Shown here: piece after piece, positions 1 to 60,015 of the stretch
Numbering within the stretch: the stretch's first letter is position 1
Layout of the letters: each line of letters starts with the position of its first letter
Source of the DNA: a virus
Taxonomy: Duplodnaviria; Caudoviricetes
IMG/VR virus record: IMGVR_UViG_3300044621_001273
Coordinates: 1-60,015 of that record
Strand: one strand, 5' to 3'
Length of the DNA stretch: 60,015 nucleotides
Notes under the pieces: model-generated
The model's input: the letters and a program-made list of their open reading frames with translations, nothing else
Database searches by the model: none
What the model was told of the DNA's origin: nothing
Translations under genes and position numbers: made by a program

Positions 1-147
1 CAATGTGAACGTGCTCTGCAACGCCTTCTGGCAGCGTTGTAGGCTCTACAGACAACGGGAAGCTGTTGTTAGCCAGCAGCACCTCGGTGATTTGTCCGTA
101 TGCTGCCAGAGTCTTTACCTTCGTAATCTTCAGGAAGACACGGCTCT
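1..147. repeat. Terminal overlap with 59869-60015 (circular assembly join)
   Basis: Bases 1-147 match 59869-60015 except at position 32 (C/T) and position 131 (C/G); the overlap lies inside the portal CDS. Confidence 0.95.
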
Positions 148-376
148 TCTCTGCTTCAGTGAACTTGGTGTCAGGGCCATAGATGCCTCTGTAGTTGGTA
201 TAGGCACGCAACCAACGATCTTCATCAAAGCGACGAGCCGTCTTAGAACGCTGAAAGCGCTCTTCAATGTGACGGGCTAGCGTTGTAGGCTTGAATGTGT
301 CCTGAACAGCATCAGTGCTGTCAGGCAAGCCAATGGCTTTGTCGTCAGTGAAGGGTGTGTCGATGTTTTTTGCCAT
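1..376 (-). CDS. Portal protein, N-terminal part (continues at 59868 across the join)
   Basis: ATG at 376-374 gives MAKNIDTPFTDDK...RWLRAYTNYRGIYGPDTKFTEAEKSRVFLKITKVKTLAAYGQITEVLLANNSFP, in frame with the 58130..59950 ORF; joined protein about 704 aa. Confidence 0.9.
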   Translation of the reverse strand, partial: MAKNIDTPFTDDKAIGLPDSTDAVQDTFKPTTLARHIEERFQRSKTARRFDEDRWLRAYTNYRGIYGPDTKFTEAEKSRVFLKITKVKTLAAYGQITEVLLANNSFPLSVEPTTLPEGVAEHVHI

Positions 377-382
377 AGTGTC

Positions 383-2002
383 CTAGTATCCAAAAACTTT
401 CGATGCTGGAGCGAAGCCGCTCTGCCCCGATGTATTAGTGTCAAAGATGTTTTTACTCCTCGGTCTTGACATTACACCATATCTCAATGCGTCATATCCG
501 TGATCAAAGTTGATGTTGGTGTCAATGTCCTCTGGATTCTTCTTATCTAGAGGTATTGTTGGTAGTTCAGCAATAGTTTTAACACAGTTGCTGAAAAAGA
601 CAATACGCGGACGCTCTGTGAAGGAATCTATCTGAAGACGTCTATGTATTTCGTTCTTACCAGACACTCTACTACCAGCACTTCTGTCAGAAGGACGCCA
701 ACGACACCCCTTCATTATCATTCTTTCAGCAATGGAAGGGCCTGTGTCGCCTCTTTTATGCCATGTAGAGCTGTCTAGAACACCATAACGTATCTTTTCA
801 CCGTCTTCAGCGTTCAACACCATCTCTGCCAAGTCTTCTGCAAGCACTTTAGTGACATATAACTCTCTATATACCACTAATGACTCATCTGGAGCTACAG
901 CAAACCACAAAACAGCAGACCAGCTTCCATATCCGTAGTCACAGGCTCTAAATCTAGGCCAATCATGAGGAATGTCATAGGAATCAACAACATGAACGCT
1001 TCTCTTAAACTCAGGAAACGCGGCACCTTCAGCAACATCCCAATCACCATCAAGAAGTTGACGACGTTGTTGCTCCGGAAGCGACAACAACATGGTTTCG
1101 TAGTCGCCTGAGGCAGCAAGATAGGGGTTGTCAGAGAGCCTTGAAGGGATGAAACGCCGCTTAAACAACGGCAGACCTTCTTTGCTGTGTCCTTTGGGGT
1201 AACGCAACACTTCACCAGTGTCAATGTCTGTTGCCCAGAAGGCTTGACCAGGTGGTGCAGGGTCAATGAACATCTTCTTAACCCACCCATGACCAGCATT
1301 GCCTGGGTTAGTCGTTGCTCTCATGTAAACAGGCAGGTCAGACGCTGCTGTTCTGAGGCGAGAACGCATATAGTTCCACGCAAAAGGCGTAGACCATTGG
1401 CTGAGTTCGTCAAAACCAACCCAAACGAAGCTCAAACCCTGATATCTAAGAACGTCTTCGTCTCTGTCGAGGTATGACATCCAAAGACGCCCGCCGCTAG
1501 GCGACACCCATTGCATCTTTCTCTCACTCCAAACAATACCTGGAATGATTTTTGGGTAGAGTTCTTGACTTTTCCAGATGAGTTCTCTCAACTCTTCCGT
1601 TGTATGACGCAACAGAAGCCCTGAAAACTGTGGATGAGAGATGTAACGAAGAGGATCTGCCAAGATGGCATAGCTCTTCCCACCACCTGCGGCTCCCCCA
1701 AACAACACTTCCCTCTCAGCAGCAGCTAGGAAGGCTGTCTGAGGGCCTGGATTGGGTGTGAAGACAACATTTTGTTCCTTTACTTCCTCAGGAACATCAA
1801 GTGTGTAAGAGCTTAGCTCCTTTGTCTTTGATGGAGACGTAATAATCTGAGGCGAAGAAATTGGTTTTTTCTTCTTTGCCGAGCCTGTCTTCGTACCTCT
1901 CGATGGCTTCGAGCGCTTCTTTGTATCTGCGGGCAAGGGATCGATAGTAGTTATGACGTTTTCCCCGTTCCTGTTCTCTACGTATGCGTTGTCGTAAACC
2001 AT
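383..2002 (-). CDS. terL: Terminase large subunit (true start uncertain)
   Basis: Walker A GGAAGGGKS, Walker B VGFDE, motif III RATTNPG, RNase H-like nuclease motifs ACDYGY and DHGYDALRY; directly upstream of the portal. Confidence 0.95.
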   Translation of the reverse strand: MVYDNAYVENRNGENVITTIDPLPADTKKRSKPSRGTKTGSAKKKKPISSPQIITSPSKTKELSSYTLDVPEEVKEQNVVFTPNPGPQTAFLAAAEREVLFGGAAGGGKSYAILADPLRYISHPQFSGLLLRHTTEELRELIWKSQELYPKIIPGIVWSERKMQWVSPSGGRLWMSYLDRDEDVLRYQGLSFVWVGFDELSQWSTPFAWNYMRSRLRTAASDLPVYMRATTNPGNAGHGWVKKMFIDPAPPGQAFWATDIDTGEVLRYPKGHSKEGLPLFKRRFIPSRLSDNPYLAASGDYETMLLSLPEQQRRQLLDGDWDVAEGAAFPEFKRSVHVVDSYDIPHDWPRFRACDYGYGSWSAVLWFAVAPDESLVVYRELYVTKVLAEDLAEMVLNAEDGEKIRYGVLDSSTWHKRGDTGPSIAERMIMKGCRWRPSDRSAGSRVSGKNEIHRRLQIDSFTERPRIVFFSNCVKTIAELPTIPLDKKNPEDIDTNINFDHGYDALRYGVMSRPRSKNIFDTNTSGQSGFAPASKVFGY

Positions 2003-2264
2003 CTTCGCTAATGCTTCTTCCTGTTTCTTTTGACAGCCATGCTGCTACTTGTTTGTACGAATATTGTTTTACGTATTTCTTTGCAAGCTCAAGAGCATCA
2101 AGTTCTTTAGGGATAGGTTGGAGTAGATTGTCATCAACATCATCCACTCTATAACCAAAAGGTATAACGCGAACATTAGCCAACTTTGGTATTGCAACAT
2201 ACCTACTCTTTTCTATCGGTTGAGGAAGAATCCAAGCGCCTAAGTCACGCTCATTTGATGTCAC
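1797..2264 (-). CDS. Putative DNA-binding HTH protein (recombinase-domain-like)
   Basis: IPFGY motif followed by the helix-turn-helix-like segment SYKQVAAWLSKETGRSISEDGLRQRI; lies between terS and terL. Confidence 0.55.
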   Translation of the reverse strand: MTSNERDLGAWILPQPIEKSRYVAIPKLANVRVIPFGYRVDDVDDNLLQPIPKELDALELAKKYVKQYSYKQVAAWLSKETGRSISEDGLRQRIRREQERGKRHNYYRSLARRYKEALEAIERYEDRLGKEEKTNFFASDYYVSIKDKGAKLLHT

Positions 2265-2273
2265 AGCAAATGC

Positions 2274-2639
2274 TTATCCATTATCCTTCGGAGGCAACAC
2301 CATCACACCAGAGGGCGCTGTCACCTCAACCTTCTCTGTCTTCACAACACCAGCCCTATCAAGCATGTCTTGAGCAGCTTTGAGCTTCTCTCTCATGCCT
2401 AGCTGTGTAGGATCATCAATGCCGCCAATGACAGCCATGGCCGCCTTCGGTGCGTGCATAGCGATGTACATTTGCGTTGCTTCAATGACTTCCTCTTTCA
2501 ATCCAGACATCAATGTCTTCGTAGGATAGTTCTCGCTGTAACCAGCCAAGATTTTAGCCTTTGCAGGGTTGCCGCCAGCTTCGGTGAACAACACCTCAAT
2601 AAACTTGCGTTGCTGTTCTGTTAGCTCTCTTTTGCTCAT
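2274..2639 (-). CDS. terS: Terminase small subunit
   Basis: LTEQQRKFIE...AKILAGYS HTH-type N-terminus, AAQDMLDRAG motif; position upstream of terL. Confidence 0.75.
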   Translation of the reverse strand: MSKRELTEQQRKFIEVLFTEAGGNPAKAKILAGYSENYPTKTLMSGLKEEVIEATQMYIAMHAPKAAMAVIGGIDDPTQLGMREKLKAAQDMLDRAGVVKTEKVEVTAPSGVMVLPPKDNG

Positions 2640-2842
2640 ATGCTGTTTTTGTCCTCTTCACATTTGAAACCAACTTGAGTGTATACGCCTTTAGCAGCTA
2701 AATACTCATACAATTGTTTAGCATCAACAGCCGTTGCTTCCAAACATTGCTCCATTGTTGGATAGGTTTTGTTATCGGTTAGTTTCATCAACTCACACTT
2801 ATCTGTACCTAAAACACAAACAAGAAACAATGATGTAAACAT
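2636..2842 (-). CDS. Small hypothetical protein (hydrophobic N-terminus, 4 Cys)
   Basis: ORF closely packed in the late operon; start taken at MFTSLFLVC. Confidence 0.6.
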   Translation of the reverse strand: MFTSLFLVCVLGTDKCELMKLTDNKTYPTMEQCLEATAVDAKQLYEYLAAKGVYTQVGFKCEEDKNSI

Positions 2843-2843
2843 T

Positions 2844-3182
2844 CTACAACCTTTCTGCGAAGTATTCGCGTACTCTAACACTCACTGTTACTATGTCAGT
2901 GATGGAGGCAGACCCAGTGATCTTGTCGTTCTTGTCCAAGTACAACGAATTGGTTAGCTGCAAAAGGCTGTTTGGCTTCAACTCAACATCGTTAGCAATG
3001 GCATATGATGTTGTCGTTGTTGCCTGATACCAATTCAAATCAAATTTGACAACACTGTTGCTGGTGTTGACAATGACAATGCTTTCAACATCAGCTTTGA
3101 AGGCAGCAGGGACGGTGTAGACATCAGCACTGCTGCCTGTCAACACCTTGCCTACACTTCTATTCTTGTTTCCATTGGTCAT
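2844..3182 (-). CDS. Putative virion structural protein (beta-rich)
   Basis: VYTVPA...IVIVN beta-sandwich-like pattern; coupled to the upstream gene. Confidence 0.55.
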   Translation of the reverse strand: MTNGNKNRSVGKVLTGSSADVYTVPAAFKADVESIVIVNTSNSVVKFDLNWYQATTTTSYAIANDVELKPNSLLQLTNSLYLDKNDKITGSASITDIVTVSVRVREYFAERL

Positions 3183-4414
3183 GTCAAGTCCCAGAATGAG
3201 AATGTTGCTATTGCTGATTGATTGCCGCTAAGGGTGCGTGCAGCAATGGTGTAGATGTCGCTGACACCCGCCAACGTCCTACCTAGTTGCATATCAAAAT
3301 TGTAGGCTTCGTTGTTGCTAACAGCAGCAGACACCTGGTTAGACTCTTGTGTGTAGAGGCTGTCAACAACAGTGCCACCACTGATGGCTGTAGCAGACAC
3401 ATCAAATTCAACGTTGTCAGACGTCGTCTGAGTCCAACTTGCTCCTGTCAGCGTAGCGTTCTTCACAAGCTGTATTTCAAACGTTGTAGACGATGACGCA
3501 ATAGGCAACACTCTGTAGCCGTCTGGAATGACAACAGCATCGAGCCTGTTAGGATCAAGACGCAACGACACCAAAGGCACCAATGTTGTCCCTACCGAGT
3601 GTGTTGTTGTCATCCTGGCTGTCTGTAAAATTGTCTTACGCTCATATCCACCTTCACTGATGACGGTGGAGCAAATCTGCTTCATTGTCTTGCTGCCAGC
3701 TAAAGCGCCTGTGTTAGTGATTTCATATCGAATAGGCAACACAGCCGTTGTCATGTAGACAAGTGCAAGATTGTTAGCGTTGTTGAACGTGTGGCAAACA
3801 ATGAATACACCGTTGATAACAAAGCCAGTGCGTACGCTACCAACACCGAGCCACTCAAAATCTTGCCAGAATATCTGCGACTTTGTAACGTCAATGGTGA
3901 GCCCTGAAGGGCCTGTGCCATCGAGCTTGTCGCCGTTCCAACTTGCCTGTGCTACAGCGTTATTGACAACACTACCACTGGTGTAGGTGCGTCTAACAAT
4001 GTTCAATGTGGTGCCGCTGCGTTCAAAATAGACACCGTTCTGTGTGCTGAAATAGCCAACACGACAACGCATGTTAGCTTCTGCTGTAGGCATGACAAAG
4101 GTGTTCATCACCAGCAAAGACTTACCAGGCTGATATGAAAACACCCTCTTTGTTTCTCTAACTACTTCATCTCCACTGGCACTGGTGACATTAAGGAGAA
4201 CAGTAGATTCATTAGCAGAATAAGTGACAGTAGCGCTACCAGATACAGACTCATCAAAGTCATCACTCTTTGCATATCTGTTTTGGCTGTCAAAAAGCGT
4301 GAACGGAGCACTAACCCGAGCGCGACCAAAAGCATCAGCGCTAGTACCGCCGATACGAACAATGTTTCCATAGTCGTCTAAGCGTACTAGCGCTGGGAAG
4401 CTGGTAATGCTCAT
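3179..4414 (-). CDS. Putative virion structural or receptor-binding protein
   Basis: 411 aa, beta-rich, DAFGRARVS...LFDS and YQPGKS motifs familiar from aquatic phage structural proteins. Confidence 0.55.
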   Translation of the reverse strand: MSITSFPALVRLDDYGNIVRIGGTSADAFGRARVSAPFTLFDSQNRYAKSDDFDESVSGSATVTYSANESTVLLNVTSASGDEVVRETKRVFSYQPGKSLLVMNTFVMPTAEANMRCRVGYFSTQNGVYFERSGTTLNIVRRTYTSGSVVNNAVAQASWNGDKLDGTGPSGLTIDVTKSQIFWQDFEWLGVGSVRTGFVINGVFIVCHTFNNANNLALVYMTTAVLPIRYEITNTGALAGSKTMKQICSTVISEGGYERKTILQTARMTTTHSVGTTLVPLVSLRLDPNRLDAVVIPDGYRVLPIASSSTTFEIQLVKNATLTGASWTQTTSDNVEFDVSATAISGGTVVDSLYTQESNQVSAAVSNNEAYNFDMQLGRTLAGVSDIYTIAARTLSGNQSAIATFSFWDLT

Positions 4415-4926
4415 TACTTCTTGATGCGACGAGCTTCAGACAACCCAATGGCAACGGCTTGCTTGGGATTCTTCACAGCCTTGCCTGTACCGCCGCTACG
4501 AAGCGTCCCTGCTTTGTATTCACCCATCACCTTAGACATCTTCTTCTGAACAGCACCACCCTTAGCCATCTCAGGGCTAGGCATGATTTCGTCATAGCGC
4601 TCACCCATCTTACGCAACATCTCTTCTTCCTTCATCTTACGGCGAAACTCAGCAGCCGCCTTAGGACTAACTTCGCCTTCAGGGTTTTTCTTTTTAGCAG
4701 GCGATTTTTTTTCCGCTGTCTTTTTTGGGCGGTCATATTCTTTAGCACCAATAGTGAATGTCTTGTCACCGCGTGTGCCCTGACCACCCTTAGTCACTGT
4801 GCTTTCAAAAGTAGGAGTGTCTTGGACATATCTGTTAGCACCTTCCATAGGCTTTTTACTAGCACCACTGGAATATTTACCAACAGGCTTACCTTCTTTA
4901 TCAAGACGTCTATAGTTAGCCATCAC
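4414..4926 (-). CDS. Basic hypothetical protein with MAKGG motif
   Basis: K/R-rich; C-terminal KVMGEYKAGTLRSG...NPKQAVAIGLSEA. Confidence 0.7.
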   Translation of the reverse strand: MMANYRRLDKEGKPVGKYSSGASKKPMEGANRYVQDTPTFESTVTKGGQGTRGDKTFTIGAKEYDRPKKTAEKKSPAKKKNPEGEVSPKAAAEFRRKMKEEEMLRKMGERYDEIMPSPEMAKGGAVQKKMSKVMGEYKAGTLRSGGTGKAVKNPKQAVAIGLSEARRIKK

Positions 4927-5093
4927 TTCTTTCCCTTCTTAGGCACACCAACAGCCACCATAATGGCTAAGGCTTGCTTACCGCCTCGTTGAGGCTTTTT
5001 AGCCTTGCTAGACGTCATCATGCACTTCCCTGCTTTCTTGCAAGCAGCAGGGCTGGGACAATCTTCACAAGGCATAAACTTCTTTGCAGGCAT
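4923..5093 (-). CDS. Small basic Cys-containing protein (56 aa, not in the ORF track)
   Basis: MPAKKFMPCEDCPSPAACKKAGKCMM...KKGKK; overlaps both neighbours at their start/stop codons. Confidence 0.65.
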   Translation of the reverse strand: MPAKKFMPCEDCPSPAACKKAGKCMMTSSKAKKPQRGGKQALAIMVAVGVPKKGKK

Positions 5094-5773
5094 TATTTCT
5101 TCCTTTTGGCAGCGTAGCCGCCCTTAGCAAATTCAATGTCTTCTTCGTCTCTGGTGCGAGAGCGAGGAGAAGGCTTCTTCTTAGAAGCCCTCATCATACT
5201 CTCTTTCTTGGCTTCTTCCATAGCACGGGAACGTCCTGCTCTGGTTTCTGCCATCTTCTTGCGAGCAGCAGCACCTCTGACAGCAGCTTCAGCAGCTTCA
5301 CGTTCTTGAGCAGCAGTGAATTTACGTCCTGTTTCCTTAGACACCTCAGCCGCTCTCGGCTTAGAGAAAGCAGCAGCAGCGTCGTCTAAGCGGGTAGTGA
5401 CGGGTCTACCTACTCTAGGCTCTGTACGCGCTGCTGTTGCAGCAGCTTTGCCGCCCCTAACAGCACTCATCACAGGACCAGCAGCTAACATAGAAGCAGC
5501 CCCTAAAGCGCCTAATGTACGCTCCTTAGCCTTTTCTCTTTCAGCTTCATTGCTAGGAACAGACATGCCACGCTCTGAACGAGACTTCATACGCTGAAGC
5601 ATTGCATCAGAATCTGTGTCTTCCTTTGCTGTACGACGAGGGCCAGCAGAGGCTTTAGGAGCCCTTGTAGCAGCCTCTTCCTTCAACTCAGTGGTGTATT
5701 TATTACCTTGCCATGTAAACGTCTTCTTGCCAGCGTTTCTGGCTTCTCTAAACGCTTCCTTGAACGTAGCCAT
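5093..5773 (-). CDS. Basic hypothetical protein with C-terminal FAKGG motif
   Basis: N-terminal TFKEAFREARNAGKKTFTWQGNKYTTEL module; AAGGAAG upstream of the start. Confidence 0.75.
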   Translation of the reverse strand: MATFKEAFREARNAGKKTFTWQGNKYTTELKEEAATRAPKASAGPRRTAKEDTDSDAMLQRMKSRSERGMSVPSNEAEREKAKERTLGALGAASMLAAGPVMSAVRGGKAAATAARTEPRVGRPVTTRLDDAAAAFSKPRAAEVSKETGRKFTAAQEREAAEAAVRGAAARKKMAETRAGRSRAMEEAKKESMMRASKKKPSPRSRTRDEEDIEFAKGGYAAKRKK

Positions 5774-5837
5774 TTCACTTCTTCCTTTGTTGTTGAGGAC
5801 GCGGACCTTAGGTCCGCTGATGTAACACCTTTGGTGT

Positions 5838-5999
5838 TTATTTCTTAGCCTTTTGCTGAGGCTTCATTGAAGCACCGCAATTCGCCACCCGAGGGGCGGC
5901 GGGTGTAACACCACCCTTAGCCATCATAGCCATAGGCTTCTTAGGCTGCATAGGCGTTGCCATACCGCCGTATGCCATCTTCTTTGTACCACACTTCAT
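5838..5999 (-). CDS. Small basic protein (53 aa) with MAYGG and MAKGG motifs
   Basis: Start re-assigned to MKCGTKK, preceded by the SD AGGAG. Confidence 0.65.
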   Translation of the reverse strand: MKCGTKKMAYGGMATPMQPKKPMAMMAKGGVTPAAPRVANCGASMKPQQKAKK

Positions 6000-6000
6000 A

Positions 6001-6384
6001 TCAACTCCTATATTTAGCCGTCTTCTCAGCCACCTTCTTAGGCTGAGCAACAAATTGTTTTCCCTGCTTAGCTCCCGCAGCTTTAGCCTTATTAGTTGCT
6101 GCCTTCTCTGAAGCAGACAACGAAGACCAGGCAGCCTTAGGCAGATAACGACGCTTCCCTTCAGAAGGCTTCCCAGAAGATGTTGTCCATTCTTCCTTCG
6201 TCCATTTCGACATAGCCTTTTGAGCCTCTGTCTTTGGTCCTGTGTAGCTGCCACCTTTGTCTTTGTAGAGCTTGCCTGCTAGCTGTGCCTTCCTGGCTGA
6301 CCACTCACCAGCATCTCCACCTTTGCTACTGGCTTTAACATCAGCAACAACCTGCTTCCAGAGCTTTTCGTTAGTGCGTGCCAT
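6001..6384 (-). CDS. Conserved basic phage protein
   Basis: WSARKAQL...KWTKEEW...RYLPK motifs; TAATG coupling to the upstream gene. Confidence 0.75.
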   Translation of the reverse strand: MARTNEKLWKQVVADVKASSKGGDAGEWSARKAQLAGKLYKDKGGSYTGPKTEAQKAMSKWTKEEWTTSSGKPSEGKRRYLPKAAWSSLSASEKAATNKAKAAGAKQGKQFVAQPKKVAEKTAKYRS

Positions 6385-6662
6385 TACCACTTCACCTTAT
6401 CAGCCCAATAAGCAGCAGACAGCTTTCCTTTGGCTATGTTGCTGGCGTGTCTGGCTTTGAAGCTATCTCGACGCTTTCTATAGGCATCAGACTCGCCCTG
6501 CTTAGCTGGGCTACCAGAAACACCCTGCTGTCCAAACCTAATGGTCTTCACTGTGTCACCCTCTTTAGCAACAACAACGTGACTCTTCTTAGGATGGTCT
6601 GGGGTACGCTTAGGCTTGTTATAGCCGCTAACACCAGCCCTGACAAGCCTGCTGTCTTTCAT
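6384..6662 (-). CDS. Conserved basic phage protein
   Basis: GYNKPKRTP...IRFGQQG...SFKARH...SAAYWADKVKW. Confidence 0.75.
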   Translation of the reverse strand: MKDSRLVRAGVSGYNKPKRTPDHPKKSHVVVAKEGDTVKTIRFGQQGVSGSPAKQGESDAYRKRRDSFKARHASNIAKGKLSAAYWADKVKW

Positions 6663-6919
6663 TTCATTCCACCATTCTTATCTCTCTTAAAACTCCTGTT
6701 CTTAGCCTTATCCTGAACAGACAAGTTCTTAATTTTATTACTACCGCCCTTAGACAACGCCACCTTGTGAGCAACATCCTTACCAGCAACATCAACACCA
6801 GCAGTCTTTAGCTTAGCTCTGGCAGCGTTACGTTGGGCTCTGTCAGCAACAACAGAAGGCTTGCCGTCATAACGCTGTTGCTTGGCATAGTCTCTCTTAC
6901 CATTCGTCATGTACGGCAT
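6659..6919 (-). CDS. Small HNH-like endonuclease, possibly packaging-associated
   Basis: GKDVAHKVALSKGGSN...NL...NRS pattern. Confidence 0.6.
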   Translation of the reverse strand: MPYMTNGKRDYAKQQRYDGKPSVVADRAQRNAARAKLKTAGVDVAGKDVAHKVALSKGGSNKIKNLSVQDKAKNRSFKRDKNGGMK

Positions 6920-6920
6920 A

Positions 6921-7169
6921 TCAACACATCCCTTCTTGCTTCATTGCCTTCTGCACCACCCATAAAGGCAACACAACACCTTCTCTCTTCTCTATCAGAG
7001 CCCTGATGTAATAAACATCGGAATGAAAACCAACACTACCAACTCTTTCTTCCTTCTTAAACAACTCATCCATCACAACACTAAAAACAGAATAAGGTAA
7101 TTGATGAACTCTGTTTCCAAGCTCTGTTCTTGTTTTATATCTGCTCTTAAGAAATGTTGATGGTGTCAT
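6921..7169 (-). CDS. Hypothetical protein, first gene of the leftward late operon
   Basis: 82-aa ORF adjacent to the next gene; HSDVYYIR motif. Confidence 0.6.
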   Translation of the reverse strand: MTPSTFLKSRYKTRTELGNRVHQLPYSVFSVVMDELFKKEERVGSVGFHSDVYYIRALIEKREGVVLPLWVVQKAMKQEGMC

Positions 7170-7261
7170 TGTTTTTGTTGAAGGCTCTTAAGAGCCCTGA
7201 AGGGACAACACAGCTTCGCTGTTCATTGGCTCTATATAGACTATATAGATGTTGTTATCTC

Positions 7262-7386
7262 TGTTAGCGCTAATGTTGTTCTTAAGAAATAACAATGAAT
7301 ATTTTGTTAGCGTTAATGTTGTTTCTTAAGAAAAACAACAAATATTTATTGTTTTTCTATTAGCGCTGATGTTGTTTCTATATAGT
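7262..7386. repeat. Three AT-rich imperfect direct repeats (TTAGCG(C/T)T(A/G)ATGTTGTT...) with internal palindromes
   Basis: Copies near 7264, 7307 and 7360; TGTTGTTTCTTAAGAAAAACAACA is a near-palindrome. Confidence 0.7.
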
Positions 7387-7696
7387 GCTGTAAGGAGAAG
7401 ACATCAATGAAATAAATATTAGGGATCTGATGTTATGCTTACTATCTATATAGACGGTGTCTTAACAGTCGATTTTACATTATGAAATACTGTTTAGACA
7501 CAGCTTCGCCTACTATGCTCATTAGCATAGACCAGCTATTGTTGGTGTACGGTTCAGACTATTGAAGCTCACCACAGCCTCCCACGACACGTTCTAAACC
7601 TCAGCCCCTCGTTGATGCCTTTGTCGCTCACCCCTGGTAGGCATCTTTAATAACACAGCCACAGCCAGGTGTAGACGTCCCTGTGGCATAGGGTAG

Positions 7697-7726
7697 GTTG
7701 TAACATAGAAAAGATGGTGATGTCAA
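7697..7726 (-). promoter_or_regulatory. Sigma-70-like promoter for the leftward late operon
   Basis: TTGACA-N18-TACAAC with TG before the -10 box. Confidence 0.6.
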
Positions 7727-7769
7727 GCAGGGGTGATGTTTTTGTTGGTGATGGTGGTGAAGGCTGTGT

Positions 7770-7834
7770 AGCTACGTGTCGGTGTTGGTGTTGAAGGCTG
7801 TGTAGGTGGGACAGCTACGTGTCGGTGTTGGTGT
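7770..7834. repeat. 22-bp direct repeat AGCTACGTGTCGGTGTTGGTGT, 2 copies
   Basis: Copies at 7770-7791 and 7813-7834. Confidence 0.85.
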
Positions 7835-8020
7835 GTAAGGGGTGGTGAAGGGAACGTTATTTTTCCTGATCTGTGGGCGATGGCATATACGTAATACGCC
7901 TGGCACCCCCCTGGCCCACGCCGCCCCCACCTTCGACGGCTGGCATCGATCGGTTTTGCCTACGGCAAGGCAACAAATACAGGATCAGAATCGGTGATCT
8001 TCAACAGCAAACACCAATGA

Positions 8021-8033
8021 AATCAACAACTTA
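8021..8033 (+). promoter_or_regulatory. IHF-binding consensus site
   Basis: AATCAACAACTTA matches WATCAANNNNTTR. Confidence 0.55.
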
Positions 8034-8135
8034 GCCTGATCAACTAGAACATTTCGAGATAGGCGGTTAAATGGGGTCAGATTGTATACAATTATACAAA
8101 TTCATCAGCATACTGACGATTTCAAGGGGCTGTGT

Positions 8136-8170
8136 ATGACATCGGATGACATCGGATGACATCGGATGAC
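8136..8170. repeat. Tandem repeat (ATCGGATGAC) x3.5
   Basis: Directly visible. Confidence 0.95.
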
Positions 8171-8188
8171 AATGCATTGCAACAAATA

Positions 8189-8307
8189 CGCCAGCACGCC
8201 AGCACGCGCCAGCACGCGCCAGCACGCGCCAGCACGCCAGCACGCGCCAGCACGCGCCAGCACGCGCCAGCACGCGCCAGCATGCGCACATGCGCCAGCA
8301 CGCGCAC
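8189..8307. repeat. Tandem array of CCAGCACG(CG) 8/10-mers
   Basis: About 11 copies, degenerating rightwards. Confidence 0.95.
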
Positions 8308-8309
8308 GA

Positions 8310-8325
8310 AGCAAACACCATGCCA
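8310..8325 (-). promoter_or_regulatory. Sigma-54-type -24/-12 box, leftward
   Basis: TGGCATGGTGTTTGCT (GG-N10-GC). Confidence 0.55.
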
Positions 8326-8480
8326 TGCTGCACTGCACAACAAAACCATTAGGGATTACCCGATGCCTCCAAAACGCGTCAAAAACGCCTGCAGGACGTT
8401 TTCACCCCCAAGCCATGCCTTACCCTTCGAAAATTTAGTTATCGCCACTGGCGCGTTTTCGCGGGTAAACCCTTAGAAGC

Positions 8481-8497
8481 TTGGCATGACGTTTGCT
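8481..8497 (+). promoter_or_regulatory. Sigma-54-type -24/-12 box, rightward
   Basis: TTGGCATGACGTTTGCT (GG-N10-GC). Confidence 0.55.
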
Positions 8498-8518
8498 TAG
8501 GCGTGCTCATTACAACAA

Positions 8519-8588
8519 GCATGCGCCAGCATGCGCATGTACGCGCACGCACACGCCAGCACGCGCCAGCACGCATACGCACACGCCC
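8519..8588. repeat. Second, degenerate CCAGCA(C/T)GCG array
   Basis: Same unit and orientation as 8189-8307. Confidence 0.8.
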
Positions 8589-8710
8589 TGGCCAGATAGA
8601 AAAAAACTATCAGCCCGATAGAAAATTTCAATTGATAAGATATCGGCATGCCCTGCGTTTTCATGCTGAAATCAATCCCGTCGAAACACAAACCCACCGG
8701 ACTACTCACC

Positions 8711-8923
8711 ATGTCAGCCGTCACCGTCACCCGCGTAAACCCGCCCGTAAAGGCAAAGGTGCGCCCATATGTGCGTGCCAGTGTCTTCATTGACTTCGTG
8801 GAATTTTCCCTGCGTATCAATGATGATAGAAAGCGCACATTCTTCAGGGACGCACAGTATGCATACGAAGGTAATTACAAGACCATCGTGAGCAAGCTGT
8901 TGCTTGCTATCGATCAAGCATAA
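8711..8923 (+). CDS. Hypothetical early protein
   Basis: First rightward ORF (MSAVTVTRV...); its stop codon overlaps a repeated regulatory motif. Confidence 0.55.
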   Translation: MSAVTVTRVNPPVKAKVRPYVRASVFIDFVEFSLRINDDRKRTFFRDAQYAYEGNYKTIVSKLLLAIDQA

Positions 8924-9000
8924 GGGTTTATCCTATAGGGCAGAACAATCTGTCCCTTAGAATAAATCTTCATAAACCCGCAAACAAAGGAAGTCTCACC
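8921..9000 (+). promoter_or_regulatory. Early expression cassette 1 (GGGTTTATCCT box, hairpin, TAGAAT, AAGGA SD)
   Basis: Same architecture recurs at 9826 and 10060. Confidence 0.6.
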
Positions 9001-9828
9001 ATGAAAACCCATGCTCTCCGCGCCTTTGCTTCCATAGTGCAGAATGGCAGCATCGATGCCATCATTGCTACCCTTGAAACCCTGAGTGCCGATGAACGTT
9101 TCCAATCGATCGGATGGCAACGTTCGTTTGCCCGCCTTTCCCGTGTCTTCACCACCGGCAAGCCAGAACTTACCGTCATTAAATCCGATGGCAATAGTAA
9201 ACTGCCGTTCTATGCATTTTCTTCCCTTCCCGGTGTCACATGTCCGGGCGCTGGCGAGTGTCTCAAATTCTGCTATTCCTTTCGGGCATGGCGGTATCCC
9301 GATGCATTTGCCCGTCAAGTGCAAAACGCATTCTTGATGCGGTTCTATCCCAATACCATCAAGGCAGCATTCAATGCTATGCCTGATGGTGTAGATTTCC
9401 GTCTATACGTTGACGGGGATTTTTCCTCCGTGTCCGATGTATCCTTTTGGTTTTCTCTGTTACTCTCGCGTCCCGGCATCAAAGCATATGGATATAGCAA
9501 ATCGTTTGCAGAATTGCTCGCCTACACTGGCGACTATCCAATCAACTATGCCCTTAACGTGTCTTCAGGACACAATCATTCTGTCGACACTGTCAATATG
9601 ATAAAGACCCTGCCGGTTACCCGTGGTGAGTTTCGTGCAGTGTCTGTCGGGTTTAAGGTGAAGTCGAATATGCACGGCACTAAGGCCGTCAATGATGCCC
9701 TGCGCATCAAGTCAAATGAGCGTATCTTCCCTTGCCCGGGCAAGTGTGGATCTTGCACAGGGAAAGGGCATGCATGCGGTATGCTTGATTCTCTGAAGGG
9801 CAGGGTCATCGCTATCGCTATCCACTAA
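9001..9828 (+). CDS. Gp88-like protein with a CxxxCxxC Fe-S (radical-SAM-like) motif
   Basis: GNSKL...TCPGAGECLKFCY, FRLYVDGDF, YGYSK, C-terminal CPGKCGSC...AC. Confidence 0.7.
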   Translation: MKTHALRAFASIVQNGSIDAIIATLETLSADERFQSIGWQRSFARLSRVFTTGKPELTVIKSDGNSKLPFYAFSSLPGVTCPGAGECLKFCYSFRAWRYPDAFARQVQNAFLMRFYPNTIKAAFNAMPDGVDFRLYVDGDFSSVSDVSFWFSLLLSRPGIKAYGYSKSFAELLAYTGDYPINYALNVSSGHNHSVDTVNMIKTLPVTRGEFRAVSVGFKVKSNMHGTKAVNDALRIKSNERIFPCPGKCGSCTGKGHACGMLDSLKGRVIAIAIH

Positions 9829-9915
9829 GGGTAAACACCTATGGGGCAGCGTCAATGCTGCCCCTACACTAAACACCATTGTTTGTGACAGACCCTAAGC
9901 AAAGGAAACACCATC
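9826..9915 (+). promoter_or_regulatory. Early expression cassette 2
   Basis: TAAGGGTAAACACCT, hairpin GGGGCAGC/GCTGCCCC, TACACT, leader ACCCTAAGCAAAGGAAACACC. Confidence 0.6.
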
Positions 9916-10062
9916 ATGAAAAAATACACAGTCACAATCCAGCATGTAGCATATGCTTTCATCCGGGAAAGTTTCCCAGTGTATGCGCCGTCAATTGACG
10001 CAGCATACGGAATAGCGCAAAGGCAAAAAGGAGAATGGTTTACCATTGTTAGTGTCAGATGA
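9916..10062 (+). CDS. Small early protein (48 aa)
   Basis: MKKYTVTIQHVAY...; AAGGA SD; not in the ORF track. Confidence 0.6.
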   Translation: MKKYTVTIQHVAYAFIRESFPVYAPSIDAAYGIAQRQKGEWFTIVSVR

Positions 10063-10132
10063 GGGTTTATACCAATGGCATCAAATGGTGCCATTTAATA
10101 AACTTTCGTCACCCTAAGCAAAGGAAAACACC
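10060..10132 (+). promoter_or_regulatory. Early expression cassette 3
   Basis: TGAGGGTTTATACC, hairpin AATGGCATC/GGTGCCATT, TAAACT, leader ACCCTAAGCAAAGGAAAACACC. Confidence 0.6.
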
Positions 10133-10303
10133 ATGCAATACCTATCCATCCTCATCGAATCTGACGGCGACACCGTCGATACCATCGAACATTCTACAGA
10201 TGATGCGACAGCATCACTCACTGCCTATGTCGCTGCTACGGGTTTCTCCCTAGTGCAGAACTACTGGCAAGGGTCTACACTGACTGCCATTGTCACTATG
10301 TAA
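10133..10303 (+). CDS. Small early protein (56 aa)
   Basis: MQYLSILIESDGDTVDTIEH...; AAGGA SD; not in the ORF track. Confidence 0.55.
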   Translation: MQYLSILIESDGDTVDTIEHSTDDATASLTAYVAATGFSLVQNYWQGSTLTAIVTM

Positions 10304-10316
10304 TGGAGTGCTGAAA

Positions 10317-10712
10317 ATGATTGACAACGCATACTTAAAATTGAAGGTGTCACGTTACACCATCCCCATGTTGCATGGTGCCATTGCAGATTGTCACCAT
10401 ACGCTGAAGATTGGACAGTATCCTTATGAGCATCCCTATGCTCAGAAATTGTGGGCAGAAATTGATGCTTGCAGGGATAGGCTGATGGCGTTGACGAAGG
10501 GAAAGCAAAAATGGAAAGACATATTCACAATTCAGCGTGCCGCTAATGCTGCCCGTGCCCGCACAGGAAACGACACCATCGGCGTAGGTGTCCGTGCTGG
10601 TCAGTATCAAGTTCAACATATCACCTACACCAATGGTGTATCCACTGTTGTCCCTGTCACCGATTGGATGCCTTTGTCGTCTGTCCTGCCTTTTCTGGAG
10701 TCGATGCAATGA
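10317..10712 (+). CDS. Hypothetical early protein
   Basis: GGAG SD before MIDNAYLK; ATGA overlap with the next gene. Confidence 0.6.
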   Translation: MIDNAYLKLKVSRYTIPMLHGAIADCHHTLKIGQYPYEHPYAQKLWAEIDACRDRLMALTKGKQKWKDIFTIQRAANAARARTGNDTIGVGVRAGQYQVQHITYTNGVSTVVPVTDWMPLSSVLPFLESMQ

Positions 10713-11260
10713 AAGTACTAGTGGCCTGTGAATATAGTGGTGTTGTCCGTGACGCCTTCCGTGCCCGAGGGCACGATGCCATGTCCTGCGACCTATTGCC
10801 GTCAGAATCACCCGGTCCACATTATCAGGGTGACGTCACGGATATTCTGAACGATGGTTTCGATATGATGGTGGCACATCCTCCATGCACCCATCTTGCC
10901 GTCAGTGGTGCAAGATGGTTCAAGAATAAGGTGCAGCAGCAGCAGGAAGCACTTGATTTTGTCCGTCTTTTGATGAATGCACCGATACCCCGTATCTGCA
11001 TTGAAAACCCTGTTTCCATCATTTCATCCCGTATCCGCAAACCAGACCAAGTGATTCAACCGTGGCAATTCGGGCATGGTGAGACAAAGGCAACATGCCT
11101 GTGGCTCAAGGGTTTGCCTAAACTGGTCCCGACGAACATTGTCGAGGGCCGCGAACAGCGCATCCACAAAATGCCACCGTCCCCTGATCGCTGGAAACTC
11201 CGCAGCACAACATACAAAGGCATCGCTGCTGCTATGGCTCAACAGTGGGGACAACAATGA
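10709..11260 (+). CDS. Short phage-type DNA cytosine methyltransferase-like protein
   Basis: MKVLVACEYSG, catalytic HPPCT, ENP, KATCLWL, RSTTYKGIAAAMAQQWG. Confidence 0.75.
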   Translation: MKVLVACEYSGVVRDAFRARGHDAMSCDLLPSESPGPHYQGDVTDILNDGFDMMVAHPPCTHLAVSGARWFKNKVQQQQEALDFVRLLMNAPIPRICIENPVSIISSRIRKPDQVIQPWQFGHGETKATCLWLKGLPKLVPTNIVEGREQRIHKMPPSPDRWKLRSTTYKGIAAAMAQQWGQQ

Positions 11261-11313
11261 TGCACCCCGATGATTTAGGCATCGCCATCTTCGCCGTCGC
11301 CATCATCATCCTC

Positions 11314-11352
11314 ATGCTGATAGGCATCATCTGATGCTGATAGGCATCATCT
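11314..11352. repeat. 19-bp tandem duplication ATGCTGATAGGCATCATCT
   Basis: Copies at 11314-11332 and 11334-11352. Confidence 0.85.
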
Positions 11353-11389
11353 AACGGTGGCCAGGACGCGATAATTTTGGAGATATTAA

Positions 11390-11713
11390 ATGATCAATCT
11401 TACCCCTCATGCCATCGTCATCCGTCTTATCGATGGCACCGACCGCACCATCCCGCCATCGGGTGTTGTTGCCCGTGTCATCCATGAAGAGAAGGTGACG
11501 GGCTATCTACATGGTGTTGTCCCCATCATCACCCGTGTCTACATGGGAGTGCAGGGCCTTCCTGAAGGTGATGAACCCGTGCTGGTATCGTCGATGGTGT
11601 TGTCTGCCCTACCGGCAGGGTCACCCGGTGTTTATGCGCCAGACACTGGCAGCACTGCTATCCGTGACGACAAGGGGCACGTTGTCGCAGTCACCCGTCT
11701 TGTGGGTTGTTAG
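11390..11713 (+). CDS. Conserved hypothetical protein (NLTPH motif)
   Basis: GGAG SD; MINLTPHAI...PPSG...RDDKG. Confidence 0.75.
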   Translation: MINLTPHAIVIRLIDGTDRTIPPSGVVARVIHEEKVTGYLHGVVPIITRVYMGVQGLPEGDEPVLVSSMVLSALPAGSPGVYAPDTGSTAIRDDKGHVVAVTRLVGC

Positions 11714-11999
11714 GACAACACTATCAACACAGGTTTAGTGATAGCAACAATCAACTAGACCAATAAAACACATCCACTAATAATCTCAACATCGACAACG
11801 CAACAGGAGCTACAGAGATGATCAAGATCAACGTCAACGGCGGCATCACCTTCTGGTCCATCCCTAGCCTGGCCATCGGTGGAAGCTTCCATTCCCGTGC
11901 AGTGGTGCCAGCATCGACAGAACGTCGTCGCATGATGGCGTCCTTCATCGTCGGTGTTGTCATCGGCATCGTGTTGTTCTTCTGATAGGAGACATTGTC

Positions 12000-12212
12000 A
12001 TGTTGGTTACCCGTCGCAGCTCCTATTCCAACATCACCCGGATGTGGGACATGGATGTTACACAGGAGCAACTCGATGCCTACTTTGATGGCAAAGGGTT
12101 AGTCCATGAAATCTTTCCTCAACTCACTGCTGATGAACGTGAATTCATCATGACCGGCATCACCCCAGAAGAATGGGATGAGTTGTTCTATGATGAAAAT
12201 AATGAAGAATAA
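12000..12212 (+). CDS. Conserved hypothetical phage protein
   Basis: AGGAG SD; FPQLTADEREFIMTGITPEEWDELF. Confidence 0.75.
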   Translation: MLVTRRSSYSNITRMWDMDVTQEQLDAYFDGKGLVHEIFPQLTADEREFIMTGITPEEWDELFYDENNEE

Positions 12213-12250
12213 TTGTCGACAAATCGGAACACATTGAAAGGAACATTGAC

Positions 12251-12520
12251 ATGAACGCTACCATCTCCAACGCCATCGAGAACACCTGTGGTCGTTTCTT
12301 CACTGTCCTCGTCCTCAAGAAGGACGGCACTGTCCGCGCCATCAATGGCCGCGTAGGCGTGAAGAAACATCTGAAGGGTGGTGCTGTCCCTAACGGACAT
12401 GTTGCCACGCTGAAGGACATGCTGGTGGTGTACGACGTCAAGGAAAAGGGCTACCGTGCCATCAACAAGCACAATGTCCTTGCCGTTCGCGTCAACAAAG
12501 TGGAGATGGTTGTATGCTGA
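12251..12520 (+). CDS. Small phage protein, SH3/beta-barrel-like
   Basis: FFTVLVLKKDGTVRAINGR...VYDVKEKGYRAIN. Confidence 0.65.
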   Translation: MNATISNAIENTCGRFFTVLVLKKDGTVRAINGRVGVKKHLKGGAVPNGHVATLKDMLVVYDVKEKGYRAINKHNVLAVRVNKVEMVVC

Positions 12521-12689
12521 AACTATTCTGGACCTACTTCGATGGTAGGCAAGAGATGAGGCTGTTCAGCGACGCAGAATCAGTAACATCCTTCATCATC
12601 TTGTCCAACATCATCAACGACAACAACGTCTCATCTGTCCGTCTCAACAGAGACAACATGGTCAACATCATTTACAAGGGCTGAACATA

Positions 12690-13058
12690 ATGAAAGTGTT
12701 CATCTATTTCAACCTGCATCGTCGCCTCTTCAGTGTCAAAGCGATGGAAGGTGAGTTCAAAGGACGTGTTGTTGCCCATGTTGACAGGGCTCTGTTGTCC
12801 AACGCTGTTTTCAAGGTGTCGCAGGCAGGACGTCAACGTGTTCTTCGTGAGAAGAAGAAGAATGTCCATGCTGGTGTTGTTGGAAACTGGGAAACGGTGC
12901 AGCACTACACAGGAAGTGGACTCACCGCCATCACCTACAACCCCTACAAATATTCTTCTTTTGTCACCCGCGACGAAGAAAAGCCGGTAACATCTTCACC
13001 ATTGGTTGCACTCAGCATCACCGACAAGACCACCATCAACGCTCTTCAACCTGTCTGA
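12690..13058 (+). CDS. Conserved hypothetical phage protein
   Basis: YFNLH...FKVSQAGRQRVLREKKKNVHAGVVG...YNPY. Confidence 0.75.
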   Translation: MKVFIYFNLHRRLFSVKAMEGEFKGRVVAHVDRALLSNAVFKVSQAGRQRVLREKKKNVHAGVVGNWETVQHYTGSGLTAITYNPYKYSSFVTRDEEKPVTSSPLVALSITDKTTINALQPV

Positions 13059-13069
13059 AAGACACTGCC

Positions 13070-13918
13070 ATGCGTCAATCTCTCATCTATTCCCGCGCTG
13101 CTACCAACACCGTACTGTCTGCGGAAGCCATCATGCAGCGTGCCCCTGCTGTCTTCGCTGAAGACAAAGCAGCCCGGCTCACCAACCGCTATCACGCGCT
13201 GAAGACTTCTGATCTTCTGCCGGTGTTGGCAGACTACGGATATTTGCCTGTGCAGGCTGCTCAGAAACGTGCCCGCAAAGGCAAGCCAGAGCACACGGCA
13301 CACTTGCTGGCGTTTGCCCGCTCTGCTGACGTCAACACCACTGGTGATGTTCGCAGTGAGCTACTCGTTTACAACTCGCATGACGGCACCAGTGGCGTCA
13401 AGCTGATGGCGGGTGCATACAGGTTCGTCTGCTCCAACGGCATCGTCAACGGCAACGGCAACACCGTCAGCGTTCGCCACACTCACAAGGCAATGGAGGA
13501 CTTCGAAGCCATGCTGCGTAGCATCATCGAGGGTGTTCCCAATATGATGAACACCATCGAAGCCATGCGTCAACGTAAAGTCGATGAAGAGCAGGCTAGG
13601 AAGTTTGCAAAGCGTGCTGTCATGCTGCGTTGGGACTATCTCAATGGTGCCTATGTCCCTGAGGAGACACCGACAGGCAGCTATGCTGACAGCACCACTG
13701 TGACGCAGGCGCTGACAGCACAACGCAGCAGTGACACACTCACGGATGCATGGACAGTGTTCAACAGAGTGCAGGAGAATGTCTTGCGTGGTAATGTCTT
13801 CATCAAGTCCATCACGGATAAAAATGGACTCAGGGAACGCAAAGCACGACCCATTGCTTCCATCAGCGAACATGTCGCTGTCAATCAATCAATTTTCGAT
13901 CTTGCAGGAGTGTTGTGA
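13070..13918 (+). CDS. DUF932/DUF945-family protein
   Basis: NSHDGTS...GAYRFVCSNG and WTVFNRVQEN motifs. Confidence 0.85.
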   Translation: MRQSLIYSRAATNTVLSAEAIMQRAPAVFAEDKAARLTNRYHALKTSDLLPVLADYGYLPVQAAQKRARKGKPEHTAHLLAFARSADVNTTGDVRSELLVYNSHDGTSGVKLMAGAYRFVCSNGIVNGNGNTVSVRHTHKAMEDFEAMLRSIIEGVPNMMNTIEAMRQRKVDEEQARKFAKRAVMLRWDYLNGAYVPEETPTGSYADSTTVTQALTAQRSSDTLTDAWTVFNRVQENVLRGNVFIKSITDKNGLRERKARPIASISEHVAVNQSIFDLAGVL

Positions 13919-14103
13919 TGCATTTCAATAGCATGAATATTCACGGTGTTGCTCATGTCAGTGTTGAGAAGCGACGCCTTGAATCTGCTGATGTCAACAT
14001 CGTTGATGTCAAAGTGTTGGCAGATGACGGCAATGAGTTTGTGTTGACGCTGTTCTGCAGCACCAACAGAGATGACATTGACGTTGTTGTGAAGGGGTTG
14101 TGA
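13915..14103 (+). CDS. Hypothetical protein
   Basis: Coupled to both neighbours by GTGA overlaps. Confidence 0.55.
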   Translation: MMHFNSMNIHGVAHVSVEKRRLESADVNIVDVKVLADDGNEFVLTLFCSTNRDDIDVVVKGL

Positions 14104-14441
14104 TGTCTGAAGAAGAACTTCTACACTACGCAGCTAAGGCTGTTGGCTATACTCTTGTTGGTCATTACGATGCCAGCAATAGATATTGGCCTTGGTGTGT
14201 TGAGCTTGGAAACTATTGGTTTCCATCGGAAATTAGTGGTGATGCACTACGTCTACTTGTGCATCTACGCCTAGAGCCTAGATTTCTAGACATGGATAAC
14301 CTATACGGCCCTCCTCGCATCACCTTCCACAACATAAGTGGATTTATTCAACTGGTTGATGATGATGGTGTAGAAGCAGCTATGCGTCTCGCCATCACCA
14401 GAGTAGCAGCAGAGATAGGTAAAGCAAAGGAGAATGAATAA
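14100..14441 (+). CDS. Hypothetical protein, paralog of 15810..16106
   Basis: ELL..AAKA.G...GDALRL.V.L...R.AI.R.AAEIG shared with the paralog. Confidence 0.7.
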   Translation: MMSEEELLHYAAKAVGYTLVGHYDASNRYWPWCVELGNYWFPSEISGDALRLLVHLRLEPRFLDMDNLYGPPRITFHNISGFIQLVDDDGVEAAMRLAITRVAAEIGKAKENE

Positions 14442-14803
14442 TGAGCACCAACTACTACACCGCAGAAAACTACTGTGACCATTGCAAACAATACAAAGTA
14501 GACCTCCACATTGGCAAGAGTAGCGGAGGATGGTGTTTCTCTTTCCAAGGATATCGATGGATGTCATTGACTTCCTGGTCGGCATGGAAGGACTACCTCA
14601 AGGACAAACTCATCATGGATGAGTATGGTGAGAAGGTAGACTATGCATCCTTTGTTGACCTCATTGAGAAACACAAATCACCATCATCACCCTATGTCAA
14701 ATTCCATCACAATGAGGAAGGAAGGAAAAAGGGATGGTTTAATTCTGAACATGATTGGGATGATGCTGAAGGGTTTCCGTTTTCAGCTAGGGAGTTTTCA
14801 TGA
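14441..14803 (+). CDS. Conserved hypothetical protein
   Basis: MSTNYY...CDHC...LHIGKSSGGW; AAGGAG SD. Confidence 0.7.
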   Translation: MSTNYYTAENYCDHCKQYKVDLHIGKSSGGWCFSFQGYRWMSLTSWSAWKDYLKDKLIMDEYGEKVDYASFVDLIEKHKSPSSPYVKFHHNEEGRKKGWFNSEHDWDDAEGFPFSAREFS

Positions 14804-14884
14804 CTATTCCGTTTCTTCGTTCAATGCAGGATTTCGACGAAAAAAAGGAACAGCCTCATGCAGCCGTGTAAAGGAGAAGAACGC

Positions 14885-15733
14885 ATGAGCAAGCTACACA
14901 AAGCCGCCCAGCAGGCGCTGGAGGCGTTGGAGTTCATGGCAGACGAATGGGGCTTTACGCAAAAGGCGAACAGACCTGAACGATGGCAAGCAATCGAAGC
15001 CCTGCGAGCCGCGCTGGCGCAGCAGGATGAGCCAAAGGGAGGGGGCAACTTGCCACCCCCCTTGCAGGCAGAGCCGGTGGAGGAGCCGGTGGCGTGGCAG
15101 TGGTTGAACACTGCACACTTCCGCAAGAATCTGCCAGTCAATGCTGAATCGGGTGCATGGAATCCACTTTACACCCGCCCACCCCGCCGCGAGTGGCGGG
15201 GACTGACGGAGGAGGACGTCGCGCAAAACCTCCGGTCAAGGCATGACGCCGCCAAGCTCCTTGAGGAGCGCAGGCAGGAGATAACGCAGCCCCCCGAAGC
15301 CCTGCGCCATGCTCAGGAACTTGATCGGCGGGGGCTTCTGGAAGAAGCAGCCGAACTGCGCCATCTGCATTACGAGAACGAGCGGCTGCACCAGATCAAC
15401 CAGTCCCACGAGATGAAGCTGTCCGTGCGAGGGTATGAGATACAGATTGCGGATCTGAAACCACGCGAGAAACTCGCTCACTGGATGCGCAGCATGGGCT
15501 ACGCGACCGGCCACGGCGACACGATAGAGGATCTTCTGGACCACCTCGGCACGCAGATTGCCGAGGGACTGAAGGCCGAGGTGATGATGGAGCGCGAGGC
15601 GTGCGCCAAGGAGTGCGACGCCGTATCCGCAAGCGCAGACAAAGCTGCTGTGGATGGGCAGTACCTAGTCATCAGGAATGGGGCCGAAGCTCGGCGCTGC
15701 GCTGCTGCCATTCGAGCAAGGGGGAAGCCATGA
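14885..15733 (+). CDS. Mosaic accessory phage protein in a higher-GC segment
   Basis: AAGGAG SD before MSKLHKAAQQALEALE; EPVAW, EWRGLT and EREACAK...CAAAIRARG modules. Confidence 0.7.
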   Translation: MSKLHKAAQQALEALEFMADEWGFTQKANRPERWQAIEALRAALAQQDEPKGGGNLPPPLQAEPVEEPVAWQWLNTAHFRKNLPVNAESGAWNPLYTRPPRREWRGLTEEDVAQNLRSRHDAAKLLEERRQEITQPPEALRHAQELDRRGLLEEAAELRHLHYENERLHQINQSHEMKLSVRGYEIQIADLKPREKLAHWMRSMGYATGHGDTIEDLLDHLGTQIAEGLKAEVMMEREACAKECDAVSASADKAAVDGQYLVIRNGAEARRCAAAIRARGKP

Positions 15734-15809
15734 AACTTCGTGCTTTCCTGCGCGGCTTCGCCAACGGACTGGCACTGCTGCCGCTGTGGCGGTGGATAAG
15801 GGGCAAGAC

Positions 15810-16106
15810 ATGACTGACAGAGAACTACTGGAACTTGCTGCGAAGGCGGCGGGGTTGCTTGAGATGGCTGTCGGTGACAAAGACATTCAACGGTATTTAT
15901 TGAGATGGAACCCCCTCACCGACGACGGCGATGCGCTGCGGTTGGCGGTGAAGTTGAAGATGACCATGGATGTAACAGATAAGGCATCTGGGGCTGGTGC
16001 AATAGGTCTTAAGTGGTGCTCAGAGCCTTGCAAAGACGACCCCTACGCCGCCACCCGCCGCGCCATCGTGCGTGCTGCGGCTGAGATCGGGAGGGGCAAG
16101 ACATGA
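15810..16106 (+). CDS. Accessory phage protein flanked by a 15-bp direct repeat
   Basis: MTDRELLELAAKAAG...WNPLTDDGDALRLAVKL...ATRRAIVRAAAEIG. Confidence 0.7.
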   Translation: MTDRELLELAAKAAGLLEMAVGDKDIQRYLLRWNPLTDDGDALRLAVKLKMTMDVTDKASGAGAIGLKWCSEPCKDDPYAATRRAIVRAAAEIGRGKT

Positions 16107-16495
16107 AACAACGCACCAGAATCAGAAGACTCAAGGCTCGCCTCTACCCGTTGTGGATCTACGCATATTGGTGTAAGCCCACTGAAGTCACGCTAAGCGC
16201 TGCTCTGCGTGAGTTTTACGCCAAGGCGCGGGCAGAGATGGAGAACATGCCATGAACACCACCACTCGACGCTATCCAAGAACAATGTTGGAAGCCTGGC
16301 CCACTCGACACCCCTATGCCATTGAACGCACGGTGAAGCCTGTGTCATTCAAAGGTGTTGTCTTATTCTGCATCCTTGGTGTAGCATTGGGCATTGTTGC
16401 AGCACTCATGTACGTAGGAATATGATGAAGAAAATCACCTTGTTCTGGCTAACCATCAAGAGGCGTGAGCCTTTGTTTCCAATGAAAGCGAAGCT

Positions 16496-16699
16496 ATGAG
16501 TCAATCTATACTCGATTGGGTAACCCTACAGAATCGAATCAGCGACTACGCCGACATGCAAGACAAACTCATTGCTGTGTTAGATAACATCATCTTTGAA
16601 GCAGGCTATGCCGGCTCTGACGGGTATATGGATGGTGTCATTCACAGCGATAACATCTACACAGCAGTAGCACTCATCAGAGAAGCGAGGCGAATGTGA
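16496..16699 (+). CDS. Hypothetical protein
   Basis: ORF coupled to the next gene. Confidence 0.5.
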   Translation: MSQSILDWVTLQNRISDYADMQDKLIAVLDNIIFEAGYAGSDGYMDGVIHSDNIYTAVALIREARRM

Positions 16700-16893
16700 T
16701 AGTGTGTACATGTGGTCACAACGTAGACAGCTATGCCGACACAGCCACCATTGTCCTAAAGCAATATTGCCCAAGGAATGGTCCCTACATCAGCTACGTC
16801 GTCTATTGCAAACCCTGTGCTGATGAAGCAACACAGCACGGCGAAGTGCTTTTCAACGACAAAGACATTGACAACTGGCTTCAAATATCATGA
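16696..16893 (+). CDS. Small Cys-rich (zinc-ribbon-like) protein
   Basis: CTCGH...CKPC; ATGA overlap with the integrase. Confidence 0.55.
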   Translation: MIVCTCGHNVDSYADTATIVLKQYCPRNGPYISYVVYCKPCADEATQHGEVLFNDKDIDNWLQIS

Positions 16894-18056
16894 CAGACCT
16901 TGTCCTTCCGCGTCACGTTAAGAAAGTTGGCAACGACTTTTATTATGACCCCCCGCACAAAGCCGTTGTTGCTGGTGCTGTAAAGCGCAAGAGGAGCAAA
17001 GACTATGATGCAATAGTCAAGCACGCTGCTTTCTACAACGACAAATATGTCGAGTGGATAAAGGTGAGAGAAGAAACTCGACGCACCTACAAAGAAGGCA
17101 GAGTGACACATCTCATCAACAGCTATCTCAACAGCACAGACTATTGTGCTTTGACGCCCGGTGTCAAGAAACAATACAACATTGTTCTTCACCTGTGGCA
17201 GCACAAGCGAATTGGCGGTGTTGAATTTTTTAATGCAAAGATAGACTTCATCACAGCACCATTGGTACAGCGTATGTACGAACAGGAGTTGAAGTCTGGA
17301 TCAAGGCCGCTACAGACCAACCAGATCATTTCTGTACATCGATCTGTATGGAACTGGGGCATTCGTCATGGCTTCACCACATTGAATCCCTTCAGCCACA
17401 TCAAGAAAATATCTGTTGCTGCCAGGAAGATGATGTGGCAGCGCTCACAGGTGTTGTCGGTGTTGAATGCTGCATTCAGCAAATGGGAATGGAGAAGTGC
17501 TGGCATCATCTTTTATTGTCTCTATGAATGGGGACAGCGTGTCAGCGACATCCTCAATCTCAAGTGGTCCTCTGTTGACCTGAAGAATAAAACAGTGACG
17601 ATACAGCAGAGCAAGAAAGGCGTCACTGTACGCTTGCCAATTTCTGATGGTCTTGCTAACATCCTTCAGCAGCAGTACAAAGAACATCCCTGCCGCACCT
17701 ATGTTGCTCCTCGACATCGTTCTGCGGACAAACGCGATTGGGTGCCTTACACTATCGTCACCATCATGTATCACTTCAGAGAAATATGCGAGGTTGCTGG
17801 CATCCCTCAGGAGCTACAGCTTCGTGATCTTCGACGCACAGCCATCACTGAAGTCATTGAGAATGGTGGTGACCTGTTGACAGTGATGATGATGTCAGGG
17901 CACCAGAACGCTGCTAGTGTGTCTCCGTACTTTGTCCATACGCTGAAGGGCTCAACCAAGGCCCAACAGATCCGAGAGTTTCCATCAACTCTTATCAATC
18001 CCAACCTGCTAAAGGAAACGATGAATGAAAAATTTTCTGCAATTGCAGCAGCTTGA
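16890..18056 (+). CDS. Tyrosine recombinase / integrase
   Basis: GQRVSDIL (Arg), QSKKG (Lys), LRDLRRTA, SGH, and Tyr in VSPYF; 388 aa. Confidence 0.9.
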   Translation: MTDLVLPRHVKKVGNDFYYDPPHKAVVAGAVKRKRSKDYDAIVKHAAFYNDKYVEWIKVREETRRTYKEGRVTHLINSYLNSTDYCALTPGVKKQYNIVLHLWQHKRIGGVEFFNAKIDFITAPLVQRMYEQELKSGSRPLQTNQIISVHRSVWNWGIRHGFTTLNPFSHIKKISVAARKMMWQRSQVLSVLNAAFSKWEWRSAGIIFYCLYEWGQRVSDILNLKWSSVDLKNKTVTIQQSKKGVTVRLPISDGLANILQQQYKEHPCRTYVAPRHRSADKRDWVPYTIVTIMYHFREICEVAGIPQELQLRDLRRTAITEVIENGGDLLTVMMMSGHQNAASVSPYFVHTLKGSTKAQQIREFPSTLINPNLLKETMNEKFSAIAAA

Positions 18057-18279
18057 AGACCCCATCATGCATATGTGGTCTTTGGACCAGGACGTTCAAC
18101 TTATTCGTAAGGCTCTTCTTGATCGAGAAGAAACACCGAGTGAGGATGACATTGACAACTATCTACTTGCCATCATCAGCCTTATCAACCTGCGTTGTGG
18201 CGAGTTGATGAATGTCTATGAAGGTCTGCTGAAGGAGATGCACAGCCATGGGCGTAAAGAGTGTGACGATATGCTGTGA
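18025..18279 (+). CDS. Hypothetical protein
   Basis: AAGGA SD; 84-aa helical ORF. Confidence 0.55.
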   Translation: MKNFLQLQQLEDPIMHMWSLDQDVQLIRKALLDREETPSEDDIDNYLLAIISLINLRCGELMNVYEGLLKEMHSHGRKECDDML

Positions 18280-18838
18280 GGATGCCTATGAGGCTTCTCA
18301 CATGCTAGACTGGTTCAAATACTATGCCACTTGTGAAGACATCCGTGAACACATCAAAGGAAGACTCAAGCATTGTGATCTCACCAAAGAAGCAGACGAC
18401 GAACTCGGCGCTGTTGCGGCTCTCCTCTACCCCCGTGAAGAGGAATGAGCATTGGCCTTTCCTGTACTATCAAGACAGTGAAGGGAAGATGTGGCACAAC
18501 CCTGTGAAGCAGTGTAGTGAGTATGTTGCTTCACAGCGGTATGTCGGAGAAGCACTGCTATGAAGAACGATGACGATGACGAAGACTACACCTTCATCAT
18601 TCTTCTGGTGGCTTTGATGGCTGCGTGGTATTCAGCGATGTATATGGGTGGTTTCTATGGTGGAAGTTAAGACAGCAGCAGAGATAGCTGCTGAGAGGGT
18701 TCAGCAGGTAACGTCACCATCTGGTGGTGTATCTGTTGATGACTATCGTCTGTTCAAGGAAGACACCATCAGACACATCAAAGAATTGAGGACAGCCATA
18801 AAGGCTTTACAAAGATCACTAGATAAGAAACAACAACA

Positions 18839-20449
18839 ATGACATTCGTCAGGCTACACGTTAGCTGCTCAGATTGTGGCAGCAGCGATGCACGTAGCAT
18901 CAACGAAGACGGCAGCAGCTTTTGCTTTGCATGTAATACGTTTACAGAAAGTGATGGCTCTGCCGTCATTCCTTCCACGTCAAAGAAAAGGATGAATGTG
19001 AACCTTGCACCAATATTTGAGGACAACGAAGCCTGCTCTGTCACAGACAGGCGTCTTACTCGATCAACGTTGGAGCGCTATGGTGTTGTCAAAGACAAGA
19101 CCAATTTCTATTTTCCCTACCATGACAAGGACGGCACTCTCGTTGCTGCCAAGGTCAGGGCTGTTGCTGAGAAGAAGTTTCACAGCATTGGAGAGCCTGC
19201 ACAAGCTGCGTTGTTTGGACAACATCTCTACAGCAACGGTGGTAAGTACGTCACCATCACTGAAGGTGAGTTTGATGCTCTAGCGGCCTTCCAAGCCACA
19301 GGAAGCAAATGGGCTGTCGTCAGCATCCGCAGTGGTGCTGCGGGTGCCTTGAAAGATTGCAAAGCCTCGTATGAATGGCTCAACAGTTTCGAGTCCATCG
19401 TCATCTGCTTTGACAACGATGAGCCAGGCAAGAAAGCAGCGAAGGAAGTAGCAGAGCTTTTCGGCAACAAAGCAAAGGTGTTTAAGCACGACGTCGATAT
19501 GAAAGACGCCTGTGATTACACCGCTGCAAACAAAGAGGCTATATTCGTTCAACGCTGGTGGGCTGCTGAAGCCTACATCCCCGATGGCATTGTTGCTGGC
19601 AACACGTTGTGGGATTTGGTGTCTACACCACCAGCACCAGCACAATGTATGTATCCATGGGATGGGTTGAATAAACTCACCTATGGCATTCGACATGGTG
19701 AACTTGTTACCATCACTGCTGGCAGTGGGTTGGGGAAGAGTCAGCTACTGCGTGAAATCGTTTGGCATTTGTTGGGGAATACAGATGAGAATGTTGGGTT
19801 GATGTTCATGGAGGAAGGCATCAGGAAGACTGGTCTTTCGATGATGTCTCTTGCAGCGAACAAGCCTCTACATCTCCCAGACACCATCAGCGATGAAGAA
19901 GAAAGAAAGGACGCTTTTGAAAGAACGTTGGGCACAGGTCGTCTGTATCTGTTCAACCACTTCGGATCAAACAACATTGACACCATCGTCAACCGTGTGC
20001 GCTATCTAGCAAAAGCCCTCAACTGCAAATACATTGCCCTAGATCATATATCTCTGGTGGTGTCTTCGCAAGAGAACGGTGATGAGAGAAAAGCCATTGA
20101 TGAGTTGATGACGAAGCTACGAATGGTTGTCCAGGAAACCTTCATCACCTTGTTTGTGGTGTCACACCTGAAGCGCCCTGATGGTGGTAAAGGACACGAA
20201 GAAGGCGCGGTGACAAGCCTTGCTCAGCTTCGTGGCAGTGCCAGCATTGCACAGCTTAGTGACATGGTGATTGGTCTTGAGCGAAACGGACAAGCAGAAG
20301 ACTTGATGGAGAGGAACACCACAAGGCTTCGTGTGATGAAGAACAGGTACAACGGCGACTGTGGCCCTGCCTGTGCCTTGCTCTACAACCGACAAACAGG
20401 TAGGATGTTGGAAGTTGAGGATGTTGAGAGTGAGGAAAATGTCTTGTAA
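18839..20449 (+). CDS. T7 gp4-like DNA primase-helicase
   Basis: Zn ribbon CSDCGSSD...CFAC, TOPRIM ITEGEFDA and FDND, Walker A AGSGLGKS, LRGSASIAQLSD, KNR. Confidence 0.97.
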   Translation: MTFVRLHVSCSDCGSSDARSINEDGSSFCFACNTFTESDGSAVIPSTSKKRMNVNLAPIFEDNEACSVTDRRLTRSTLERYGVVKDKTNFYFPYHDKDGTLVAAKVRAVAEKKFHSIGEPAQAALFGQHLYSNGGKYVTITEGEFDALAAFQATGSKWAVVSIRSGAAGALKDCKASYEWLNSFESIVICFDNDEPGKKAAKEVAELFGNKAKVFKHDVDMKDACDYTAANKEAIFVQRWWAAEAYIPDGIVAGNTLWDLVSTPPAPAQCMYPWDGLNKLTYGIRHGELVTITAGSGLGKSQLLREIVWHLLGNTDENVGLMFMEEGIRKTGLSMMSLAANKPLHLPDTISDEEERKDAFERTLGTGRLYLFNHFGSNNIDTIVNRVRYLAKALNCKYIALDHISLVVSSQENGDERKAIDELMTKLRMVVQETFITLFVVSHLKRPDGGKGHEEGAVTSLAQLRGSASIAQLSDMVIGLERNGQAEDLMERNTTRLRVMKNRYNGDCGPACALLYNRQTGRMLEVEDVESEENVL

Positions 20450-20472
20450 TAAGTATTAGATCATGCTATAAC
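20444..20472 (+). promoter_or_regulatory. Sigma-70-like promoter upstream of the free-standing endonuclease
   Basis: TTGTAA-N17-TATAAC with extended TG. Confidence 0.6.
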
Positions 20473-20516
20473 AGCATCTGGTCAACATATAAAGACCGAA
20501 CTAAAGGAGTGATCAG

Positions 20517-21011
20517 ATGCTTACTTGTAGAAAGTGCAAAAAAGAACTACCACCAGAAAAATTTGGTATTGTATACAAAACCCTAGCAACGGGGGAGAGA
20601 AAAGGATACAGACAAACTGCTTGTATGGTTTGTTGGAGAAACAGCTATTTAAGCAGAGAAGGAAAAAGAGACATACATCGAGAAGGTAGTAAAAACTGGT
20701 ACTACAACAACCCTGAAAAAGCTAAAGAACAAAGACTCAGAAAATATAAAATAAGCCTTGAAGAATACAATTTGATGAGGCTACAACAAGAATACAAATG
20801 CGCCATATGTGAAAGAAGTGAACAAGAAGTTGAACAAGGAAGAGCCAAGAGCACTGAAACAGCTTTACAAGTAGATCATTGCCACACTACAGGTGCTGTA
20901 AGGGGTTTACTCTGTACTAACTGCAACACAATGCTTGGTAAATCAAAAGACAATGTAGGTGTGCTTCAAAAAGCAATTGAATACCTACGCGACAAGGAAA
21001 CAGTGCTATGA
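20517..21011 (+). CDS. Endonuclease VII-family free-standing (homing) endonuclease
   Basis: CAIC...VDHCHTTGAVRGLLCTNCNTMLG; more AT-rich than its flanks. Confidence 0.9.
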   Translation: MLTCRKCKKELPPEKFGIVYKTLATGERKGYRQTACMVCWRNSYLSREGKRDIHREGSKNWYYNNPEKAKEQRLRKYKISLEEYNLMRLQQEYKCAICERSEQEVEQGRAKSTETALQVDHCHTTGAVRGLLCTNCNTMLGKSKDNVGVLQKAIEYLRDKETVL

Positions 21012-21232
21012 ATGACATCTTCTACGCCCTAGCCAAAGAAGCTGAGACACTGGCTTATGCTGAGCTTCTAGGTATGCCAAAGACCTCCCATCCTTGGGAG
21101 GACATCTTCAGACAGAAGTATGGGGAGCTTGTTGTGAACAAATGTGTTTTACTTGGCAATTTCGCATATGAAAGTGACACGTATCCGGGCGCTGTCATTA
21201 AAGAACATTTTGAAATGGAGGTAGTGAAATGA
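21008..21232 (+). CDS. Hypothetical protein, tandem paralog 1
   Basis: KYGELVVNKC...IKEHFEME. Confidence 0.65.
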   Translation: MNDIFYALAKEAETLAYAELLGMPKTSHPWEDIFRQKYGELVVNKCVLLGNFAYESDTYPGAVIKEHFEMEVVK

Positions 21233-21447
21233 ACAACGACATCATTGAAACTCTAGTGAAAGAGACTGACAATGAGATGGGATATCATTTTCCTGTCTAT
21301 GCGGCAGACGATCTAGAGTGGGAAAAGAAGTTTGCTGAGGCCATTGTCAACCTGTGTGCTGCCATTGCGCACCACCACTGCCGATGGCATGGACACACAG
21401 CGGCTCAGGAAATGAAACAACATTTTGGAATGGAAGAAACAAAATGA
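21229..21447 (+). CDS. Hypothetical protein, tandem paralog 2
   Basis: KFAEAIVNLC...MKQHFGME. Confidence 0.65.
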   Translation: MNNDIIETLVKETDNEMGYHFPVYAADDLEWEKKFAEAIVNLCAAIAHHHCRWHGHTAAQEMKQHFGMEETK

Positions 21448-21617
21448 CACCACAACAAACTTTAGAAGAAGTGTTAGCGTTCCTACGCATCATGCATGAA
21501 ACGTCAAAACACAATCACAACTATTACGCCCATGCAGCGCTGCGTTTGAACGAACACTTCCACGGACACGGTGGCATCTTCACCAACGACACAGAGAAGC
21601 GAAAGCCCTACACATGA
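21444..21617 (+). CDS. Hypothetical protein
   Basis: ATGA overlaps on both sides. Confidence 0.55.
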   Translation: MTPQQTLEEVLAFLRIMHETSKHNHNYYAHAALRLNEHFHGHGGIFTNDTEKRKPYT

Positions 21618-23431
21618 TCTTTCTCGACATCGAGACAAATCTGAAGCATGACACCATCTGGCTTTGTGTGACAAAGAAAGACGGAGTCACCAGAACTTGG
21701 AAGGAAAGGACAGGACTACAGAACTATCTCGATGGTGAAGAAGTGTGTGCCCATAACGGCATTGGGTTTGACTTCCCTGTGCTGGAGAGGGTGTGGAAGG
21801 TGTGGATACCTCAGCATCAGCAGGTTGATACGTTGGTGATGTCTAGGCTGTACAACCCAGAGCTACTACCGCCTGAGGAAGATCCAAAGGCTGGTAAGCA
21901 TTCGCTGAAGAGTTGGGGCATCCGCTTTGGAAACGCCAAAGGCGATTTCACTGACTTTGATGGTGGTTGGTCACAGGAGATGGAAGACTATTGCGTTCAA
22001 GACGTCAACGTCCTCGAGCAGCTATACAACCATCTTAAGGAAGAGATGAAGTCTATGGGCTTCAACGACAAGAGCATTGAACTAGAACACCAAGTTGCTC
22101 ACATCTGCAAAAGGATGGAAGACAATGGATATTCGCTGGATGTCCCGAAAGCTCAAACTCTTATGGCTTCATTGTCAGGTCGAATGGCTGACATTGAGAA
22201 TCGCCTACAAGACGTATGTCCACCGACGTATGAGGAAACTAAGACACCGGAATATTGGGAAGTAGTTGATGAGAAATGGCGTGAGCATAAGGCACCAACG
22301 AAGACAGCGCTGCTAGAGATGCTGAAGGAAGCCGGTGTTGACAAGCCTAACAAGCTCATCAAGGAAGCTCTGCCAGGCCCGTTGAAGGTAAAGGTACATC
22401 CATTCAATCCTGGCAGCAGGCAACAAATTGCAGAGCGTCTTCAATCCTTTGGTGTTGAGCTAACAGAGAAGACAGAGAAGGGCTCTTGGATAATTAATGA
22501 AGATGTCCTAGCAGGCATTGACAAGCCTGAGGCTAAGCTGCTCAATGAATATTTGATGGTTCAGAAGAGGGTGTCAATGATCAGTAGCTGGCTTGATGCT
22601 GTGCAGGACGACGGCAAGGTTCATGGCTCCATCATCACCTGTGGTGCTGTCACTGGTAGAGCTACACACAGCAGCCCCAACATGGCACAGATTCCTAACG
22701 TGTCTTCACCGTATGGACCAGAGTGCAGAGAAGTGTGGTATGCAGGTAAAGGACGCAGCCAAGTCGGTGTTGACTTGAGTGGCATTGAGCTACGCTGTCT
22801 TGCTCACTATCTGAACGATGATGGTTGGACAAATGAGTTGTTGAAGGGTGATGTGCATTGGATGAATGCACAGAGCTTTGGGCTGGTGCCTAAGGGGACG
22901 GTGAAGGAAGACAACGCAGAGCACAAGCGCATCCGCAATCTAACAAAGACGTTGACTTATGGGGTGTTGTATGGTGCTGGTGCTGAGAAGGCAGGCTCTA
23001 TTGTTGGTGTGAGCAGCACCAAAGGAAAGAAGCTCATCGACAACTTCATCAACAACACACCCGGCCTTGCTCCTCTGAAGCAGAAGCTGTCTAAGTTTGT
23101 GAAGAAGGGTCATGTGCCAGGCTTGGATGGCCGTCGCATTCGCATCAGAAGCGACCATGCTGCGTTGAATACGTTGCTCCAAGGGGCAGGTGCCATCATC
23201 GCCAAGCAATGGCTTGTAGAGGCTGATAGGCTGCTCCGTGAGCACAACGTAGACGCTAAGCTGATGGCGTGGGTGCATGACGAAGTTCAATATTCTGTGT
23301 TGCCCGCACAGGCAGAGCAGGCGGCTAGGCTCATTGAAAAAGCTGCCAACATTGCTGGTGAGGTGCTACAATTTCGCTGCCCTGTTGACGCCGAAGGTAA
23401 ATGTGGGGCAAACTGGCGAGAATGTCATTGA
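21614..23431 (+). CDS. polA: Family A DNA polymerase with 3'-5' exonuclease
   Basis: Exo motifs DIET, HNGIGFD, YCVQD; TGR, motif A DLSGIELR, motif B KTLTYGVLYG, motif C VHDE. Confidence 0.97.
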   Translation: MIFLDIETNLKHDTIWLCVTKKDGVTRTWKERTGLQNYLDGEEVCAHNGIGFDFPVLERVWKVWIPQHQQVDTLVMSRLYNPELLPPEEDPKAGKHSLKSWGIRFGNAKGDFTDFDGGWSQEMEDYCVQDVNVLEQLYNHLKEEMKSMGFNDKSIELEHQVAHICKRMEDNGYSLDVPKAQTLMASLSGRMADIENRLQDVCPPTYEETKTPEYWEVVDEKWREHKAPTKTALLEMLKEAGVDKPNKLIKEALPGPLKVKVHPFNPGSRQQIAERLQSFGVELTEKTEKGSWIINEDVLAGIDKPEAKLLNEYLMVQKRVSMISSWLDAVQDDGKVHGSIITCGAVTGRATHSSPNMAQIPNVSSPYGPECREVWYAGKGRSQVGVDLSGIELRCLAHYLNDDGWTNELLKGDVHWMNAQSFGLVPKGTVKEDNAEHKRIRNLTKTLTYGVLYGAGAEKAGSIVGVSSTKGKKLIDNFINNTPGLAPLKQKLSKFVKKGHVPGLDGRRIRIRSDHAALNTLLQGAGAIIAKQWLVEADRLLREHNVDAKLMAWVHDEVQYSVLPAQAEQAARLIEKAANIAGEVLQFRCPVDAEGKCGANWRECH

Positions 23432-23445
23432 TGCTTGATCGGTTG

Positions 23446-23549
23446 CCTGTGTTGTAGATACAGCACAGAAGGCTCGGACATCCGGGCGGCAGCAACGCTG
23501 GACTATCGTAACCAGCAACACGAAGCCACAGCGTGTTCAATTCTGTGGC
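23446..23549 (+). promoter_or_regulatory. Structured ssb leader: two hairpins plus an H-type pseudoknot
   Basis: AACACG(23517-22)/CGTGTT(23532-37) and GCCACAG(23525-31)/CTGTGGC(23543-49) are perfectly complementary and interleaved. Confidence 0.65.
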
Positions 23550-23568
23550 ACAACTTGAGGAAGTGAAA

Positions 23569-23961
23569 ATGGATTCAGTAAAGCTCAAAGCTGTTGTGAT
23601 GTGGTGTCAGAACAAGGAACCGAATGAGATGTCTGGTAAGTATCAGATCAACCTCACTCAACTCTCTGACGCTGCTGTTGAGGCTCTGGAGAAGCTCAAC
23701 ATTGAGGTGAAGGAAAAGGACGACAGCGGTAAGTACATCACTTGCAAGTCTTCTACTCCCATCAAAGTCTTGGACGAAGACGGTGATGAGATCAACGAGA
23801 AGATCGGCAATGGCAGCAAGGCCAAATGCATTGTCACTAGCTATGAATGGAAGTACAAGAATAAGAAAGGCGTGTCCCCTTCGCTGAAGAAGATTGTCAT
23901 CACTGAACTCATTGAGTTCGGCGGTGCTGGTGGAACCATTGACGACGACGAAGCTCTCTGA
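23569..23961 (+). CDS. Single-stranded DNA-binding protein (gp2.5-like)
   Basis: Between pol and exonuclease; SGKY, IGNGSK motifs; acidic C-terminus IDDDEAL; GAGG SD. Confidence 0.75.
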   Translation: MDSVKLKAVVMWCQNKEPNEMSGKYQINLTQLSDAAVEALEKLNIEVKEKDDSGKYITCKSSTPIKVLDEDGDEINEKIGNGSKAKCIVTSYEWKYKNKKGVSPSLKKIVITELIEFGGAGGTIDDDEAL

Positions 23962-24121
23962 TGTTTCGCATCAAACTGCCGTCTGAAGAGGATGTGTCTG
24001 TCCTTATTCAAGCTCTGAGAATGATTGGCAAGCATCATCTTGCTGGCTACATCGTTCAACAGATGCAAGAGCAACAAGGACACATCATTGATGACGCTAA
24101 GTTGGTGCGAGAGGTGAAAGA

Positions 24122-24820
24122 GTGATAGCGCTCCTGGACGCTGACACTATGGCGTATAGGGCAGCAGCGGCGTGTGAAGAAGAAGACGTCAAAGTTGCCT
24201 ATCACACTGTAGACAGCATCGTAACAGGAGCGTTGTTATCGTGCGACTACGTTGATAGATGGTATGACCAATGGAAGCTGTATCTATCTGGAGACACCAA
24301 CTTCAGAAAAGCCATAGCCACCACTGCACCATACAAAGGCAACAGAACACAGCCTAAGCCAAAGCATCTGAAGAAGGTGAAGGCTTATTTGAAGAAGCAA
24401 TGGAAGGCTGTTGTTGCTGTCAACGAGGAAGCAGATGACCTCATCGCCATCGAATCAACCAAGCTACAACATCAATGCTGCATCATCAGCGTTGATAAAG
24501 ACTTCAAGCAAATACCTACTCACTTCTACAACTACGTCAAACGAGAACATCTCTTCATCACTCCCGATGAAGCCATCAAATTCTTCTATCAACAAATCTT
24601 GATGGGAGATTCTGCTGACAACATCATCGGCATCAGAGGCGTTGGTCCTGTGAAGGCTGCTAGGATGTTGGAGGAAATCAGCACAGAAGTAGATATGTTC
24701 AATGTCTGTGTTGAAGCCTATGAAGGAAACGTAGACAGAGTTGTTGAGAATGGTAGGCTGCTCTGGCTTAGGCGCTACAAAGGACAAATGTGGACACCAC
24801 CGACAAAGGAACAACAGTGA
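24122..24820 (+). CDS. 5'-3' exonuclease / RNase H (T7 gp6-like)
   Basis: LLDADT, NFR...YKGNR, EADD, DKD, GDSADNIIGIRGVGP. Confidence 0.93.
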   Translation: MIALLDADTMAYRAAAACEEEDVKVAYHTVDSIVTGALLSCDYVDRWYDQWKLYLSGDTNFRKAIATTAPYKGNRTQPKPKHLKKVKAYLKKQWKAVVAVNEEADDLIAIESTKLQHQCCIISVDKDFKQIPTHFYNYVKREHLFITPDEAIKFFYQQILMGDSADNIIGIRGVGPVKAARMLEEISTEVDMFNVCVEAYEGNVDRVVENGRLLWLRRYKGQMWTPPTKEQQ

Positions 24821-25077
24821 AGGACAATGTCAATCATCCTCCACACTACACCGCCCATCCCAGCGGAATTGAGTGCATAGAAGTGACAGAGCACATGAGC
24901 TTCTGTGTAGGTAACGCTGTCAAATATCTATGGCGTGCTGATCACAAAGGCAACGACATTGAAGACCTACGTAAAGCCGCCTGGTACATCAACAGGGAGA
25001 TTGAGCGTAGGGAGGAGGAAGGGCTTGTCACTATTCCTGACCTTCCTATCCGCAGCACAGAACCCTTTGGATGGTGA
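24817..25077 (+). CDS. DUF3310 protein (T7 gp1.7-like nucleotide kinase family)
   Basis: DNVNHPPHY...IECI...GNAVKYLWR...EDLRKAAWY. Confidence 0.85.
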   Translation: MKDNVNHPPHYTAHPSGIECIEVTEHMSFCVGNAVKYLWRADHKGNDIEDLRKAAWYINREIERREEEGLVTIPDLPIRSTEPFGW

Positions 25078-25445
25078 AGCTACGCAACAGCGGACAATGG
25101 ACAGAGGCTAGGTTCCGTAGCTTTGTTGTCAGTGCTTTACGTTCAGCATCTCATCGGTGGCCTGTCAAATGGCGTGTGCTGAAGGATGCTGAAGTAGGTA
25201 GACAGATTAACAAAGACACTGGTAAACTAGCCCTGCACTATCGATGTGCTCAATGCAGCGGTGTCTTTACATCAAAGAACATTGCTGTAGACCACATCGA
25301 TCCTGTTGTTGACCCTAAGCAGGGCTTTGTCAGTTGGGACGTATTCATCGAAAGGTTGTACGTCGAAATGGACAAATTGCAGGTGCTTTGTAAAGAATGC
25401 CACACAAAGAAGACACTTCTTGAACGAAAGGAAAGAAAGAAATGA
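25071..25445 (+). CDS. HNH endonuclease
   Basis: CAQC...VDHIDPV...LQVLCKECHTKKT. Confidence 0.85.
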   Translation: MVKLRNSGQWTEARFRSFVVSALRSASHRWPVKWRVLKDAEVGRQINKDTGKLALHYRCAQCSGVFTSKNIAVDHIDPVVDPKQGFVSWDVFIERLYVEMDKLQVLCKECHTKKTLLERKERKK

Positions 25446-25696
25446 ACGACATCACACTAAAGCTGGACTACGACATAGCCTATGGACTCTTCAAAACGCT
25501 ACTCAAGCGAGACTACTTTGAATTGAAGGAAGAAGCTGAAGGCGATGATTTTGAGAACAAGCACCCCGAAGATCAGCTTGTGACGTTGAGGACGATGAAG
25601 GGAATGGAAGTATTGTTTGACTACTACTTCACCAGCGATGAAGCACAAGACATCAAGAACGGCATCGATCCTGAAGACCGCTACATCCGCACCTAA
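25442..25696 (+). CDS. Hypothetical protein
   Basis: ATGA-coupled ORF. Confidence 0.6.
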   Translation: MNDITLKLDYDIAYGLFKTLLKRDYFELKEEAEGDDFENKHPEDQLVTLRTMKGMEVLFDYYFTSDEAQDIKNGIDPEDRYIRT

Positions 25697-25707
25697 GGAG
25701 AACAGAG

Positions 25708-25911
25708 ATGAAGATTCATGAAGTTGTTGAACAGGAAGACGGCAGTGCTTTGCTGATCTATGAATTGACTTCTGAAGAAGTACAGCTCATTCTTAGTACC
25801 ACCATCACAAAAGCCCTGACAGAGTTTGTTGAAAAGATGGACAAGGCTACAGTTTCTATTAAGGAAGTAGACGATGACGGCAAGAGCGAAGCTGATCTGG
25901 GCAACGCCTAA
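25708..25911 (+). CDS. Hypothetical protein
   Basis: AAGGAG SD; EQEDGSA motif. Confidence 0.6.
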   Translation: MKIHEVVEQEDGSALLIYELTSEEVQLILSTTITKALTEFVEKMDKATVSIKEVDDDGKSEADLGNA

Positions 25912-26500
25912 CCTAGAGAGCGTCGTTGCCTATTGTGCTCGGGTAAGCAATCCCAGCAATCAAAGCAACGACGCAACAGCAGGTAAGTTGTTGCGCTATT
26001 GCATGAAGCATGGACATTGGTCTGTGTTTGAAATGGGCAACATCTGTATAGAACTGGAAACAACAAGAGACATTGCTAGGCAGATTCTTCGACATCGCAG
26101 CTTCAGCTTTCAAGAGTTTAGCCAGCGCTATGCTGAAGTCACTGACTACAGCGTCGGTGAAGCCAGGCTACAAGACAACAAGAACAGACAAAATTCCATC
26201 CCCACTGAAGACCGAGAGCTAACACGCTGGTGGACAGAGCAGCAAGTGTCGGTGTGGATCAAGGCTAGACAGGCTTATGAGCAAGCGCTGGCAAATGGTG
26301 TAGCAAAGGAAGTGGCTCGGAAGGTGTTGCCTGAAGGGCTGACGATGTCGAGGATGTATGTCAATGGTACAGTACGAAGCTGGTTGCATTACATTGATGT
26401 TCGATGTGATGTTGCTACACAAAAGGAGCACAGAGATGTAGCAGAGCAGTGTAAAGAAATTGTCTACAATCTTTTACCTTCATTAAAGGAGAAGGTGTGA
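25874..26500 (+). CDS. thyX: Flavin-dependent thymidylate synthase
   Basis: GHWSVFE, RHRSFSFQEFSQRY, TQKEHR. Confidence 0.96.
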   Translation: MTARAKLIWATPNLESVVAYCARVSNPSNQSNDATAGKLLRYCMKHGHWSVFEMGNICIELETTRDIARQILRHRSFSFQEFSQRYAEVTDYSVGEARLQDNKNRQNSIPTEDRELTRWWTEQQVSVWIKARQAYEQALANGVAKEVARKVLPEGLTMSRMYVNGTVRSWLHYIDVRCDVATQKEHRDVAEQCKEIVYNLLPSLKEKV

Positions 26501-27306
26501 ATGAGTTGGCTCTTTTCGCAGGCGCTGGTGGAGGAATTCTTGGGGGACATTTGCTCGGATGGAGAACCGTCTGCGCCGTTGAATGGGAACCCTATCCAGC
26601 AAGCGTACTTGCCGCCAGACAGAATGACGGCGTTCTCCCGACTTTCCCAATTTGGGATGATGTTCAAACCTTTGACGGAAAACCGTGGAGAGGAATTGTT
26701 GACGTCGTATCTGGAGGCTTTCCGTGCCAGGACATATCAACAGCAGGAAAAGGTGCTGGAATCAACGGAGCAAGAAGTGGAATGTGGTATCACATGGCAC
26801 GAATCATCGGAGAAGTACAACCAAAATATGTCTTCGTTGAAAACAGCCCAGTCCTACGTACTAGAGGACTTGTCAGAGTTCTCAAAGACCTTGCCTCGCT
26901 CGGGTATGATGCAAGATGGACAGTATTGGGAGCAGCCGACGTCGGTGCTCCGCACAAAAGAGATAGGATGTGGGTTGTGGCCCACTCCAACAGTCTGCGG
27001 CAAATACAATCGCAAGGGAGCCAGCGCGACCAGCGGGGATGGTTTAGCGACGGCAGTGAAGATGTGGCCAACACCTCAAGCACAAGATGCAAAACACAGC
27101 GGCAAGAACACAGAGAACAGGATAAATCAAGGAAGACAGTTGCAGCTTGCCCACACAGCAGGTATTGGTGGCAAACTGAACCCAACGTGGGTAGAGTGGC
27201 TAATGGGATGGCCGCTCGGGTGGACCGACTTAAAGCCATTGGTAACGGACAAGTCCCCCTATGTGCCGCAGAAGCCTTCAAGCACTTGTCACAACAGTTT
27301 ACCTGA
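26497..27306 (+). CDS. C5-cytosine DNA methyltransferase, catalytic (alpha) polypeptide
   Basis: Motif I LFAGAGG, IV GGFPCQDIS, VI ENS, VIII HKRDR, X RLKAIGNGQVP; motif IX not evident in this frame. Confidence 0.9.
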   Translation: MNELALFAGAGGGILGGHLLGWRTVCAVEWEPYPASVLAARQNDGVLPTFPIWDDVQTFDGKPWRGIVDVVSGGFPCQDISTAGKGAGINGARSGMWYHMARIIGEVQPKYVFVENSPVLRTRGLVRVLKDLASLGYDARWTVLGAADVGAPHKRDRMWVVAHSNSLRQIQSQGSQRDQRGWFSDGSEDVANTSSTRCKTQRQEHREQDKSRKTVAACPHSRYWWQTEPNVGRVANGMAARVDRLKAIGNGQVPLCAAEAFKHLSQQFT

Positions 27307-27337
27307 CGGCAGCTACTACGGAACCAACACAGCATGA
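26501..27337 (+). CDS. Overlapping +1-frame protein, putative methyltransferase beta polypeptide
   Basis: 278-aa open frame with two WPTP repeats and LNPTWVEWLMGWPLGWT (motif IX-like); its stop overlaps the next ATG. Confidence 0.7.
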   Translation: MSWLFSQALVEEFLGDICSDGEPSAPLNGNPIQQAYLPPDRMTAFSRLSQFGMMFKPLTENRGEELLTSYLEAFRARTYQQQEKVLESTEQEVECGITWHESSEKYNQNMSSLKTAQSYVLEDLSEFSKTLPRSGMMQDGQYWEQPTSVLRTKEIGCGLWPTPTVCGKYNRKGASATSGDGLATAVKMWPTPQAQDAKHSGKNTENRINQGRQLQLAHTAGIGGKLNPTWVEWLMGWPLGWTDLKPLVTDKSPYVPQKPSSTCHNSLPDGSYYGTNTA

Positions 27338-27516
27338 AACAGCTTATGATTGATCCACCATCGGGGTGGAGATATGGGTTTCCTAGAGTCATCCCTGACG
27401 GTGTGACAGACCATCAAGCATGGTTGATTGAGAATGGTTATCCATCTTCACTCATCGATGAATTTGGTGAGCACTTCTATTGCAAGTATTGGTATGTGGG
27501 CACAGATGATGAATGA
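27334..27516 (+). CDS. Conserved small phage protein
   Basis: IDPPSGWRYGFP...WLIENGYP. Confidence 0.7.
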   Translation: MKQLMIDPPSGWRYGFPRVIPDGVTDHQAWLIENGYPSSLIDEFGEHFYCKYWYVGTDDE

Positions 27517-27826
27517 CTTTGACACCTACCAACAGCAGTCTTGGAAGTTTGCGCTTGACTCAGCTAAGAACAATGAATATCTATTCAATGGCTTAGCTGG
27601 TGAAGTTGGAGAAGTTTGTAGCCTTCGTGCTAAAGCCATTAGAGACGGTTATTCAGACAACTACACAGAGATGCTGAAGAAAGAGCTTGGTGATGTCTTG
27701 TGGTTTGTCTCAAGCATTGCTAAGATGTATGACATCCCGTTGTCTGACGTGGCTATGTACAACATCAACAAGCTATACTCTCGTCAACAACGTAACGTCA
27801 TAGGAGGTAGTGGAGACGAACGATAA
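27506..27826 (+). CDS. MazG-like nucleotide pyrophosphohydrolase
   Basis: GLAGEVGEV...KKELGDVLWF...NINKLYSR. Confidence 0.88.
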   Translation: MMNDFDTYQQQSWKFALDSAKNNEYLFNGLAGEVGEVCSLRAKAIRDGYSDNYTEMLKKELGDVLWFVSSIAKMYDIPLSDVAMYNINKLYSRQQRNVIGGSGDER

Positions 27827-27855
27827 TGTGATATAACCACCGACCCCGTTTTGTT

Positions 27856-27880
27856 AAGGCAGCAGAGATGCTGCCTTTTG
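27856..27880 (+). terminator. Hairpin with T-tract upstream of the RNR gene
   Basis: AAGGCAGCA-GAGA-TGCTGCCTT-TT. Confidence 0.5.
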
Positions 27881-27899
27881 TATCTGTGAGGAAGAATAA

Positions 27900-29795
27900 A
27901 TGACACCATATCAAACCTACATTGCAAAGAGCCGCTATGCACGTTTCCTTGATGACAAAGGACGCCGTGAGCATTGGCATGAAAGCGTCAAGCGCTATTT
28001 CGATTTCATGCAGACTCATTTGAAGAAGAACCACAACTACGACATCCCTGCTGATCTGCGGCAGAAGCTGGAAACAGAGATGGTAAACCGTGAGGTGTTG
28101 CCGTCTATGCGTGCCATCATGACCGCTGGTGAGGCTCTGGAGCGTCAGAACGTTGCTGGTTACAACTGCTCCTATATGCCCATTGACGACGCTAAGGCGT
28201 TTGATGAAGCCATGTACATCCTGCTGTGTGGCACTGGTGTAGGCTTTAGCGTGGAACAAAAGTATGTCAACAAGCTCCCTGAAGTACCTGATCGTCTCTT
28301 TGACTCTAACACTGTGGTTGTTGTCAAGGACTCCAAGGAAGGTTGGGCAAAGTCTTTGCGTCAAATCATCGCCCTTCTTTATGCAGGCGAAATCCCAAAA
28401 TGGGACGTCTCTGCTGTGCGTCCCTCAGGCACACGATTGAAGACCTTTGGTGGGCGTGCCAGTGGGCCTGGTCCGCTGGAAGACCTGTTCAAGTATGTTG
28501 TTGCCAAGTTCAAAGGCGCTGTCGGCCGTAAGCTGACCAGTCTTGAGGCACATGACATCTTGTGCAAGATTGGTGAAGTTGTTGTGGTTGGTGGTGTTCG
28601 TCGTAGTGCAATGATTTCATTGTCTGATCTCAGCGATGATCGCATGGCGCACGCTAAGGCAGGAAGTTGGTGGGACGGCAACGGTCAGCGTGCTCTTGCA
28701 AACAACAGCGCTGTGTATGACAGCAAGCCTGATGTCGGTAAGTTCATGCGTGAGTGGTGCTCCATCTATGACAGCCACAGTGGTGAGCGAGGCATCTTCA
28801 GCCGCTATGCAAGTGATCTCCAAGCAGCTAAGAATGGAAGGAGAGAACTAGGACATGAGTGGGGTACGAACCCTTGCAGCGAGATTATTCTTCGTCCTTA
28901 TCAATTCTGCAATCTATCTACCATTGCTGTTCGTAGCGGTGATACTGTGGAGCGATTGGCTGATAAGGTTGCTATGGCAACGATCTTGGGCACCTTTCAA
29001 TCGACGATGACCAACTTCCCATATCTGCGAAAGATTTGGCAGACCAACACAGAACAAGAGCGTCTGTTGGGTGTGTCTATGACGGGCATTCTTGACAATG
29101 CTCTTCTGAACAACCCGGACAATCCTGAGTTGCCTGCTATTCTTGAACGTCTGAGGGCCATCTCCGTTGAAACCAACGCCAAGTTTGCTGCTGACATTGG
29201 CATCAACGTCTCGGCTGCTATCACCTGTGTCAAGCCTGAAGGAACAGCATCACAACTGACAGGCACTGCCAGTGGTATTCATCCACAACACTCTGCCTAT
29301 TACATCCGTCGTGTCCGCAGTGACAACAAAGATCCTCTGACGGATTTCATGAAGCAAGCAGGCTTCCCCGCTGAGCCTTGTGTGATGAAGCCAGAAAGCA
29401 CCACTGTCTTCTCCTTCCCGATGAAGTCAGATGGTGATGCTGTTCTGCGCGATCACATCGATGCTTTGAAGCATCTGAAGCTGTGGTTGATGTTCCAACG
29501 TCACTGGTGTGAGCACAAGCCTTCTGTGACCATCTCTGTGAAGGAAGAGGAATGGCCTGCTGTTGGTGCTTGGGTGTGGCAACACTTCGATGAAATCACT
29601 GGCGTTAGCTTCCTTCCATATGACGGAGGCACTTATCGCCAGGCTCCATATGAGGAAATCAATGGAGATCAATACGAAGAGATGCTGAAGCTAATGCCAA
29701 CCGACATCAATTGGGACGGTTTCCTAGAGATGACGGACAACGTTGAGGGAATTCAGATGTTGTCCTGTACCGCAGGTAGCTGTGAAATTCGCTAA
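27900..29795 (+). CDS. nrdJ: Class II (B12-dependent, monomeric RTPR-type) ribonucleotide reductase
   Basis: YNCSY, GGVRRSA, TNPCSEI, QFCNL, TCVKPEGT, C-terminal CTAGSCEI; no beta-subunit gene. Confidence 0.95.
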   Translation: MTPYQTYIAKSRYARFLDDKGRREHWHESVKRYFDFMQTHLKKNHNYDIPADLRQKLETEMVNREVLPSMRAIMTAGEALERQNVAGYNCSYMPIDDAKAFDEAMYILLCGTGVGFSVEQKYVNKLPEVPDRLFDSNTVVVVKDSKEGWAKSLRQIIALLYAGEIPKWDVSAVRPSGTRLKTFGGRASGPGPLEDLFKYVVAKFKGAVGRKLTSLEAHDILCKIGEVVVVGGVRRSAMISLSDLSDDRMAHAKAGSWWDGNGQRALANNSAVYDSKPDVGKFMREWCSIYDSHSGERGIFSRYASDLQAAKNGRRELGHEWGTNPCSEIILRPYQFCNLSTIAVRSGDTVERLADKVAMATILGTFQSTMTNFPYLRKIWQTNTEQERLLGVSMTGILDNALLNNPDNPELPAILERLRAISVETNAKFAADIGINVSAAITCVKPEGTASQLTGTASGIHPQHSAYYIRRVRSDNKDPLTDFMKQAGFPAEPCVMKPESTTVFSFPMKSDGDAVLRDHIDALKHLKLWLMFQRHWCEHKPSVTISVKEEEWPAVGAWVWQHFDEITGVSFLPYDGGTYRQAPYEEINGDQYEEMLKLMPTDINWDGFLEMTDNVEGIQMLSCTAGSCEIR

Positions 29796-29851
29796 TCAGT
29801 AACAAACAGAGGGCTATAATGGCCCTCTTTTCATTTGTAGGAAGGAGATTT

Positions 29852-30604
29852 ATGGTAACGAAGAAGAGGGCAGCTTTGTTTGAAGGCAACGGTGAAGCGC
29901 CTCCAGCGCAGCGAACAAACTCTCTTAAGGTGAAGCTAGACGACATGTCAACGATTCAGCCTAAGAGTGATACACAACGTGATTTCTTTGAAGCCTATGC
30001 CAGAGGCCACTACTTCATGTGTCTTCACGGTGTCGCAGGTACAGGCAAGTCCTACATCGCCCTGTACAAAGCCTTAGAAGACGTCCTAGATAGGTCTACA
30101 CCGTTTGGTAAGGTGGTCATCATCAGGTCTGCTGTACAAAGCAGAGAGATGGGATATTTGCCTGGTGGTGTTGATGAGAAGATGGAGGTGTACATCCAGC
30201 CCTATCGTCAAATCACAACAGACTTGTTTGCACGCAAGGACGCTTGGGACAGGCTCTGTGAGCAAGGACACGTAGAGTTTTTGTCTACGTCGTTCATCAG
30301 AGGCACCACCTTCAGCAACAGCATCATCCTCGTTGATGAGTTCCAAAACTGCAACTTTGAAGAACTCGACACCGTCATCACCCGCGTTGGACACACCAGT
30401 AAAATCATCTTCTGTGGTGATGTACGTCAGACTGATTTGAAGAAGAAAGACGATAAGTCTGGCTTGAACAAGTTCTTGAACATTGCTGGTGCTATGAAGC
30501 AATTCAGTAAATTTGAGTTCACTGTAGATGACATCTGCCGCAGCAGCTTGGTGAAGGACTACATTGTGGCTAAGATGCAATATGAAGATGGAGAACAACA
30601 ATGA
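29852..30604 (+). CDS. phoH: PhoH-like ATPase
   Basis: GVAGTGKS, GYLPG, FIRGTTF, VDEFQN, GDVRQTD, RSSLVK; AAGGAG SD. Confidence 0.93.
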   Translation: MVTKKRAALFEGNGEAPPAQRTNSLKVKLDDMSTIQPKSDTQRDFFEAYARGHYFMCLHGVAGTGKSYIALYKALEDVLDRSTPFGKVVIIRSAVQSREMGYLPGGVDEKMEVYIQPYRQITTDLFARKDAWDRLCEQGHVEFLSTSFIRGTTFSNSIILVDEFQNCNFEELDTVITRVGHTSKIIFCGDVRQTDLKKKDDKSGLNKFLNIAGAMKQFSKFEFTVDDICRSSLVKDYIVAKMQYEDGEQQ

Positions 30605-30825
30605 GCATCATGATTAATTTGCGTCAAGGAATTGGCTTTGACATTGAATACAACAACGAAATTTGCTACCGTACTGACTACTACGATGATGATGGCAACG
30701 TCACCAAGCAAGATCAAATACTGTGCTACACAGGCATCATCCTCAAGATTCCTTTCTTCACCATCTTCATTGGTGACCTGTTCCCTATTGAGGAAGACAG
30801 CACCTACATCAAGAACAATAGTTGA
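30601..30825 (+). CDS. Hypothetical protein
   Basis: ATGA-coupled to phoH. Confidence 0.6.
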   Translation: MSIMINLRQGIGFDIEYNNEICYRTDYYDDDGNVTKQDQILCYTGIILKIPFFTIFIGDLFPIEEDSTYIKNNS

Positions 30826-30885
30826 CAGCAGGGCTTCGGTGTGGCAACATCGAGGCTCTTTAACAACACCAGAGCGAGGACAGCA

Positions 30886-31077
30886 ATGGAGATGAGAAAA
30901 ATAGAGCCATCCTATGCATTCAAGGAGGGCTATTACGCCTTCAGCAGAGGATGGCTTGAGTGTAAATATTCTTTGACGTCAACACGCGGAAAAGAATGGC
31001 AACGTGGTTTTGACAGGGCCTATTTCGACAACCTTCAGAGGATCAAAAATGTTTCTAACTCCCGTAACGTCCATTGA
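30886..31077 (+). CDS. Small protein with an Rmf/CrpP-like pattern
   Basis: AFKEGYYAF...CKY...RGKEWQRGF. Confidence 0.5.
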   Translation: MEMRKIEPSYAFKEGYYAFSRGWLECKYSLTSTRGKEWQRGFDRAYFDNLQRIKNVSNSRNVH

Positions 31078-31378
31078 GCATTGCAAGTCTGTCTGTGTCC
31101 AAGATTGGTCAATCTATGAGATTGAATATCGAGGAGAACTAGAACGACATATTGTTGGCTTTGACTTCACAGACATGTGGGCAACCAGGGTGTCTACAGC
31201 AATCAAGAAATTTGACATGGAGAAGATGGAGGCTGTGACACGAAGTGGACGTCATTACACTCTCTGTGGAGAGCCTAGAGAGACGATAATGGCACCCTAT
31301 CCTGTGTGGCTTGATTGGTGTCACTATTGCGGTGTTGAAGACTCTGTCAATGTGACGGACGAGTATAAGAGGCATTGA
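31049..31378 (+). CDS. Hypothetical protein
   Basis: GAGG SD; HIVG...RVST.I..FD...TRSGRHY.L.G. Confidence 0.65.
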   Translation: MFLTPVTSIEHCKSVCVQDWSIYEIEYRGELERHIVGFDFTDMWATRVSTAIKKFDMEKMEAVTRSGRHYTLCGEPRETIMAPYPVWLDWCHYCGVEDSVNVTDEYKRH

Positions 31379-31385
31379 CAAAGAA

Positions 31386-31462
31386 GCGTCCATAGCTCAA
31401 CTGGATAGAGCAACGCCCTTCTAAGGCGTAGGTTGTAGGTTCGATTCCTACTGGATGCGCCA
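31386..31462 (+). tRNA. trnR: tRNA-Arg (UCU)
   Basis: Cloverleaf; anticodon arm ACGCC-CTTCTAA-GGCGT; T-loop TTCGATT; encoded CCA. Confidence 0.95.
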
Positions 31463-31464
31463 AA

Positions 31465-31547
31465 GCTGGAGTCGCATAGCGGCAATTGCAACGGTTTTGT
31501 AAGCCGTCGGGAAACCTTCATGAGTTCGAGTCTCATCTCCAGCACCA
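31465..31547 (+). tRNA. trnT: tRNA-Thr (UGU) with an extended variable arm
   Basis: Acceptor GCTGGAG/CTCCAGC-ACCA; anticodon arm ACGGT-TTTGTAA-GCCGT; 12-nt variable region. Confidence 0.85.
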
Positions 31548-31553
31548 ACAACA

Positions 31554-31639
31554 GCGGCTGTGGTGGAATTGGTAGACACAGCAGACTTAAAATCTGCCAG
31601 CATTAAGCTGTACCGGTTCGACTCCGGTTAGCCGCACCA
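31554..31639 (+). tRNA. trnL: tRNA-Leu (UAA)
   Basis: Anticodon arm GCAGA-CTTAAAA-TCTGC; long variable arm; ACCA end. Confidence 0.95.
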
Positions 31640-31668
31640 AAAACAAAGGCCCTTAATTGGGCCTTTTT
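31640..31668. terminator. Bidirectional intrinsic terminator between the converging genome halves
   Basis: AAAGGCCC-TTAATT-GGGCCTTTTT with an A-tract on the left and a T-tract on the right. Confidence 0.85.
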
Positions 31669-31688
31669 GCTGTACAGCGAATATTGCT

Positions 31689-34600
31689 CTATCTTCTTAG
31701 AACAAATCCACCTTTGTTGAAGTCTTTACCAATAGCTTCAGCAATGTCAAATTCACCGTGAATGATGCGAAGTTTGTCACGCAGTGACTCTGGTCTTCTC
31801 TTCTCTGTCTTGATAAATCTATCAACAGCAGCGTCTCTCTTCTCTTTGCCAAGACCCTCAAACATCCTGTTGACACTCTTCTCAGGATTTGTTTCGAGAT
31901 AGGTATCTTGTACGTTAGTCTTAGCCATGCTGATGGCTTGACTAATTCTTGACTTCATAGTCCTACGTTGTTCATTGATAGACAAAAAAGGATAAGCCTT
32001 GTCTTTGTTGACAAGATCATCCACAGCAGCCTCAACAAGAGGTGCAGCTTCTCTGATGGTGAGATTGTCTAAGGTGCGGTCGCCAGTGGACTTGTACAAG
32101 CTAAAGGAAGGAATACGCAGACGAGCTAGTTCGTTCTCTGCCACACTTGTTGGAGGAGTAGGACGAACACCTTGAAGCTGTCTCAACACCGTAGGAACCT
32201 GTTGTGGTGTTGTCTGGAACAGCGAAGGACGCTCTTCTAAGAACCCTCTAGCGCCTGGTATAGGCCCTAAGACAGGGGCTGCAACAGCGCCAGCAAAGGT
32301 GCCTAAGCCTTCTACAGGCGCTCTGGTGTCAACGACACTGTAGTCTTCCAACAAGAAGTTAACAGCGTCATAGGCGGGATTGAAGAAGTTGTCAAAACGT
32401 CCTAAGAAGTCTCCAACTTCTGTGCCTGCTTTTCTTTCAACATCTGTAGTGATACCTTCTTCAAACAGACGGGATACCCTCTCAAACACAGTATTCTGTG
32501 AGAGCGAAGACCTGCCCATGCCTGTCATAATCTCCATAAATTTCTGCCCGTCGAACTTCCTGACTCTGTTGAGTTCAAGCTGCTCAGCCTTTAGTAAAAG
32601 TTCTTGACGTCCTTTTTCGTTTAAGGCAAGACTTTCAGCTTGTTGTTTAAACTTGGTAGCCTCTTGTTGTCTTTCTTCTTTAGACATCTTCAGCGTGTAC
32701 CAAAGAGTCTGAGACATGTCTCTCATTAATAAAGCAGCCTCTGCCATGTAAGAGATGTTGACAAACGGGAATAACCCACTGCCGTCTTTAATATTGCCAT
32801 CATCATCTCTATACTGATGTGCTTCAAGATCAGAGTTTTCTTCTCGAAACGCCATTGCTCCGTAGATAACAGAAGTTCCAACAGTAGCGTCTAATATTTT
32901 CTTCTTTGCGTCATAAGCCAAACCAGCAGCTTTTGCTCCAAACTCATCGGCTTCTTTGTCGTTACCGGCTGCTCTAAGTTTCTCACTTTCATTCAGAAAC
33001 TTCCTAGATTGTCTGAGTTCTTGAACACCGCCTAAAGCAGAGGCTGGTGTCATGCGATAGGTATATCGAATAGAGTTCAAGCTGAAGCGCATGAATGGAT
33101 GAATTAGCTTACCAGGGATACCAGCTAAACCATTCCTGTTGAAAAGCTGAAGCGTAAATGCTGCTAAGTTCTCAGCAGCCCCTTCAAAGCTCTTCTCCCC
33201 CGTCTTCTTAAACTCATATGAGAAGGTTAGCTTCAGAGCATCATCGGCAGCTTCTTTAAGCAGGGCAACAGGAATAGCCTTATTATTTGCAATGAAGTCT
33301 TCGTAGTCCAAGCCAACAGCATCCATTCTGTCTTTGACAGCTTGTAAGAAGATAGGACGACGAACAACACTGTCAACGGCTCTGTTGGCAATGTTGATGG
33401 TGTTCATTACCTTTGCAACGGATGCTGGCAACCCTCTGCTATCTGTTTCAGCACCGACAGAGCTAAGCAAATTATTAAGACGAGGCTGATTCTTCAACAT
33501 CAAGTCTGTAACTTCGGATGTGTAGCCAGCATCAGCCATTGTTTTAAGAACAAAGAAGCTGTCAGCAAAGGCTTCAGAGACGTCTTCTTTGGCTCTGTCT
33601 TTAGTTAGAACACCACCTCTTAGGTCATATAACATTCTTCCTGCTGTTGAATACACAGCATCAACAGTGTCGGCAGCTACCTTCAAAGGAACAGAACCAG
33701 CAAGACCAATGGCGTTTAGCACGGCAGTGGACAAGCTGGCAGTTGAAGCAGCAACGGATGTCCCAACAACCCCAGTACCAAAGTCTATTGCTTTACCTGA
33801 CCAATACTCAGTGCCATAGGAAGCCCTTGACATATTCTTCAGAGCTTCTTCCAGCTTAGGATCACCCTTAGTTGCTTTGTTCAGAAACTGTGCCAACGAA
33901 GATGCTTCCTTCAACGTTGCACCGGCCTGAGACAGCGTCACTCTAAACGTCTCTAAGAACTCTTTGTTGTTGACACCAGCGCGTGCTGCTGCCTGTTGAA
34001 TGGTGTCAACATCGGCTTCTTTAAGCGTGTTAGCAACAGCCTGTGTAATTCTCACTTCATTCAAATCAGGGCGAAGCAATGGGTTATCGATGTAAATCTG
34101 CTTAGCCACTTTGAAGATGTCAGCAACAGTGTTTTCATTCAACACAGCTTCAGTGACAGCACCAGGAGCATCCATCTTGTCCAGTGTTTCTTTTCTGGCT
34201 TCACGCCTAGCAAAACTATCGGCAAACAACGCTTTTCTGTTCTCACCAACAGACTTCTCCTTTGCAGCAAATTGCTTCAAGAAGTCTGCTGTTTGCTTAT
34301 CAGTGAGGGCAGGCGCTCCCTTCTTACGTTGAGCCAAGGAAGCAATGCGGGCAGGAGCTTGTTCAGCCTTGATGTCTGCAACACCTTTACCACCGACAGC
34401 GCCTAAAGCAGTAGCAACACCGACAGACAAAGCTGTCTGTGCATAACTCATTTCTTCTCTAAGACCAAGTTCTTTTTCTGTACGTTGTCTTATGACATCT
34501 TGAGTACCGGCAGCACCACCTTCAACAGCGGCTGTGACACCAGTAACAGCCAAGGCTTTCTTGGTAGCGCTAACAACAGCAGGTTTCAACAGAGCTTGTT

Positions 34601-35243
34601 TAGTCAACCAGCCAGCAACACCACCAACATATGTCGAAGGACTAGTTAAAACCGCCCTCAACTCTTGAGTAAAGGTAGTGCCTAGTTCTTTAGCAACACC
34701 ATAAGCCTGCCTCGCCACTTCCTTCTGCTCAGGCTTCGCATTCAACGCCCATGTCAGTTCATAGCCTAGCTCCATGTCATTCTTAGCCTGAGAACGCTGA
34801 AACTCCTCCACCAGCTTCACAGGCTCTTTAGGCATGGGCTTGTTGGGGAAGCGCTCCTTCATATAGCGCTGAATGATGTTGAGCTTGTCCTTCTGTGAAG
34901 CAATGTCAGAAACAGTGACAGGTGTTCCCATCTCTAGCATGGGACCAAAGCCTTCCATCTCCATCGTGGAACCAAAGCGGCCTGTGGTGTCAACATCACC
35001 TACCTCAGTGAAGGCGGCTGTAGGCATCCGTCCAGAAGGCGTAGGAGGCGCTACAGGGGCTGTAACAGGCGTTGGTGTAGGACGGGTAGGCTGAGCCTGT
35101 GCAGCGCGAACAGGGGCTGTTCTGGCGGGTTGTGGAGGCTCTTCTGTAGAGACAGAGCCTCCAAACTTCTTAGCAAGCCCTTCGTAGTCAGTCTGTACCT
35201 GACCGCCAAACTTCTTAGCAAGTTCTTCGTAGTCTGTTGCCAT
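31689..35243 (-). CDS. Large internal virion (ejection) protein
   Basis: 1184 aa, helical, last gene of the late operon; N-terminal DYE.LAKKFGG duplicate; ends FNKGGFVLRR. Confidence 0.7.
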   Translation of the reverse strand: MATDYEELAKKFGGQVQTDYEGLAKKFGGSVSTEEPPQPARTAPVRAAQAQPTRPTPTPVTAPVAPPTPSGRMPTAAFTEVGDVDTTGRFGSTMEMEGFGPMLEMGTPVTVSDIASQKDKLNIIQRYMKERFPNKPMPKEPVKLVEEFQRSQAKNDMELGYELTWALNAKPEQKEVARQAYGVAKELGTTFTQELRAVLTSPSTYVGGVAGWLTKQALLKPAVVSATKKALAVTGVTAAVEGGAAGTQDVIRQRTEKELGLREEMSYAQTALSVGVATALGAVGGKGVADIKAEQAPARIASLAQRKKGAPALTDKQTADFLKQFAAKEKSVGENRKALFADSFARREARKETLDKMDAPGAVTEAVLNENTVADIFKVAKQIYIDNPLLRPDLNEVRITQAVANTLKEADVDTIQQAAARAGVNNKEFLETFRVTLSQAGATLKEASSLAQFLNKATKGDPKLEEALKNMSRASYGTEYWSGKAIDFGTGVVGTSVAASTASLSTAVLNAIGLAGSVPLKVAADTVDAVYSTAGRMLYDLRGGVLTKDRAKEDVSEAFADSFFVLKTMADAGYTSEVTDLMLKNQPRLNNLLSSVGAETDSRGLPASVAKVMNTINIANRAVDSVVRRPIFLQAVKDRMDAVGLDYEDFIANNKAIPVALLKEAADDALKLTFSYEFKKTGEKSFEGAAENLAAFTLQLFNRNGLAGIPGKLIHPFMRFSLNSIRYTYRMTPASALGGVQELRQSRKFLNESEKLRAAGNDKEADEFGAKAAGLAYDAKKKILDATVGTSVIYGAMAFREENSDLEAHQYRDDDGNIKDGSGLFPFVNISYMAEAALLMRDMSQTLWYTLKMSKEERQQEATKFKQQAESLALNEKGRQELLLKAEQLELNRVRKFDGQKFMEIMTGMGRSSLSQNTVFERVSRLFEEGITTDVERKAGTEVGDFLGRFDNFFNPAYDAVNFLLEDYSVVDTRAPVEGLGTFAGAVAAPVLGPIPGARGFLEERPSLFQTTPQQVPTVLRQLQGVRPTPPTSVAENELARLRIPSFSLYKSTGDRTLDNLTIREAAPLVEAAVDDLVNKDKAYPFLSINEQRRTMKSRISQAISMAKTNVQDTYLETNPEKSVNRMFEGLGKEKRDAAVDRFIKTEKRRPESLRDKLRIIHGEFDIAEAIGKDFNKGGFVLRR

Positions 35244-36664
35244 TAGCGGATACCTGCTGCTTTCTTAAAATCGTCTGCTGCCTTCTGATTAGGGAAGGTT
35301 GCCTTGCTTCCATTAGGTAACTCTACAGTGACTGGACCACTTGTTGTGGGAGAGGGCTGTGTTGAAGCTGGTCTAACAGGAGCAGTAGTAGCAGCGGGTG
35401 GTGTTGTTGTCTGAGACGCTGCGCCACCAACTTGTTGTCTTTGAGGTAATGAACCACGCAAACCATAGTTGTACATCACATCGCGCACAGAATCGTAAAG
35501 AGGTTGTCCCTTATCATTGAGGAGACCATAAGCTCTTAGTGCTGCTTGTGCGAAGCTGCGTTTGTCTCTCAAGATTTGTTGTTCAACCTCAGGAGTGACG
35601 CTGCTCTTCAGTCCTCTAGCCACGTAGAACTCACCGTCTCCTAAAGAAATTGTCTTAGGCTCAGAGAACAACTCAACACCATATTTTTCCTCTAGGCGTG
35701 TTTGAATAGCCTTCTCAACACTGGAGGTGATGGTGGCAACGCTCTTAGGTTTATTTCCTTCCATCGCTGTCTTGTGATTTTTGATAGCGGTATAAAGTAC
35801 ATCGAGTTGGGATTTGATAGCAGCGGCAGAATCAGCATCTCCTTCACTCTCAGCCATCTGAAGTTGAGATGCCAGTTTATTGGCTCTTTCATCCAGAGAC
35901 TTAACAGGAGCTTCAATCTGATCTTTTAGAGCGGCTGTTTCTTCTCTAAGTTTTATCAGACGAGGGTCGTCTTTCTTAAATCTTTGTTCTGCATTGAAAA
36001 GATTCATCTGCGCTTTCTCAAACGCCTTTTCAACAGAATCAACCATAGGACCATATTGCTCTGTATTGATGGTAGCAATACCAGAGAAAGGGTCTCTCTG
36101 CAACGGCTGCATATTCTCATAAGCAAGCAGTTCTCTGGCAGAACCGGCGCCTAAGCCGCTAGCAATCTTTTCCACTCTACCGGGCTTAGCTCCAACATTG
36201 AAGCCCATGAAGCCTTCCTTCTGACCAAATGCCTGTTGCATCTGCTCTTCTGTCATTTGTGTTGGAGGAGCACCAACAGTATCAATGAGCCTCCTCACCG
36301 ACTCAAACCCATTAGGAAGCCTCTTTTTAATTTCGTCTTTATTTAATTTGACGAACGTAGCAGCATCAATAGGATCACCGGCTTCTCTGCGTTCTGCAAA
36401 TTGTTTTGCAATGCTGTCGTTGGAGATAAGAGCCAGTGTGATTTCTTCAGGAGTTGATTTGTCAAGCCAAGGCGTTACCTTAGACAAGCGACCAGACAGT
36501 TCTTCCTGTATTGCCTTTCTTTCTTCTTCTCTCTTCTTCTTGTTAATGGCAGCAAATTGAAGACGAGTCTTGACAAGCTCTGCATTTTCTTCTCTTTCTT
36601 TTTCAACACGTGATCCCACGCCTTGAGCAAACCCCGCCAGTGCTCCTAATAAAGCTAGTCCCAT
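35243..36664 (-). CDS. Putative internal virion protein
   Basis: Gly/Ala hydrophobic N-terminus followed by coiled coil; TAATG coupling. Confidence 0.65.
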   Translation of the reverse strand: MGLALLGALAGFAQGVGSRVEKEREENAELVKTRLQFAAINKKKREEERKAIQEELSGRLSKVTPWLDKSTPEEITLALISNDSIAKQFAERREAGDPIDAATFVKLNKDEIKKRLPNGFESVRRLIDTVGAPPTQMTEEQMQQAFGQKEGFMGFNVGAKPGRVEKIASGLGAGSARELLAYENMQPLQRDPFSGIATINTEQYGPMVDSVEKAFEKAQMNLFNAEQRFKKDDPRLIKLREETAALKDQIEAPVKSLDERANKLASQLQMAESEGDADSAAAIKSQLDVLYTAIKNHKTAMEGNKPKSVATITSSVEKAIQTRLEEKYGVELFSEPKTISLGDGEFYVARGLKSSVTPEVEQQILRDKRSFAQAALRAYGLLNDKGQPLYDSVRDVMYNYGLRGSLPQRQQVGGAASQTTTPPAATTAPVRPASTQPSPTTSGPVTVELPNGSKATFPNQKAADDFKKAAGIR

Positions 36665-36666
36665 GT

Positions 36667-37119
36667 TTACTCCTTAGACATTAAACCACCCTGCTTTACA
36701 GCAGGAGCTTCTTTCACTGTAGCAACAGCACCGCGTAGCACTTCTCTTGCTGTCTTCTCATCAATGTCTGTTGCTTTTTCAAAGTCTTCATCTTCAACAA
36801 CATACCCAACATCATTCATGTCGCCAATGGTTTTCATCAGCTCAATGATGATAGGAATAACAACAAAGCCTAAGTCTACAGTGTGAGTCCCTTTCATGAT
36901 GCCTAGCTTGATGATGCCTTGCGACAGCCTCATCAAAGAGATGTTGTTCTCCATAGCCAGCAACATGCTGTCAACAGCTTCTTCTGTTGTCAATCTCTCA
37001 ACGTAGTACGACACCACTTGATCCAATGTGGTGTACTGCGGCGGCTGTTCCCAAGGTCTATTACCAGGCTCTGTTGTCAAAGACATACCTGGGATGGTGG
37101 GTGATAGTGCTCCAATCAT
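36667..37119 (-). CDS. Conserved virion-associated protein
   Basis: IPGMSLTTEPGNRPWEQPP motif. Confidence 0.7.
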   Translation of the reverse strand: MIGALSPTIPGMSLTTEPGNRPWEQPPQYTTLDQVVSYYVERLTTEEAVDSMLLAMENNISLMRLSQGIIKLGIMKGTHTVDLGFVVIPIIIELMKTIGDMNDVGYVVEDEDFEKATDIDEKTAREVLRGAVATVKEAPAVKQGGLMSKE

Positions 37120-37331
37120 TTCTTCTTTTCCTTACGTTGACCAACGAGTTCTTGACGTTGCTTCCGAATCATTTCAATATAGTCTGCAAGCTGATCATCC
37201 AAAGCACCAGAAGACTTTGTAGGCTGCTTCATCTTAGGAGCAAGCAGTCCAGACGTAGATACAGGAAGTGTCTTGTTTCTTTTGCTGATGATGGAGTCAA
37301 TGCGACCAATGAGGGATTTGTAGTTTTTCAT
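37116..37331 (-). CDS. Small basic hypothetical protein
   Basis: AAGGA SD; ATGA coupling. Confidence 0.6.
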   Translation of the reverse strand: MKNYKSLIGRIDSIISKRNKTLPVSTSGLLAPKMKQPTKSSGALDDQLADYIEMIRKQRQELVGQRKEKKK

Positions 37332-37350
37332 TGATGTTGTCCTTTGTTAG

Positions 37351-39687
37351 TTATGGAAGAGCCTTGACAAACCCTTCAACAATACTTCCCCACAAACCAG
37401 CTTCAGCAGCTTCTTCAGCAGCAGCGCCTCTAATTTCTGAGATTAACAGCTCTGCTCTTCTATCTTCATTCTTCTCAAAGCTCTGCCACATCTTCTCAAT
37501 CTGATCTCTGAAAAGCTGTGTCTCATTATTGTACTCAGCCAACGTCATCTGCTGCAAATTCTGAGCACCTAAATACAGAGCAGCATTAAGAGCAGCGGTG
37601 TCAGCAGTGCTTACTTCTCTACGCCATTGAGCATTGCTCTGATCGATGACGAGACGCTGCGTAGAGTTAAACTGATCCCTCAGGTTTTCTTGTTCAGTGT
37701 TGAACTTTGTGACTGAGTTCACTTGATCTGTACTAAACTGAGCTAGAGCATTACGCTGAGCTACATTAAACTGAGATATTGTAGAAGCAAGAGTCGCCAT
37801 GAACTGATCTACCTGAGTCTTATTTGCTGCGTTAAACTGTTTAGCAGCATTCTCAGCCGCTGTGTCAGACAACAATGACTGTACAAGTTGCTCTGTCTTA
37901 AACAGTGTTGTCTTCTGCTCTCTGTCGTAGTTTGCCATATCCATTGCCAAGAAAGACTGAGCATTTGTAACAGCAGCTTGCTGTAGGTTGGTTAGGTTGG
38001 TGGTTTCTAACGTAGCCATCTGAGCCGCTTTAGCGATGACAACAGCTTGTCTATTCTCTAAGTTTGCCAAATCCACAGACTGAGCCAGCCTAGCGTTCTC
38101 TAACGCAATTTGTTGTTTAGCTGTGAAGTTGATATTGGCAACGTCAGCAATGCGAGCAGCATTCTTCACCTTCACTTCAAACTCTTGGTTGAACTCTTGT
38201 TCTAAGAAAGCGGCTCTTTGTTGTGCCGCCAGCACAGCCATTGCTTGTCTGTTGCTTAAATTTTGCTCAGCCATTGCTTGATAGGCTTTAGCATCGGTAG
38301 TTGCAATAGGTAAGGCCGACTCAATAGCTGCTTGGACAATAGCAGCGCCTGCCATAGAAGAAGCGCTTAAGCCTCTCTGTGCCATTGTGGCTGTAGCTAC
38401 ACGCAGAGCGCCAGCGGCCCAGCCAGGAGGATTCTTAGCATCAAAATTTGCTGTGAGCTTCGTAAGCTGGCCCTGTACGGTCATGTCTTCAGAGACAACC
38501 CCTTGTGCAGCTTCTTCCTTTGTCTTGGCAATGGCTTCATCAACCTTAGCCATATTGACAGCAGATTTGTCCAAAAGCTCACCAGCACCTACAGTGAGTT
38601 CAGGAGGTGCTTGAACCTCTCTAGCTTTATCAAGCTGTTCTGCTTCTAGGTCGGACAGAACAGTCTCTGTAGGTTCTTTTTGTGCTGCATCAACTTGAGC
38701 TTCTTTGCTGACAGTGCCTTTTACAGCTTGAACACCGCCTTCAGGTTTGAAGGTTCTGACATATTCTTCATATCCTTCTCGTGCGGCATCAATAGGTTCT
38801 CCATCGGGCCCTATTCTTATAACAGCAGGAAAAACCTTATCTTTACTCCACTCTTCAAAGCTAAGTGGCTTGGTTCCCTCTAATACACCTTTAACACCTT
38901 CAGCAGACTTAGACGCCTCCATTGTCGTTGCTGTGATAGCAGCAGGCATCTTTGCTTCTTCAGCCGTTGCTGTCTTAATATCTGTCACCGTCTTAGCAGT
39001 GCCAGCACCCCCTACACCCGAGATGTCTTGCCCCGGTGTAATTGATGTCGTTGCAGGGGTGAAGCCAGCAGCAGCACCTGGTGAAGGTGTACCAGTGCGT
39101 CCTTGTTCTTCGCTGAGGGTGACACCGCCCCCACCTTGTACAGAGCCTGTTTGGTTTGGTTGAACGGTGGAAGGGAATGGACCCGTCTCAGAAATTTGCT
39201 GGGACACCTCAGGAGAAACAGTGACAGGTGTAGTTCCAGTGCTAACGCCTGGAAGGGTGATGTTAGTCGTAGAGGTAGGTGCTGGCGCAGGTGCTGGCGC
39301 AGGTGCTGGCGCAGGTGCTGGCGCAGGTGCTGGCGCAGGTGCTGGCGCAGGTGCAACTGGCTGCGCCCCAGGTCTCAACAAAGCCTGAGGAGGATTAGGA
39401 TCTTCAGGACTAGGGTTCGAAAAGTAAATGGCATTAGCGGCGTACTTCTGCCCCGTGGCTTGATCTGTGTATGTGCCGTCAGCGTTTTGGACAAGGCCGC
39501 CTTCAGCATAACTTGTGACAGACCCTCCCTTAGCCATCCTCTGAGCATACTTATCCGTCACAGAGTTGTACTTCATCATCAACGCTGGTGAGCTATTAAG
39601 AAAGTCATCAAAGCCCTGCATAGGGCCGTCGTAGCCCATCTTACGAGCCAGTATTTCACGCTGCTTAGAGGTAAAGGATGTTTTCAT
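37351..39687 (-). CDS. Putative internal virion (ejection) protein
   Basis: 778 aa; Q/A/N-rich helical repeats (QFN), Pro-Ala linker, MAKGG and YAEGG motifs. Confidence 0.7.
39277..39354. repeat. 12-bp perfect tandem repeat x6.5 encoding (PA)n
   Basis: AGGTGCTGGCGC repeated. Confidence 0.95.
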
Positions 39688-39697
39688 ATTCTTCCTA

Positions 39698-40207
39698 TTA
39701 AATGTCGCTCAAGAACAAAGCCTTCTCAGCTTCTCTGCGCCTGACTAGGCCAGGCAACACTTTGCCGCCACCTTTAGTCCAAGCCATAAAGCTGTCTGCT
39801 GCTTTCTCCCAATCCTGTCTGTTGATAGCCATACGAATGCTAGAGCGTTGAAAATTACCTAGCCCAGCATTAAAGGCAAAAGAGACACAAGCGTCGAATG
39901 CTCCTTGACGACCAGCAAGGATAGGAGCAAGACGAAGTACACCTCGCTCAAATAATTCAATGTCTTTCTCAAAAAGCTCGTTAATTTCATCTTTGCTCCA
40001 CACTCTGTTATCCTTTTTCTTAAGAGGATATTCCTTGCGAATTATGCCAGAGTAGTTGTCATTTCTGATAACAGGGAGCTTAATCTGTTCTTGATAGAGA
40101 ACATGACCATACCCAATAGTCCAGATGTGAGCAGGACAAAGATAGGGCTTTGACATGCACCCTTCAAAGCGATGCATCAAATCAAGACCTTTCTTGCTTG
40201 TCTTCAT
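39698..40207 (-). CDS. Endolysin, GH24 lysozyme
   Basis: RFEG...YLCPAHIWTIGYGH, FAFNAG, GLVRRREAE. Confidence 0.95.
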   Translation of the reverse strand: MKTSKKGLDLMHRFEGCMSKPYLCPAHIWTIGYGHVLYQEQIKLPVIRNDNYSGIIRKEYPLKKKDNRVWSKDEINELFEKDIELFERGVLRLAPILAGRQGAFDACVSFAFNAGLGNFQRSSIRMAINRQDWEKAADSFMAWTKGGGKVLPGLVRRREAEKALFLSDI

Positions 40208-40710
40208 TTCTTAGAGAAGGCTTGTGTACCAAACCAGAAGGCAATGATGGAAGACAGAATGATCATCTCATCTTCAGTGAATGCTTGGCTAGCGACAGTG
40301 ATGAAATCTAAGCCCTCAGACCAGCCCCACCAAATAATGGCAAAGTTGATGATGACAAGCTCAAGAACAAAGATGAGGGTGACAACAGGTCTGATGCTGG
40401 CTCTTAAGTTTGTTACCCACAAACTAGCTCCTTTGCCAACAGCGATGTCGTGGGCCAGCAAAGCCTTTTGATGATCTACCGTAGCTTCTTGCTGTCGAAT
40501 GCTGGCATCAACCTGCATTTGATCTGTTCTGATTTCTTCGACGCGGGCTTGAGCAGCAAAGCCTTTCTCCATCAATTGAAGCTCTTTGTCGTTCTGCATA
40601 CGAGCTAAAGCAAGCTCATGCTTCTTATCCTCTCTGTCTTGAAAGAAGTCAAGCAGCTTAGGTAAGCCTCCCATTAAGAAAGACAACACAGTTGATAACA
40701 GGCTCATCAT
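40204..40710 (-). CDS. Putative holin / lysis membrane protein
   Basis: Hydrophobic N-terminus and two C-terminal TM segments (IRPVVTL..., IIAFWFG); directly upstream of the lysozyme. Confidence 0.65.
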   Translation of the reverse strand: MMSLLSTVLSFLMGGLPKLLDFFQDREDKKHELALARMQNDKELQLMEKGFAAQARVEEIRTDQMQVDASIRQQEATVDHQKALLAHDIAVGKGASLWVTNLRASIRPVVTLIFVLELVIINFAIIWWGWSEGLDFITVASQAFTEDEMIILSSIIAFWFGTQAFSKK

Positions 40711-41195
40711 AATTCGTTTCCTTTCAAATGAGTGAGAATGAAGTCTGAGATGACGTAGATGAGGTAGGAACAAAAGATGATGACAGACATCATAAACGTA
40801 TTTAAAGCCGTCTGTTTGCGTTTTTCTGCTTGAAGATGTTCTTGACGTTTACGTCTTGTTTCAATCTTCCTACGTTCCTCTATCATCTCTCTGTAGGCAC
40901 CTTGTCCGTACCTATAAAGTATCATTGTCCTAAGATCATTCTCTTGCTCTTCAATCTTCTTACGTCTCATCAACGCTTCTAAGGCTTCCTGTTCAACAGA
41001 GCCTTTATGAAGCAGCTTCTTGAATAACGAAGGATTGCTGGCTTCTTCTTCAGCCTTCTTTACTTCTGCACAAGCACCAAACCACTTACCCAACTGGGAT
41101 GCCATGCCTTCGATTTCTTGTCCTAGTTCAATGCCTTTCTTGATGGCGTTGTAGGCAGCAGTGGCTGTTGCGAAGGCGCTGACAGGATCAATCAC
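40707..41195 (-). CDS. Coiled-coil protein with C-terminal TM helix
   Basis: MIDPVSAFATATAAYNAIKKG N-terminus; in the lysis region. Confidence 0.7.
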   Translation of the reverse strand: MIDPVSAFATATAAYNAIKKGIELGQEIEGMASQLGKWFGACAEVKKAEEEASNPSLFKKLLHKGSVEQEALEALMRRKKIEEQENDLRTMILYRYGQGAYREMIEERRKIETRRKRQEHLQAEKRKQTALNTFMMSVIIFCSYLIYVISDFILTHLKGNEL

Positions 41196-41389
41196 GATGT
41201 TAGGTCTTTATAGATGGTGTAGAGTTTGTGTCCAATCATCAACACTGTGTAGATAAGGGTTGCCCATAGCAACAATTCTGACACTTGGTAACCAGCCAAT
41301 GTAGCTAAGGACACCGTTGCCGGTGGTGCAGCCTTAGCAATAAGGACAGCACCAGACTCTGCTGCTTGTTCTGTGGACGACATAAACAC
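41192..41389 (-). CDS. Small holin-like membrane protein
   Basis: 65 aa with hydrophobic segments (WATLIYTVLMI). Confidence 0.55.
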   Translation of the reverse strand: MFMSSTEQAAESGAVLIAKAAPPATVSLATLAGYQVSELLLWATLIYTVLMIGHKLYTIYKDLTS

Positions 41390-43419
41390 TACCTTCTATC
41401 ATTGGTGCTATATTCAATTGTCATGTCTTTGAAGCTAAAGTCGGTGTTAGCTGCACTACTAACAAATTGAATTGACGCGTTTTTACCGTTGCCAATGAGC
41501 AACGTCTCAAACTTAGATCCGATGTTGTCTCCAAAGATTCCTGATGTGTTACCCATAGAAATGGAAGCAGGTTGAATAACATCAGACTCATTGAAGTCAA
41601 GAAGGACATTAGCTGTAAAGGCAATGTCTACATCTCTTTCTGTTGACACCGACAAGGAATGCAGAGTCTTCCTAGTCTTGGGATCATTGAAATAGAAGAA
41701 CGGTGTTGTGTATGTGGCTGTGATGGCAGTGCCATCAAAGGTGTTTCCGTTATCCATTTGATACAGATATGGATCGTAGCCATTACAAAACACAGTGAGC
41801 TCATTCACTCTGCCTTCATTGGTGAAGTTGAGGCCAACAAAACCGTAGTTGTAATCAGCAAACCAAACACTAAATGCTTTTGTTTCTGCCCATTCAAATT
41901 TGCCTTGGTCTTTCAACGTACCAATAAGACCTATGGAGTCTGCTTCTGCGCCTGCATAGTCATATCTAAAAATACGATATTGACTCTTTGCGTTGATGAC
42001 AACACTTGTTTGAAACACAGAATTAGAAGTGCTGGCAGAAGGGGCAATGACAGCTTCAATCTTGTCTTGAATACTGGCAGTGATAGAGCCTATGTTCAAA
42101 TCTCCTAGGCGTTCTGTAGCACCTAACAAACGTATTCCGTCGTTGGTCTGAAAAGCAAGGTCACCACCAACTTCATGAATTGATTCAGGATTGGTACAAC
42201 CTATGCTTTCTGTGACAGGGCTTCTAGCAAAATCTTCAACAGTGCTGCCTGTAAATCTATAAATCTTTGTTGTAGTGAAGACGATGAGCTGATCTCTAAA
42301 AGAACGAAGACCCGTGATGATCCCATCAAAAAGATAGACAGCACTACCTAATGCTGGATCATAGGAATAGACGTCAAAAGGAGCTGTGTGAATAAGTTTG
42401 TTACCTACACCGAAGAATAAATGGTCTTTGTGATAAGCAACACAAGAAGCACCATCAACCTCGCTGTTTTCACTAAGGAGTCGATAACCTTTCAAAGGCT
42501 CAATGAGAACAGGATAGTCACCTGTAACAAAGACAATGTTTTCAATGCCGTCTTTGATGAATCTAGCGTGCTGTCTCCTCAACGCAGAAGCAGAAATGTT
42601 TTTTACAAAACCAGAGTGATACCAAGTGATAGCTGCATTATTTGCAGGAGAGGATGTAAGACTCTGCGCTAAAGTAAGTGTTGATTGTGTTCCTACCAAG
42701 TCGGTAGCAGAAAACACCGAATAAACATCTGTAACGCCACTGATGTAAAAGGTGTCTCCAACGTCTGGCTTAAAAACAAGACCATCAACAACTAATGTTG
42801 TACCTGTCTGTCCTGCTCCATCAACCAATGTTGTTCCGTTGTGGTAGGGAACAGCACTAAAAGAAGTAGCACTAACAGGATCTAATGCATTAGACAAAAA
42901 GGAATGATACCCAGACGTGCTAATGTATGCTCTTGGGGGCTGCACACACAACATAGGATAGAACGCTGATGCTTGAGCATATGAAACACCAATGCCTGTA
43001 TAGCCTGTGATGGTAACAACAGCCTTGTCAGCAACGTTGGCAGATAGAGCAGGACTAAAATTGACAGTGGCTGATCTACCTTCGTCGTAATAACTACGAG
43101 AAGACACCGTATACACCGTAGCCTGTCCAGCAATGGTAAAGGTGATGTTTTGATCTAGCTGAAAGAAAGGATCAGAGATAACAATGGAGGTAGCACCAGC
43201 GCTGTGTGCTTGCTTTACCAACATCGTTGCAAAGACAGGAACAGGGGAAGTGTTGAGCTTTCTATAGCCTTTGATGCGCCTGTATCCACCCTTCAAAGAA
43301 CATTCAAAATTGACAAGCTCTCTAGCACTACCAGGAAACTGATTTGCTTGCTCAATAGGGGATAGGTTGGTGATGAGGCCACCAGAGCACGCCACAGGAA
43401 AACTCTCAATTCTGTCCAT
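41389..43419 (-). CDS. Tail nozzle / tail tubular protein B-like
   Basis: About 676 aa, beta-rich; GGL...N.E...GGYRRI.GY N-terminus, IGC...SI.EVGGDL; follows the adaptor gene. Confidence 0.75.
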   Translation of the reverse strand: MDRIESFPVACSGGLITNLSPIEQANQFPGSARELVNFECSLKGGYRRIKGYRKLNTSPVPVFATMLVKQAHSAGATSIVISDPFFQLDQNITFTIAGQATVYTVSSRSYYDEGRSATVNFSPALSANVADKAVVTITGYTGIGVSYAQASAFYPMLCVQPPRAYISTSGYHSFLSNALDPVSATSFSAVPYHNGTTLVDGAGQTGTTLVVDGLVFKPDVGDTFYISGVTDVYSVFSATDLVGTQSTLTLAQSLTSSPANNAAITWYHSGFVKNISASALRRQHARFIKDGIENIVFVTGDYPVLIEPLKGYRLLSENSEVDGASCVAYHKDHLFFGVGNKLIHTAPFDVYSYDPALGSAVYLFDGIITGLRSFRDQLIVFTTTKIYRFTGSTVEDFARSPVTESIGCTNPESIHEVGGDLAFQTNDGIRLLGATERLGDLNIGSITASIQDKIEAVIAPSASTSNSVFQTSVVINAKSQYRIFRYDYAGAEADSIGLIGTLKDQGKFEWAETKAFSVWFADYNYGFVGLNFTNEGRVNELTVFCNGYDPYLYQMDNGNTFDGTAITATYTTPFFYFNDPKTRKTLHSLSVSTERDVDIAFTANVLLDFNESDVIQPASISMGNTSGIFGDNIGSKFETLLIGNGKNASIQFVSSAANTDFSFKDMTIEYSTNDRR

Positions 43420-43420
43420 A

Positions 43421-44143
43421 TCAGCCGAGCCTCGGACCAGCAATGAAGAACGGGCCTGTAGCTACATAGGTCGATGTCAGATACTCATACTTGTTAATGA
43501 GAACTGTTCTCATTCTCTTGATGCCTTCATCAAACTTAGTCTTTGACAACGTAGCAGCTTGTTCATTCCCTCTGAACATATACGAGTGATACATAGCGCC
43601 GTCTAAGACGACATGCTTATATCTCTCAGGAACAAAGGGAACATCGTCATACTTCTCCAGATCAACAGGAATACGATAGTATTCGTAGACGAGTTTGTAC
43701 GCTTCCTTTGGTGGAGGTACGACGATGTATTCTTGTGAAGGAGCGTTGCAGACTCTGCTGGGAACATTTCTGATGCTGGTGTCAGAAGAATATTCTTGGT
43801 CTACATAGTGCTTCAGATAGTCATCATATGTCAGCACTTCCAGCTTCGTTGTCTTGTTGCCAAAGGTGCTGTCTTCTTTGACTCTGAAGCTATCAAAGTC
43901 AAGAGAGCCAGCATCGATAGGAAAAGCATATCTGCTTGTACCAGCCGTCAACGTCTCTTCTGTGCTGACATGATTGAAAGGCCATTCAAAATGGCTTTGG
44001 TTGATGTCACGCAGAGAAGCATTGATGGCATCTTTGCATTGAGCATACCAACCCTTAGCCGTAGCAAAGGTCGCTGAAGTGAGTTCAACCTCATTCAGCT
44101 TTCTGTTGACAGCATTGACAAGTTCAAGGTAGTTGTATGCCAT
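43421..44143 (-). CDS. Head-tail adaptor / tail tubular protein A-like
   Basis: YLELVNAVNRKLNEV, WPF, PPP..AY...YEYY, DVPFVPERY. Confidence 0.75.
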   Translation of the reverse strand: MAYNYLELVNAVNRKLNEVELTSATFATAKGWYAQCKDAINASLRDINQSHFEWPFNHVSTEETLTAGTSRYAFPIDAGSLDFDSFRVKEDSTFGNKTTKLEVLTYDDYLKHYVDQEYSSDTSIRNVPSRVCNAPSQEYIVVPPPKEAYKLVYEYYRIPVDLEKYDDVPFVPERYKHVVLDGAMYHSYMFRGNEQAATLSKTKFDEGIKRMRTVLINKYEYLTSTYVATGPFFIAGPRLG

Positions 44144-44463
44144 TAATTTTCCTTGATGTTGAGCTTGATGACACGCTCAGCAATAGATCCACTACTGTCG
44201 GTGATACGACAATAGATTTTGTATTCTTTGTTCACTGTGCCTAAGCCAAGGTTGATAGTGGCAACAGTGGTTGTAGCTGTCTGTGACACGTTCTGAAGAC
44301 CGTTGACAACATTGGTAGCATTGAAGGCTGTCTTGACACCAGAGGCGTTGTCAACGAACCAGGCTACAGTAGAAATAGTGACACCCGTGCCAAGCCATCT
44401 AGACCAGTCTACGCTGTAGTCCAAGATTTCATCAGGGTCTTTGTTGGGCCATTTATACGACAT
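44143..44463 (-). CDS. Fibre-tail adaptor-like protein
   Basis: KDPDEILDYSVDW motif. Confidence 0.7.
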   Translation of the reverse strand: MSYKWPNKDPDEILDYSVDWSRWLGTGVTISTVAWFVDNASGVKTAFNATNVVNGLQNVSQTATTTVATINLGLGTVNKEYKIYCRITDSSGSIAERVIKLNIKEN

Positions 44464-44482
44464 AGGTTTTCCTTAGCCTGGT

Positions 44483-44511
44483 GTTATAAAAGTAAACACT
44501 ACTTTTGTCAA
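44483..44511 (-). promoter_or_regulatory. Sigma-70-like promoter for the tail/lysis/ejection genes
   Basis: TTGACA-N17-TATAAC. Confidence 0.75.
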
Positions 44512-45806
44512 CTCAAGCCTACATAGGCTCTTCGTTCACTAGAAGATGTTGTTCTATCGGAAGTGACATAGACAATGCGTTGTTGAGCATCAACAGACAC
44601 TCTTCTTGTGTCTCTACCGTCAACATACACTTTTCTTGTTTGACCATCAATGTAGGTCTTTCTTTCATCTTTAGAGCCTACATAGACAGTGCGTAGTCTT
44701 TCATACAGCTCTTTAACAGCTTCATAGTCAAAGGAGGTGTTGACTACTGCTTCATTACCTAGCGCTGTAGTGCCTACAACACCAGCAGCAAATACCTGAG
44801 CCTTGGCAATGACAATGACGGTTTGAACGAATGCTGTAGCGCTCACGCCTACAACATCGAAGCTGGCGTTGGTGATGAAGTCTACATCGCCTACAACGCC
44901 TGTAGCGCTTACACCAACAGCACTAACATTGGCTGTGGTGTTTACTGTCTCATCACCTAAGGACGTTGTAGCGCTAACACCTGTTGTCGTTGCTGTGATG
45001 GGAATGGACGCAACAGCAGTGCCTAAGGAGATGGTAGCGCTAACACCAGTGACGCTGATGTTGGCATTGGTGCTGTGGTCTACGTCTCCAATGCTTCCAT
45101 TGAGGATGTTGCCATTGGGATAGGCATTAGCATCAGCAGTGACAACTTCGTTGCCTAATGTTGTTGTAGCGCTAACGCCTGTGACATCAACAACAGCATC
45201 TGCTGTGACAACAACAGAGCCTACAGCGCTTGTGGTACTAACGCCTGTGGCGCTTACGTTAGCAACACCAGCAACAACAACAGAGCCTACAGAGGCTATG
45301 GTGCTGACGCCAGTGACGTCTACAACAGCCTTAGCAACAACAACTTCATCACCTAATGCTGCTGTAGCGCTAACACCTGTAACGTCTACAACAGCAGTGC
45401 CAGTGACAGCAACAGAGCCTGTAGCGCCTGTAGCGCTGACGCCTGTGACAGGAACGCTGACAAAGACAGCAGCAACAACAGAGCCTACAGAGGCTGTAGC
45501 GCTGACGCCTGTGACGTCTACGTTAGCGTCTGTGTTGACATCAACAGTGCCGACAGAAGCTGTAGCGCTGACGCCTGTGACAGGTACTGACGTTACAAAG
45601 ACAACAGTGACGCTACCAACAGCACCTGTGGCACTGACGCCTGTGACGTCTACAGAAATGCCTACATTGACGTTGACGTTACCAACAGAACCTGTAGCGC
45701 TGACACCAGTGGCATTGACGGTGACGGGGCTACCGCCACTGGCTTCAAAGAGCCAACCAAAGGAGCCGTTGTTGGTGCTATTATTACCAGCGTACCAGTT
45801 GCTCAT
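44508..45806 (-). CDS. Repeat-rich tail fibre/appendage protein
   Basis: About 15 repeats of ~22 aa (VTGVSATxxVG); charged C-terminus with RxVYV repeats. Confidence 0.7.
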   Translation of the reverse strand: MSNWYAGNNSTNNGSFGWLFEASGGSPVTVNATGVSATGSVGNVNVNVGISVDVTGVSATGAVGSVTVVFVTSVPVTGVSATASVGTVDVNTDANVDVTGVSATASVGSVVAAVFVSVPVTGVSATGATGSVAVTGTAVVDVTGVSATAALGDEVVVAKAVVDVTGVSTIASVGSVVVAGVANVSATGVSTTSAVGSVVVTADAVVDVTGVSATTTLGNEVVTADANAYPNGNILNGSIGDVDHSTNANISVTGVSATISLGTAVASIPITATTTGVSATTSLGDETVNTTANVSAVGVSATGVVGDVDFITNASFDVVGVSATAFVQTVIVIAKAQVFAAGVVGTTALGNEAVVNTSFDYEAVKELYERLRTVYVGSKDERKTYIDGQTRKVYVDGRDTRRVSVDAQQRIVYVTSDRTTSSSERRAYVGLS

Positions 45807-48800
45807 TAGTATGCCCTAACGCCTGTGATGGTGAGATAGTCAACATCGGCTGCTGTACCAGAGCCTGTGTGGACTAATGTGCATGGAGATGATGCAGAAG
45901 TCCCCGTCAGTGTCAACACTCTTCCAGCTTCACCAGTGGCAGTGAAGCTACCAACACGCTGTGTTGTTGTGCCGAAGGCGATGGTGGTGGCACCAGTGGC
46001 TTTGTAGGTGTTGGTGATGTTGGCGAAGGTGTTGTTGCCGCTGATGGTGAGAGTGCCTGCGCCGCCTTGGTTGAGGGTGATGTTGGTGTAGGCGATGCCG
46101 CCGCCAGCGAAGGTTTTGGCTGATGCAGAGGTGAGGCTGATGGTGCCTGTGCCTGTGACGGTGAGGTTGGTGGAGGTGGTGGCATCCCATGAAGTCCCGG
46201 CGTCAGTAACGGCACACAGACTAGAACCAATATTTAATGTTCTAACATCAGTGCCTGAAAGCCTCCAAACTGCTGATGTTATTGAATAATCATTTGTATT
46301 AAATGTTCCAGATGTAAGTGTTACGCCATTAAGTCCTTGCGTTGTAGTCAAAGAGTCAAGACAAGATACGCTACCAGATCGCGCATTTATAATGACACCT
46401 TGTGTGAATGTTTTTCCTGCGCTTGTAATAGTTTGACTTCCTCGCCCGGCAAACGTAAATGACCCGGAGTTGCTCAAGGTAGTACCTGTACCGTTAATCC
46501 AGTTCCCGTGAATAAACGGAGCTTGAGTACAAGCCAACGTCATCGTATTCGTCGTCCTAGCCGACATATCAATCGTGCCGATGTTGTAGGCTTGGTTGAT
46601 GGTAATGGTAGCGCCGCTGTTCAACCCCGTAGCTTCAAAGAAGCAGGTGTCTTGGGCAAGCGGGAAGTCGTTGATGTTTGGCGTGCCGCCGCTGCCTGTA
46701 GCCCAGCCCGTTGCAGACCAGTTGCCGCCAGCAGCAAGGTTCCAATACTTGTTCGCCGCAGCCGTGAACGTGATGCCGCTGTTGCCTTTGCAATCGCCAA
46801 TGCGCGTGCCCGTCGCTGGCGCTGCTACACCGGCTATGGTGATGTCTCTGAAGTCAACGTCGGTCAAGGACACAGCCGCGCAGGTGAGCGTGCGTGTGGT
46901 GCCGAGGGTGTCAGAGCAAACGAAGTGACGCATCGTGGCGTTGGTGCCTGCTGAGCAGGTGAGGGTGCCTGTGATGGTCTGGTCTGCTGTGACGCTGATG
47001 ACCTTCAAGCCAGCAGAGGTGATGCCGGTGAAGGACAGGTCGTTGAAGCTATTGGCTCCGTTGATGGTGACGGTGCCTGCGGATGTGTCAGTAAATGCGA
47101 CGTTATAGAAGGTTTTGCCATTTCCTGAAAAGGTTGGGTTGCTTCCAGTGCAGTTAATTTGCGCAGTTCCGGCAACAATCGTAAGATCAGCAGATGTAGT
47201 TTCCGTAGTTCCAAACGCAAATGCGCCACTACTACCAGAAGTCGTTATAGTCCCGGACCCAAAGTCAAAGGTTCTTATATTAGAAGAACTGCAGGTAATT
47301 CCCCCACATGTCAAATTGTACGTTACACAATCAAAAACTCCATTAACTAACGTAAAGCCCCCTACTGTGCTCAAATCTAAAGCACTACCCAACACCCATT
47401 CACACCCCACCCCATTCACCGTAATGGACGATGCCAACGTCACACCGTTTGTCGTCAACGTCAACCCAGACGTAGACCCAGACAGCGTGATAGCGCCTGT
47501 GTACGTCCTCGTCAGCCCTGTCGCAGGCAGCGTCACGTTGCCGTGAATACCAACAATAGCTGTGCTGCCTGCCAGCGTCACGTTGCCCACCAACGGGCCT
47601 GCAATGGTGAGGGCTTTGCAGCGAATGCCGCCAGTGACAGCATTCACCGTGGCTGTGTAGGCTGTGGCGTTGGACAGGCTGTCGAAGACAACATCATCAT
47701 GGCTTCTCGGCACAGACGCGCCTGAGCCTCCACCAGACCCTGTAGACCAACGAGCGGTGTCGCTCCAGTTGCCTGTGCCACCAACCCAGTAGCGCGTGCT
47801 GTCGGCTGGCTTGGCTGTGCGGTAGACAGGCGCTGCCGCTGTGCCTGTGCTGTTGGCACCGGCGTAGAACTCACCAGGGCTTGTGGCAGCAAAGCCAATG
47901 CTGCCCATGGCAAGGTAGTCAATGCTGTCTGTGCAAGCTCCAGCGAGGATGTGAGAATTGCCTGAACCAGTCAGCGTGACCACGTTACCCACCGTACCTG
48001 TAACCGTCCAAGCGCCAAAGGTCTGTGTGAATGCGCCAAGGGCGATGGTGTGGGCTACGGTCTTTGTTGAGGCAAGTTCGGTGAATTGGTTACTGTCGTT
48101 AATGGTAGTAGTAGATGTGCCCGTTGCGCCTCCAATGGTGAGTTTGTTGTAAGACAAAGCGCCGCCAGAAAATGTACGAGCAGTTGTGCTGGTATCAGAT
48201 AGAACGATGTTGGCTGTGCCTTTATAGAAAACGGGGGTTGCCGATATTTGCCATACGTTTCCAACACCTGACAAAGTCCAAGTACCAGAACCCATTTTTA
48301 GTGTAGATAGCACAGAAGTGTTTGAAAATAAACCTATCGTTACATTGTATGTAACCGCATCGAATACCCCTTGAAATAAACTTAATGTTCTAGTGGAGCC
48401 TATAATTAACGCATCACCAAGTTGCGTTGTGCTAAAAGGTTGGATAGAAATATTACAACCAAACGTAACTCCATTGCTGGTAATGGTCTGAGTGCCACGT
48501 TTGGCAAAAGTAATCGTGCCTACTGTGCTGGATGACGTAACCCCAGTGCCAAACTTCCAATCGCCGTAAACAAACGGAGTGTTGGTGCTGGTGGTGAGCG
48601 TCATCGCACTAGTCCGCAACGACGCATCAAACGTGCCGATGTTCCAAGCAGCATTGATTGTGATGGTGCCTGTGACGCTGCCAGCAGCTTCATCAAACAC
48701 CGCTGTGTCCTGCGCCAATGGGAAGTTGTTGATGTCAGGACTGCCACCAGAGGAAGGTGCCCAAGCTGTAGCAGACCAGTTCTGTGCTCCAGCAAGGTTC

Positions 48801-50845
48801 CAATAGACGGTCTTCGCCGCAGGGAAGGTGATGCCGCTGTTGCCGCCACAGTCGCCTGCACGGGTCGGAGAAGAGCCTGCTGCGGTGCCAGCAATGGTGA
48901 TGTCGCGGAAGTCGCAATCGTCGGCACTGAGCGTGCCGACTGTGAGGGTGCGGGTGGTGCCGAGGGTGTCAGAGCGGACGAAGATGCGACGGACGGCTGT
49001 GGCACCGGCGACGGTGAGGGTGCCGGTGATGGTTTGGTTTGCCGCAAAAGTGTATTGCATCAACCCCACCGAGGCAGGCGCGCTAATGGTTAGATTGTTA
49101 AAACTACCTGCAATACTTGAATTATTGCTGTGCTGAGCGCTACTAGTTCCTGTATAGGTTAAATTATACAGTGCTGCTCCTCCGGGGTTTATAGAAGTAC
49201 TCCCTGTTGCTGAAAAATTTATTTGTGAAGTACCTGCGTTAAAAGTAAGATTTGTTGGTGTTGTTAACGTTAATGGAGACGTACTATTCAACGTCACCGT
49301 ACTCGACCCCAGCAATATCGCCCTGACGTTGCTGTTAGATGAGGATACCTGCCCCCCGGTTACGTTGTAGTTTTTGGTGTCGAAGGTGCCGTTGGTTACT
49401 GTAAACGGATTATTAGAGCCGATATCAAGCGCGTCACCAAGCTCTACTGATCCGCCATAAGAATCGACCGTAAACGCTTGTGAAAATGTTTTACCAGCGC
49501 TTGTAATGACCTGCGTATTTCTCCCAGAGAATGTCAAAGCGCCTGAGTAGGACCGTGTCACCCCACTGCCAAACTCCCAATCACCATACACCGTATAAGC
49601 CGTCGATCCAGCCAACGTCATCGCATTTGTGCGCGTTGACATGTCAATAGTGCCAAAGTAAGGCACAGGCGCATCAAGCGTCACCGTAGCCGACGTATTC
49701 AACCCTGTGTTCTCGATGACAGCCGTGTCCTGCGCCAACGGGAAGTTGTCTGTGCTGACACCAGCACCAGAGCTTGCAGCCCAAGCGTTGGCAGACCAGT
49801 TGCCGCCAGCAGCCAAGTTCCAATACACCGTCTTGGGCGTGTCGAAGGTTATGCCTCTGCACCCGCGCAGGTCTCCAACACGAGTGCCGCTGATGGGCGC
49901 GGCTGTGCCGATGACGTAGATGTCTCGGAAGTCTGCGTCGGTCAGGCTCGGGGCTGAGTTGATGGTGAGGGTTTGGGCGATGCCGTAGGTGGCACTTCTG
50001 AACCAAACTCTGCGGTTGCCTGCGGTGCCCGTGGTGGAGAGGGTGCCGTTGATGGTTTGACGGGAGTCGAAGGTAAATGAACGGACGCCAGCCGCCGACG
50101 GCCCTGCAACCGATATATTATTAAACGTATTAACGCCAACAATATTGTGCGTAGAAGAAACAGTTGATGTGAAAGAAACATTATAAAATGTTACACCTAC
50201 ACTGCCGCCAGCCGCGCCCCCGCGCACTGAAGCTGCACTTCCCGTACAGATGATAGTGGATGTTCCAGCGTTAAATGTTAAATTTGTATTGTTTGTAAAT
50301 AGAACAGCCGTTATAATAGAACTTACACTTACTGTAGAAGACCCTAAATTTATAGTCCTAATATTGCTGTTATTGGACGCAAATTGAGTAGCTGTAACAT
50401 TGTAATCTGCTGTGCTAAATGTACCTGCAGTTACGATAATATCGTTTGAAGACGTCAGCGCATCCCCAAGCGTCACCGTAATACCTGCCCCGTTTATCGT
50501 CACCGACCCCAAGGTCTTACCCGCTGTCGTCAACGTCCCAGTTCCATTCAGCGTCAGCGTACCGCTGTACGTCACCGTCATCCCCGCCACAAGCGTAACG
50601 CTGCCAGATACGGTGATGGCTGCTGTTCCCGCCAACGTCCCCGTAAACCCTGTGCAATTGATGGACTTGGCACCGGTGTTTCCGCTGGAGATGGTGCAGG
50701 TGCCGGAGGAGGTGGCGTCAAAGAAAACGTCGTCAGCGCTTGTGGGAACGGCTGCGCCACCAGCGCCACCAACGGTATCAGCCCACTTCGTTCCAGCGGT
50801 GCCATCCCACGCGGCAGTTCCACCGCGCCAAAAACGATCTGCGAT
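45806..50845 (-). CDS. Giant five-module tail fibre / adhesin-like protein (about 1679 aa; apparent AUC start)
   Basis: Frame is open 70 codons upstream of the track start, to ATC-GCA-GAT-CGT-TTT-TGG with AAGGAG 7 nt upstream; ~340-aa modules start (Y/F)WxxxxGxW. Confidence 0.8.
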   Translation of the reverse strand: MADRFWRGGTAAWDGTAGTKWADTVGGAGGAAVPTSADDVFFDATSSGTCTISSGNTGAKSINCTGFTGTLAGTAAITVSGSVTLVAGMTVTYSGTLTLNGTGTLTTAGKTLGSVTINGAGITVTLGDALTSSNDIIVTAGTFSTADYNVTATQFASNNSNIRTINLGSSTVSVSSIITAVLFTNNTNLTFNAGTSTIICTGSAASVRGGAAGGSVGVTFYNVSFTSTVSSTHNIVGVNTFNNISVAGPSAAGVRSFTFDSRQTINGTLSTTGTAGNRRVWFRSATYGIAQTLTINSAPSLTDADFRDIYVIGTAAPISGTRVGDLRGCRGITFDTPKTVYWNLAAGGNWSANAWAASSGAGVSTDNFPLAQDTAVIENTGLNTSATVTLDAPVPYFGTIDMSTRTNAMTLAGSTAYTVYGDWEFGSGVTRSYSGALTFSGRNTQVITSAGKTFSQAFTVDSYGGSVELGDALDIGSNNPFTVTNGTFDTKNYNVTGGQVSSSNSNVRAILLGSSTVTLNSTSPLTLTTPTNLTFNAGTSQINFSATGSTSINPGGAALYNLTYTGTSSAQHSNNSSIAGSFNNLTISAPASVGLMQYTFAANQTITGTLTVAGATAVRRIFVRSDTLGTTRTLTVGTLSADDCDFRDITIAGTAAGSSPTRAGDCGGNSGITFPAAKTVYWNLAGAQNWSATAWAPSSGGSPDINNFPLAQDTAVFDEAAGSVTGTITINAAWNIGTFDASLRTSAMTLTTSTNTPFVYGDWKFGTGVTSSSTVGTITFAKRGTQTITSNGVTFGCNISIQPFSTTQLGDALIIGSTRTLSLFQGVFDAVTYNVTIGLFSNTSVLSTLKMGSGTWTLSGVGNVWQISATPVFYKGTANIVLSDTSTTARTFSGGALSYNKLTIGGATGTSTTTINDSNQFTELASTKTVAHTIALGAFTQTFGAWTVTGTVGNVVTLTGSGNSHILAGACTDSIDYLAMGSIGFAATSPGEFYAGANSTGTAAAPVYRTAKPADSTRYWVGGTGNWSDTARWSTGSGGGSGASVPRSHDDVVFDSLSNATAYTATVNAVTGGIRCKALTIAGPLVGNVTLAGSTAIVGIHGNVTLPATGLTRTYTGAITLSGSTSGLTLTTNGVTLASSITVNGVGCEWVLGSALDLSTVGGFTLVNGVFDCVTYNLTCGGITCSSSNIRTFDFGSGTITTSGSSGAFAFGTTETTSADLTIVAGTAQINCTGSNPTFSGNGKTFYNVAFTDTSAGTVTINGANSFNDLSFTGITSAGLKVISVTADQTITGTLTCSAGTNATMRHFVCSDTLGTTRTLTCAAVSLTDVDFRDITIAGVAAPATGTRIGDCKGNSGITFTAAANKYWNLAAGGNWSATGWATGSGGTPNINDFPLAQDTCFFEATGLNSGATITINQAYNIGTIDMSARTTNTMTLACTQAPFIHGNWINGTGTTLSNSGSFTFAGRGSQTITSAGKTFTQGVIINARSGSVSCLDSLTTTQGLNGVTLTSGTFNTNDYSITSAVWRLSGTDVRTLNIGSSLCAVTDAGTSWDATTSTNLTVTGTGTISLTSASAKTFAGGGIAYTNITLNQGGAGTLTISGNNTFANITNTYKATGATTIAFGTTTQRVGSFTATGEAGRVLTLTGTSASSPCTLVHTGSGTAADVDYLTITGVRAY

Positions 50846-50846
50846 T

Positions 50847-51557
50847 TTAGCTCTCCTTAAATCTCAATGCCTTGTGTCCATGCGTATCCAACTTTACATG
50901 GCAAGGCCGACAAACAGTTCTTCCGTTACTCACGTCATACCGAAGATCTGGAAAGGCACACCACGGTTTAATGTGATCTGCCTCTAAATACCCGCCCCGG
51001 GTGTTACAAATTTTACAACTCCAGTTATCTCTTACAAAGACCGCGTTTCGCCAGTCTCTATATGGGTACTGCGCCATCGCTGTTTTACGCTCTGATCTTA
51101 AGCCACCACGCCAATTCGGATGATCTGAACCGTGACGATAGTTTTGTCTTTGAAACTCAGAGATCTTTTTGCGAGTCTCGTCTGAATGCCCCCGTTTTTC
51201 TGGCGGTACTAGGTCAGGATGTCCTTTCGTAAACAAGCCTTTTAACTCTCGGCCGGCGTAGTAGCAAACCTTACTGCAAAACTTCTTGCGTCCAACTTGA
51301 TTGGGCTCAATTCTCATGTCAACGCCACAAGTCTTGCAGTTAATGTGAACTCCTTCTGTTTTGTTCCATGCGGGCCTGCCGTTCTTTATGCCTTTAAATG
51401 GTGACGGTTTACCTCGTAGTGCCTCGGCTGCTTTGGTAGCTCGAAGAGCGTAAGAACACTCCTTAGAACAAGTTGTCTGCCGCCCGTGCTTTAAGCGTCC
51501 CAAATCTGCAAAATAACTCTTATTGCAGATAGGACAAAGCCTTTCGACAGACTCCAT
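50847..51557 (-). CDS. Free-standing HNH homing endonuclease with Zn-finger and NUMOD-like segments
   Basis: CPIC..CSKEC, PAWNK, HSDETRKKIS, HPNWRGG, VFVRDNWSCKIC, ADHIKPW, NGRTVCRPCH. Confidence 0.9.
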   Translation of the reverse strand: MESVERLCPICNKSYFADLGRLKHGRQTTCSKECSYALRATKAAEALRGKPSPFKGIKNGRPAWNKTEGVHINCKTCGVDMRIEPNQVGRKKFCSKVCYYAGRELKGLFTKGHPDLVPPEKRGHSDETRKKISEFQRQNYRHGSDHPNWRGGLRSERKTAMAQYPYRDWRNAVFVRDNWSCKICNTRGGYLEADHIKPWCAFPDLRYDVSNGRTVCRPCHVKLDTHGHKALRFKES

Positions 51558-51560
51558 CTC

Positions 51561-51779
51561 TTACGCCTTCACGTAACGAACACCGTCAATCTCGATGTAC
51601 TCAGGCTCAGGCTCAGGCTCAGCCTCAACAGGCGGCGCAGTCACCACAGCAATCCAGTTGTCTCGGCGCTGCTCCTTCATCGCCTGGATTTCAGCCTCTG
51701 TGAAGCTGTGATCATCAGGCAGATGAAGAGCATCGGCAAACTTGCCGTGAGGAGTGTCGAAGGAGAAATCAATCTTCAT
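51561..51779 (-). CDS. Small acidic protein associated with the fibre locus
   Basis: KIDFSFDT..G.F.DALHL...MKEQRRDNW. Confidence 0.7.
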   Translation of the reverse strand: MKIDFSFDTPHGKFADALHLPDDHSFTEAEIQAMKEQRRDNWIAVVTAPPVEAEPEPEPEYIEIDGVRYVKA

Positions 51780-51784
51780 AGCTA

Positions 51785-52204
51785 TTAAGCAATGCGGATG
51801 ATGGCGTTAGAAGCGTCAGCAGCAGGGAACACAACAGTGAAGTCACCATTGGTGCTGGACTTGTCGCTGCTAAAGTCAAGAACAGCAATGGCTCTGTCGG
51901 CCTTGCTGCTGTTGTAAATGAGAGCGCCTCTGGCAGTGATAGTGGCACTGGACCAGGTTGTGTCAGTAAAATCAACAATGGCAGTGGAGCCACTCAACGA
52001 AATGGCTGCACCAGCCAGCGTATTGCCACCAGCGGTGTAGCCTGTACCAGACACTTCGTTAGAAGTGGAATAGGCTGTTGTAGAAGCACCAAGAGTAGCA
52101 GAGCTTGTAAACAAAGCAATCTTGATGGTGTCGGTGTCAAGATCGTGAGTGCCGCCAAGCAACTCAGTCTTGAACGAATTGCACATAGCTTGTGTGATAG
52201 CCAT
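51785..52204 (-). CDS. Virion structural protein
   Basis: MAITQAMCNSFKTELL...KIALF...GTGYTAGG...TARGALIYN. Confidence 0.8.
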   Translation of the reverse strand: MAITQAMCNSFKTELLGGTHDLDTDTIKIALFTSSATLGASTTAYSTSNEVSGTGYTAGGNTLAGAAISLSGSTAIVDFTDTTWSSATITARGALIYNSSKADRAIAVLDFSSDKSSTNGDFTVVFPAADASNAIIRIA

Positions 52205-52218
52205 ATTAGTTCCTTAGT

Positions 52219-52260
52219 AAACAAAAAGGGGAGACAGGACAGACCTGTCCCGACCCCCCC
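52219..52260 (-). terminator. Intrinsic terminator after the capsid and decoration genes
   Basis: On the - strand, GC-rich hairpin GGGG..GGGACAG/CTGTCC..CCCC followed by TTTTTGTTT. Confidence 0.75.
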
Positions 52261-52271
52261 GTTATACCAGC

Positions 52272-52772
52272 TTAAGCCAGTGTGTCGCGGTCAACGCCGC
52301 CAGGAGCGGGCTTAGCATCGATGTTGCACAACAGCGCCCACACACGAATCTTGCCGCCAGTGGGGGCAGTGGTCGCAGTGGCAATGAGAACGTCGATGGT
52401 GTCAGCAGTAGCGCCAACAATCAGCGGCTGATAAGCAGCAGCGTTCTGTGCATAAGCACCAGCAGCAGCAGCGTCAAGGTCAAAGCCGTCAACGAAGCAG
52501 TCAGCGTCAACACCAGTGATGCCAAGATCAAGGGTGTTGTCGTTGGACTCGCCAGTAGCAACAGCAGTGACTTCAATGCCAGCATTGAGCACCATCGTGT
52601 TCGCGGGAACATCGATAGCTTCAATGACGTCAGCAGCAGCCAGAGCAGATGCCTTAGCCGTGGCTGCAACAGCCCAGTCAATTTCTTGCTCAACGAAATA
52701 CGGAATGTTCGTAAGCGAACGCACCGGACGAGGAGCGCCGCCTAAGCCGTTAGAGAGATCAATAGTAGCCAT
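52272..52772 (-). CDS. Putative capsid decoration / minor capsid protein
   Basis: Immediately downstream of the capsid gene, before the terminator; Ala-rich beta protein. Confidence 0.65.
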   Translation of the reverse strand: MATIDLSNGLGGAPRPVRSLTNIPYFVEQEIDWAVAATAKASALAAADVIEAIDVPANTMVLNAGIEVTAVATGESNDNTLDLGITGVDADCFVDGFDLDAAAAGAYAQNAAAYQPLIVGATADTIDVLIATATTAPTGGKIRVWALLCNIDAKPAPGGVDRDTLA

Positions 52773-52882
52773 TATGGTTTCCTTTCAAATTGTTTGAGAT
52801 GGTTATTAGTCTTCTTAGTCTAGAAAGCCGACACGTACACAAAAGTGCAGAGGTGTCGGGCGTCTTAGACATTAAACCAAGA

Positions 52883-53666
52883 TTAGGCCACGTTGTACTT
52901 GGCCGTGGTCAGAGCCTCAGGACGCAAAATCTTGCGACCATAGAGGTGCATACCACGAACAATGTCAGCAAACGAGTCCGGATCGCGATAGGTCTCAGTC
53001 TTGTTGATCTGCTCAGCAGAGGCAACAGCGCTGTCGTGACCGGCAACGATGACACCGAAGTTGCTGTTCTGGTTAGCCGTGCCTGTCGTGCCTGGGCCAG
53101 TGCCAACCTTCGGCAGGTTGTTGCTGACATAGATCTTGAAGCCGTGCAGGTTGTTCAACAGAAGACCGTTTTGCAGACCAGAGCCACCGAAGTCTGCATT
53201 CAGAAGACGGCTGTCCTCGTCCTTCAGCACTTCAACGAACACCGGATCAACCACAAGCCAACGACCATTGGTGTCAACGTTTTGTTGATCCAACAGACGC
53301 GACATACGAGCAATGATCATCAACGGCGACACCAGATCAGTCGGCATCGTCGTGACCCCAGGCAGACGCGCTGCAATGGGAATCGAATGATCACCGGCGC
53401 TGGCTGTGGTGATGTTGCCAAACGAGCTCTTGATGAGCTTCATCGTCGTCAACAGTTCGTCGTTACCAGCAGTCGAAACAGCCTTCGTACCAGGGAAGGT
53501 AGTGCGGGCGGTGTCGGCGCTGCCATGCAACACAGACTGTTGATAACCAGCGAGGTAGCCGAGAACGTCTTGGTCGAACTGGTCCTTCAAGCGATAGGCA
53601 GCACGATCAGATGCCAAAGACATCCAATTGATGTGCGACTGAGTTGCTTCGATGTCGTCAACTTTA
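52883..53666 (-). CDS. Major capsid protein, exon 2
   Basis: (F)KVDDIEATQSHINWMSLASDRAAYRLKD...RDPDSFADIVRGMHLYGRKILRPEAL. Confidence 0.93.
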
Positions 53667-53960
53667 CCTTTATATTCAGCAAGGGTCGTTAATCCTTACC
53701 CGCTTTATTCAAGCTGCTGCATTTTTCAATGCAGAGTAGACTATATCATCACCCTGACTTATCAGGGGCTGGGCGCTTCCGCTCACTTGAGCGTATGGAT
53801 TTCATCTCCCCGTAGGGCGGTATATCCTAGTCGTTGAACCTTCAAAGACCTTTCGGTCTATGCTTGGCTGCTGATTGCCTTAGCTATTATGCCTTAGGTT
53901 TTCCAGCAATTAACCCAGTTATTTAGATGAGATTACTCTCAAATGCGTCTGTTAGTGTTA
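53667..53960 (-). ncRNA. Group I self-splicing intron (subgroup IA-like, 294 nt, no ORF)
   Basis: P AATTGCTGGAAAA (53911-53899), Q AATCAGCAGCC, R GTTCAACGACTA, S GATGATATAGTCT; P1 GCGUU/GACGC with U.G at the splice site; terminal G; splicing restores the frame. Confidence 0.93.
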
Positions 53961-54247
53961 AACGCGAAGTAGTTGGCCTTATCGACAACCAGCGTGAAAT
54001 CGCTGTCATCAAGGTCTTGAGCCGTCACTTGAGTGCCGCGTGCATAAGCCTGAACGCTGACCTCGGGCTCCTTAACGATCTTAACTGAGTCCCCCATGCT
54101 GGAGATTTCTCCGAAATATTCGGAGTTGGTGATCGCTTGAGCGACCGAAGATTTCCTAAACGCGAGTTGTACTTTTTTACTGTAGATAATTGGCGACCAA
54201 TTACCATTTTGGAGGCTTGTATAGCCCGAAGCTGATGCAAACGCCAT
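53961..54247 (-). CDS. Major capsid protein, exon 1
   Basis: AAGGAG SD; MAFASASGY...NWSPIIYSKKVQLAFRK...YFGEI...VDKANYFA; spliced product 356 aa. Confidence 0.93.
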
Positions 54248-54446
54248 TTGATTTCTCCTTAATAATGGCTAACGTATCTCCTTATTCTTTCGGGTCTATT
54301 TGCATTAGGTGGTCACAAACATGTCTCTATAGCAACATGCTCAGTAACGGCTAAGCTCCTAGAGTGTACGACGAACATCGTTCAATACGACACAAGATGT
54401 AGAGCATCTTCGTTGGTGTTGTTACACGGGAAGATGCTGCTACTAC

Positions 54447-54475
54447 GTTAAATCACAATTTCACTCCAATGTCAA
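54447..54475 (-). promoter_or_regulatory. Sigma-70-like capsid promoter followed by a ~190-nt leader
   Basis: TTGACA-N17-TTTAAC with extended TG. Confidence 0.6.
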
Positions 54476-54477
54476 CA

Positions 54478-55353
54478 TCACCGAGCGCCGCCACTCATGT
54501 CATAGACAATCTTGCCTGCTCTGCGTGCCATTTCAATCTTTTCCATGTTGGCTTCAAATTCTTTGTCATTCATCTTCTGGATTTGACTTTCGTAAATCAC
54601 TCCATCAGACGCTTCCGTAGTTGGTGCAGTCTTACCAGCGCGTGTGTTGACAGCCATAGCTGCGCCTCTACTATCAGCCTTCTTAGCCTTGGCAATGCCC
54701 TTATCAGCCTTGTACAGATCGATAGCGCGTGCCGCAGCCTTGGCATCGTTGTCGTTCTCATACAGAGCCTGCTGCACCCATTTTGGTTGTTCTTCTACCC
54801 AATTATGGAATTCATCGTCTTCGCGGATGGTGTCGAAGTCTGGATGTAGACGCATCAGTTCTGCTTCAGCCTTTTGTCGCTGAGCTTGATGTTCCATCTC
54901 ATCAACTTTACGCATCCGTTCTTCTAACGAGCTTGATGTTTCCTTAGCCTTCTTGATGGCAATGGTTTCTACAATTTTGTAGACATCAGGATATTGCTCT
55001 GCCCAAGCACTGAGTTCTGTTTCACTCTTAGGCAGCTTGATTTCCTTCTTTGTTGTTGCTTCCAGTTGCTTTCTAAGCTCATCAATCTGAGTCTGAAGCT
55101 CTGTCTGTTGTTTCTGTGAATGACGCCTCAGATCGCCATAGCGCTTCTTGAATGTCTTTTCTTCAGCCGATGTAGGCTCTTCTCCGTCTTCATCTGTAGC
55201 AGCAACAACCTTGGTTGTTTCTTCTGTTGCAAATTGCTTCTGAAGCGCTTCAAGCTCTTCTTCATCTTTCTTGATGCGGTCTTCGTGTGTATTACGCCGC
55301 ATAGAAAATGAGGCCACTTTAACCGTCTGAGGGATAACAACTTCTGTAGACAT
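54478..55353 (-). CDS. Capsid scaffolding protein
   Basis: Acidic coiled coil between portal and capsid; FKKRYGDLRRH, HPDF, WVEEQP. Confidence 0.8.
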   Translation of the reverse strand: MSTEVVIPQTVKVASFSMRRNTHEDRIKKDEEELEALQKQFATEETTKVVAATDEDGEEPTSAEEKTFKKRYGDLRRHSQKQQTELQTQIDELRKQLEATTKKEIKLPKSETELSAWAEQYPDVYKIVETIAIKKAKETSSSLEERMRKVDEMEHQAQRQKAEAELMRLHPDFDTIREDDEFHNWVEEQPKWVQQALYENDNDAKAAARAIDLYKADKGIAKAKKADSRGAAMAVNTRAGKTAPTTEASDGVIYESQIQKMNDKEFEANMEKIEMARRAGKIVYDMSGGAR

Positions 55354-55474
55354 ATACTTTCCTTAACTTGGGGCTATCTGTAGCCAGCATAGGCTGGGGA
55401 AATAGGTAGCCAACAATGCGTCTTTTTGTTAATGGCTAGTTAGGACGCTCCAGAGCTAGCCTTGCTATTGTAGG

Positions 55475-57925
55475 TTATTTAGAGGCGGCGATGCCTTTAC
55501 CTTTCTTTTTCTTGGCTGGGTATTGGCGCTTTGCTACTAAGCCGCCTTTGGCTGCTCCAAAAGGACCAGCAGGACCATCAAAAGAAGCAGAGAAAGGATC
55601 TGGTGTTGACTCCGGAGTACCAACACTGCTTTCAGTACCCCCGCCTCCTCTATCAATCATGTCTTGTCTTGCCTGTGCTTCAACGACAGCTTTATTTGTT
55701 GCTGTGTTAATATCAACACCAGAATTAACGTCTGAAAGAACCCTAGAAGCTGCTTTTCTTGCAATCTCATCGTTAACAACACCTGCATTTTGTACAGCAC
55801 TATATACAGTGCTAACAATAGATTGTTGTTCGTTGAAAGGAAGCCCTGGTGTTCTTGTTTCAACAGGAGCAGGAGGCTGTTCCTTACCCTTTAAAAACGC
55901 CGCTGCTTTTTGAGCAAGAGCAACCCCAGGGATAACAAAAGGAGCAGCTTTAGTTAGAAATGTATTGACTTTTCCTAACTGTTCATCTCTTTTTGCCGCT
56001 TCCTCAGGCGTCAAATCTCTACCAAGTTGCGGAGTATCGCTATACCCATAATCATCTTGTGTAGGCTTCTTCTTCTTAGCTTCTTCCTCATCAGCAGCTT
56101 GTCCAACCTTCTGCGCCTCTTCAGCACTCACTTGTGTGAAGCCTTCAGGAATAGGCGTCATAGGCTTACCATTGATGTGCGTAATGAACATCGTGGCACC
56201 TTCTTTGTTCTTGTAATAGCGAACATCAAAGGCAGGATTCTTAGGAGCCTTTGTCAAGTCTGTGCCGCTGCCGACATAGCCGCCAAAGGCCATCTTCATC
56301 TGATCATCGACATCACCGCCGTTGTTCTCGTTTTCCACTTCACCGAGGATGTCATCAATCTCACTCTCAAAGCCATCGTCTTCATAGGTGCTGTTGGACT
56401 CTTCACCAACTTCATCAGCATTGCCCATCTGACCAATGTCAGACATGCGTTGAATGCCTTTCTTGGCTTCATCACGCATTTTCATCAGGCGTTCTAGACC
56501 GATGAAGCGAACGACATCAGCGGGAATAACAAACTCACCTGGCGACAACTTAGCGTCTACGTCATCCCTGACTTCCTCAGGAAGAGAGCCGACAGGCACT
56601 TCGTTGCCGCTGACAGGATCGACGTTCATGCCTCCTTCTTGGAAGCCTGGGATAGTTGGTTTCATCATTCCACCTTTTGCAAATGTAGGACTAGTTTCGT
56701 CTTCAGGTTTTACTTTAAAAATAGGATCGTCTGGAACTGTTGTTTTAGCTTTTTTGGCAAGAACTAGAGGCCCTACTTGTATTACTTCTTCAGCAGATAT
56801 CACAGGAAAACCTGAAGACTTATCATAAAAATAACTGGCTCTATACGGATTCATCCCTACTTGTGACCACTCTTTATTATTCATGACTGTTTCTGCGTAT
56901 TCTTTGGCTTTTGCAGGATCATGTGGAACCCACTCTCCAAAAATACGAGCAATAGTGGCTTTCCCCATTCTTCCACCGCTAGCTAAAGGTTTTCTTCTAG
57001 CAATATCTAAAGCTGTCTTAGGATCGCTCTTAAATTCAACATCTTTCAATACGGCTGTTTTTGCATATCCAATAGCATTTCCAGACTTTTTAGTGCCGTC
57101 ATGAAGACTAACAATCCACGTATCGTAGTCATTATATGCTGGTATGTCTAATCTAGATGCAACCTTTGTCCCAGCCTCCAGTTTTAAATTAACTCCAACA
57201 ATACCTGTTTTTACTTGAGAGTCTTTAAGAGCACTGGCAATATCTTCAAACGAGGGCATGTCTGGAACTTTGTCAAAAGGTTTAATTGGTTGTTTTTCTA
57301 CAGACAAAGCCCTAAACTCAGTAGGAGAAATTTGTTTGTTATATAGTTTTTCAGCCGCATCTTCTATTTCTGGTAAAAGACTAGAACGCTGCTCAACTTT
57401 GCGAGAACTCCTCCACTGTTCTTTTTTTTCTGGTGTTATATTAAGAGCTTCAAAAACATCTTGCCCTTCTTTAGCAAGTTTTTTTGGTTCTGTTCCAAAT
57501 TTAGAAACGACATCATTAGCTTCTCTAACCAACAAACCTGATTTCTCTAGCCCAGAACCAACATCACCAACACCAGCCAAACCAACACCGGCCTTGCCCA
57601 CTTTAGGCACACCAGCCAACATAGCCAAATCAGCAACTTGTTGTTTTCTTCCTGCTTTCATTTCAGGCACATACGACGCTGTTCTACCAGCAAGCGGGTT
57701 AATACGCATAGGCATATTGCCATAGCTCATTTCATTTAGTTCTTCAGGGGCTTTTCCAAGAACTAAAGAACCTAGTCCTTGTCCTCCAATTAGAGGAACA
57801 GACTCAGGAACTTGTGCTTTATCTGCAAAATTTCTAGCAGCCATTAAAGCATCAGCAATGATTCCCATTCGCTCACTACGTGGCGTTGGTTTCATCTCTG
57901 CTTCTTTACGATCACCTAGTGGCAT
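55475..57925 (-). CDS. Multidomain head-associated protein with four xxxGG motifs
   Basis: 816 aa; AT-rich central domain; DDVDAKLSPGEFVIPADVVRFIG domain; FAKGG, FQEGG, MAFGG, AAKGG. Confidence 0.75.
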   Translation of the reverse strand: MPLGDRKEAEMKPTPRSERMGIIADALMAARNFADKAQVPESVPLIGGQGLGSLVLGKAPEELNEMSYGNMPMRINPLAGRTASYVPEMKAGRKQQVADLAMLAGVPKVGKAGVGLAGVGDVGSGLEKSGLLVREANDVVSKFGTEPKKLAKEGQDVFEALNITPEKKEQWRSSRKVEQRSSLLPEIEDAAEKLYNKQISPTEFRALSVEKQPIKPFDKVPDMPSFEDIASALKDSQVKTGIVGVNLKLEAGTKVASRLDIPAYNDYDTWIVSLHDGTKKSGNAIGYAKTAVLKDVEFKSDPKTALDIARRKPLASGGRMGKATIARIFGEWVPHDPAKAKEYAETVMNNKEWSQVGMNPYRASYFYDKSSGFPVISAEEVIQVGPLVLAKKAKTTVPDDPIFKVKPEDETSPTFAKGGMMKPTIPGFQEGGMNVDPVSGNEVPVGSLPEEVRDDVDAKLSPGEFVIPADVVRFIGLERLMKMRDEAKKGIQRMSDIGQMGNADEVGEESNSTYEDDGFESEIDDILGEVENENNGGDVDDQMKMAFGGYVGSGTDLTKAPKNPAFDVRYYKNKEGATMFITHINGKPMTPIPEGFTQVSAEEAQKVGQAADEEEAKKKKPTQDDYGYSDTPQLGRDLTPEEAAKRDEQLGKVNTFLTKAAPFVIPGVALAQKAAAFLKGKEQPPAPVETRTPGLPFNEQQSIVSTVYSAVQNAGVVNDEIARKAASRVLSDVNSGVDINTATNKAVVEAQARQDMIDRGGGGTESSVGTPESTPDPFSASFDGPAGPFGAAKGGLVAKRQYPAKKKKGKGIAASK

Positions 57926-58133
57926 GTTGTATCTCTTCCTTCAAATACTTAAGCTGCTTGAGAGCTTGAATAAAGCCTTGTGCTCTGTAGATGTCAAGAG
58001 GCTCATGACTTTGTTCCATCTTCTTATGTTGCAGACTAATGGAATAGTTCAACATGTCGTCAAACGCTTCCCACATCTGCGTATCAGTCATACGTGTTAG
58101 CTTCTTAAGCCACGGCTTTTCTTGTGTTGTCAC
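57912..58133 (-). CDS. Small conserved protein downstream of the portal
   Basis: IYRAQG...LKQLKYLKEEI; GTGA overlap with the portal stop. Confidence 0.7.
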   Translation of the reverse strand: MTTQEKPWLKKLTRMTDTQMWEAFDDMLNYSISLQHKKMEQSHEPLDIYRAQGFIQALKQLKYLKEEIQHATR

Positions 58134-60015
58134 TGAGGTGCTCCCATTGTGGGAGGCGCAGCGCTAAAGCCTTGTTCACCCGGTGTAGCAGCAGCACCAA
58201 CACCAATGTTGCCACCACCCCCGCCTGTCATGTCAGACGGCGGAGGAGCGCCACCACCCGCTGCTGGAGCCTGCTGAGCCGGCGGTGCAGGCGGGTTCAT
58301 CTTCTGAAGAATAAAGGCTTGCTTAGCCGCCTCGTCCATGTTGTTAGACACCAAGTCAGGGTCCAAATCCATAGCTTTAGCAATTTCTCTGACGATGTAG
58401 GGGAACTTGGCAAAGGGAGCAAGAATGGGGTTCTGCACCACTTGCAAGAACTGAAGCAGACGTTGACTTCTGACCTCATTAGCTAGAAGCGATTCCGTTC
58501 CCCGTGCCTTCACCTCAAGATCACCAACAATATCCGGCGTAGGGTCAAACTGCATGTTGAAGGCGAAGAAGGACTCACCCAACGGACGCAGCAGATAGTC
58601 ATCAACGTTCTTAATCACTGTCTTGATGCTGCCGCTTGCAGCAGACATCAACATAGAGATGCCAGAGGCTGTTCTACCAACACCAGAGACACCAGTTTGT
58701 CCGTGTGCAAACGAAGGCAATCCTGTTGACTCATCAGCTAAAACACGAGCCTTATCAAACAGTTGCAAATTTTGAGCAGCTACGTTAGGAAACTGTGTTC
58801 CGAAGATGGCTTGACCTGGAGCACCGCCTTGACGACGGAACACCTTACCTGGATATACAGTGAGGTCTTGGCCGGGCACAAGGTTGGTCTCGTCCACCTC
58901 CAGCACCAGATTGCCAGACAGCACAGCATTGTCCACAGCCAGCCTCATGAAGCCATTCATCAGCGTTTGGCTATCATCCATGTTCTCAGCAACACCAACG
59001 CCAAAGAACGAGTATGGATTGAGTTCATATGGCACAGCATAGTAGGGAATGCGGGCAGGCTTGAACGGATTGATAACAAGCCTGATCACCTTGCCTTGGC
59101 TATACCAGATGTTGGCTTGAACTTCGACAGCGTCCTTCAATTCCTTGGGAACATCAATGTCGTTCTCTTCCAACATCTCAACATCAACAGAGCCCCAAAA
59201 CTCCAATACTTCCCAACGCTCCACTTCAGCGACAGGTGAATAGTCATTGAGATCGTCTTCCCACCATTCCTTGATGTAATTAGGCCCTTCGTTAATAAGG
59301 TTGTCAATGACTTTGTTACGGAACATTGGACGCTTCTTTAGAGCTAACAACTGAGACTTGCTCAGCTTGTGACGCTCGATAAAGTAGCCGCATTCGTCCA
59401 TGTTGGTAGCATCTGGATCAGGATAGCTATTGAATATGCTGACATGAGACGTCTGCGGCATAGTTTTGATGATGGGCTCATAGCCACCATCAGTGTTCCA
59501 CTTGGGATATTCTTTGTCTACAGCAAAGGGGCCTTTCATAACACCTGTGCCAAACAACGCCATTTCAAACGCTGTAGCACGCAGATGCTTGCTAGCACCA
59601 CTCTCCTCAAGTTGGTCCTTAATCTTCTTCTCCATCTTCTTAGCCGCTACCATTGCAGGGCTGAAGGTGATGGAGGTTGGTGTCTGTCCTGCCCCTTCCT
59701 TGACATCCAAGCCCTCAAGCGATTGCTTCAGAGGACCAAGACGCTCCATAAGGCTCTGTGGTGTTGCACCAGGAGGAAGCTCTTTGCCGTCTCCTTTATA
59801 GCCAAACAGAGCCCCTAAATCGGGCTCAGGAGCGCTTTGTTGGCCTTGTGCAGCCTGGGGGTTGGTGTCAATGTGAACGTGCTCTGCAACGCCTTCTGGT
59901 AGCGTTGTAGGCTCTACAGACAACGGGAAGCTGTTGTTAGCCAGCAGCACCTCGGTGATTTGTCCGTATGCTGCCAGAGTCTTTACCTTCGTAATCTTGA
60001 GGAAGACACGGCTCT
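58130..60015 (-). CDS. Portal protein, C-terminal part
   Basis: LFGTGVMKGP, YPDP, PYE.NPYSFFGVG, DNAVLSGN, P/G-rich tail; frame runs off the window end. Confidence 0.92.
   Translation of the reverse strand, partial: SRVFLKITKVKTLAAYGQITEVLLANNSFPLSVEPTTLPEGVAEHVHIDTNPQAAQGQQSAPEPDLGALFGYKGDGKELPPGATPQSLMERLGPLKQSLEGLDVKEGAGQTPTSITFSPAMVAAKKMEKKIKDQLEESGASKHLRATAFEMALFGTGVMKGPFAVDKEYPKWNTDGGYEPIIKTMPQTSHVSIFNSYPDPDATNMDECGYFIERHKLSKSQLLALKKRPMFRNKVIDNLINEGPNYIKEWWEDDLNDYSPVAEVERWEVLEFWGSVDVEMLEENDIDVPKELKDAVEVQANIWYSQGKVIRLVINPFKPARIPYYAVPYELNPYSFFGVGVAENMDDSQTLMNGFMRLAVDNAVLSGNLVLEVDETNLVPGQDLTVYPGKVFRRQGGAPGQAIFGTQFPNVAAQNLQLFDKARVLADESTGLPSFAHGQTGVSGVGRTASGISMLMSAASGSIKTVIKNVDDYLLRPLGESFFAFNMQFDPTPDIVGDLEVKARGTESLLANEVRSQRLLQFLQVVQNPILAPFAKFPYIVREIAKAMDLDPDLVSNNMDEAAKQAFILQKMNPPAPPAQQAPAAGGGAPPPSDMTGGGGGNIGVGAAATPGEQGFSAAPPTMGAPQ

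Follow-up and report, generated by a model that had tools for sequence, protein, structure and literature searches.

The window, the whole stretch of 60,015 nucleotides that was analysed, is the complete, circularly permuted genome of an aquatic HMO-2011-type podophage. Profile searches with Pfam and PHROGs recovered the parts of a podophage, namely an SU10/GP4-type portal, an adaptor, a fibre adaptor and a tubular-tail-B homologue, and found no tape measure gene in this genome. The N-terminal part of the portal gene lies at 2-376, and the gene therefore wraps the ends of the window; it stands directly upstream of the gene for an 816-aa post-portal protein, and portals of about 705 aa occupy the same position in 15 loci. 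The N-terminus of a 473-aa neighbour is hydrophobic and resembles a glycine zipper. The features discussed below are:

4555-4569, minus strand: MAKGG of a 170-aa basic protein (open reading frame 4414-4926), directly ahead of a DUF6496 domain
5117-5131, minus strand: FAKGG of a 226-aa basic protein (open reading frame 5093-5773), 7 residues from the C-terminus, with the terminal tail YAAKRKK
5838-5999, minus strand: basic protein of 53 aa (pI 10.4) that carries MAYGG at 5964-5978 and MAKGG at 5910-5924
12690-13058: stand-alone L5 gp82-like early gene, a clear copy (E 9.8e-41)
31707-31721, minus strand: FNKGG, then FVLRR, at the C-terminus of an 1184-aa protein (open reading frame 31689-35243), 5 residues ahead of the stop
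39496-39537, minus strand: tandem MAKGG (39523-39537) and YAEGG (39496-39510) of a 778-aa protein (open reading frame 37351-39687), residues 51-64, 9 apart
46097-46111, minus strand: FAGGG of a 1609-aa fibre-like protein, an additional strict match, within a repeat that includes GTISLTSASAKTFAGGG
55475-57925, minus strand: 816-aa post-portal protein with four tags and the GEFV module
56669-56683, 56630-56644, 56279-56293 and 55541-55555, minus strand: tags FAKGG, FQEGG and MAFGG and tag-like AAKGG of the 816-aa protein
56426-56641, minus strand: GG...GEFV module, residues ~429-500 of the 816-aa protein, matching phrog_37649
56780-57118, minus strand: weak L5 gp82-like stretch, residues 270-382, in the N-terminal cassette of the 816-aa protein
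58130-60013, minus strand: C-terminal 627 codons of the portal gene (phrog_332 and Pfam SU10_portal)

A short linear motif on late proteins

The eleven sites which the preliminary description had named on six unrelated late proteins were all recovered in a six-frame scan, every one on the minus strand, and the six carriers, all of them late-strand proteins, share no significant pairwise similarity (best mutual BLASTP E-value 0.079). Several late proteins that are otherwise unrelated, in this phage as in its relatives, really do share a short Gly-Gly tag, which is to be classed as a short linear motif and not as a domain. The consensus reads [K/P]-x-[M/F/Y]-A-[K/E]-G-G-[M/I/L/A]-V, often with Lys or Arg after it; among 151 non-redundant contexts, Val stands second after Gly-Gly in 44%, and when the first residue is left free in the pattern, Met, Tyr and Phe together account for 55% of the residues before Ala against a background of 9%. 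Tandem tags are spaced by 8 (12 cases), 9 (5) or 13 residues (9). Synonymous codons differ among the eleven sites, which therefore share no DNA word, and selection on the tag acts at the peptide level.

Lys, Arg and Gly abound in the carriers, with a fraction of up to 0.24 for Lys and Arg together. In the 170-aa protein, Pfam DUF6496 (residues 126-167, E 4.5e-10, 40.2 bits, above the cut-off of 24) begins two residues past the tag. The C-terminal tag and basic tail of the 226-aa protein occur also in L008 and L015, and in the form of FNRGGMVKKRKK, directly ahead of the stop, in a 345-aa protein of HMO-2011. Judged from start and upstream signals, the real gene inside the '138-aa' open reading frame 5838-6254 is most likely that of the 53-aa protein, beginning at an internal ATG after TAGGAG; homologues with the same tags are found in L007, L015 and L021. 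The C-terminal FNKGG of the 1184-aa protein is kept in MW202701 and L087-L090, and the tandem pair of the 778-aa protein, which precedes a Pro-Ala linker, keeps its position in the homologues of MW202701 (residues 49/58), HMO-2011 (52/61) and L087-L090 (51/60). The motif is thus positionally conserved in homologues, with tags at kept places in MW202701, HMO-2011, the L-loci and 150 representatives of the post-portal family. A C-terminal tag is not universal: L091 encodes a 1142-aa counterpart of the 1184-aa protein that lacks it, and in the post-portal protein it is present within the last 40 residues in 41/150 representatives by the strict and 78/150 by a looser pattern. The FAGGG match of the fibre-like protein, whose repeat is kept as such in L038 and L051, is probably unrelated to the tag system. 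Among 20 tagged proteins of distant loci, one matched a 'DNA ejection protein' family, two matched tape-measure families and 17 had no match.

Matches to the strict pattern [FMY][ANQ]xGG were compared with those in within-protein shuffles, which keep composition. By the curated gene list, the late set (37 open reading frames, 11,327 aa) holds 11 strict matches against 1.26 expected, a count reached by 0/1000 shuffles, and the early set (43 open reading frames, 7,013 aa) holds none against 0.40 expected, as had been noticed in the preliminary description. With an automatic gene call that omits the 170-aa open reading frame, [FM]AKGG alone was observed 4 times against 0.02 expected, while reversed and permuted control patterns were not enriched. 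Because the pattern was defined post hoc on the window, independent DNA matters, and the excess recurs in three related genomes and 80 viral contigs. The late strands of MW202701 (8 against 0.95 expected, 0/1000 shuffles), HMO-2011 (6 against 1.30, 5/1000) and CRP-9 (7 against 1.64, 1/1000) compare with one, none and one match, respectively, on their early strands; 21 close contigs hold 86 matches against 6.8 expected (reversed control 4 against 6.6), and 59 distant contigs 109 against 37.7, with a highest shuffle of 57 (reversed control 27 against 39.7). T7 (1 against 1.06 expected) and P22 (1 against 1.29) show no excess, and lambda has 2 matches against 1.08. Chance is excluded as the source of the tag.

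The post-portal protein and its likeness to tape measures

The 816-aa protein leads from an N-terminal cassette through FAKGG and FQEGG to the GEFV module, an acidic linker, MAFGG, two small folded domains, AAKGG and a basic tail, an architecture conserved in 150 family representatives. The module sequence DDVDAKLSPGEFVIPADVV is a single occurrence, as the preliminary description had it, at residues 452-470 (56516-56572). Relatives of the module make up 3006 representative clusters at E<=0.001; NCBIfam profiles gave no match to it, and no solved structural relative was found. Within the N-terminal cassette, the L5 gp82-like stretch matches phrog_586 (E 3.1e-5) and, below the cut-off of that profile, Pfam PF25735 (E 0.0021). 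The cassette occurs in three arrangements, those of the window, of L008/L025 and of L018, the swapped cassettes being flanked by tags, and a strict tag lies between cassette and module in 56/60 cassette-bearing representatives. The co-occurrence of tag and LSxGEFV domain was likewise confirmed: both are present in all four complete genomes, and a tag stands upstream of the core in 120/150 and downstream in 123/150 representatives. In six representatives (P0047, P0061, P0077, P0080, P0086 and P0092) a tag stands at residue 2, where no leader is left to remove and the tag must therefore act in the finished protein.

In the predicted structure of residues 405-816, all four tags fall in stretches with pLDDT of about 46-51, and the GEFV stretch is given no compact fold (pLDDT of about 50-65, from a 59-row alignment), two helices being placed right after the GEFV strand. 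The module, about 75 residues long, has 27 invariant columns among 59 sequences, and tags and module which are conserved yet predicted to be unfolded are typical of segments that become ordered only on a partner. The description of the motif as sitting at termini or domain boundaries agrees with this picture of low-confidence linkers, termini and cassette borders. An 'Arc/MetJ-type ribbon-helix-helix' name is carried by 21 homologues among 120 listed from JGI; a Pfam search with all 59 members at E<=1 gave no family of that kind.

That an FAxGG motif followed by such a domain occurs also in tape measures, as stated in the preliminary description, gains support from a match of residues 418-499 to the PHROG tape-measure family phrog_37649 (E 5.2e-5) and from an order of elements like that near the C-terminus of lambda gpH, which contains both strict matches of lambda. 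While gpH has FATGG, then HRGEFVFTKEATSRIG..LYRLMRG, then YATGGYVG, the 816-aa protein has FAKGG/FQEGG, then SPGEFVIPADVVRFIG..LMKMRD, then MAFGGYVG, so that the order of tag, GE-aromatic-V core with following helix, and tag at residues 415-549 matches that of gpH residues 735-785; BLASTP of the module against gpH (E 0.22) is not significant on its own. In lambda, gpH is matured to gpH* and gpHC by a cut somewhere in the Gly-rich region just before FATGG, and gpH residues 818-849, which contain MRDGGLF, are resolved on gpI (PMC12617516). For T5 pb2 (1219 aa), PMC10038345 reports a maturation cut mapped by mass spectrometry after R1127. There it directly precedes AEGGMM, the only A-x-G-G-hydrophobic-hydrophobic motif of pb2, with MGEHGTEVV downstream; the cut falls ahead of Ala-x-Gly-Gly, two residues before Gly-Gly, and the residue before Ala is Arg, not Phe, Met or Tyr. 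In T5, lambda and the window phage, the nearest tag stands 14-31 residues upstream of the GE..V core. Unlike in lambda and T5, the element is carried here by a podophage that lacks a tape measure, its gene being the one that follows the portal gene, and at least five more late proteins bear the short tag without the GEFV core.

Proposed docking, possible trimming and alternative readings

We tentatively favour the reading, itself well short of secure, that internal, and probably ejected, proteins have in the tag a joint for docking, trimming or both. The carriers would be internal virion proteins that are ejected, namely the post-portal protein, several small, very basic proteins and the two large proteins encoded where the late operon ends; the tag would bind a virion component, and some copy in this phage would be cut. 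Placed in disordered linkers and termini of non-enzymatic late proteins, and probably the same element as that which brackets the GEFV core in long-tailed phage tape measures, it could serve as a portable joint, a short strand-turn peptide for which the portal, the core or the tail channel would offer a repeated docking site. A basic tail beside it might rest on the DNA in the manner of the C-terminal loop of T7 gp7.3, and some copies would probably also be trimming points of precursors, as in T5 pb2. In T7, according to PMC11784390, residues 84-98 of gp7.3 are anchored between subunits of the nozzle, K84/K85 being on the DNA end, and loops of gp6.7 bind the portal barrel and gp15. These proteins are small, basic, ejected and held by short loops, as the carriers here would be, and the gp6.7 end SAFGGKK resembles ends of tag plus basic tail such as FAKGGYAAKRKK; they differ in that homology is not detectable and that no motif recurs among the T7 loops. 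The likeness may indicate a possible way of working, not membership. The literature searched holds no virion proteomics, structure, genetics, loading or cleavage data on HMO-2011-type phages.

Other short signals of internal proteins are comparable in part. T4 internal proteins carry a capsid-targeting sequence, an N-terminal leader which is cut off by the phage-encoded protease gp21, and the likeness lies in a short portable peptide common to unrelated proteins that end, or here would end, inside the head. A leader of this type was rejected, as the tags are C-terminal (226-aa and 1184-aa proteins), inter-domain (816-aa) or about 50 residues in (778-aa), and often in tandem. The x-G-G cleavage motifs of adenovirus and ubiquitin type and the double-glycine leaders of bacteriocins are comparable in a hydrophobic residue ahead of Gly-Gly, on basic DNA-associated core proteins; here, the hydrophobic residue lies one place further from Gly-Gly, the residues after Gly-Gly are conserved too, and the mapped T5 cut in a related motif falls before Ala-x-Gly-Gly instead of behind Gly-Gly. 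Family-level Pfam and PHROGs searches of 37 late and 36 other open reading frames matched no peptidase family, which agrees with the earlier failure to recognise a conventional prohead protease and argues against both a T4-type phage protease and an adenain/ULP or C39 signal, no clan CE, JAB or C39 family being matched.

A possible but rather doubtful alternative is that the tag is purely a maturation cleavage site, with no docking role, at or beside which a non-phage protease such as a host enzyme, or self-cleavage, would free cassettes, remove short leaders and clip the basic tails of internal proteins. The single mapped site, that of T5 pb2, points to cleavage rather than docking, and the lambda cut beside FATGG, the tags at cassette borders and close to termini and the failure of the family-level searches to find a phage protease are in line with it; a host-enzyme precedent is P22 gp7, from which, according to its RefSeq note, host OpdA removes the first 20 residues, and whose next residues are KGGKGG. 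Yet cutting at tandem tags spaced by 8-13 residues would release very small peptides, and these spacings fit multivalent docking better than cutting; a tag at residue 2 leaves nothing to remove, the conserved hydrophobic-Val pair and the 75-residue module exceed the needs of a cut site, and hosts as distant as E. coli and marine alphaproteobacteria would all need to possess the enzyme. It is improbable that the GEFV module is itself a reader or self-processing element which binds or cuts the tags of other proteins in trans, as the preliminary description had suggested. Module and tags do occur together in the four complete genomes, the short distance from tag to core makes a cis-acting element conceivable, no enzyme is assigned to the lambda and T5 cuts, and the JGI name together with the two modelled helices would allow strand pairing; but the module as a monomer has no confident fold, is itself flanked by tags, and gave neither a peptidase nor a ribbon-helix-helix family match when its 59 members were searched at E<=1, nor a solved relative. 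Moreover, its core L-S-x-G-E-F-V resembles the tag M-A-K-G-G-M-V, which makes it look like one more tag to be read and not like the reader. Of the initial interpretation, a real peptide signal of late proteins stands, the maturation reading gains indirect backing from the T5 cut, capsid targeting as such is a candidate role, and reading in trans by the GEFV domain is not supported.

Equally hard to favour is a role confined to the time after ejection, the tag being a flexible hinge or an epitope that engages the host envelope while a trans-envelope channel is built, with no part in assembly. The motif is common to tape measures and putative podophage internal proteins, both of which leave first through the tail, its Gly-Gly lies in linkers predicted to be disordered, and the N-terminus of the 473-aa neighbour points the same way; against this, a mere hinge would not keep Phe, Met or Tyr with Ala before and hydrophobic-Val after Gly-Gly, no host partner is known, and the hosts of motif-bearing phages are very diverse. 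That the motif reflects nothing but the biased composition of basic proteins rich in Gly, Lys and Ala, or marks a joint of recombination at the DNA level, is scarcely credible. The Lys-, Arg- and Gly-rich carriers and the swapping of cassettes at tags could be read in this way, but the 11 matches far exceed the 1.26 that shuffles of the same composition lead one to expect, neither reversal nor permutation of the pattern leaves an enrichment, and a recombination joint is at odds with the differing synonymous codons of the eleven sites.

A glycine-glycine tag in excess on the late strand

The strict peptide pattern [FMY][ANQ]xGG, here called the tag, occurs 11 times in the 37 late open reading frames (ORFs) of the window against 1.26 expected from within-protein shuffles of a curated gene list, a number attained in none of the 1000 shuffles, and is absent from the 43 early ORFs. 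The division into late and early genes follows the two strands.

Layout of the genome, assigned with PHROGs and Pfam
1-7169 and 31689-60015, minus strand: terminase, portal, scaffold, capsid, SU10-type adaptor, GP4-type fibre adaptor, tubular-tail-B homologue and lysis genes
about 8000-31400, plus strand: replication genes
31386-31639, plus strand: tRNA genes Arg-TCT, Thr-TGT and Leu-TAA, at the early/late strand switch

Every tag site named in the preliminary description was recovered at its position, including AAKGG, which is present in the 816-aa post-portal protein but does not fit the strict pattern. The six carriers, proteins of 170, 226, 53, 778, 1184 and 816 aa, had been called unrelated and indeed show no significant mutual similarity; the carrier previously taken as 138 aa is in fact a basic 53-aa protein with its own ribosome-binding site. 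One of the 11 matches, FAGGG in a 1609-aa fibre-like protein, belongs to a conserved repeat and probably has no link with the tag system. Looser Gly-Gly motifs, namely ELAKKFGG, of which the 1184-aa protein (31689-35243, minus strand) bears two copies at its N-terminus, and VKQGGLMSKE, the end of a 150-aa protein (36667-37119, minus strand), lie outside the strict pattern, which thus undercounts the system.

Since the pattern had been chosen on the window itself, it was tested on independent DNA, where the late-strand excess recurs in the related genomes MW202701, HMO-2011 and CRP-9 as well as in 80 viral contigs chosen with the neighbouring 411-aa gene as seed. In the three genomes, neither the reversed nor the permuted control pattern showed an excess.

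Strict tags in related genomes and in other phages
MW202701: late strand 8 observed, 0.95 expected, 0 of 1000 shuffles as high; early strand 1 match
HMO-2011: late strand 6 observed, 1.30 expected, 5 of 1000 shuffles as high; early strand 0
CRP-9: late strand 7 observed, 1.64 expected, 1 of 1000 shuffles as high; early strand 1
80 viral contigs: late strand 207 tags in 286,487 aa; other strand 1 in 24,214 aa
21 close contigs, duplicates removed: 86 observed, 6.8 expected; reversed control 4 against 6.6
59 distant contigs, duplicates removed: 109 observed, 37.7 expected, highest shuffle 57; reversed control 27 against 39.7
T7: 1 observed, 1.06 expected, no excess
P22: 1 observed, 1.29 expected, no excess
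lambda: 2 observed, 1.08 expected, both in gpH

The consensus, built from 199 unique contexts that were thinned to 151 at 60% redundancy, reads [K/P]-x-[M/F/Y]-A-[K/E]-G-G-[M/I/L/A]-V-K-K, and when the first residue is left free, Met, Tyr and Phe together make up 55% (n = 111 contexts) against a background of 9%. Tandem tags are frequent, at spacings of 8, 9 or 13 residues. Codons vary among tag sites, which argues for selection at the peptide level and led to rejection of an origin as a DNA-level recombination signal; internal translation starts do not explain the Met of MAKGG either, as Phe and Tyr are about equally common there.

The position of the tag is conserved in homologues: MW202701, HMO-2011 and four contigs all retain the N-terminal pair of the 778-aa protein, the C-terminal tag with basic tail of the 226-aa protein recurs widely in relatives, and the 1184-aa protein keeps its C-terminal FNKGG in MW202701 and four contigs but has lost it in the related locus L091. 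In the 170-aa protein (4414-4926, minus strand), DUF6496, a small Pfam domain of unknown function, is fused straight after the tag; as it forms a separate 52-aa ORF in the related locus L022 (9843-10001), the split point lies a few residues past the tag. Small tagged proteins (5838-5999, minus strand, and many loci, L018-L027) share the C-terminal ending (N/M)CGASM(K/P)P(Q/A)QK(R/A)KK and also bear an N-terminal CGTKK, a pairing of cysteines which, judged from sequence, suggests a metal site or a disulfide.

The GEFV module and its likeness to tape measures

The GEFV module, residues ~429-500 of the 816-aa protein, occurs once in the genome, as had been described, and belongs to a family of 3006 representative clusters (E<=0.001). 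Its proposed co-occurrence with the tag was borne out among the best 150 representatives of these clusters, 120 of which carry a strict tag no more than 60 residues upstream of the core and 123 one 40-140 residues downstream. A strict tag sits exactly between N-terminal cassette and module in 56 of 60 cassette-bearing representatives; the minimal post-portal protein of close relatives begins MLKRRNSIPG-FQEGG, and other relatives have different cassettes inserted at tags. Within the 816-aa protein, the N-terminal cassette contains a weak L5 gp82-like stretch (56780-57118, minus strand; E 0.0021, below the cut-off), and an early gene (12690-13058, plus strand) is clearly L5 gp82-like (Pfam E 9.8e-41); a copy of this early-type domain may be present in the particle. 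An atlas look-up with the cassette gave no usable match, nor did sequence searches of solved structures with the 816-aa protein, its family profile, the module alone or the 411-aa protein, and NCBIfam matched none of eleven late proteins.

The module has a match to a PHROG tape-measure family, and lambda gpH has the same order of elements as the 816-aa protein, FATGG, HRGEFV and YATGGYVG, and ends with MRDGGLF. According to PMC12617516, gpH is cleaved in a glycine-rich region, with site and enzyme not known. The T5 tape measure pb2 is cut after R1127 (PMC10038345), where FVPR precedes the cut and AEGGMMYPGVSYQMGEHGTEVV follows it, the latter site being the sole A-x-G-G-hydrophobic-hydrophobic motif in the 1219 residues of pb2. 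JBD30 was dropped as a further mapped case, its tape-measure cut being predicted by analogy in the paper without mapping. Read from these sequences, the tag links, as a putative shared joint, the tape measures of long-tailed phages with internal proteins of short-tailed phages, and the tape-measure joint is already implicit in known sequences.

Full-text literature searches found no description of the motif, nothing relevant on GEFV with tape measures and no account of a virion-wide spread of the seven-residue core across unrelated proteins within an abundant group of podophages; the words 'glycine' and 'linker' are absent from the polyvalent-protein survey PMC5512222. HMO-2011-type phages are described as ranking with the most abundant marine viruses (PMC9038755). 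The motif would predict which uncharacterised proteins are carried in the particle (3006 representative clusters in the module family alone), and would offer a direct lead to the gpH cleavage site and a possible handle for packaging foreign proteins in phage heads.

Docking, cleavage and candidate readers

The tag carriers are probably internal, ejected proteins, judged by where their genes lie, by their basic and disordered make-up and by sparse family matches. How the tag acts on them is read tentatively: a docking joint, trimmed at some copies, is favoured, though at somewhat less than even odds, by residue conservation to either side of Gly-Gly, by tandem copies, by tags at residue 2, by a module that is modelled as unfolded yet is invariant, and by the precedents of T7 gp7.3 and gp6.7 and of gpH-gpI, residues 818-849 of gpH resting on gpI (PMC12617516). 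A pure cleavage site, a little less probable, is suggested by the T5 pb2 and lambda gpH cuts and by tags at cassette borders, with P22 gp7 as precedent for a host peptidase acting in cleavage. The two readings remain close in weight and are not mutually exclusive. A long shot is that tag and module form a self-contained, enzyme-free system that loads, holds and releases all that is sent ahead of the DNA, in which the module would pair as a strand with the tags of other proteins and drive cutting; if true, the agent of the gpH and pb2 cleavages would be named and a portable tag for putting foreign proteins into phage particles would be at hand.

The preliminary description had taken the tag for a capsid-targeting or proteolytic-maturation signal, possibly read in trans by the GEFV domain, in a genome where no conventional prohead protease was recognised. 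The latter point stands, with no peptidase family matched in any ORF scanned with Pfam and PHROGs. The GEFV domain as trans reader is not supported: the module has no fold alone in the model, no enzyme-family match and no solved relative. The model of residues 405-816 contains two small domains predicted with confidence; all four tags, like the GEFV stretch, fall in segments that are non-globular and of low confidence. Co-folding of residues 405-504 with the 704-aa portal of the related locus L012 (14-row alignment) gave no verdict in either direction (score 0.00). A ribbon-helix-helix label for the module is not supported, the JGI name 'Arc/MetJ-type' on 21 of 120 listed homologues not being reproduced by Pfam.

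The highly conserved 411-aa 'virion structural protein' (3179-4414, minus strand; 435 relatives in viral contigs) was considered as tag reader or protease and dropped as a protease, its model (mean pLDDT 80.7) consisting of two concanavalin-A-like lectin/glucanase sandwiches with the TM4 gp23 receptor-binding domain as best PDB match. By this predicted fold it is probably a binding protein, and its gene lies upstream of the terminase genes, an unusual place for one. An atlas look-up returned unnamed viral clusters only.

Genome completeness and further genes

The portal gene leaves the window at position 2 and continues at 60013, which makes the window a complete and circularly permuted genome. 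With the 816-aa protein, tblastn matched 14 of 50,697 records, HMO-2011-type phages only, with the freshwater-spring record MW202701 in first place and CRP roseophages and HMO-2011 next; a nucleotide search against cultured phages found no match for the window.

Further features
16890-18056, plus strand: tyrosine integrase, among early genes
50847-51557, minus strand: free-standing HNH endonuclease, within the late operon
52883-54247, minus strand: major capsid gene, split by a group I intron (53666-53959)
57912-58133, minus strand: conserved 73-aa ORF between portal and post-portal genes

The integrase suggests a temperate potential of the phage. HNH genes occupy other late positions in related contigs, after the portal or beside the capsid gene. 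The intron is matched by Rfam RF00028 (53717-53970, 92.7 bits), and alignment by tblastn with the intact 355-aa L018 capsid protein places exon 1 at 54247-53960 (codons 1-96) and the start of exon 2 at 53665; the capsid gene is uninterrupted in some relatives (L018, L025 and L027). The 73-aa ORF has no family match and overlaps the start of the post-portal gene; every close locus has it, as do HMO-2011 (gp50) and CRP-9 (gp55).

Follow-up and report, generated by a model that had tools for sequence, protein, structure and literature searches.

A group I intron without an open reading frame in the single major capsid gene of a freshwater podovirus, and its probable recent spread among related capsid alleles

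The capsid locus and its splice borders

In this paper we describe the major capsid gene of a freshwater (lake-water) phage, an HMO-2011-type podovirus. The window, that is the whole stretch of DNA analysed, is one virus record of 60,015 bases that CheckV rates as 100% complete. The capsid gene lies on the minus strand in two parts separated by 294 nt, and the features of the region are the following.

50847..51557, minus strand: free-standing HNH endonuclease gene, 236 aa (Pfam HNH PF01844, 27.5 bits against a cut-off of 21.4; phrog_1271, E 3.5e-14)
52883..53666, minus strand: capsid exon 2, third base of codon 96 to the stop codon (phrog_267, PF25209, tblastn)
53667..53960, minus strand: group I intron, 294 nt, phase 2, ORF-less (RF00028, mapped helices, pair covariation, relatives)
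53939..53941, minus strand: in-frame TGA at intron bases 20-22, directly 3' of the guide sequence; ends unspliced translation at 102 aa
53961..54247, minus strand: capsid exon 1, codons 1-95 and the first two bases of codon 96 (Phe) (phrog_267, coat-protein alignment)
54248..54477, minus strand: 230-nt spacer between a scaffold-like gene and the capsid gene, of a type that recurs only in the related contig L086 (97.8%)

Read without splicing, the gene yields an ORF of 102 aa (54247..53939), as an earlier note on this DNA had predicted from the letters alone. The two parts of the gene match complementary halves of the same protein family. Residues 15-96 of the exon 1 ORF match positions 38-116 of the phrog_267 major head protein profile (E 7.6e-15), and the exon 2 frame, which is open from 53695 to 52883, matches positions 117-324 starting at its residue 11 (E 2.1e-43). 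A search with this profile at the level of the genome covers positions 28-116 and 117-326, and the two halves abut at 116|117, which is the predicted junction. The Pfam family PF25209 (Phage_capsid_4) matches exon 2 alone, with 30.1 bits against a cut-off of 27, and the ten best tblastn matches (H31-H40) all begin at query residue 11, which is Lys97, right after the junction.

Joining 54247..53961 to 53666..52883 gives a protein of 356 aa that aligns without gaps to the coat proteins of MW202701 and HMO-2011. With these gapless alignments and the abutting profile halves, the junction ...ANYFAF|KVDDIE... and the 356-aa product that the earlier note had proposed prove to be exact. The insertion site falls within the highly conserved capsid motif N-Y-F-A-F|K-V-D-D-I. 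Among cultured phages and complete genomes the nearest are Puniceispirillum phage HMO-2011, the Roseobacter CRP phages and a Manatee Spring podovirus. Their coat proteins are 61-79% identical to that of the window, and in the annotation their coat genes stand as one CDS each, without interruption. We also considered an alternative 3' splice site at 53694, where the only other G in frame lies, and rejected it because it would add nine residues (LTTLAEYKG) that are absent from all relatives.

Neither a second capsid gene nor a second copy of the intron is found in the 60,015-base, 100%-complete genome. Capsid production must therefore depend on splicing, a dependence that had been proposed before and that the single capsid gene of a complete genome bears out.

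Ribozyme identity and structure

When the window is scanned with all Rfam families, four matches exceed the curated thresholds, three of them tRNAs and the fourth a group I intron. The model RF00028 (Intron_gpI) matches 53970..53717 on the minus strand with 92.7 bits (gathering threshold 50, E 1.5e-22) and is covered from position 1 to 253 of its 253 positions. This is the only RF00028 match in the 60,015 bases, and the genome is otherwise intron-free. The elements mapped onto the intron are listed here, all on the minus strand.

53945..53965: P1, exon end GCGUU (53965-53961) with guide sequence GACGC (53949-53945) (fold, CM)
53941-53928: P2 (minimum-energy fold)
53918-13 with 53774-69: P3, CUGGGU/GCCCAG (fold, CM alignment)
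53908-03 with 53874-69: P4 (minimum-energy fold)
53898-53878: P5 (minimum-energy fold)
53868-53838: P6 (minimum-energy fold)
53739..53832: P7, GACUA (53832-28) with UAGUC (53743-39), enclosing two extra hairpins, P3' and P8
53827-53797 and 53793-53780: the two extra hairpins, of P7.1/P7.2 type, between P7 and P3' (fold)
53767-53752: P8, CCCUGA/UCAGGG (fold, CM)
53734-53717: P9, CUGCAUU-GAAA-AAUGCAG (fold, CM)
53667: terminal G of the intron, 3' splice site (sequence, spliced-protein alignment)

The earlier reading of this sequence as a full group I catalytic core is thus confirmed by the covariance model over its whole length, and the helices P1, P3, P7, P7.1/P7.2, P8 and P9 and the terminal G all lie in the fold and the model alignment where that reading had placed them. 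It had also called the intron ORF-less, and besides the read-through from exon 1 we find no sense-strand ORF of at least 40 aa in it. P1 has the form GCGUU(U)/(A)GACGC and pairs 53965-53960 with 53950-53945; in it U53961, the base with which exon 1 ends, forms a U.G wobble. The minimum-energy fold contains two more hairpins in the 3' part of the intron, and inspection by eye revealed no convincing P10 pairing. The fold energy is -92.7 kcal/mol against a mean of -74.3 kcal/mol for dinucleotide shuffles (z -3.56), and none of the 100 shuffles is as good.

The two hairpins between P7 and P3' appear as a 50-nt insertion in the Rfam alignment. Such extra P7.1/P7.2 hairpins are said to be the mark of subgroup IA, as Michel and Westhof are reported to have described in 1990. 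We suggest that the intron is probably IA-like, a class read from these hairpins.

Further support for the structure comes from two sibling introns in the capsid gene of a related locus, L081. In an alignment of only three sequences, the window intron and these two siblings, 29 of the 74 consensus pairs show compensatory, both-sided change. P3, P7 and P9 are compensated across the three introns, and both L081 introns have the compensatory change GACCA/UGGUC in P7. The splice-site U.G is conserved in all three, and the P1 pairs next to it (columns 15-20/28-33) co-vary with the exon of each intron.

Evidence from RNA contigs

Six metatranscriptome runs contain parts of the stretch, and we compared assembled contigs from three of them (X15, X16 and X19) and from an independent DNA run, X4. 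Among the runs X1-X14 the shares of sampled words range from 0.74 to 1.00, a hint that many lake metagenomes may contain the allele with the intron; of these runs only X4 was aligned to the stretch, and we base no claim on the others.

In run X15 a contig of 211 nt lies on 53483-53663 and then on 53958-53987, skipping 294 nt with three ambiguous bases and one mismatch in 211. The length and place of the skip are those of the predicted excision of 53960..53667. The shorter side of this contig covers only 27-30 nt, below our 31-nt bridging rule, and the library may contain DNA. Another contig of the same run has exon 1 joined to the intron, and a 1157-nt contig of the DNA run X4 passes through the intron with no mismatch and no joint. 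The X15 contig could equally stem from a rare DNA allele that lacks the intron and has the same flanks. However, the 30-nt junction sequence of the window is found in none of the 82 intron-less DNA alleles of relatives that we compared, which all differ from it at three or more positions, and this makes such an explanation less likely. We therefore take the contig as a hint of splicing, and it is from this one weak RNA contig that we infer splicing in vivo.

Other RNA contigs touch the same region. The contigs of run X16 end at 53659 and resume at 54028, leaving the intron uncovered and giving no joint. A 1322-nt intron-less contig of run X19 was considered as spliced RNA and rejected; it belongs to a diverged allele, in which three synonymous changes around the insertion point would break P1, and is best read as a naturally intron-less gene. 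The depth of exon 1 in X15 (18.2) is about the sum of the intron path (10.9) and the joined path (7.6), as at a fork in an assembly graph, but with depths in single figures we give this no weight. A 781-nt contig of the RNA run X15 also holds a variant of the intron with 555 extra letters in the P5 loop, inserted at 53882-53893, which is absent from the 2 + 3 loci that exact-pattern scans found among viral and metagenome contigs.

Might the intron nevertheless be catalytically dead, and the gene broken or made as two polypeptides? Exon 2 does contain an ATG-initiated ORF of 246 aa (53623..52883) from which a second polypeptide could come. But the core is complete and scores 92.7 bits, and six contigs, which come from different samples, have kept the intron essentially as it is. 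The complete genome has a single capsid gene, and all relatives encode one polypeptide. One RNA contig with exact excision also speaks against a dead intron, and we regard this explanation as extremely improbable.

We suggest instead that the intron is functional and that splicing would follow the usual group I course. The late transcript would fold into the ribozyme, and exogenous guanosine would attack after the U of the P1 U.G pair (53961). The freed exon 1 would then attack after the terminal G (53667), and the ligated mRNA would be translated into the 356-aa coat protein, while unspliced RNA would give only the 102-aa stub.

Distribution of the codon-96 intron

For the distribution of the intron we compared 82 capsid loci, the best 80 of at least 599 related IMG/VR loci and two annotated relatives. 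In 77 of them the capsid protein gives one colinear full-length match, three are cut by a contig end yet cover codon 96, and two are interrupted elsewhere. An insertion at codon 96 is found in none of these 82 more distant alleles, which represent the best 80 of at least 599 loci plus the two annotated relatives. Exact-pattern scans added five further contigs that have this intron in the identical position, the viral contigs L084 and L085 and the metagenome contigs L086-L088, where it scores 92.5-93.2 bits each with RF00028. The distribution is thus sporadic.

The window intron is identical to those of the five other contigs at 292-294 of 294 positions (99.3-100%), whereas their exons are 86.8-97.2% identical to those of the window, with a divergence of 8.7-19.4% at third codon positions. 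Across all six intron-bearing contigs the identity is 83.6-95.5% in exon 1 and 90.7-99.3% in exon 2. Even with only a quarter of the intron sites free to vary, the probability of seeing 0-2 intron differences is at most 4e-3. The groupings of the contigs by exon 1, by exon 2 and by the type of nuclease cassette upstream are mutually incongruent, so that the region is a mosaic. The near-identity of the intron among diverged exons therefore argues for recent horizontal spread, and points to a codon-96 intron that has recently moved or recombined across diverged capsid backgrounds. The six intron-bearing contigs are each other's closest relatives, and part of the distribution thus reflects shared descent.

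We consider it highly probable that the element is a functional, ORF-less, IA-like group I intron which behaves as a selfish mobile element in a single capsid gene and has recently spread at the DNA level. It gives the phage no known benefit and would persist because only its exact removal keeps the capsid gene working. The most plausible route for its spread among diverged capsid alleles in lake phage populations would be repair or recombination during co-infection, with the help of a nuclease acting in trans.

The earlier note had raised the idea that splicing could link head assembly to host nucleotide status. Guanosine-dependent splicing would then be a regulatory valve which tunes capsid synthesis to the GTP or translation status of the host. 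This is speculation. Capsid production here does depend entirely on splicing, and the in-frame stop at 20-22 nt into the intron sits right beside the guide sequence, so that ribosome traffic could affect the folding of P1. Condition-dependent splicing of phage introns is also discussed in print, in PMC10914365, which cites Sandegren & Sjoberg 2007 and Belfort 2017. Against a valve, none of the 82 more distant relatives carries the intron and yet they make the same protein, which means that the intron is dispensable for the lineage. Its distribution is that of a selfish element, and the intron sequence revealed no feature specific to sensing. Moreover, the guanosine that group I ribozymes require is generally far exceeded by cellular GTP. 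We hold a regulatory role to be very improbable, and return to the intron as a selfish element in what follows.

Other introns in the same capsid gene

The capsid gene of this clade is interrupted at several places. The gene of L081 holds two ORF-less group I introns of 247 and 265 nt (90.6 and 88.6 bits), one inside codon 55 and the other between codons 106 and 107. When both are cut out at U|...G borders, a colinear protein of 357 aa results. The second L081 intron is 71% identical to the window intron, and all three introns can be aligned. In L066 and L086 an insertion of about 920 nt lies near codon 44. It gives sub-threshold Rfam matches of 36.9 and 40.7 bits (E 3e-6 and 2e-7) and encodes a LAGLIDADG-type protein of 241 and 245 aa, respectively (phrog_11023, E 1.6e-13). 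There are hence at least four intron sites in the capsid gene of this clade, at codons ~44, 55, 96 and 106.

Nuclease genes and the route of spread

The intron has no endonuclease ORF inside it, as an autonomous mobile group I intron would have. An ORF-less intron accompanied by a free-standing endonuclease is known from cyanophage psbA, from a T7-like phage and from mobE/nrdB of T4. This raises the question of which nuclease might act on the codon-96 site.

The HNH gene at 50847..51557 had been put forward in the earlier note as the nearest candidate. It would cut intron-less capsid alleles in trans and repair would copy the intron in. The gene is real, a bona fide HNH by its PF01844 match with several HNH PHROGs matched, and a weak NUMOD3 motif recalls homing enzymes. 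It stands free, in the orientation of the late genes, and none of the related loci sampled contains it, which makes it a sporadic insertion itself. Both trans homing and collaborative homing are established concepts (PMC2988022, PMC3984707). As a mobiliser of this intron the HNH gene finds no support, however. It lies four genes and, as noted before, 2.1 kb away from the insertion site. A search of 87 related loci and of three fragmentary records from relatives gave no homologue; since the five loci with the intron extend only about 1 kb beyond the capsid gene and stop before the corresponding position, an absence does not follow for these five. The HNH is also unrelated to the nuclease that intron-bearing relatives have next to the capsid gene. 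Phage HNH genes of the free-standing type usually act close to where they are inserted themselves, which we count against it as well. A role of the window's own HNH in moving the intron seems very improbable to us.

A better candidate for a nuclease acting in trans is found upstream of the capsid gene in relatives. In L084, L085, L087 and L088 a cassette of about 700 nt takes the place of about 180 nt of the spacer that separates the scaffold-like gene from the capsid gene. It encodes an endonuclease VII/HNH-like protein of 192-201 aa directly upstream of the capsid gene (phrog_1035, E 5e-30 and 1.5e-32). The protein has two allelic forms, with only 37% identity between them, and no Pfam family above threshold, the only Pfam match being a sub-threshold, zinc-finger-like one. 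A homologue with 38% identity lies at the same place in the intron-less MW202701. The nuclease gene is present in four of the six intron-bearing contigs against one of 70 loci that lack the intron and include the spacer. The Fisher p of 5.7e-5 makes the association look stronger than it is, since the contigs are related. The intron-less relatives are too diverged to tell whether the cassette was gained or the spacer of the window type arose by its loss.

A free-standing nuclease close to the capsid gene, as expected for collaborative or trans homing, is present in L084, L085, L087 and L088. The 230-nt spacer of the window lacks this gene, and so does that of L086. The link between nuclease and intron is a loose one, because the window and L086 have the intron without the nuclease and MW202701 has the nuclease homologue without the intron. 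We propose that this endonuclease VII/HNH-like nuclease of the relatives may have helped the spread in trans. As the genome of the window is without it, the intron would be a passenger here. Both the route of mobility and the nuclease involved are what we infer from these patterns.

It is also conceivable that the intron spreads without any dedicated nuclease, by homologous recombination in co-infected cells, and reaches new sites by reverse splicing, reverse transcription and recombination. The window and L086 would fit such a process, having the intron and no adjacent nuclease gene, and the capsid region is strongly mosaic. Furthermore, three related ORF-less introns are found at codons 55, 96 and 106, and the guide sequence of each fits the site where it sits. 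In rDNA, such a multi-site pattern is cited as circumstantial evidence for reverse splicing (PMC3984707). On the other hand, the intron remains at least 99.3% identical where the exons differ by as much as 16%, which suggests that something stronger than passive recombination drives it, and the upstream nuclease is enriched in the intron-bearing contigs. We see spread without a nuclease as possible, if on the unlikely side, and prefer spread with the help of a nuclease.

The sibling introns lead to a broader hypothesis, which is tentative and in our judgement rather unlikely. The capsid gene might be an active arena of intron traffic, in which one ORF-less family would occupy codons 55, 96 and 106 (a span of about 155 nt) with its guide sequences re-tuned to each exon. 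The codon-96 copy would be sweeping through alleles that differ by at most 16%, driven in trans by the upstream endonuclease VII/HNH-like gene, in a state of collaborative homing before fusion. If this were true, the gene would hold a natural record of ectopic intron transposition within a protein-coding phage gene, and the RNA-library variant with the 555-letter insertion in its P5 loop could be a fused, autonomous form of the intron.

Comparison with known introns

The earlier note had placed the phage group I introns reported so far mostly in genes for DNA metabolism, terminase and lysin. Taken as a premise that none had been described from capsid genes, this is wrong, as published examples show. 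In the Cluster J mycobacteriophage LittleE (Pope et al. 2013), splicing of a capsid-gene intron has been proven by RT-PCR and N-terminal sequencing according to PMC3706429, which also cites a capsid intron in the lactococcal phage Tuc2009. Yutin et al. 2021 (PMC7886860) describe crAss-like phages of the Delta and Zeta groups whose MCP genes contain group I introns. Homing endonuclease genes have furthermore been reported to cluster near capsid genes (PMC10448857).

LittleE, as described in that paper, resembles the window in several respects. In both, a tailed phage has an intron in its major capsid gene (probably of group I in LittleE), and only some close relatives share it. In both, the exon before the intron ends in U, the intron itself ends in G and free-standing HNH genes lie nearby. 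The LittleE intron differs in having 820 bp and a putative homing endonuclease ORF, whereas that of the window has 294 nt and no ORF, comes from an uncultured freshwater podovirus and has weak support from RNA. The crAss-like Delta and Zeta phages, as far as their published description goes, share with the clade of the window that they derive from metagenomes, that group I introns split the MCP gene and that the capsid gene is interrupted at several sites across the clade. Their introns were recognised through endonuclease domains and belong to intron-dense genomes of gut phages, while the window has a single ORF-less intron in another lineage and habitat.

The nearest sequence relatives of the intron in cultured phages are 69-78% identical over 40-72% of its length and share its core and architecture. 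They are found in genes for N4-like RNA polymerase (ZC08, pYD6-A), thyX (Alteromonas phage AD45-P1), DNA polymerase (PhAPEC5/7) and terL (Vibrio phage qdvp001). These IA-type relatives thus differ from the window intron in the genes that they interrupt, and many carry or adjoin annotated HNH or GIY-YIG ORFs. None of the 386 matching cultured-phage records covers at least 80% of the window intron. One paper on HMO-2011 and introns, which treats a possible DNA polymerase intron in other phages, makes no mention of this capsid intron in its passages on the subject.

As in the systems for which collaborative or trans homing is described in these sources, the intron here is far more conserved than the exons. 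That the codon-96 intron belongs among collaborative homing pairs is a hypothesis, for the window has no such nuclease and a homologue occurs in a relative that lacks the intron.

Implications for HMO-2011-type phages

Since capsid-gene introns have already been published, the intron of the window is a well-supported further example of them and not a new kind, and the current understanding of group I introns is unchanged by these findings. The intron also matters for annotation. HMO-2011-type phages are abundant in aquatic viromes, and where the intron goes unrecognised the capsid gene looks like two fragments, of 102 and 246 aa. To judge from its sequence, the locus would be a clean case of an essential and very highly expressed structural gene that relies on ribozyme splicing. 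It may also offer a compact natural system in which the spread of ORF-less introns through uncultured phage populations can be followed, with a near-identical intron across alleles, sibling introns nearby, an intron that bears a LAGLIDADG gene and two divergent alleles of a free-standing nuclease.

Other introns in related capsid genes

The related capsid locus L081 carries two group I introns, neither of which contains an ORF:

L081:2027-2273, first ORF-less group I intron of the capsid gene, within codon 55
L081:2428-2692, second ORF-less group I intron of the capsid gene, between codons 106 and 107

Of the two, the second has 71% identity to the window intron, its insertion point lies 30 nt downstream of the window intron's site, and its guide sequence fits its own exon. 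A further group I intron of about 920 nt, with Rfam scores below threshold, is found at capsid codon ~44 in two related loci:

L066:~849-1769, group I intron at capsid codon ~44
L086:~667-1583, reverse strand, group I intron at capsid codon ~44

It encodes a LAGLIDADG-type ORF of 241 or 245 aa, and in the L086 capsid gene it is present together with the codon-96 intron.

Other features of the window

Three further features of the window are:

31386-31636, plus strand, cluster of three tRNA genes (70.6, 53.2 and 56.6 bits)
45806-50635, minus strand, 1609-aa ORF
53652-53837, plus strand, 61-aa ORF antisense to the intron

The second and third tRNA genes have long variable regions. The 1609-aa ORF consists of long internal repeats that are rich in Thr, Gly and Ser. 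It lies where HMO-2011 carries tail-fibre-like genes and probably encodes a tail fibre or spike. The antisense ORF is probably spurious: its presence in L084-L086 merely follows from the near-identity of the intron in those loci.

Free-standing nuclease genes and exon 1

Free-standing nuclease genes of two kinds were found:

L085:969-1574, endonuclease VII/HNH-like gene
L084:1851-1273, reverse strand, endonuclease VII/HNH-like gene
L087 and L088:~1016-1573, endonuclease VII/HNH-like gene
L001:4027-4596, endonuclease VII/HNH-like gene (another related capsid locus)
Window 50847-51557, minus strand, HNH endonuclease gene

The window HNH gene starts 3 nt past the end of the preceding small gene and has homologues in none of the 87 related loci, which points to a sporadic insertion in this genome. 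The endonuclease VII/HNH-like gene sits in the spacer that separates the scaffold-like gene from the capsid gene, and exists in two allelic forms with a mutual identity of only 37%; neither the window nor L086 carries it. When the window is compared with L084-L088, the loci that share the codon-96 intron, divergence is highest in exon 1 (window 53961-54247; pairwise identity 83.6-95.5%), which is flanked by the site of this nuclease gene on one side and by the intron on the other. In these six sequences exon 1 groups differently from both exon 2 and the nuclease type, and this discordance suggests a local recombination hot spot around exon 1.

An enlarged intron variant in an RNA library

Among the contigs of the metatranscriptome run X15 is one of 781 nt that agrees with exon 1 and the intron to within 0-1 mismatches, except that 555 other letters take the place of the 12 bases at the tip of the P5 hairpin (window 53882-53893, minus strand). 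Exact-pattern scans of viral and metagenome contig collections returned no occurrence of this variant. It may represent an ORF-bearing, autonomous version of the codon-96 intron.
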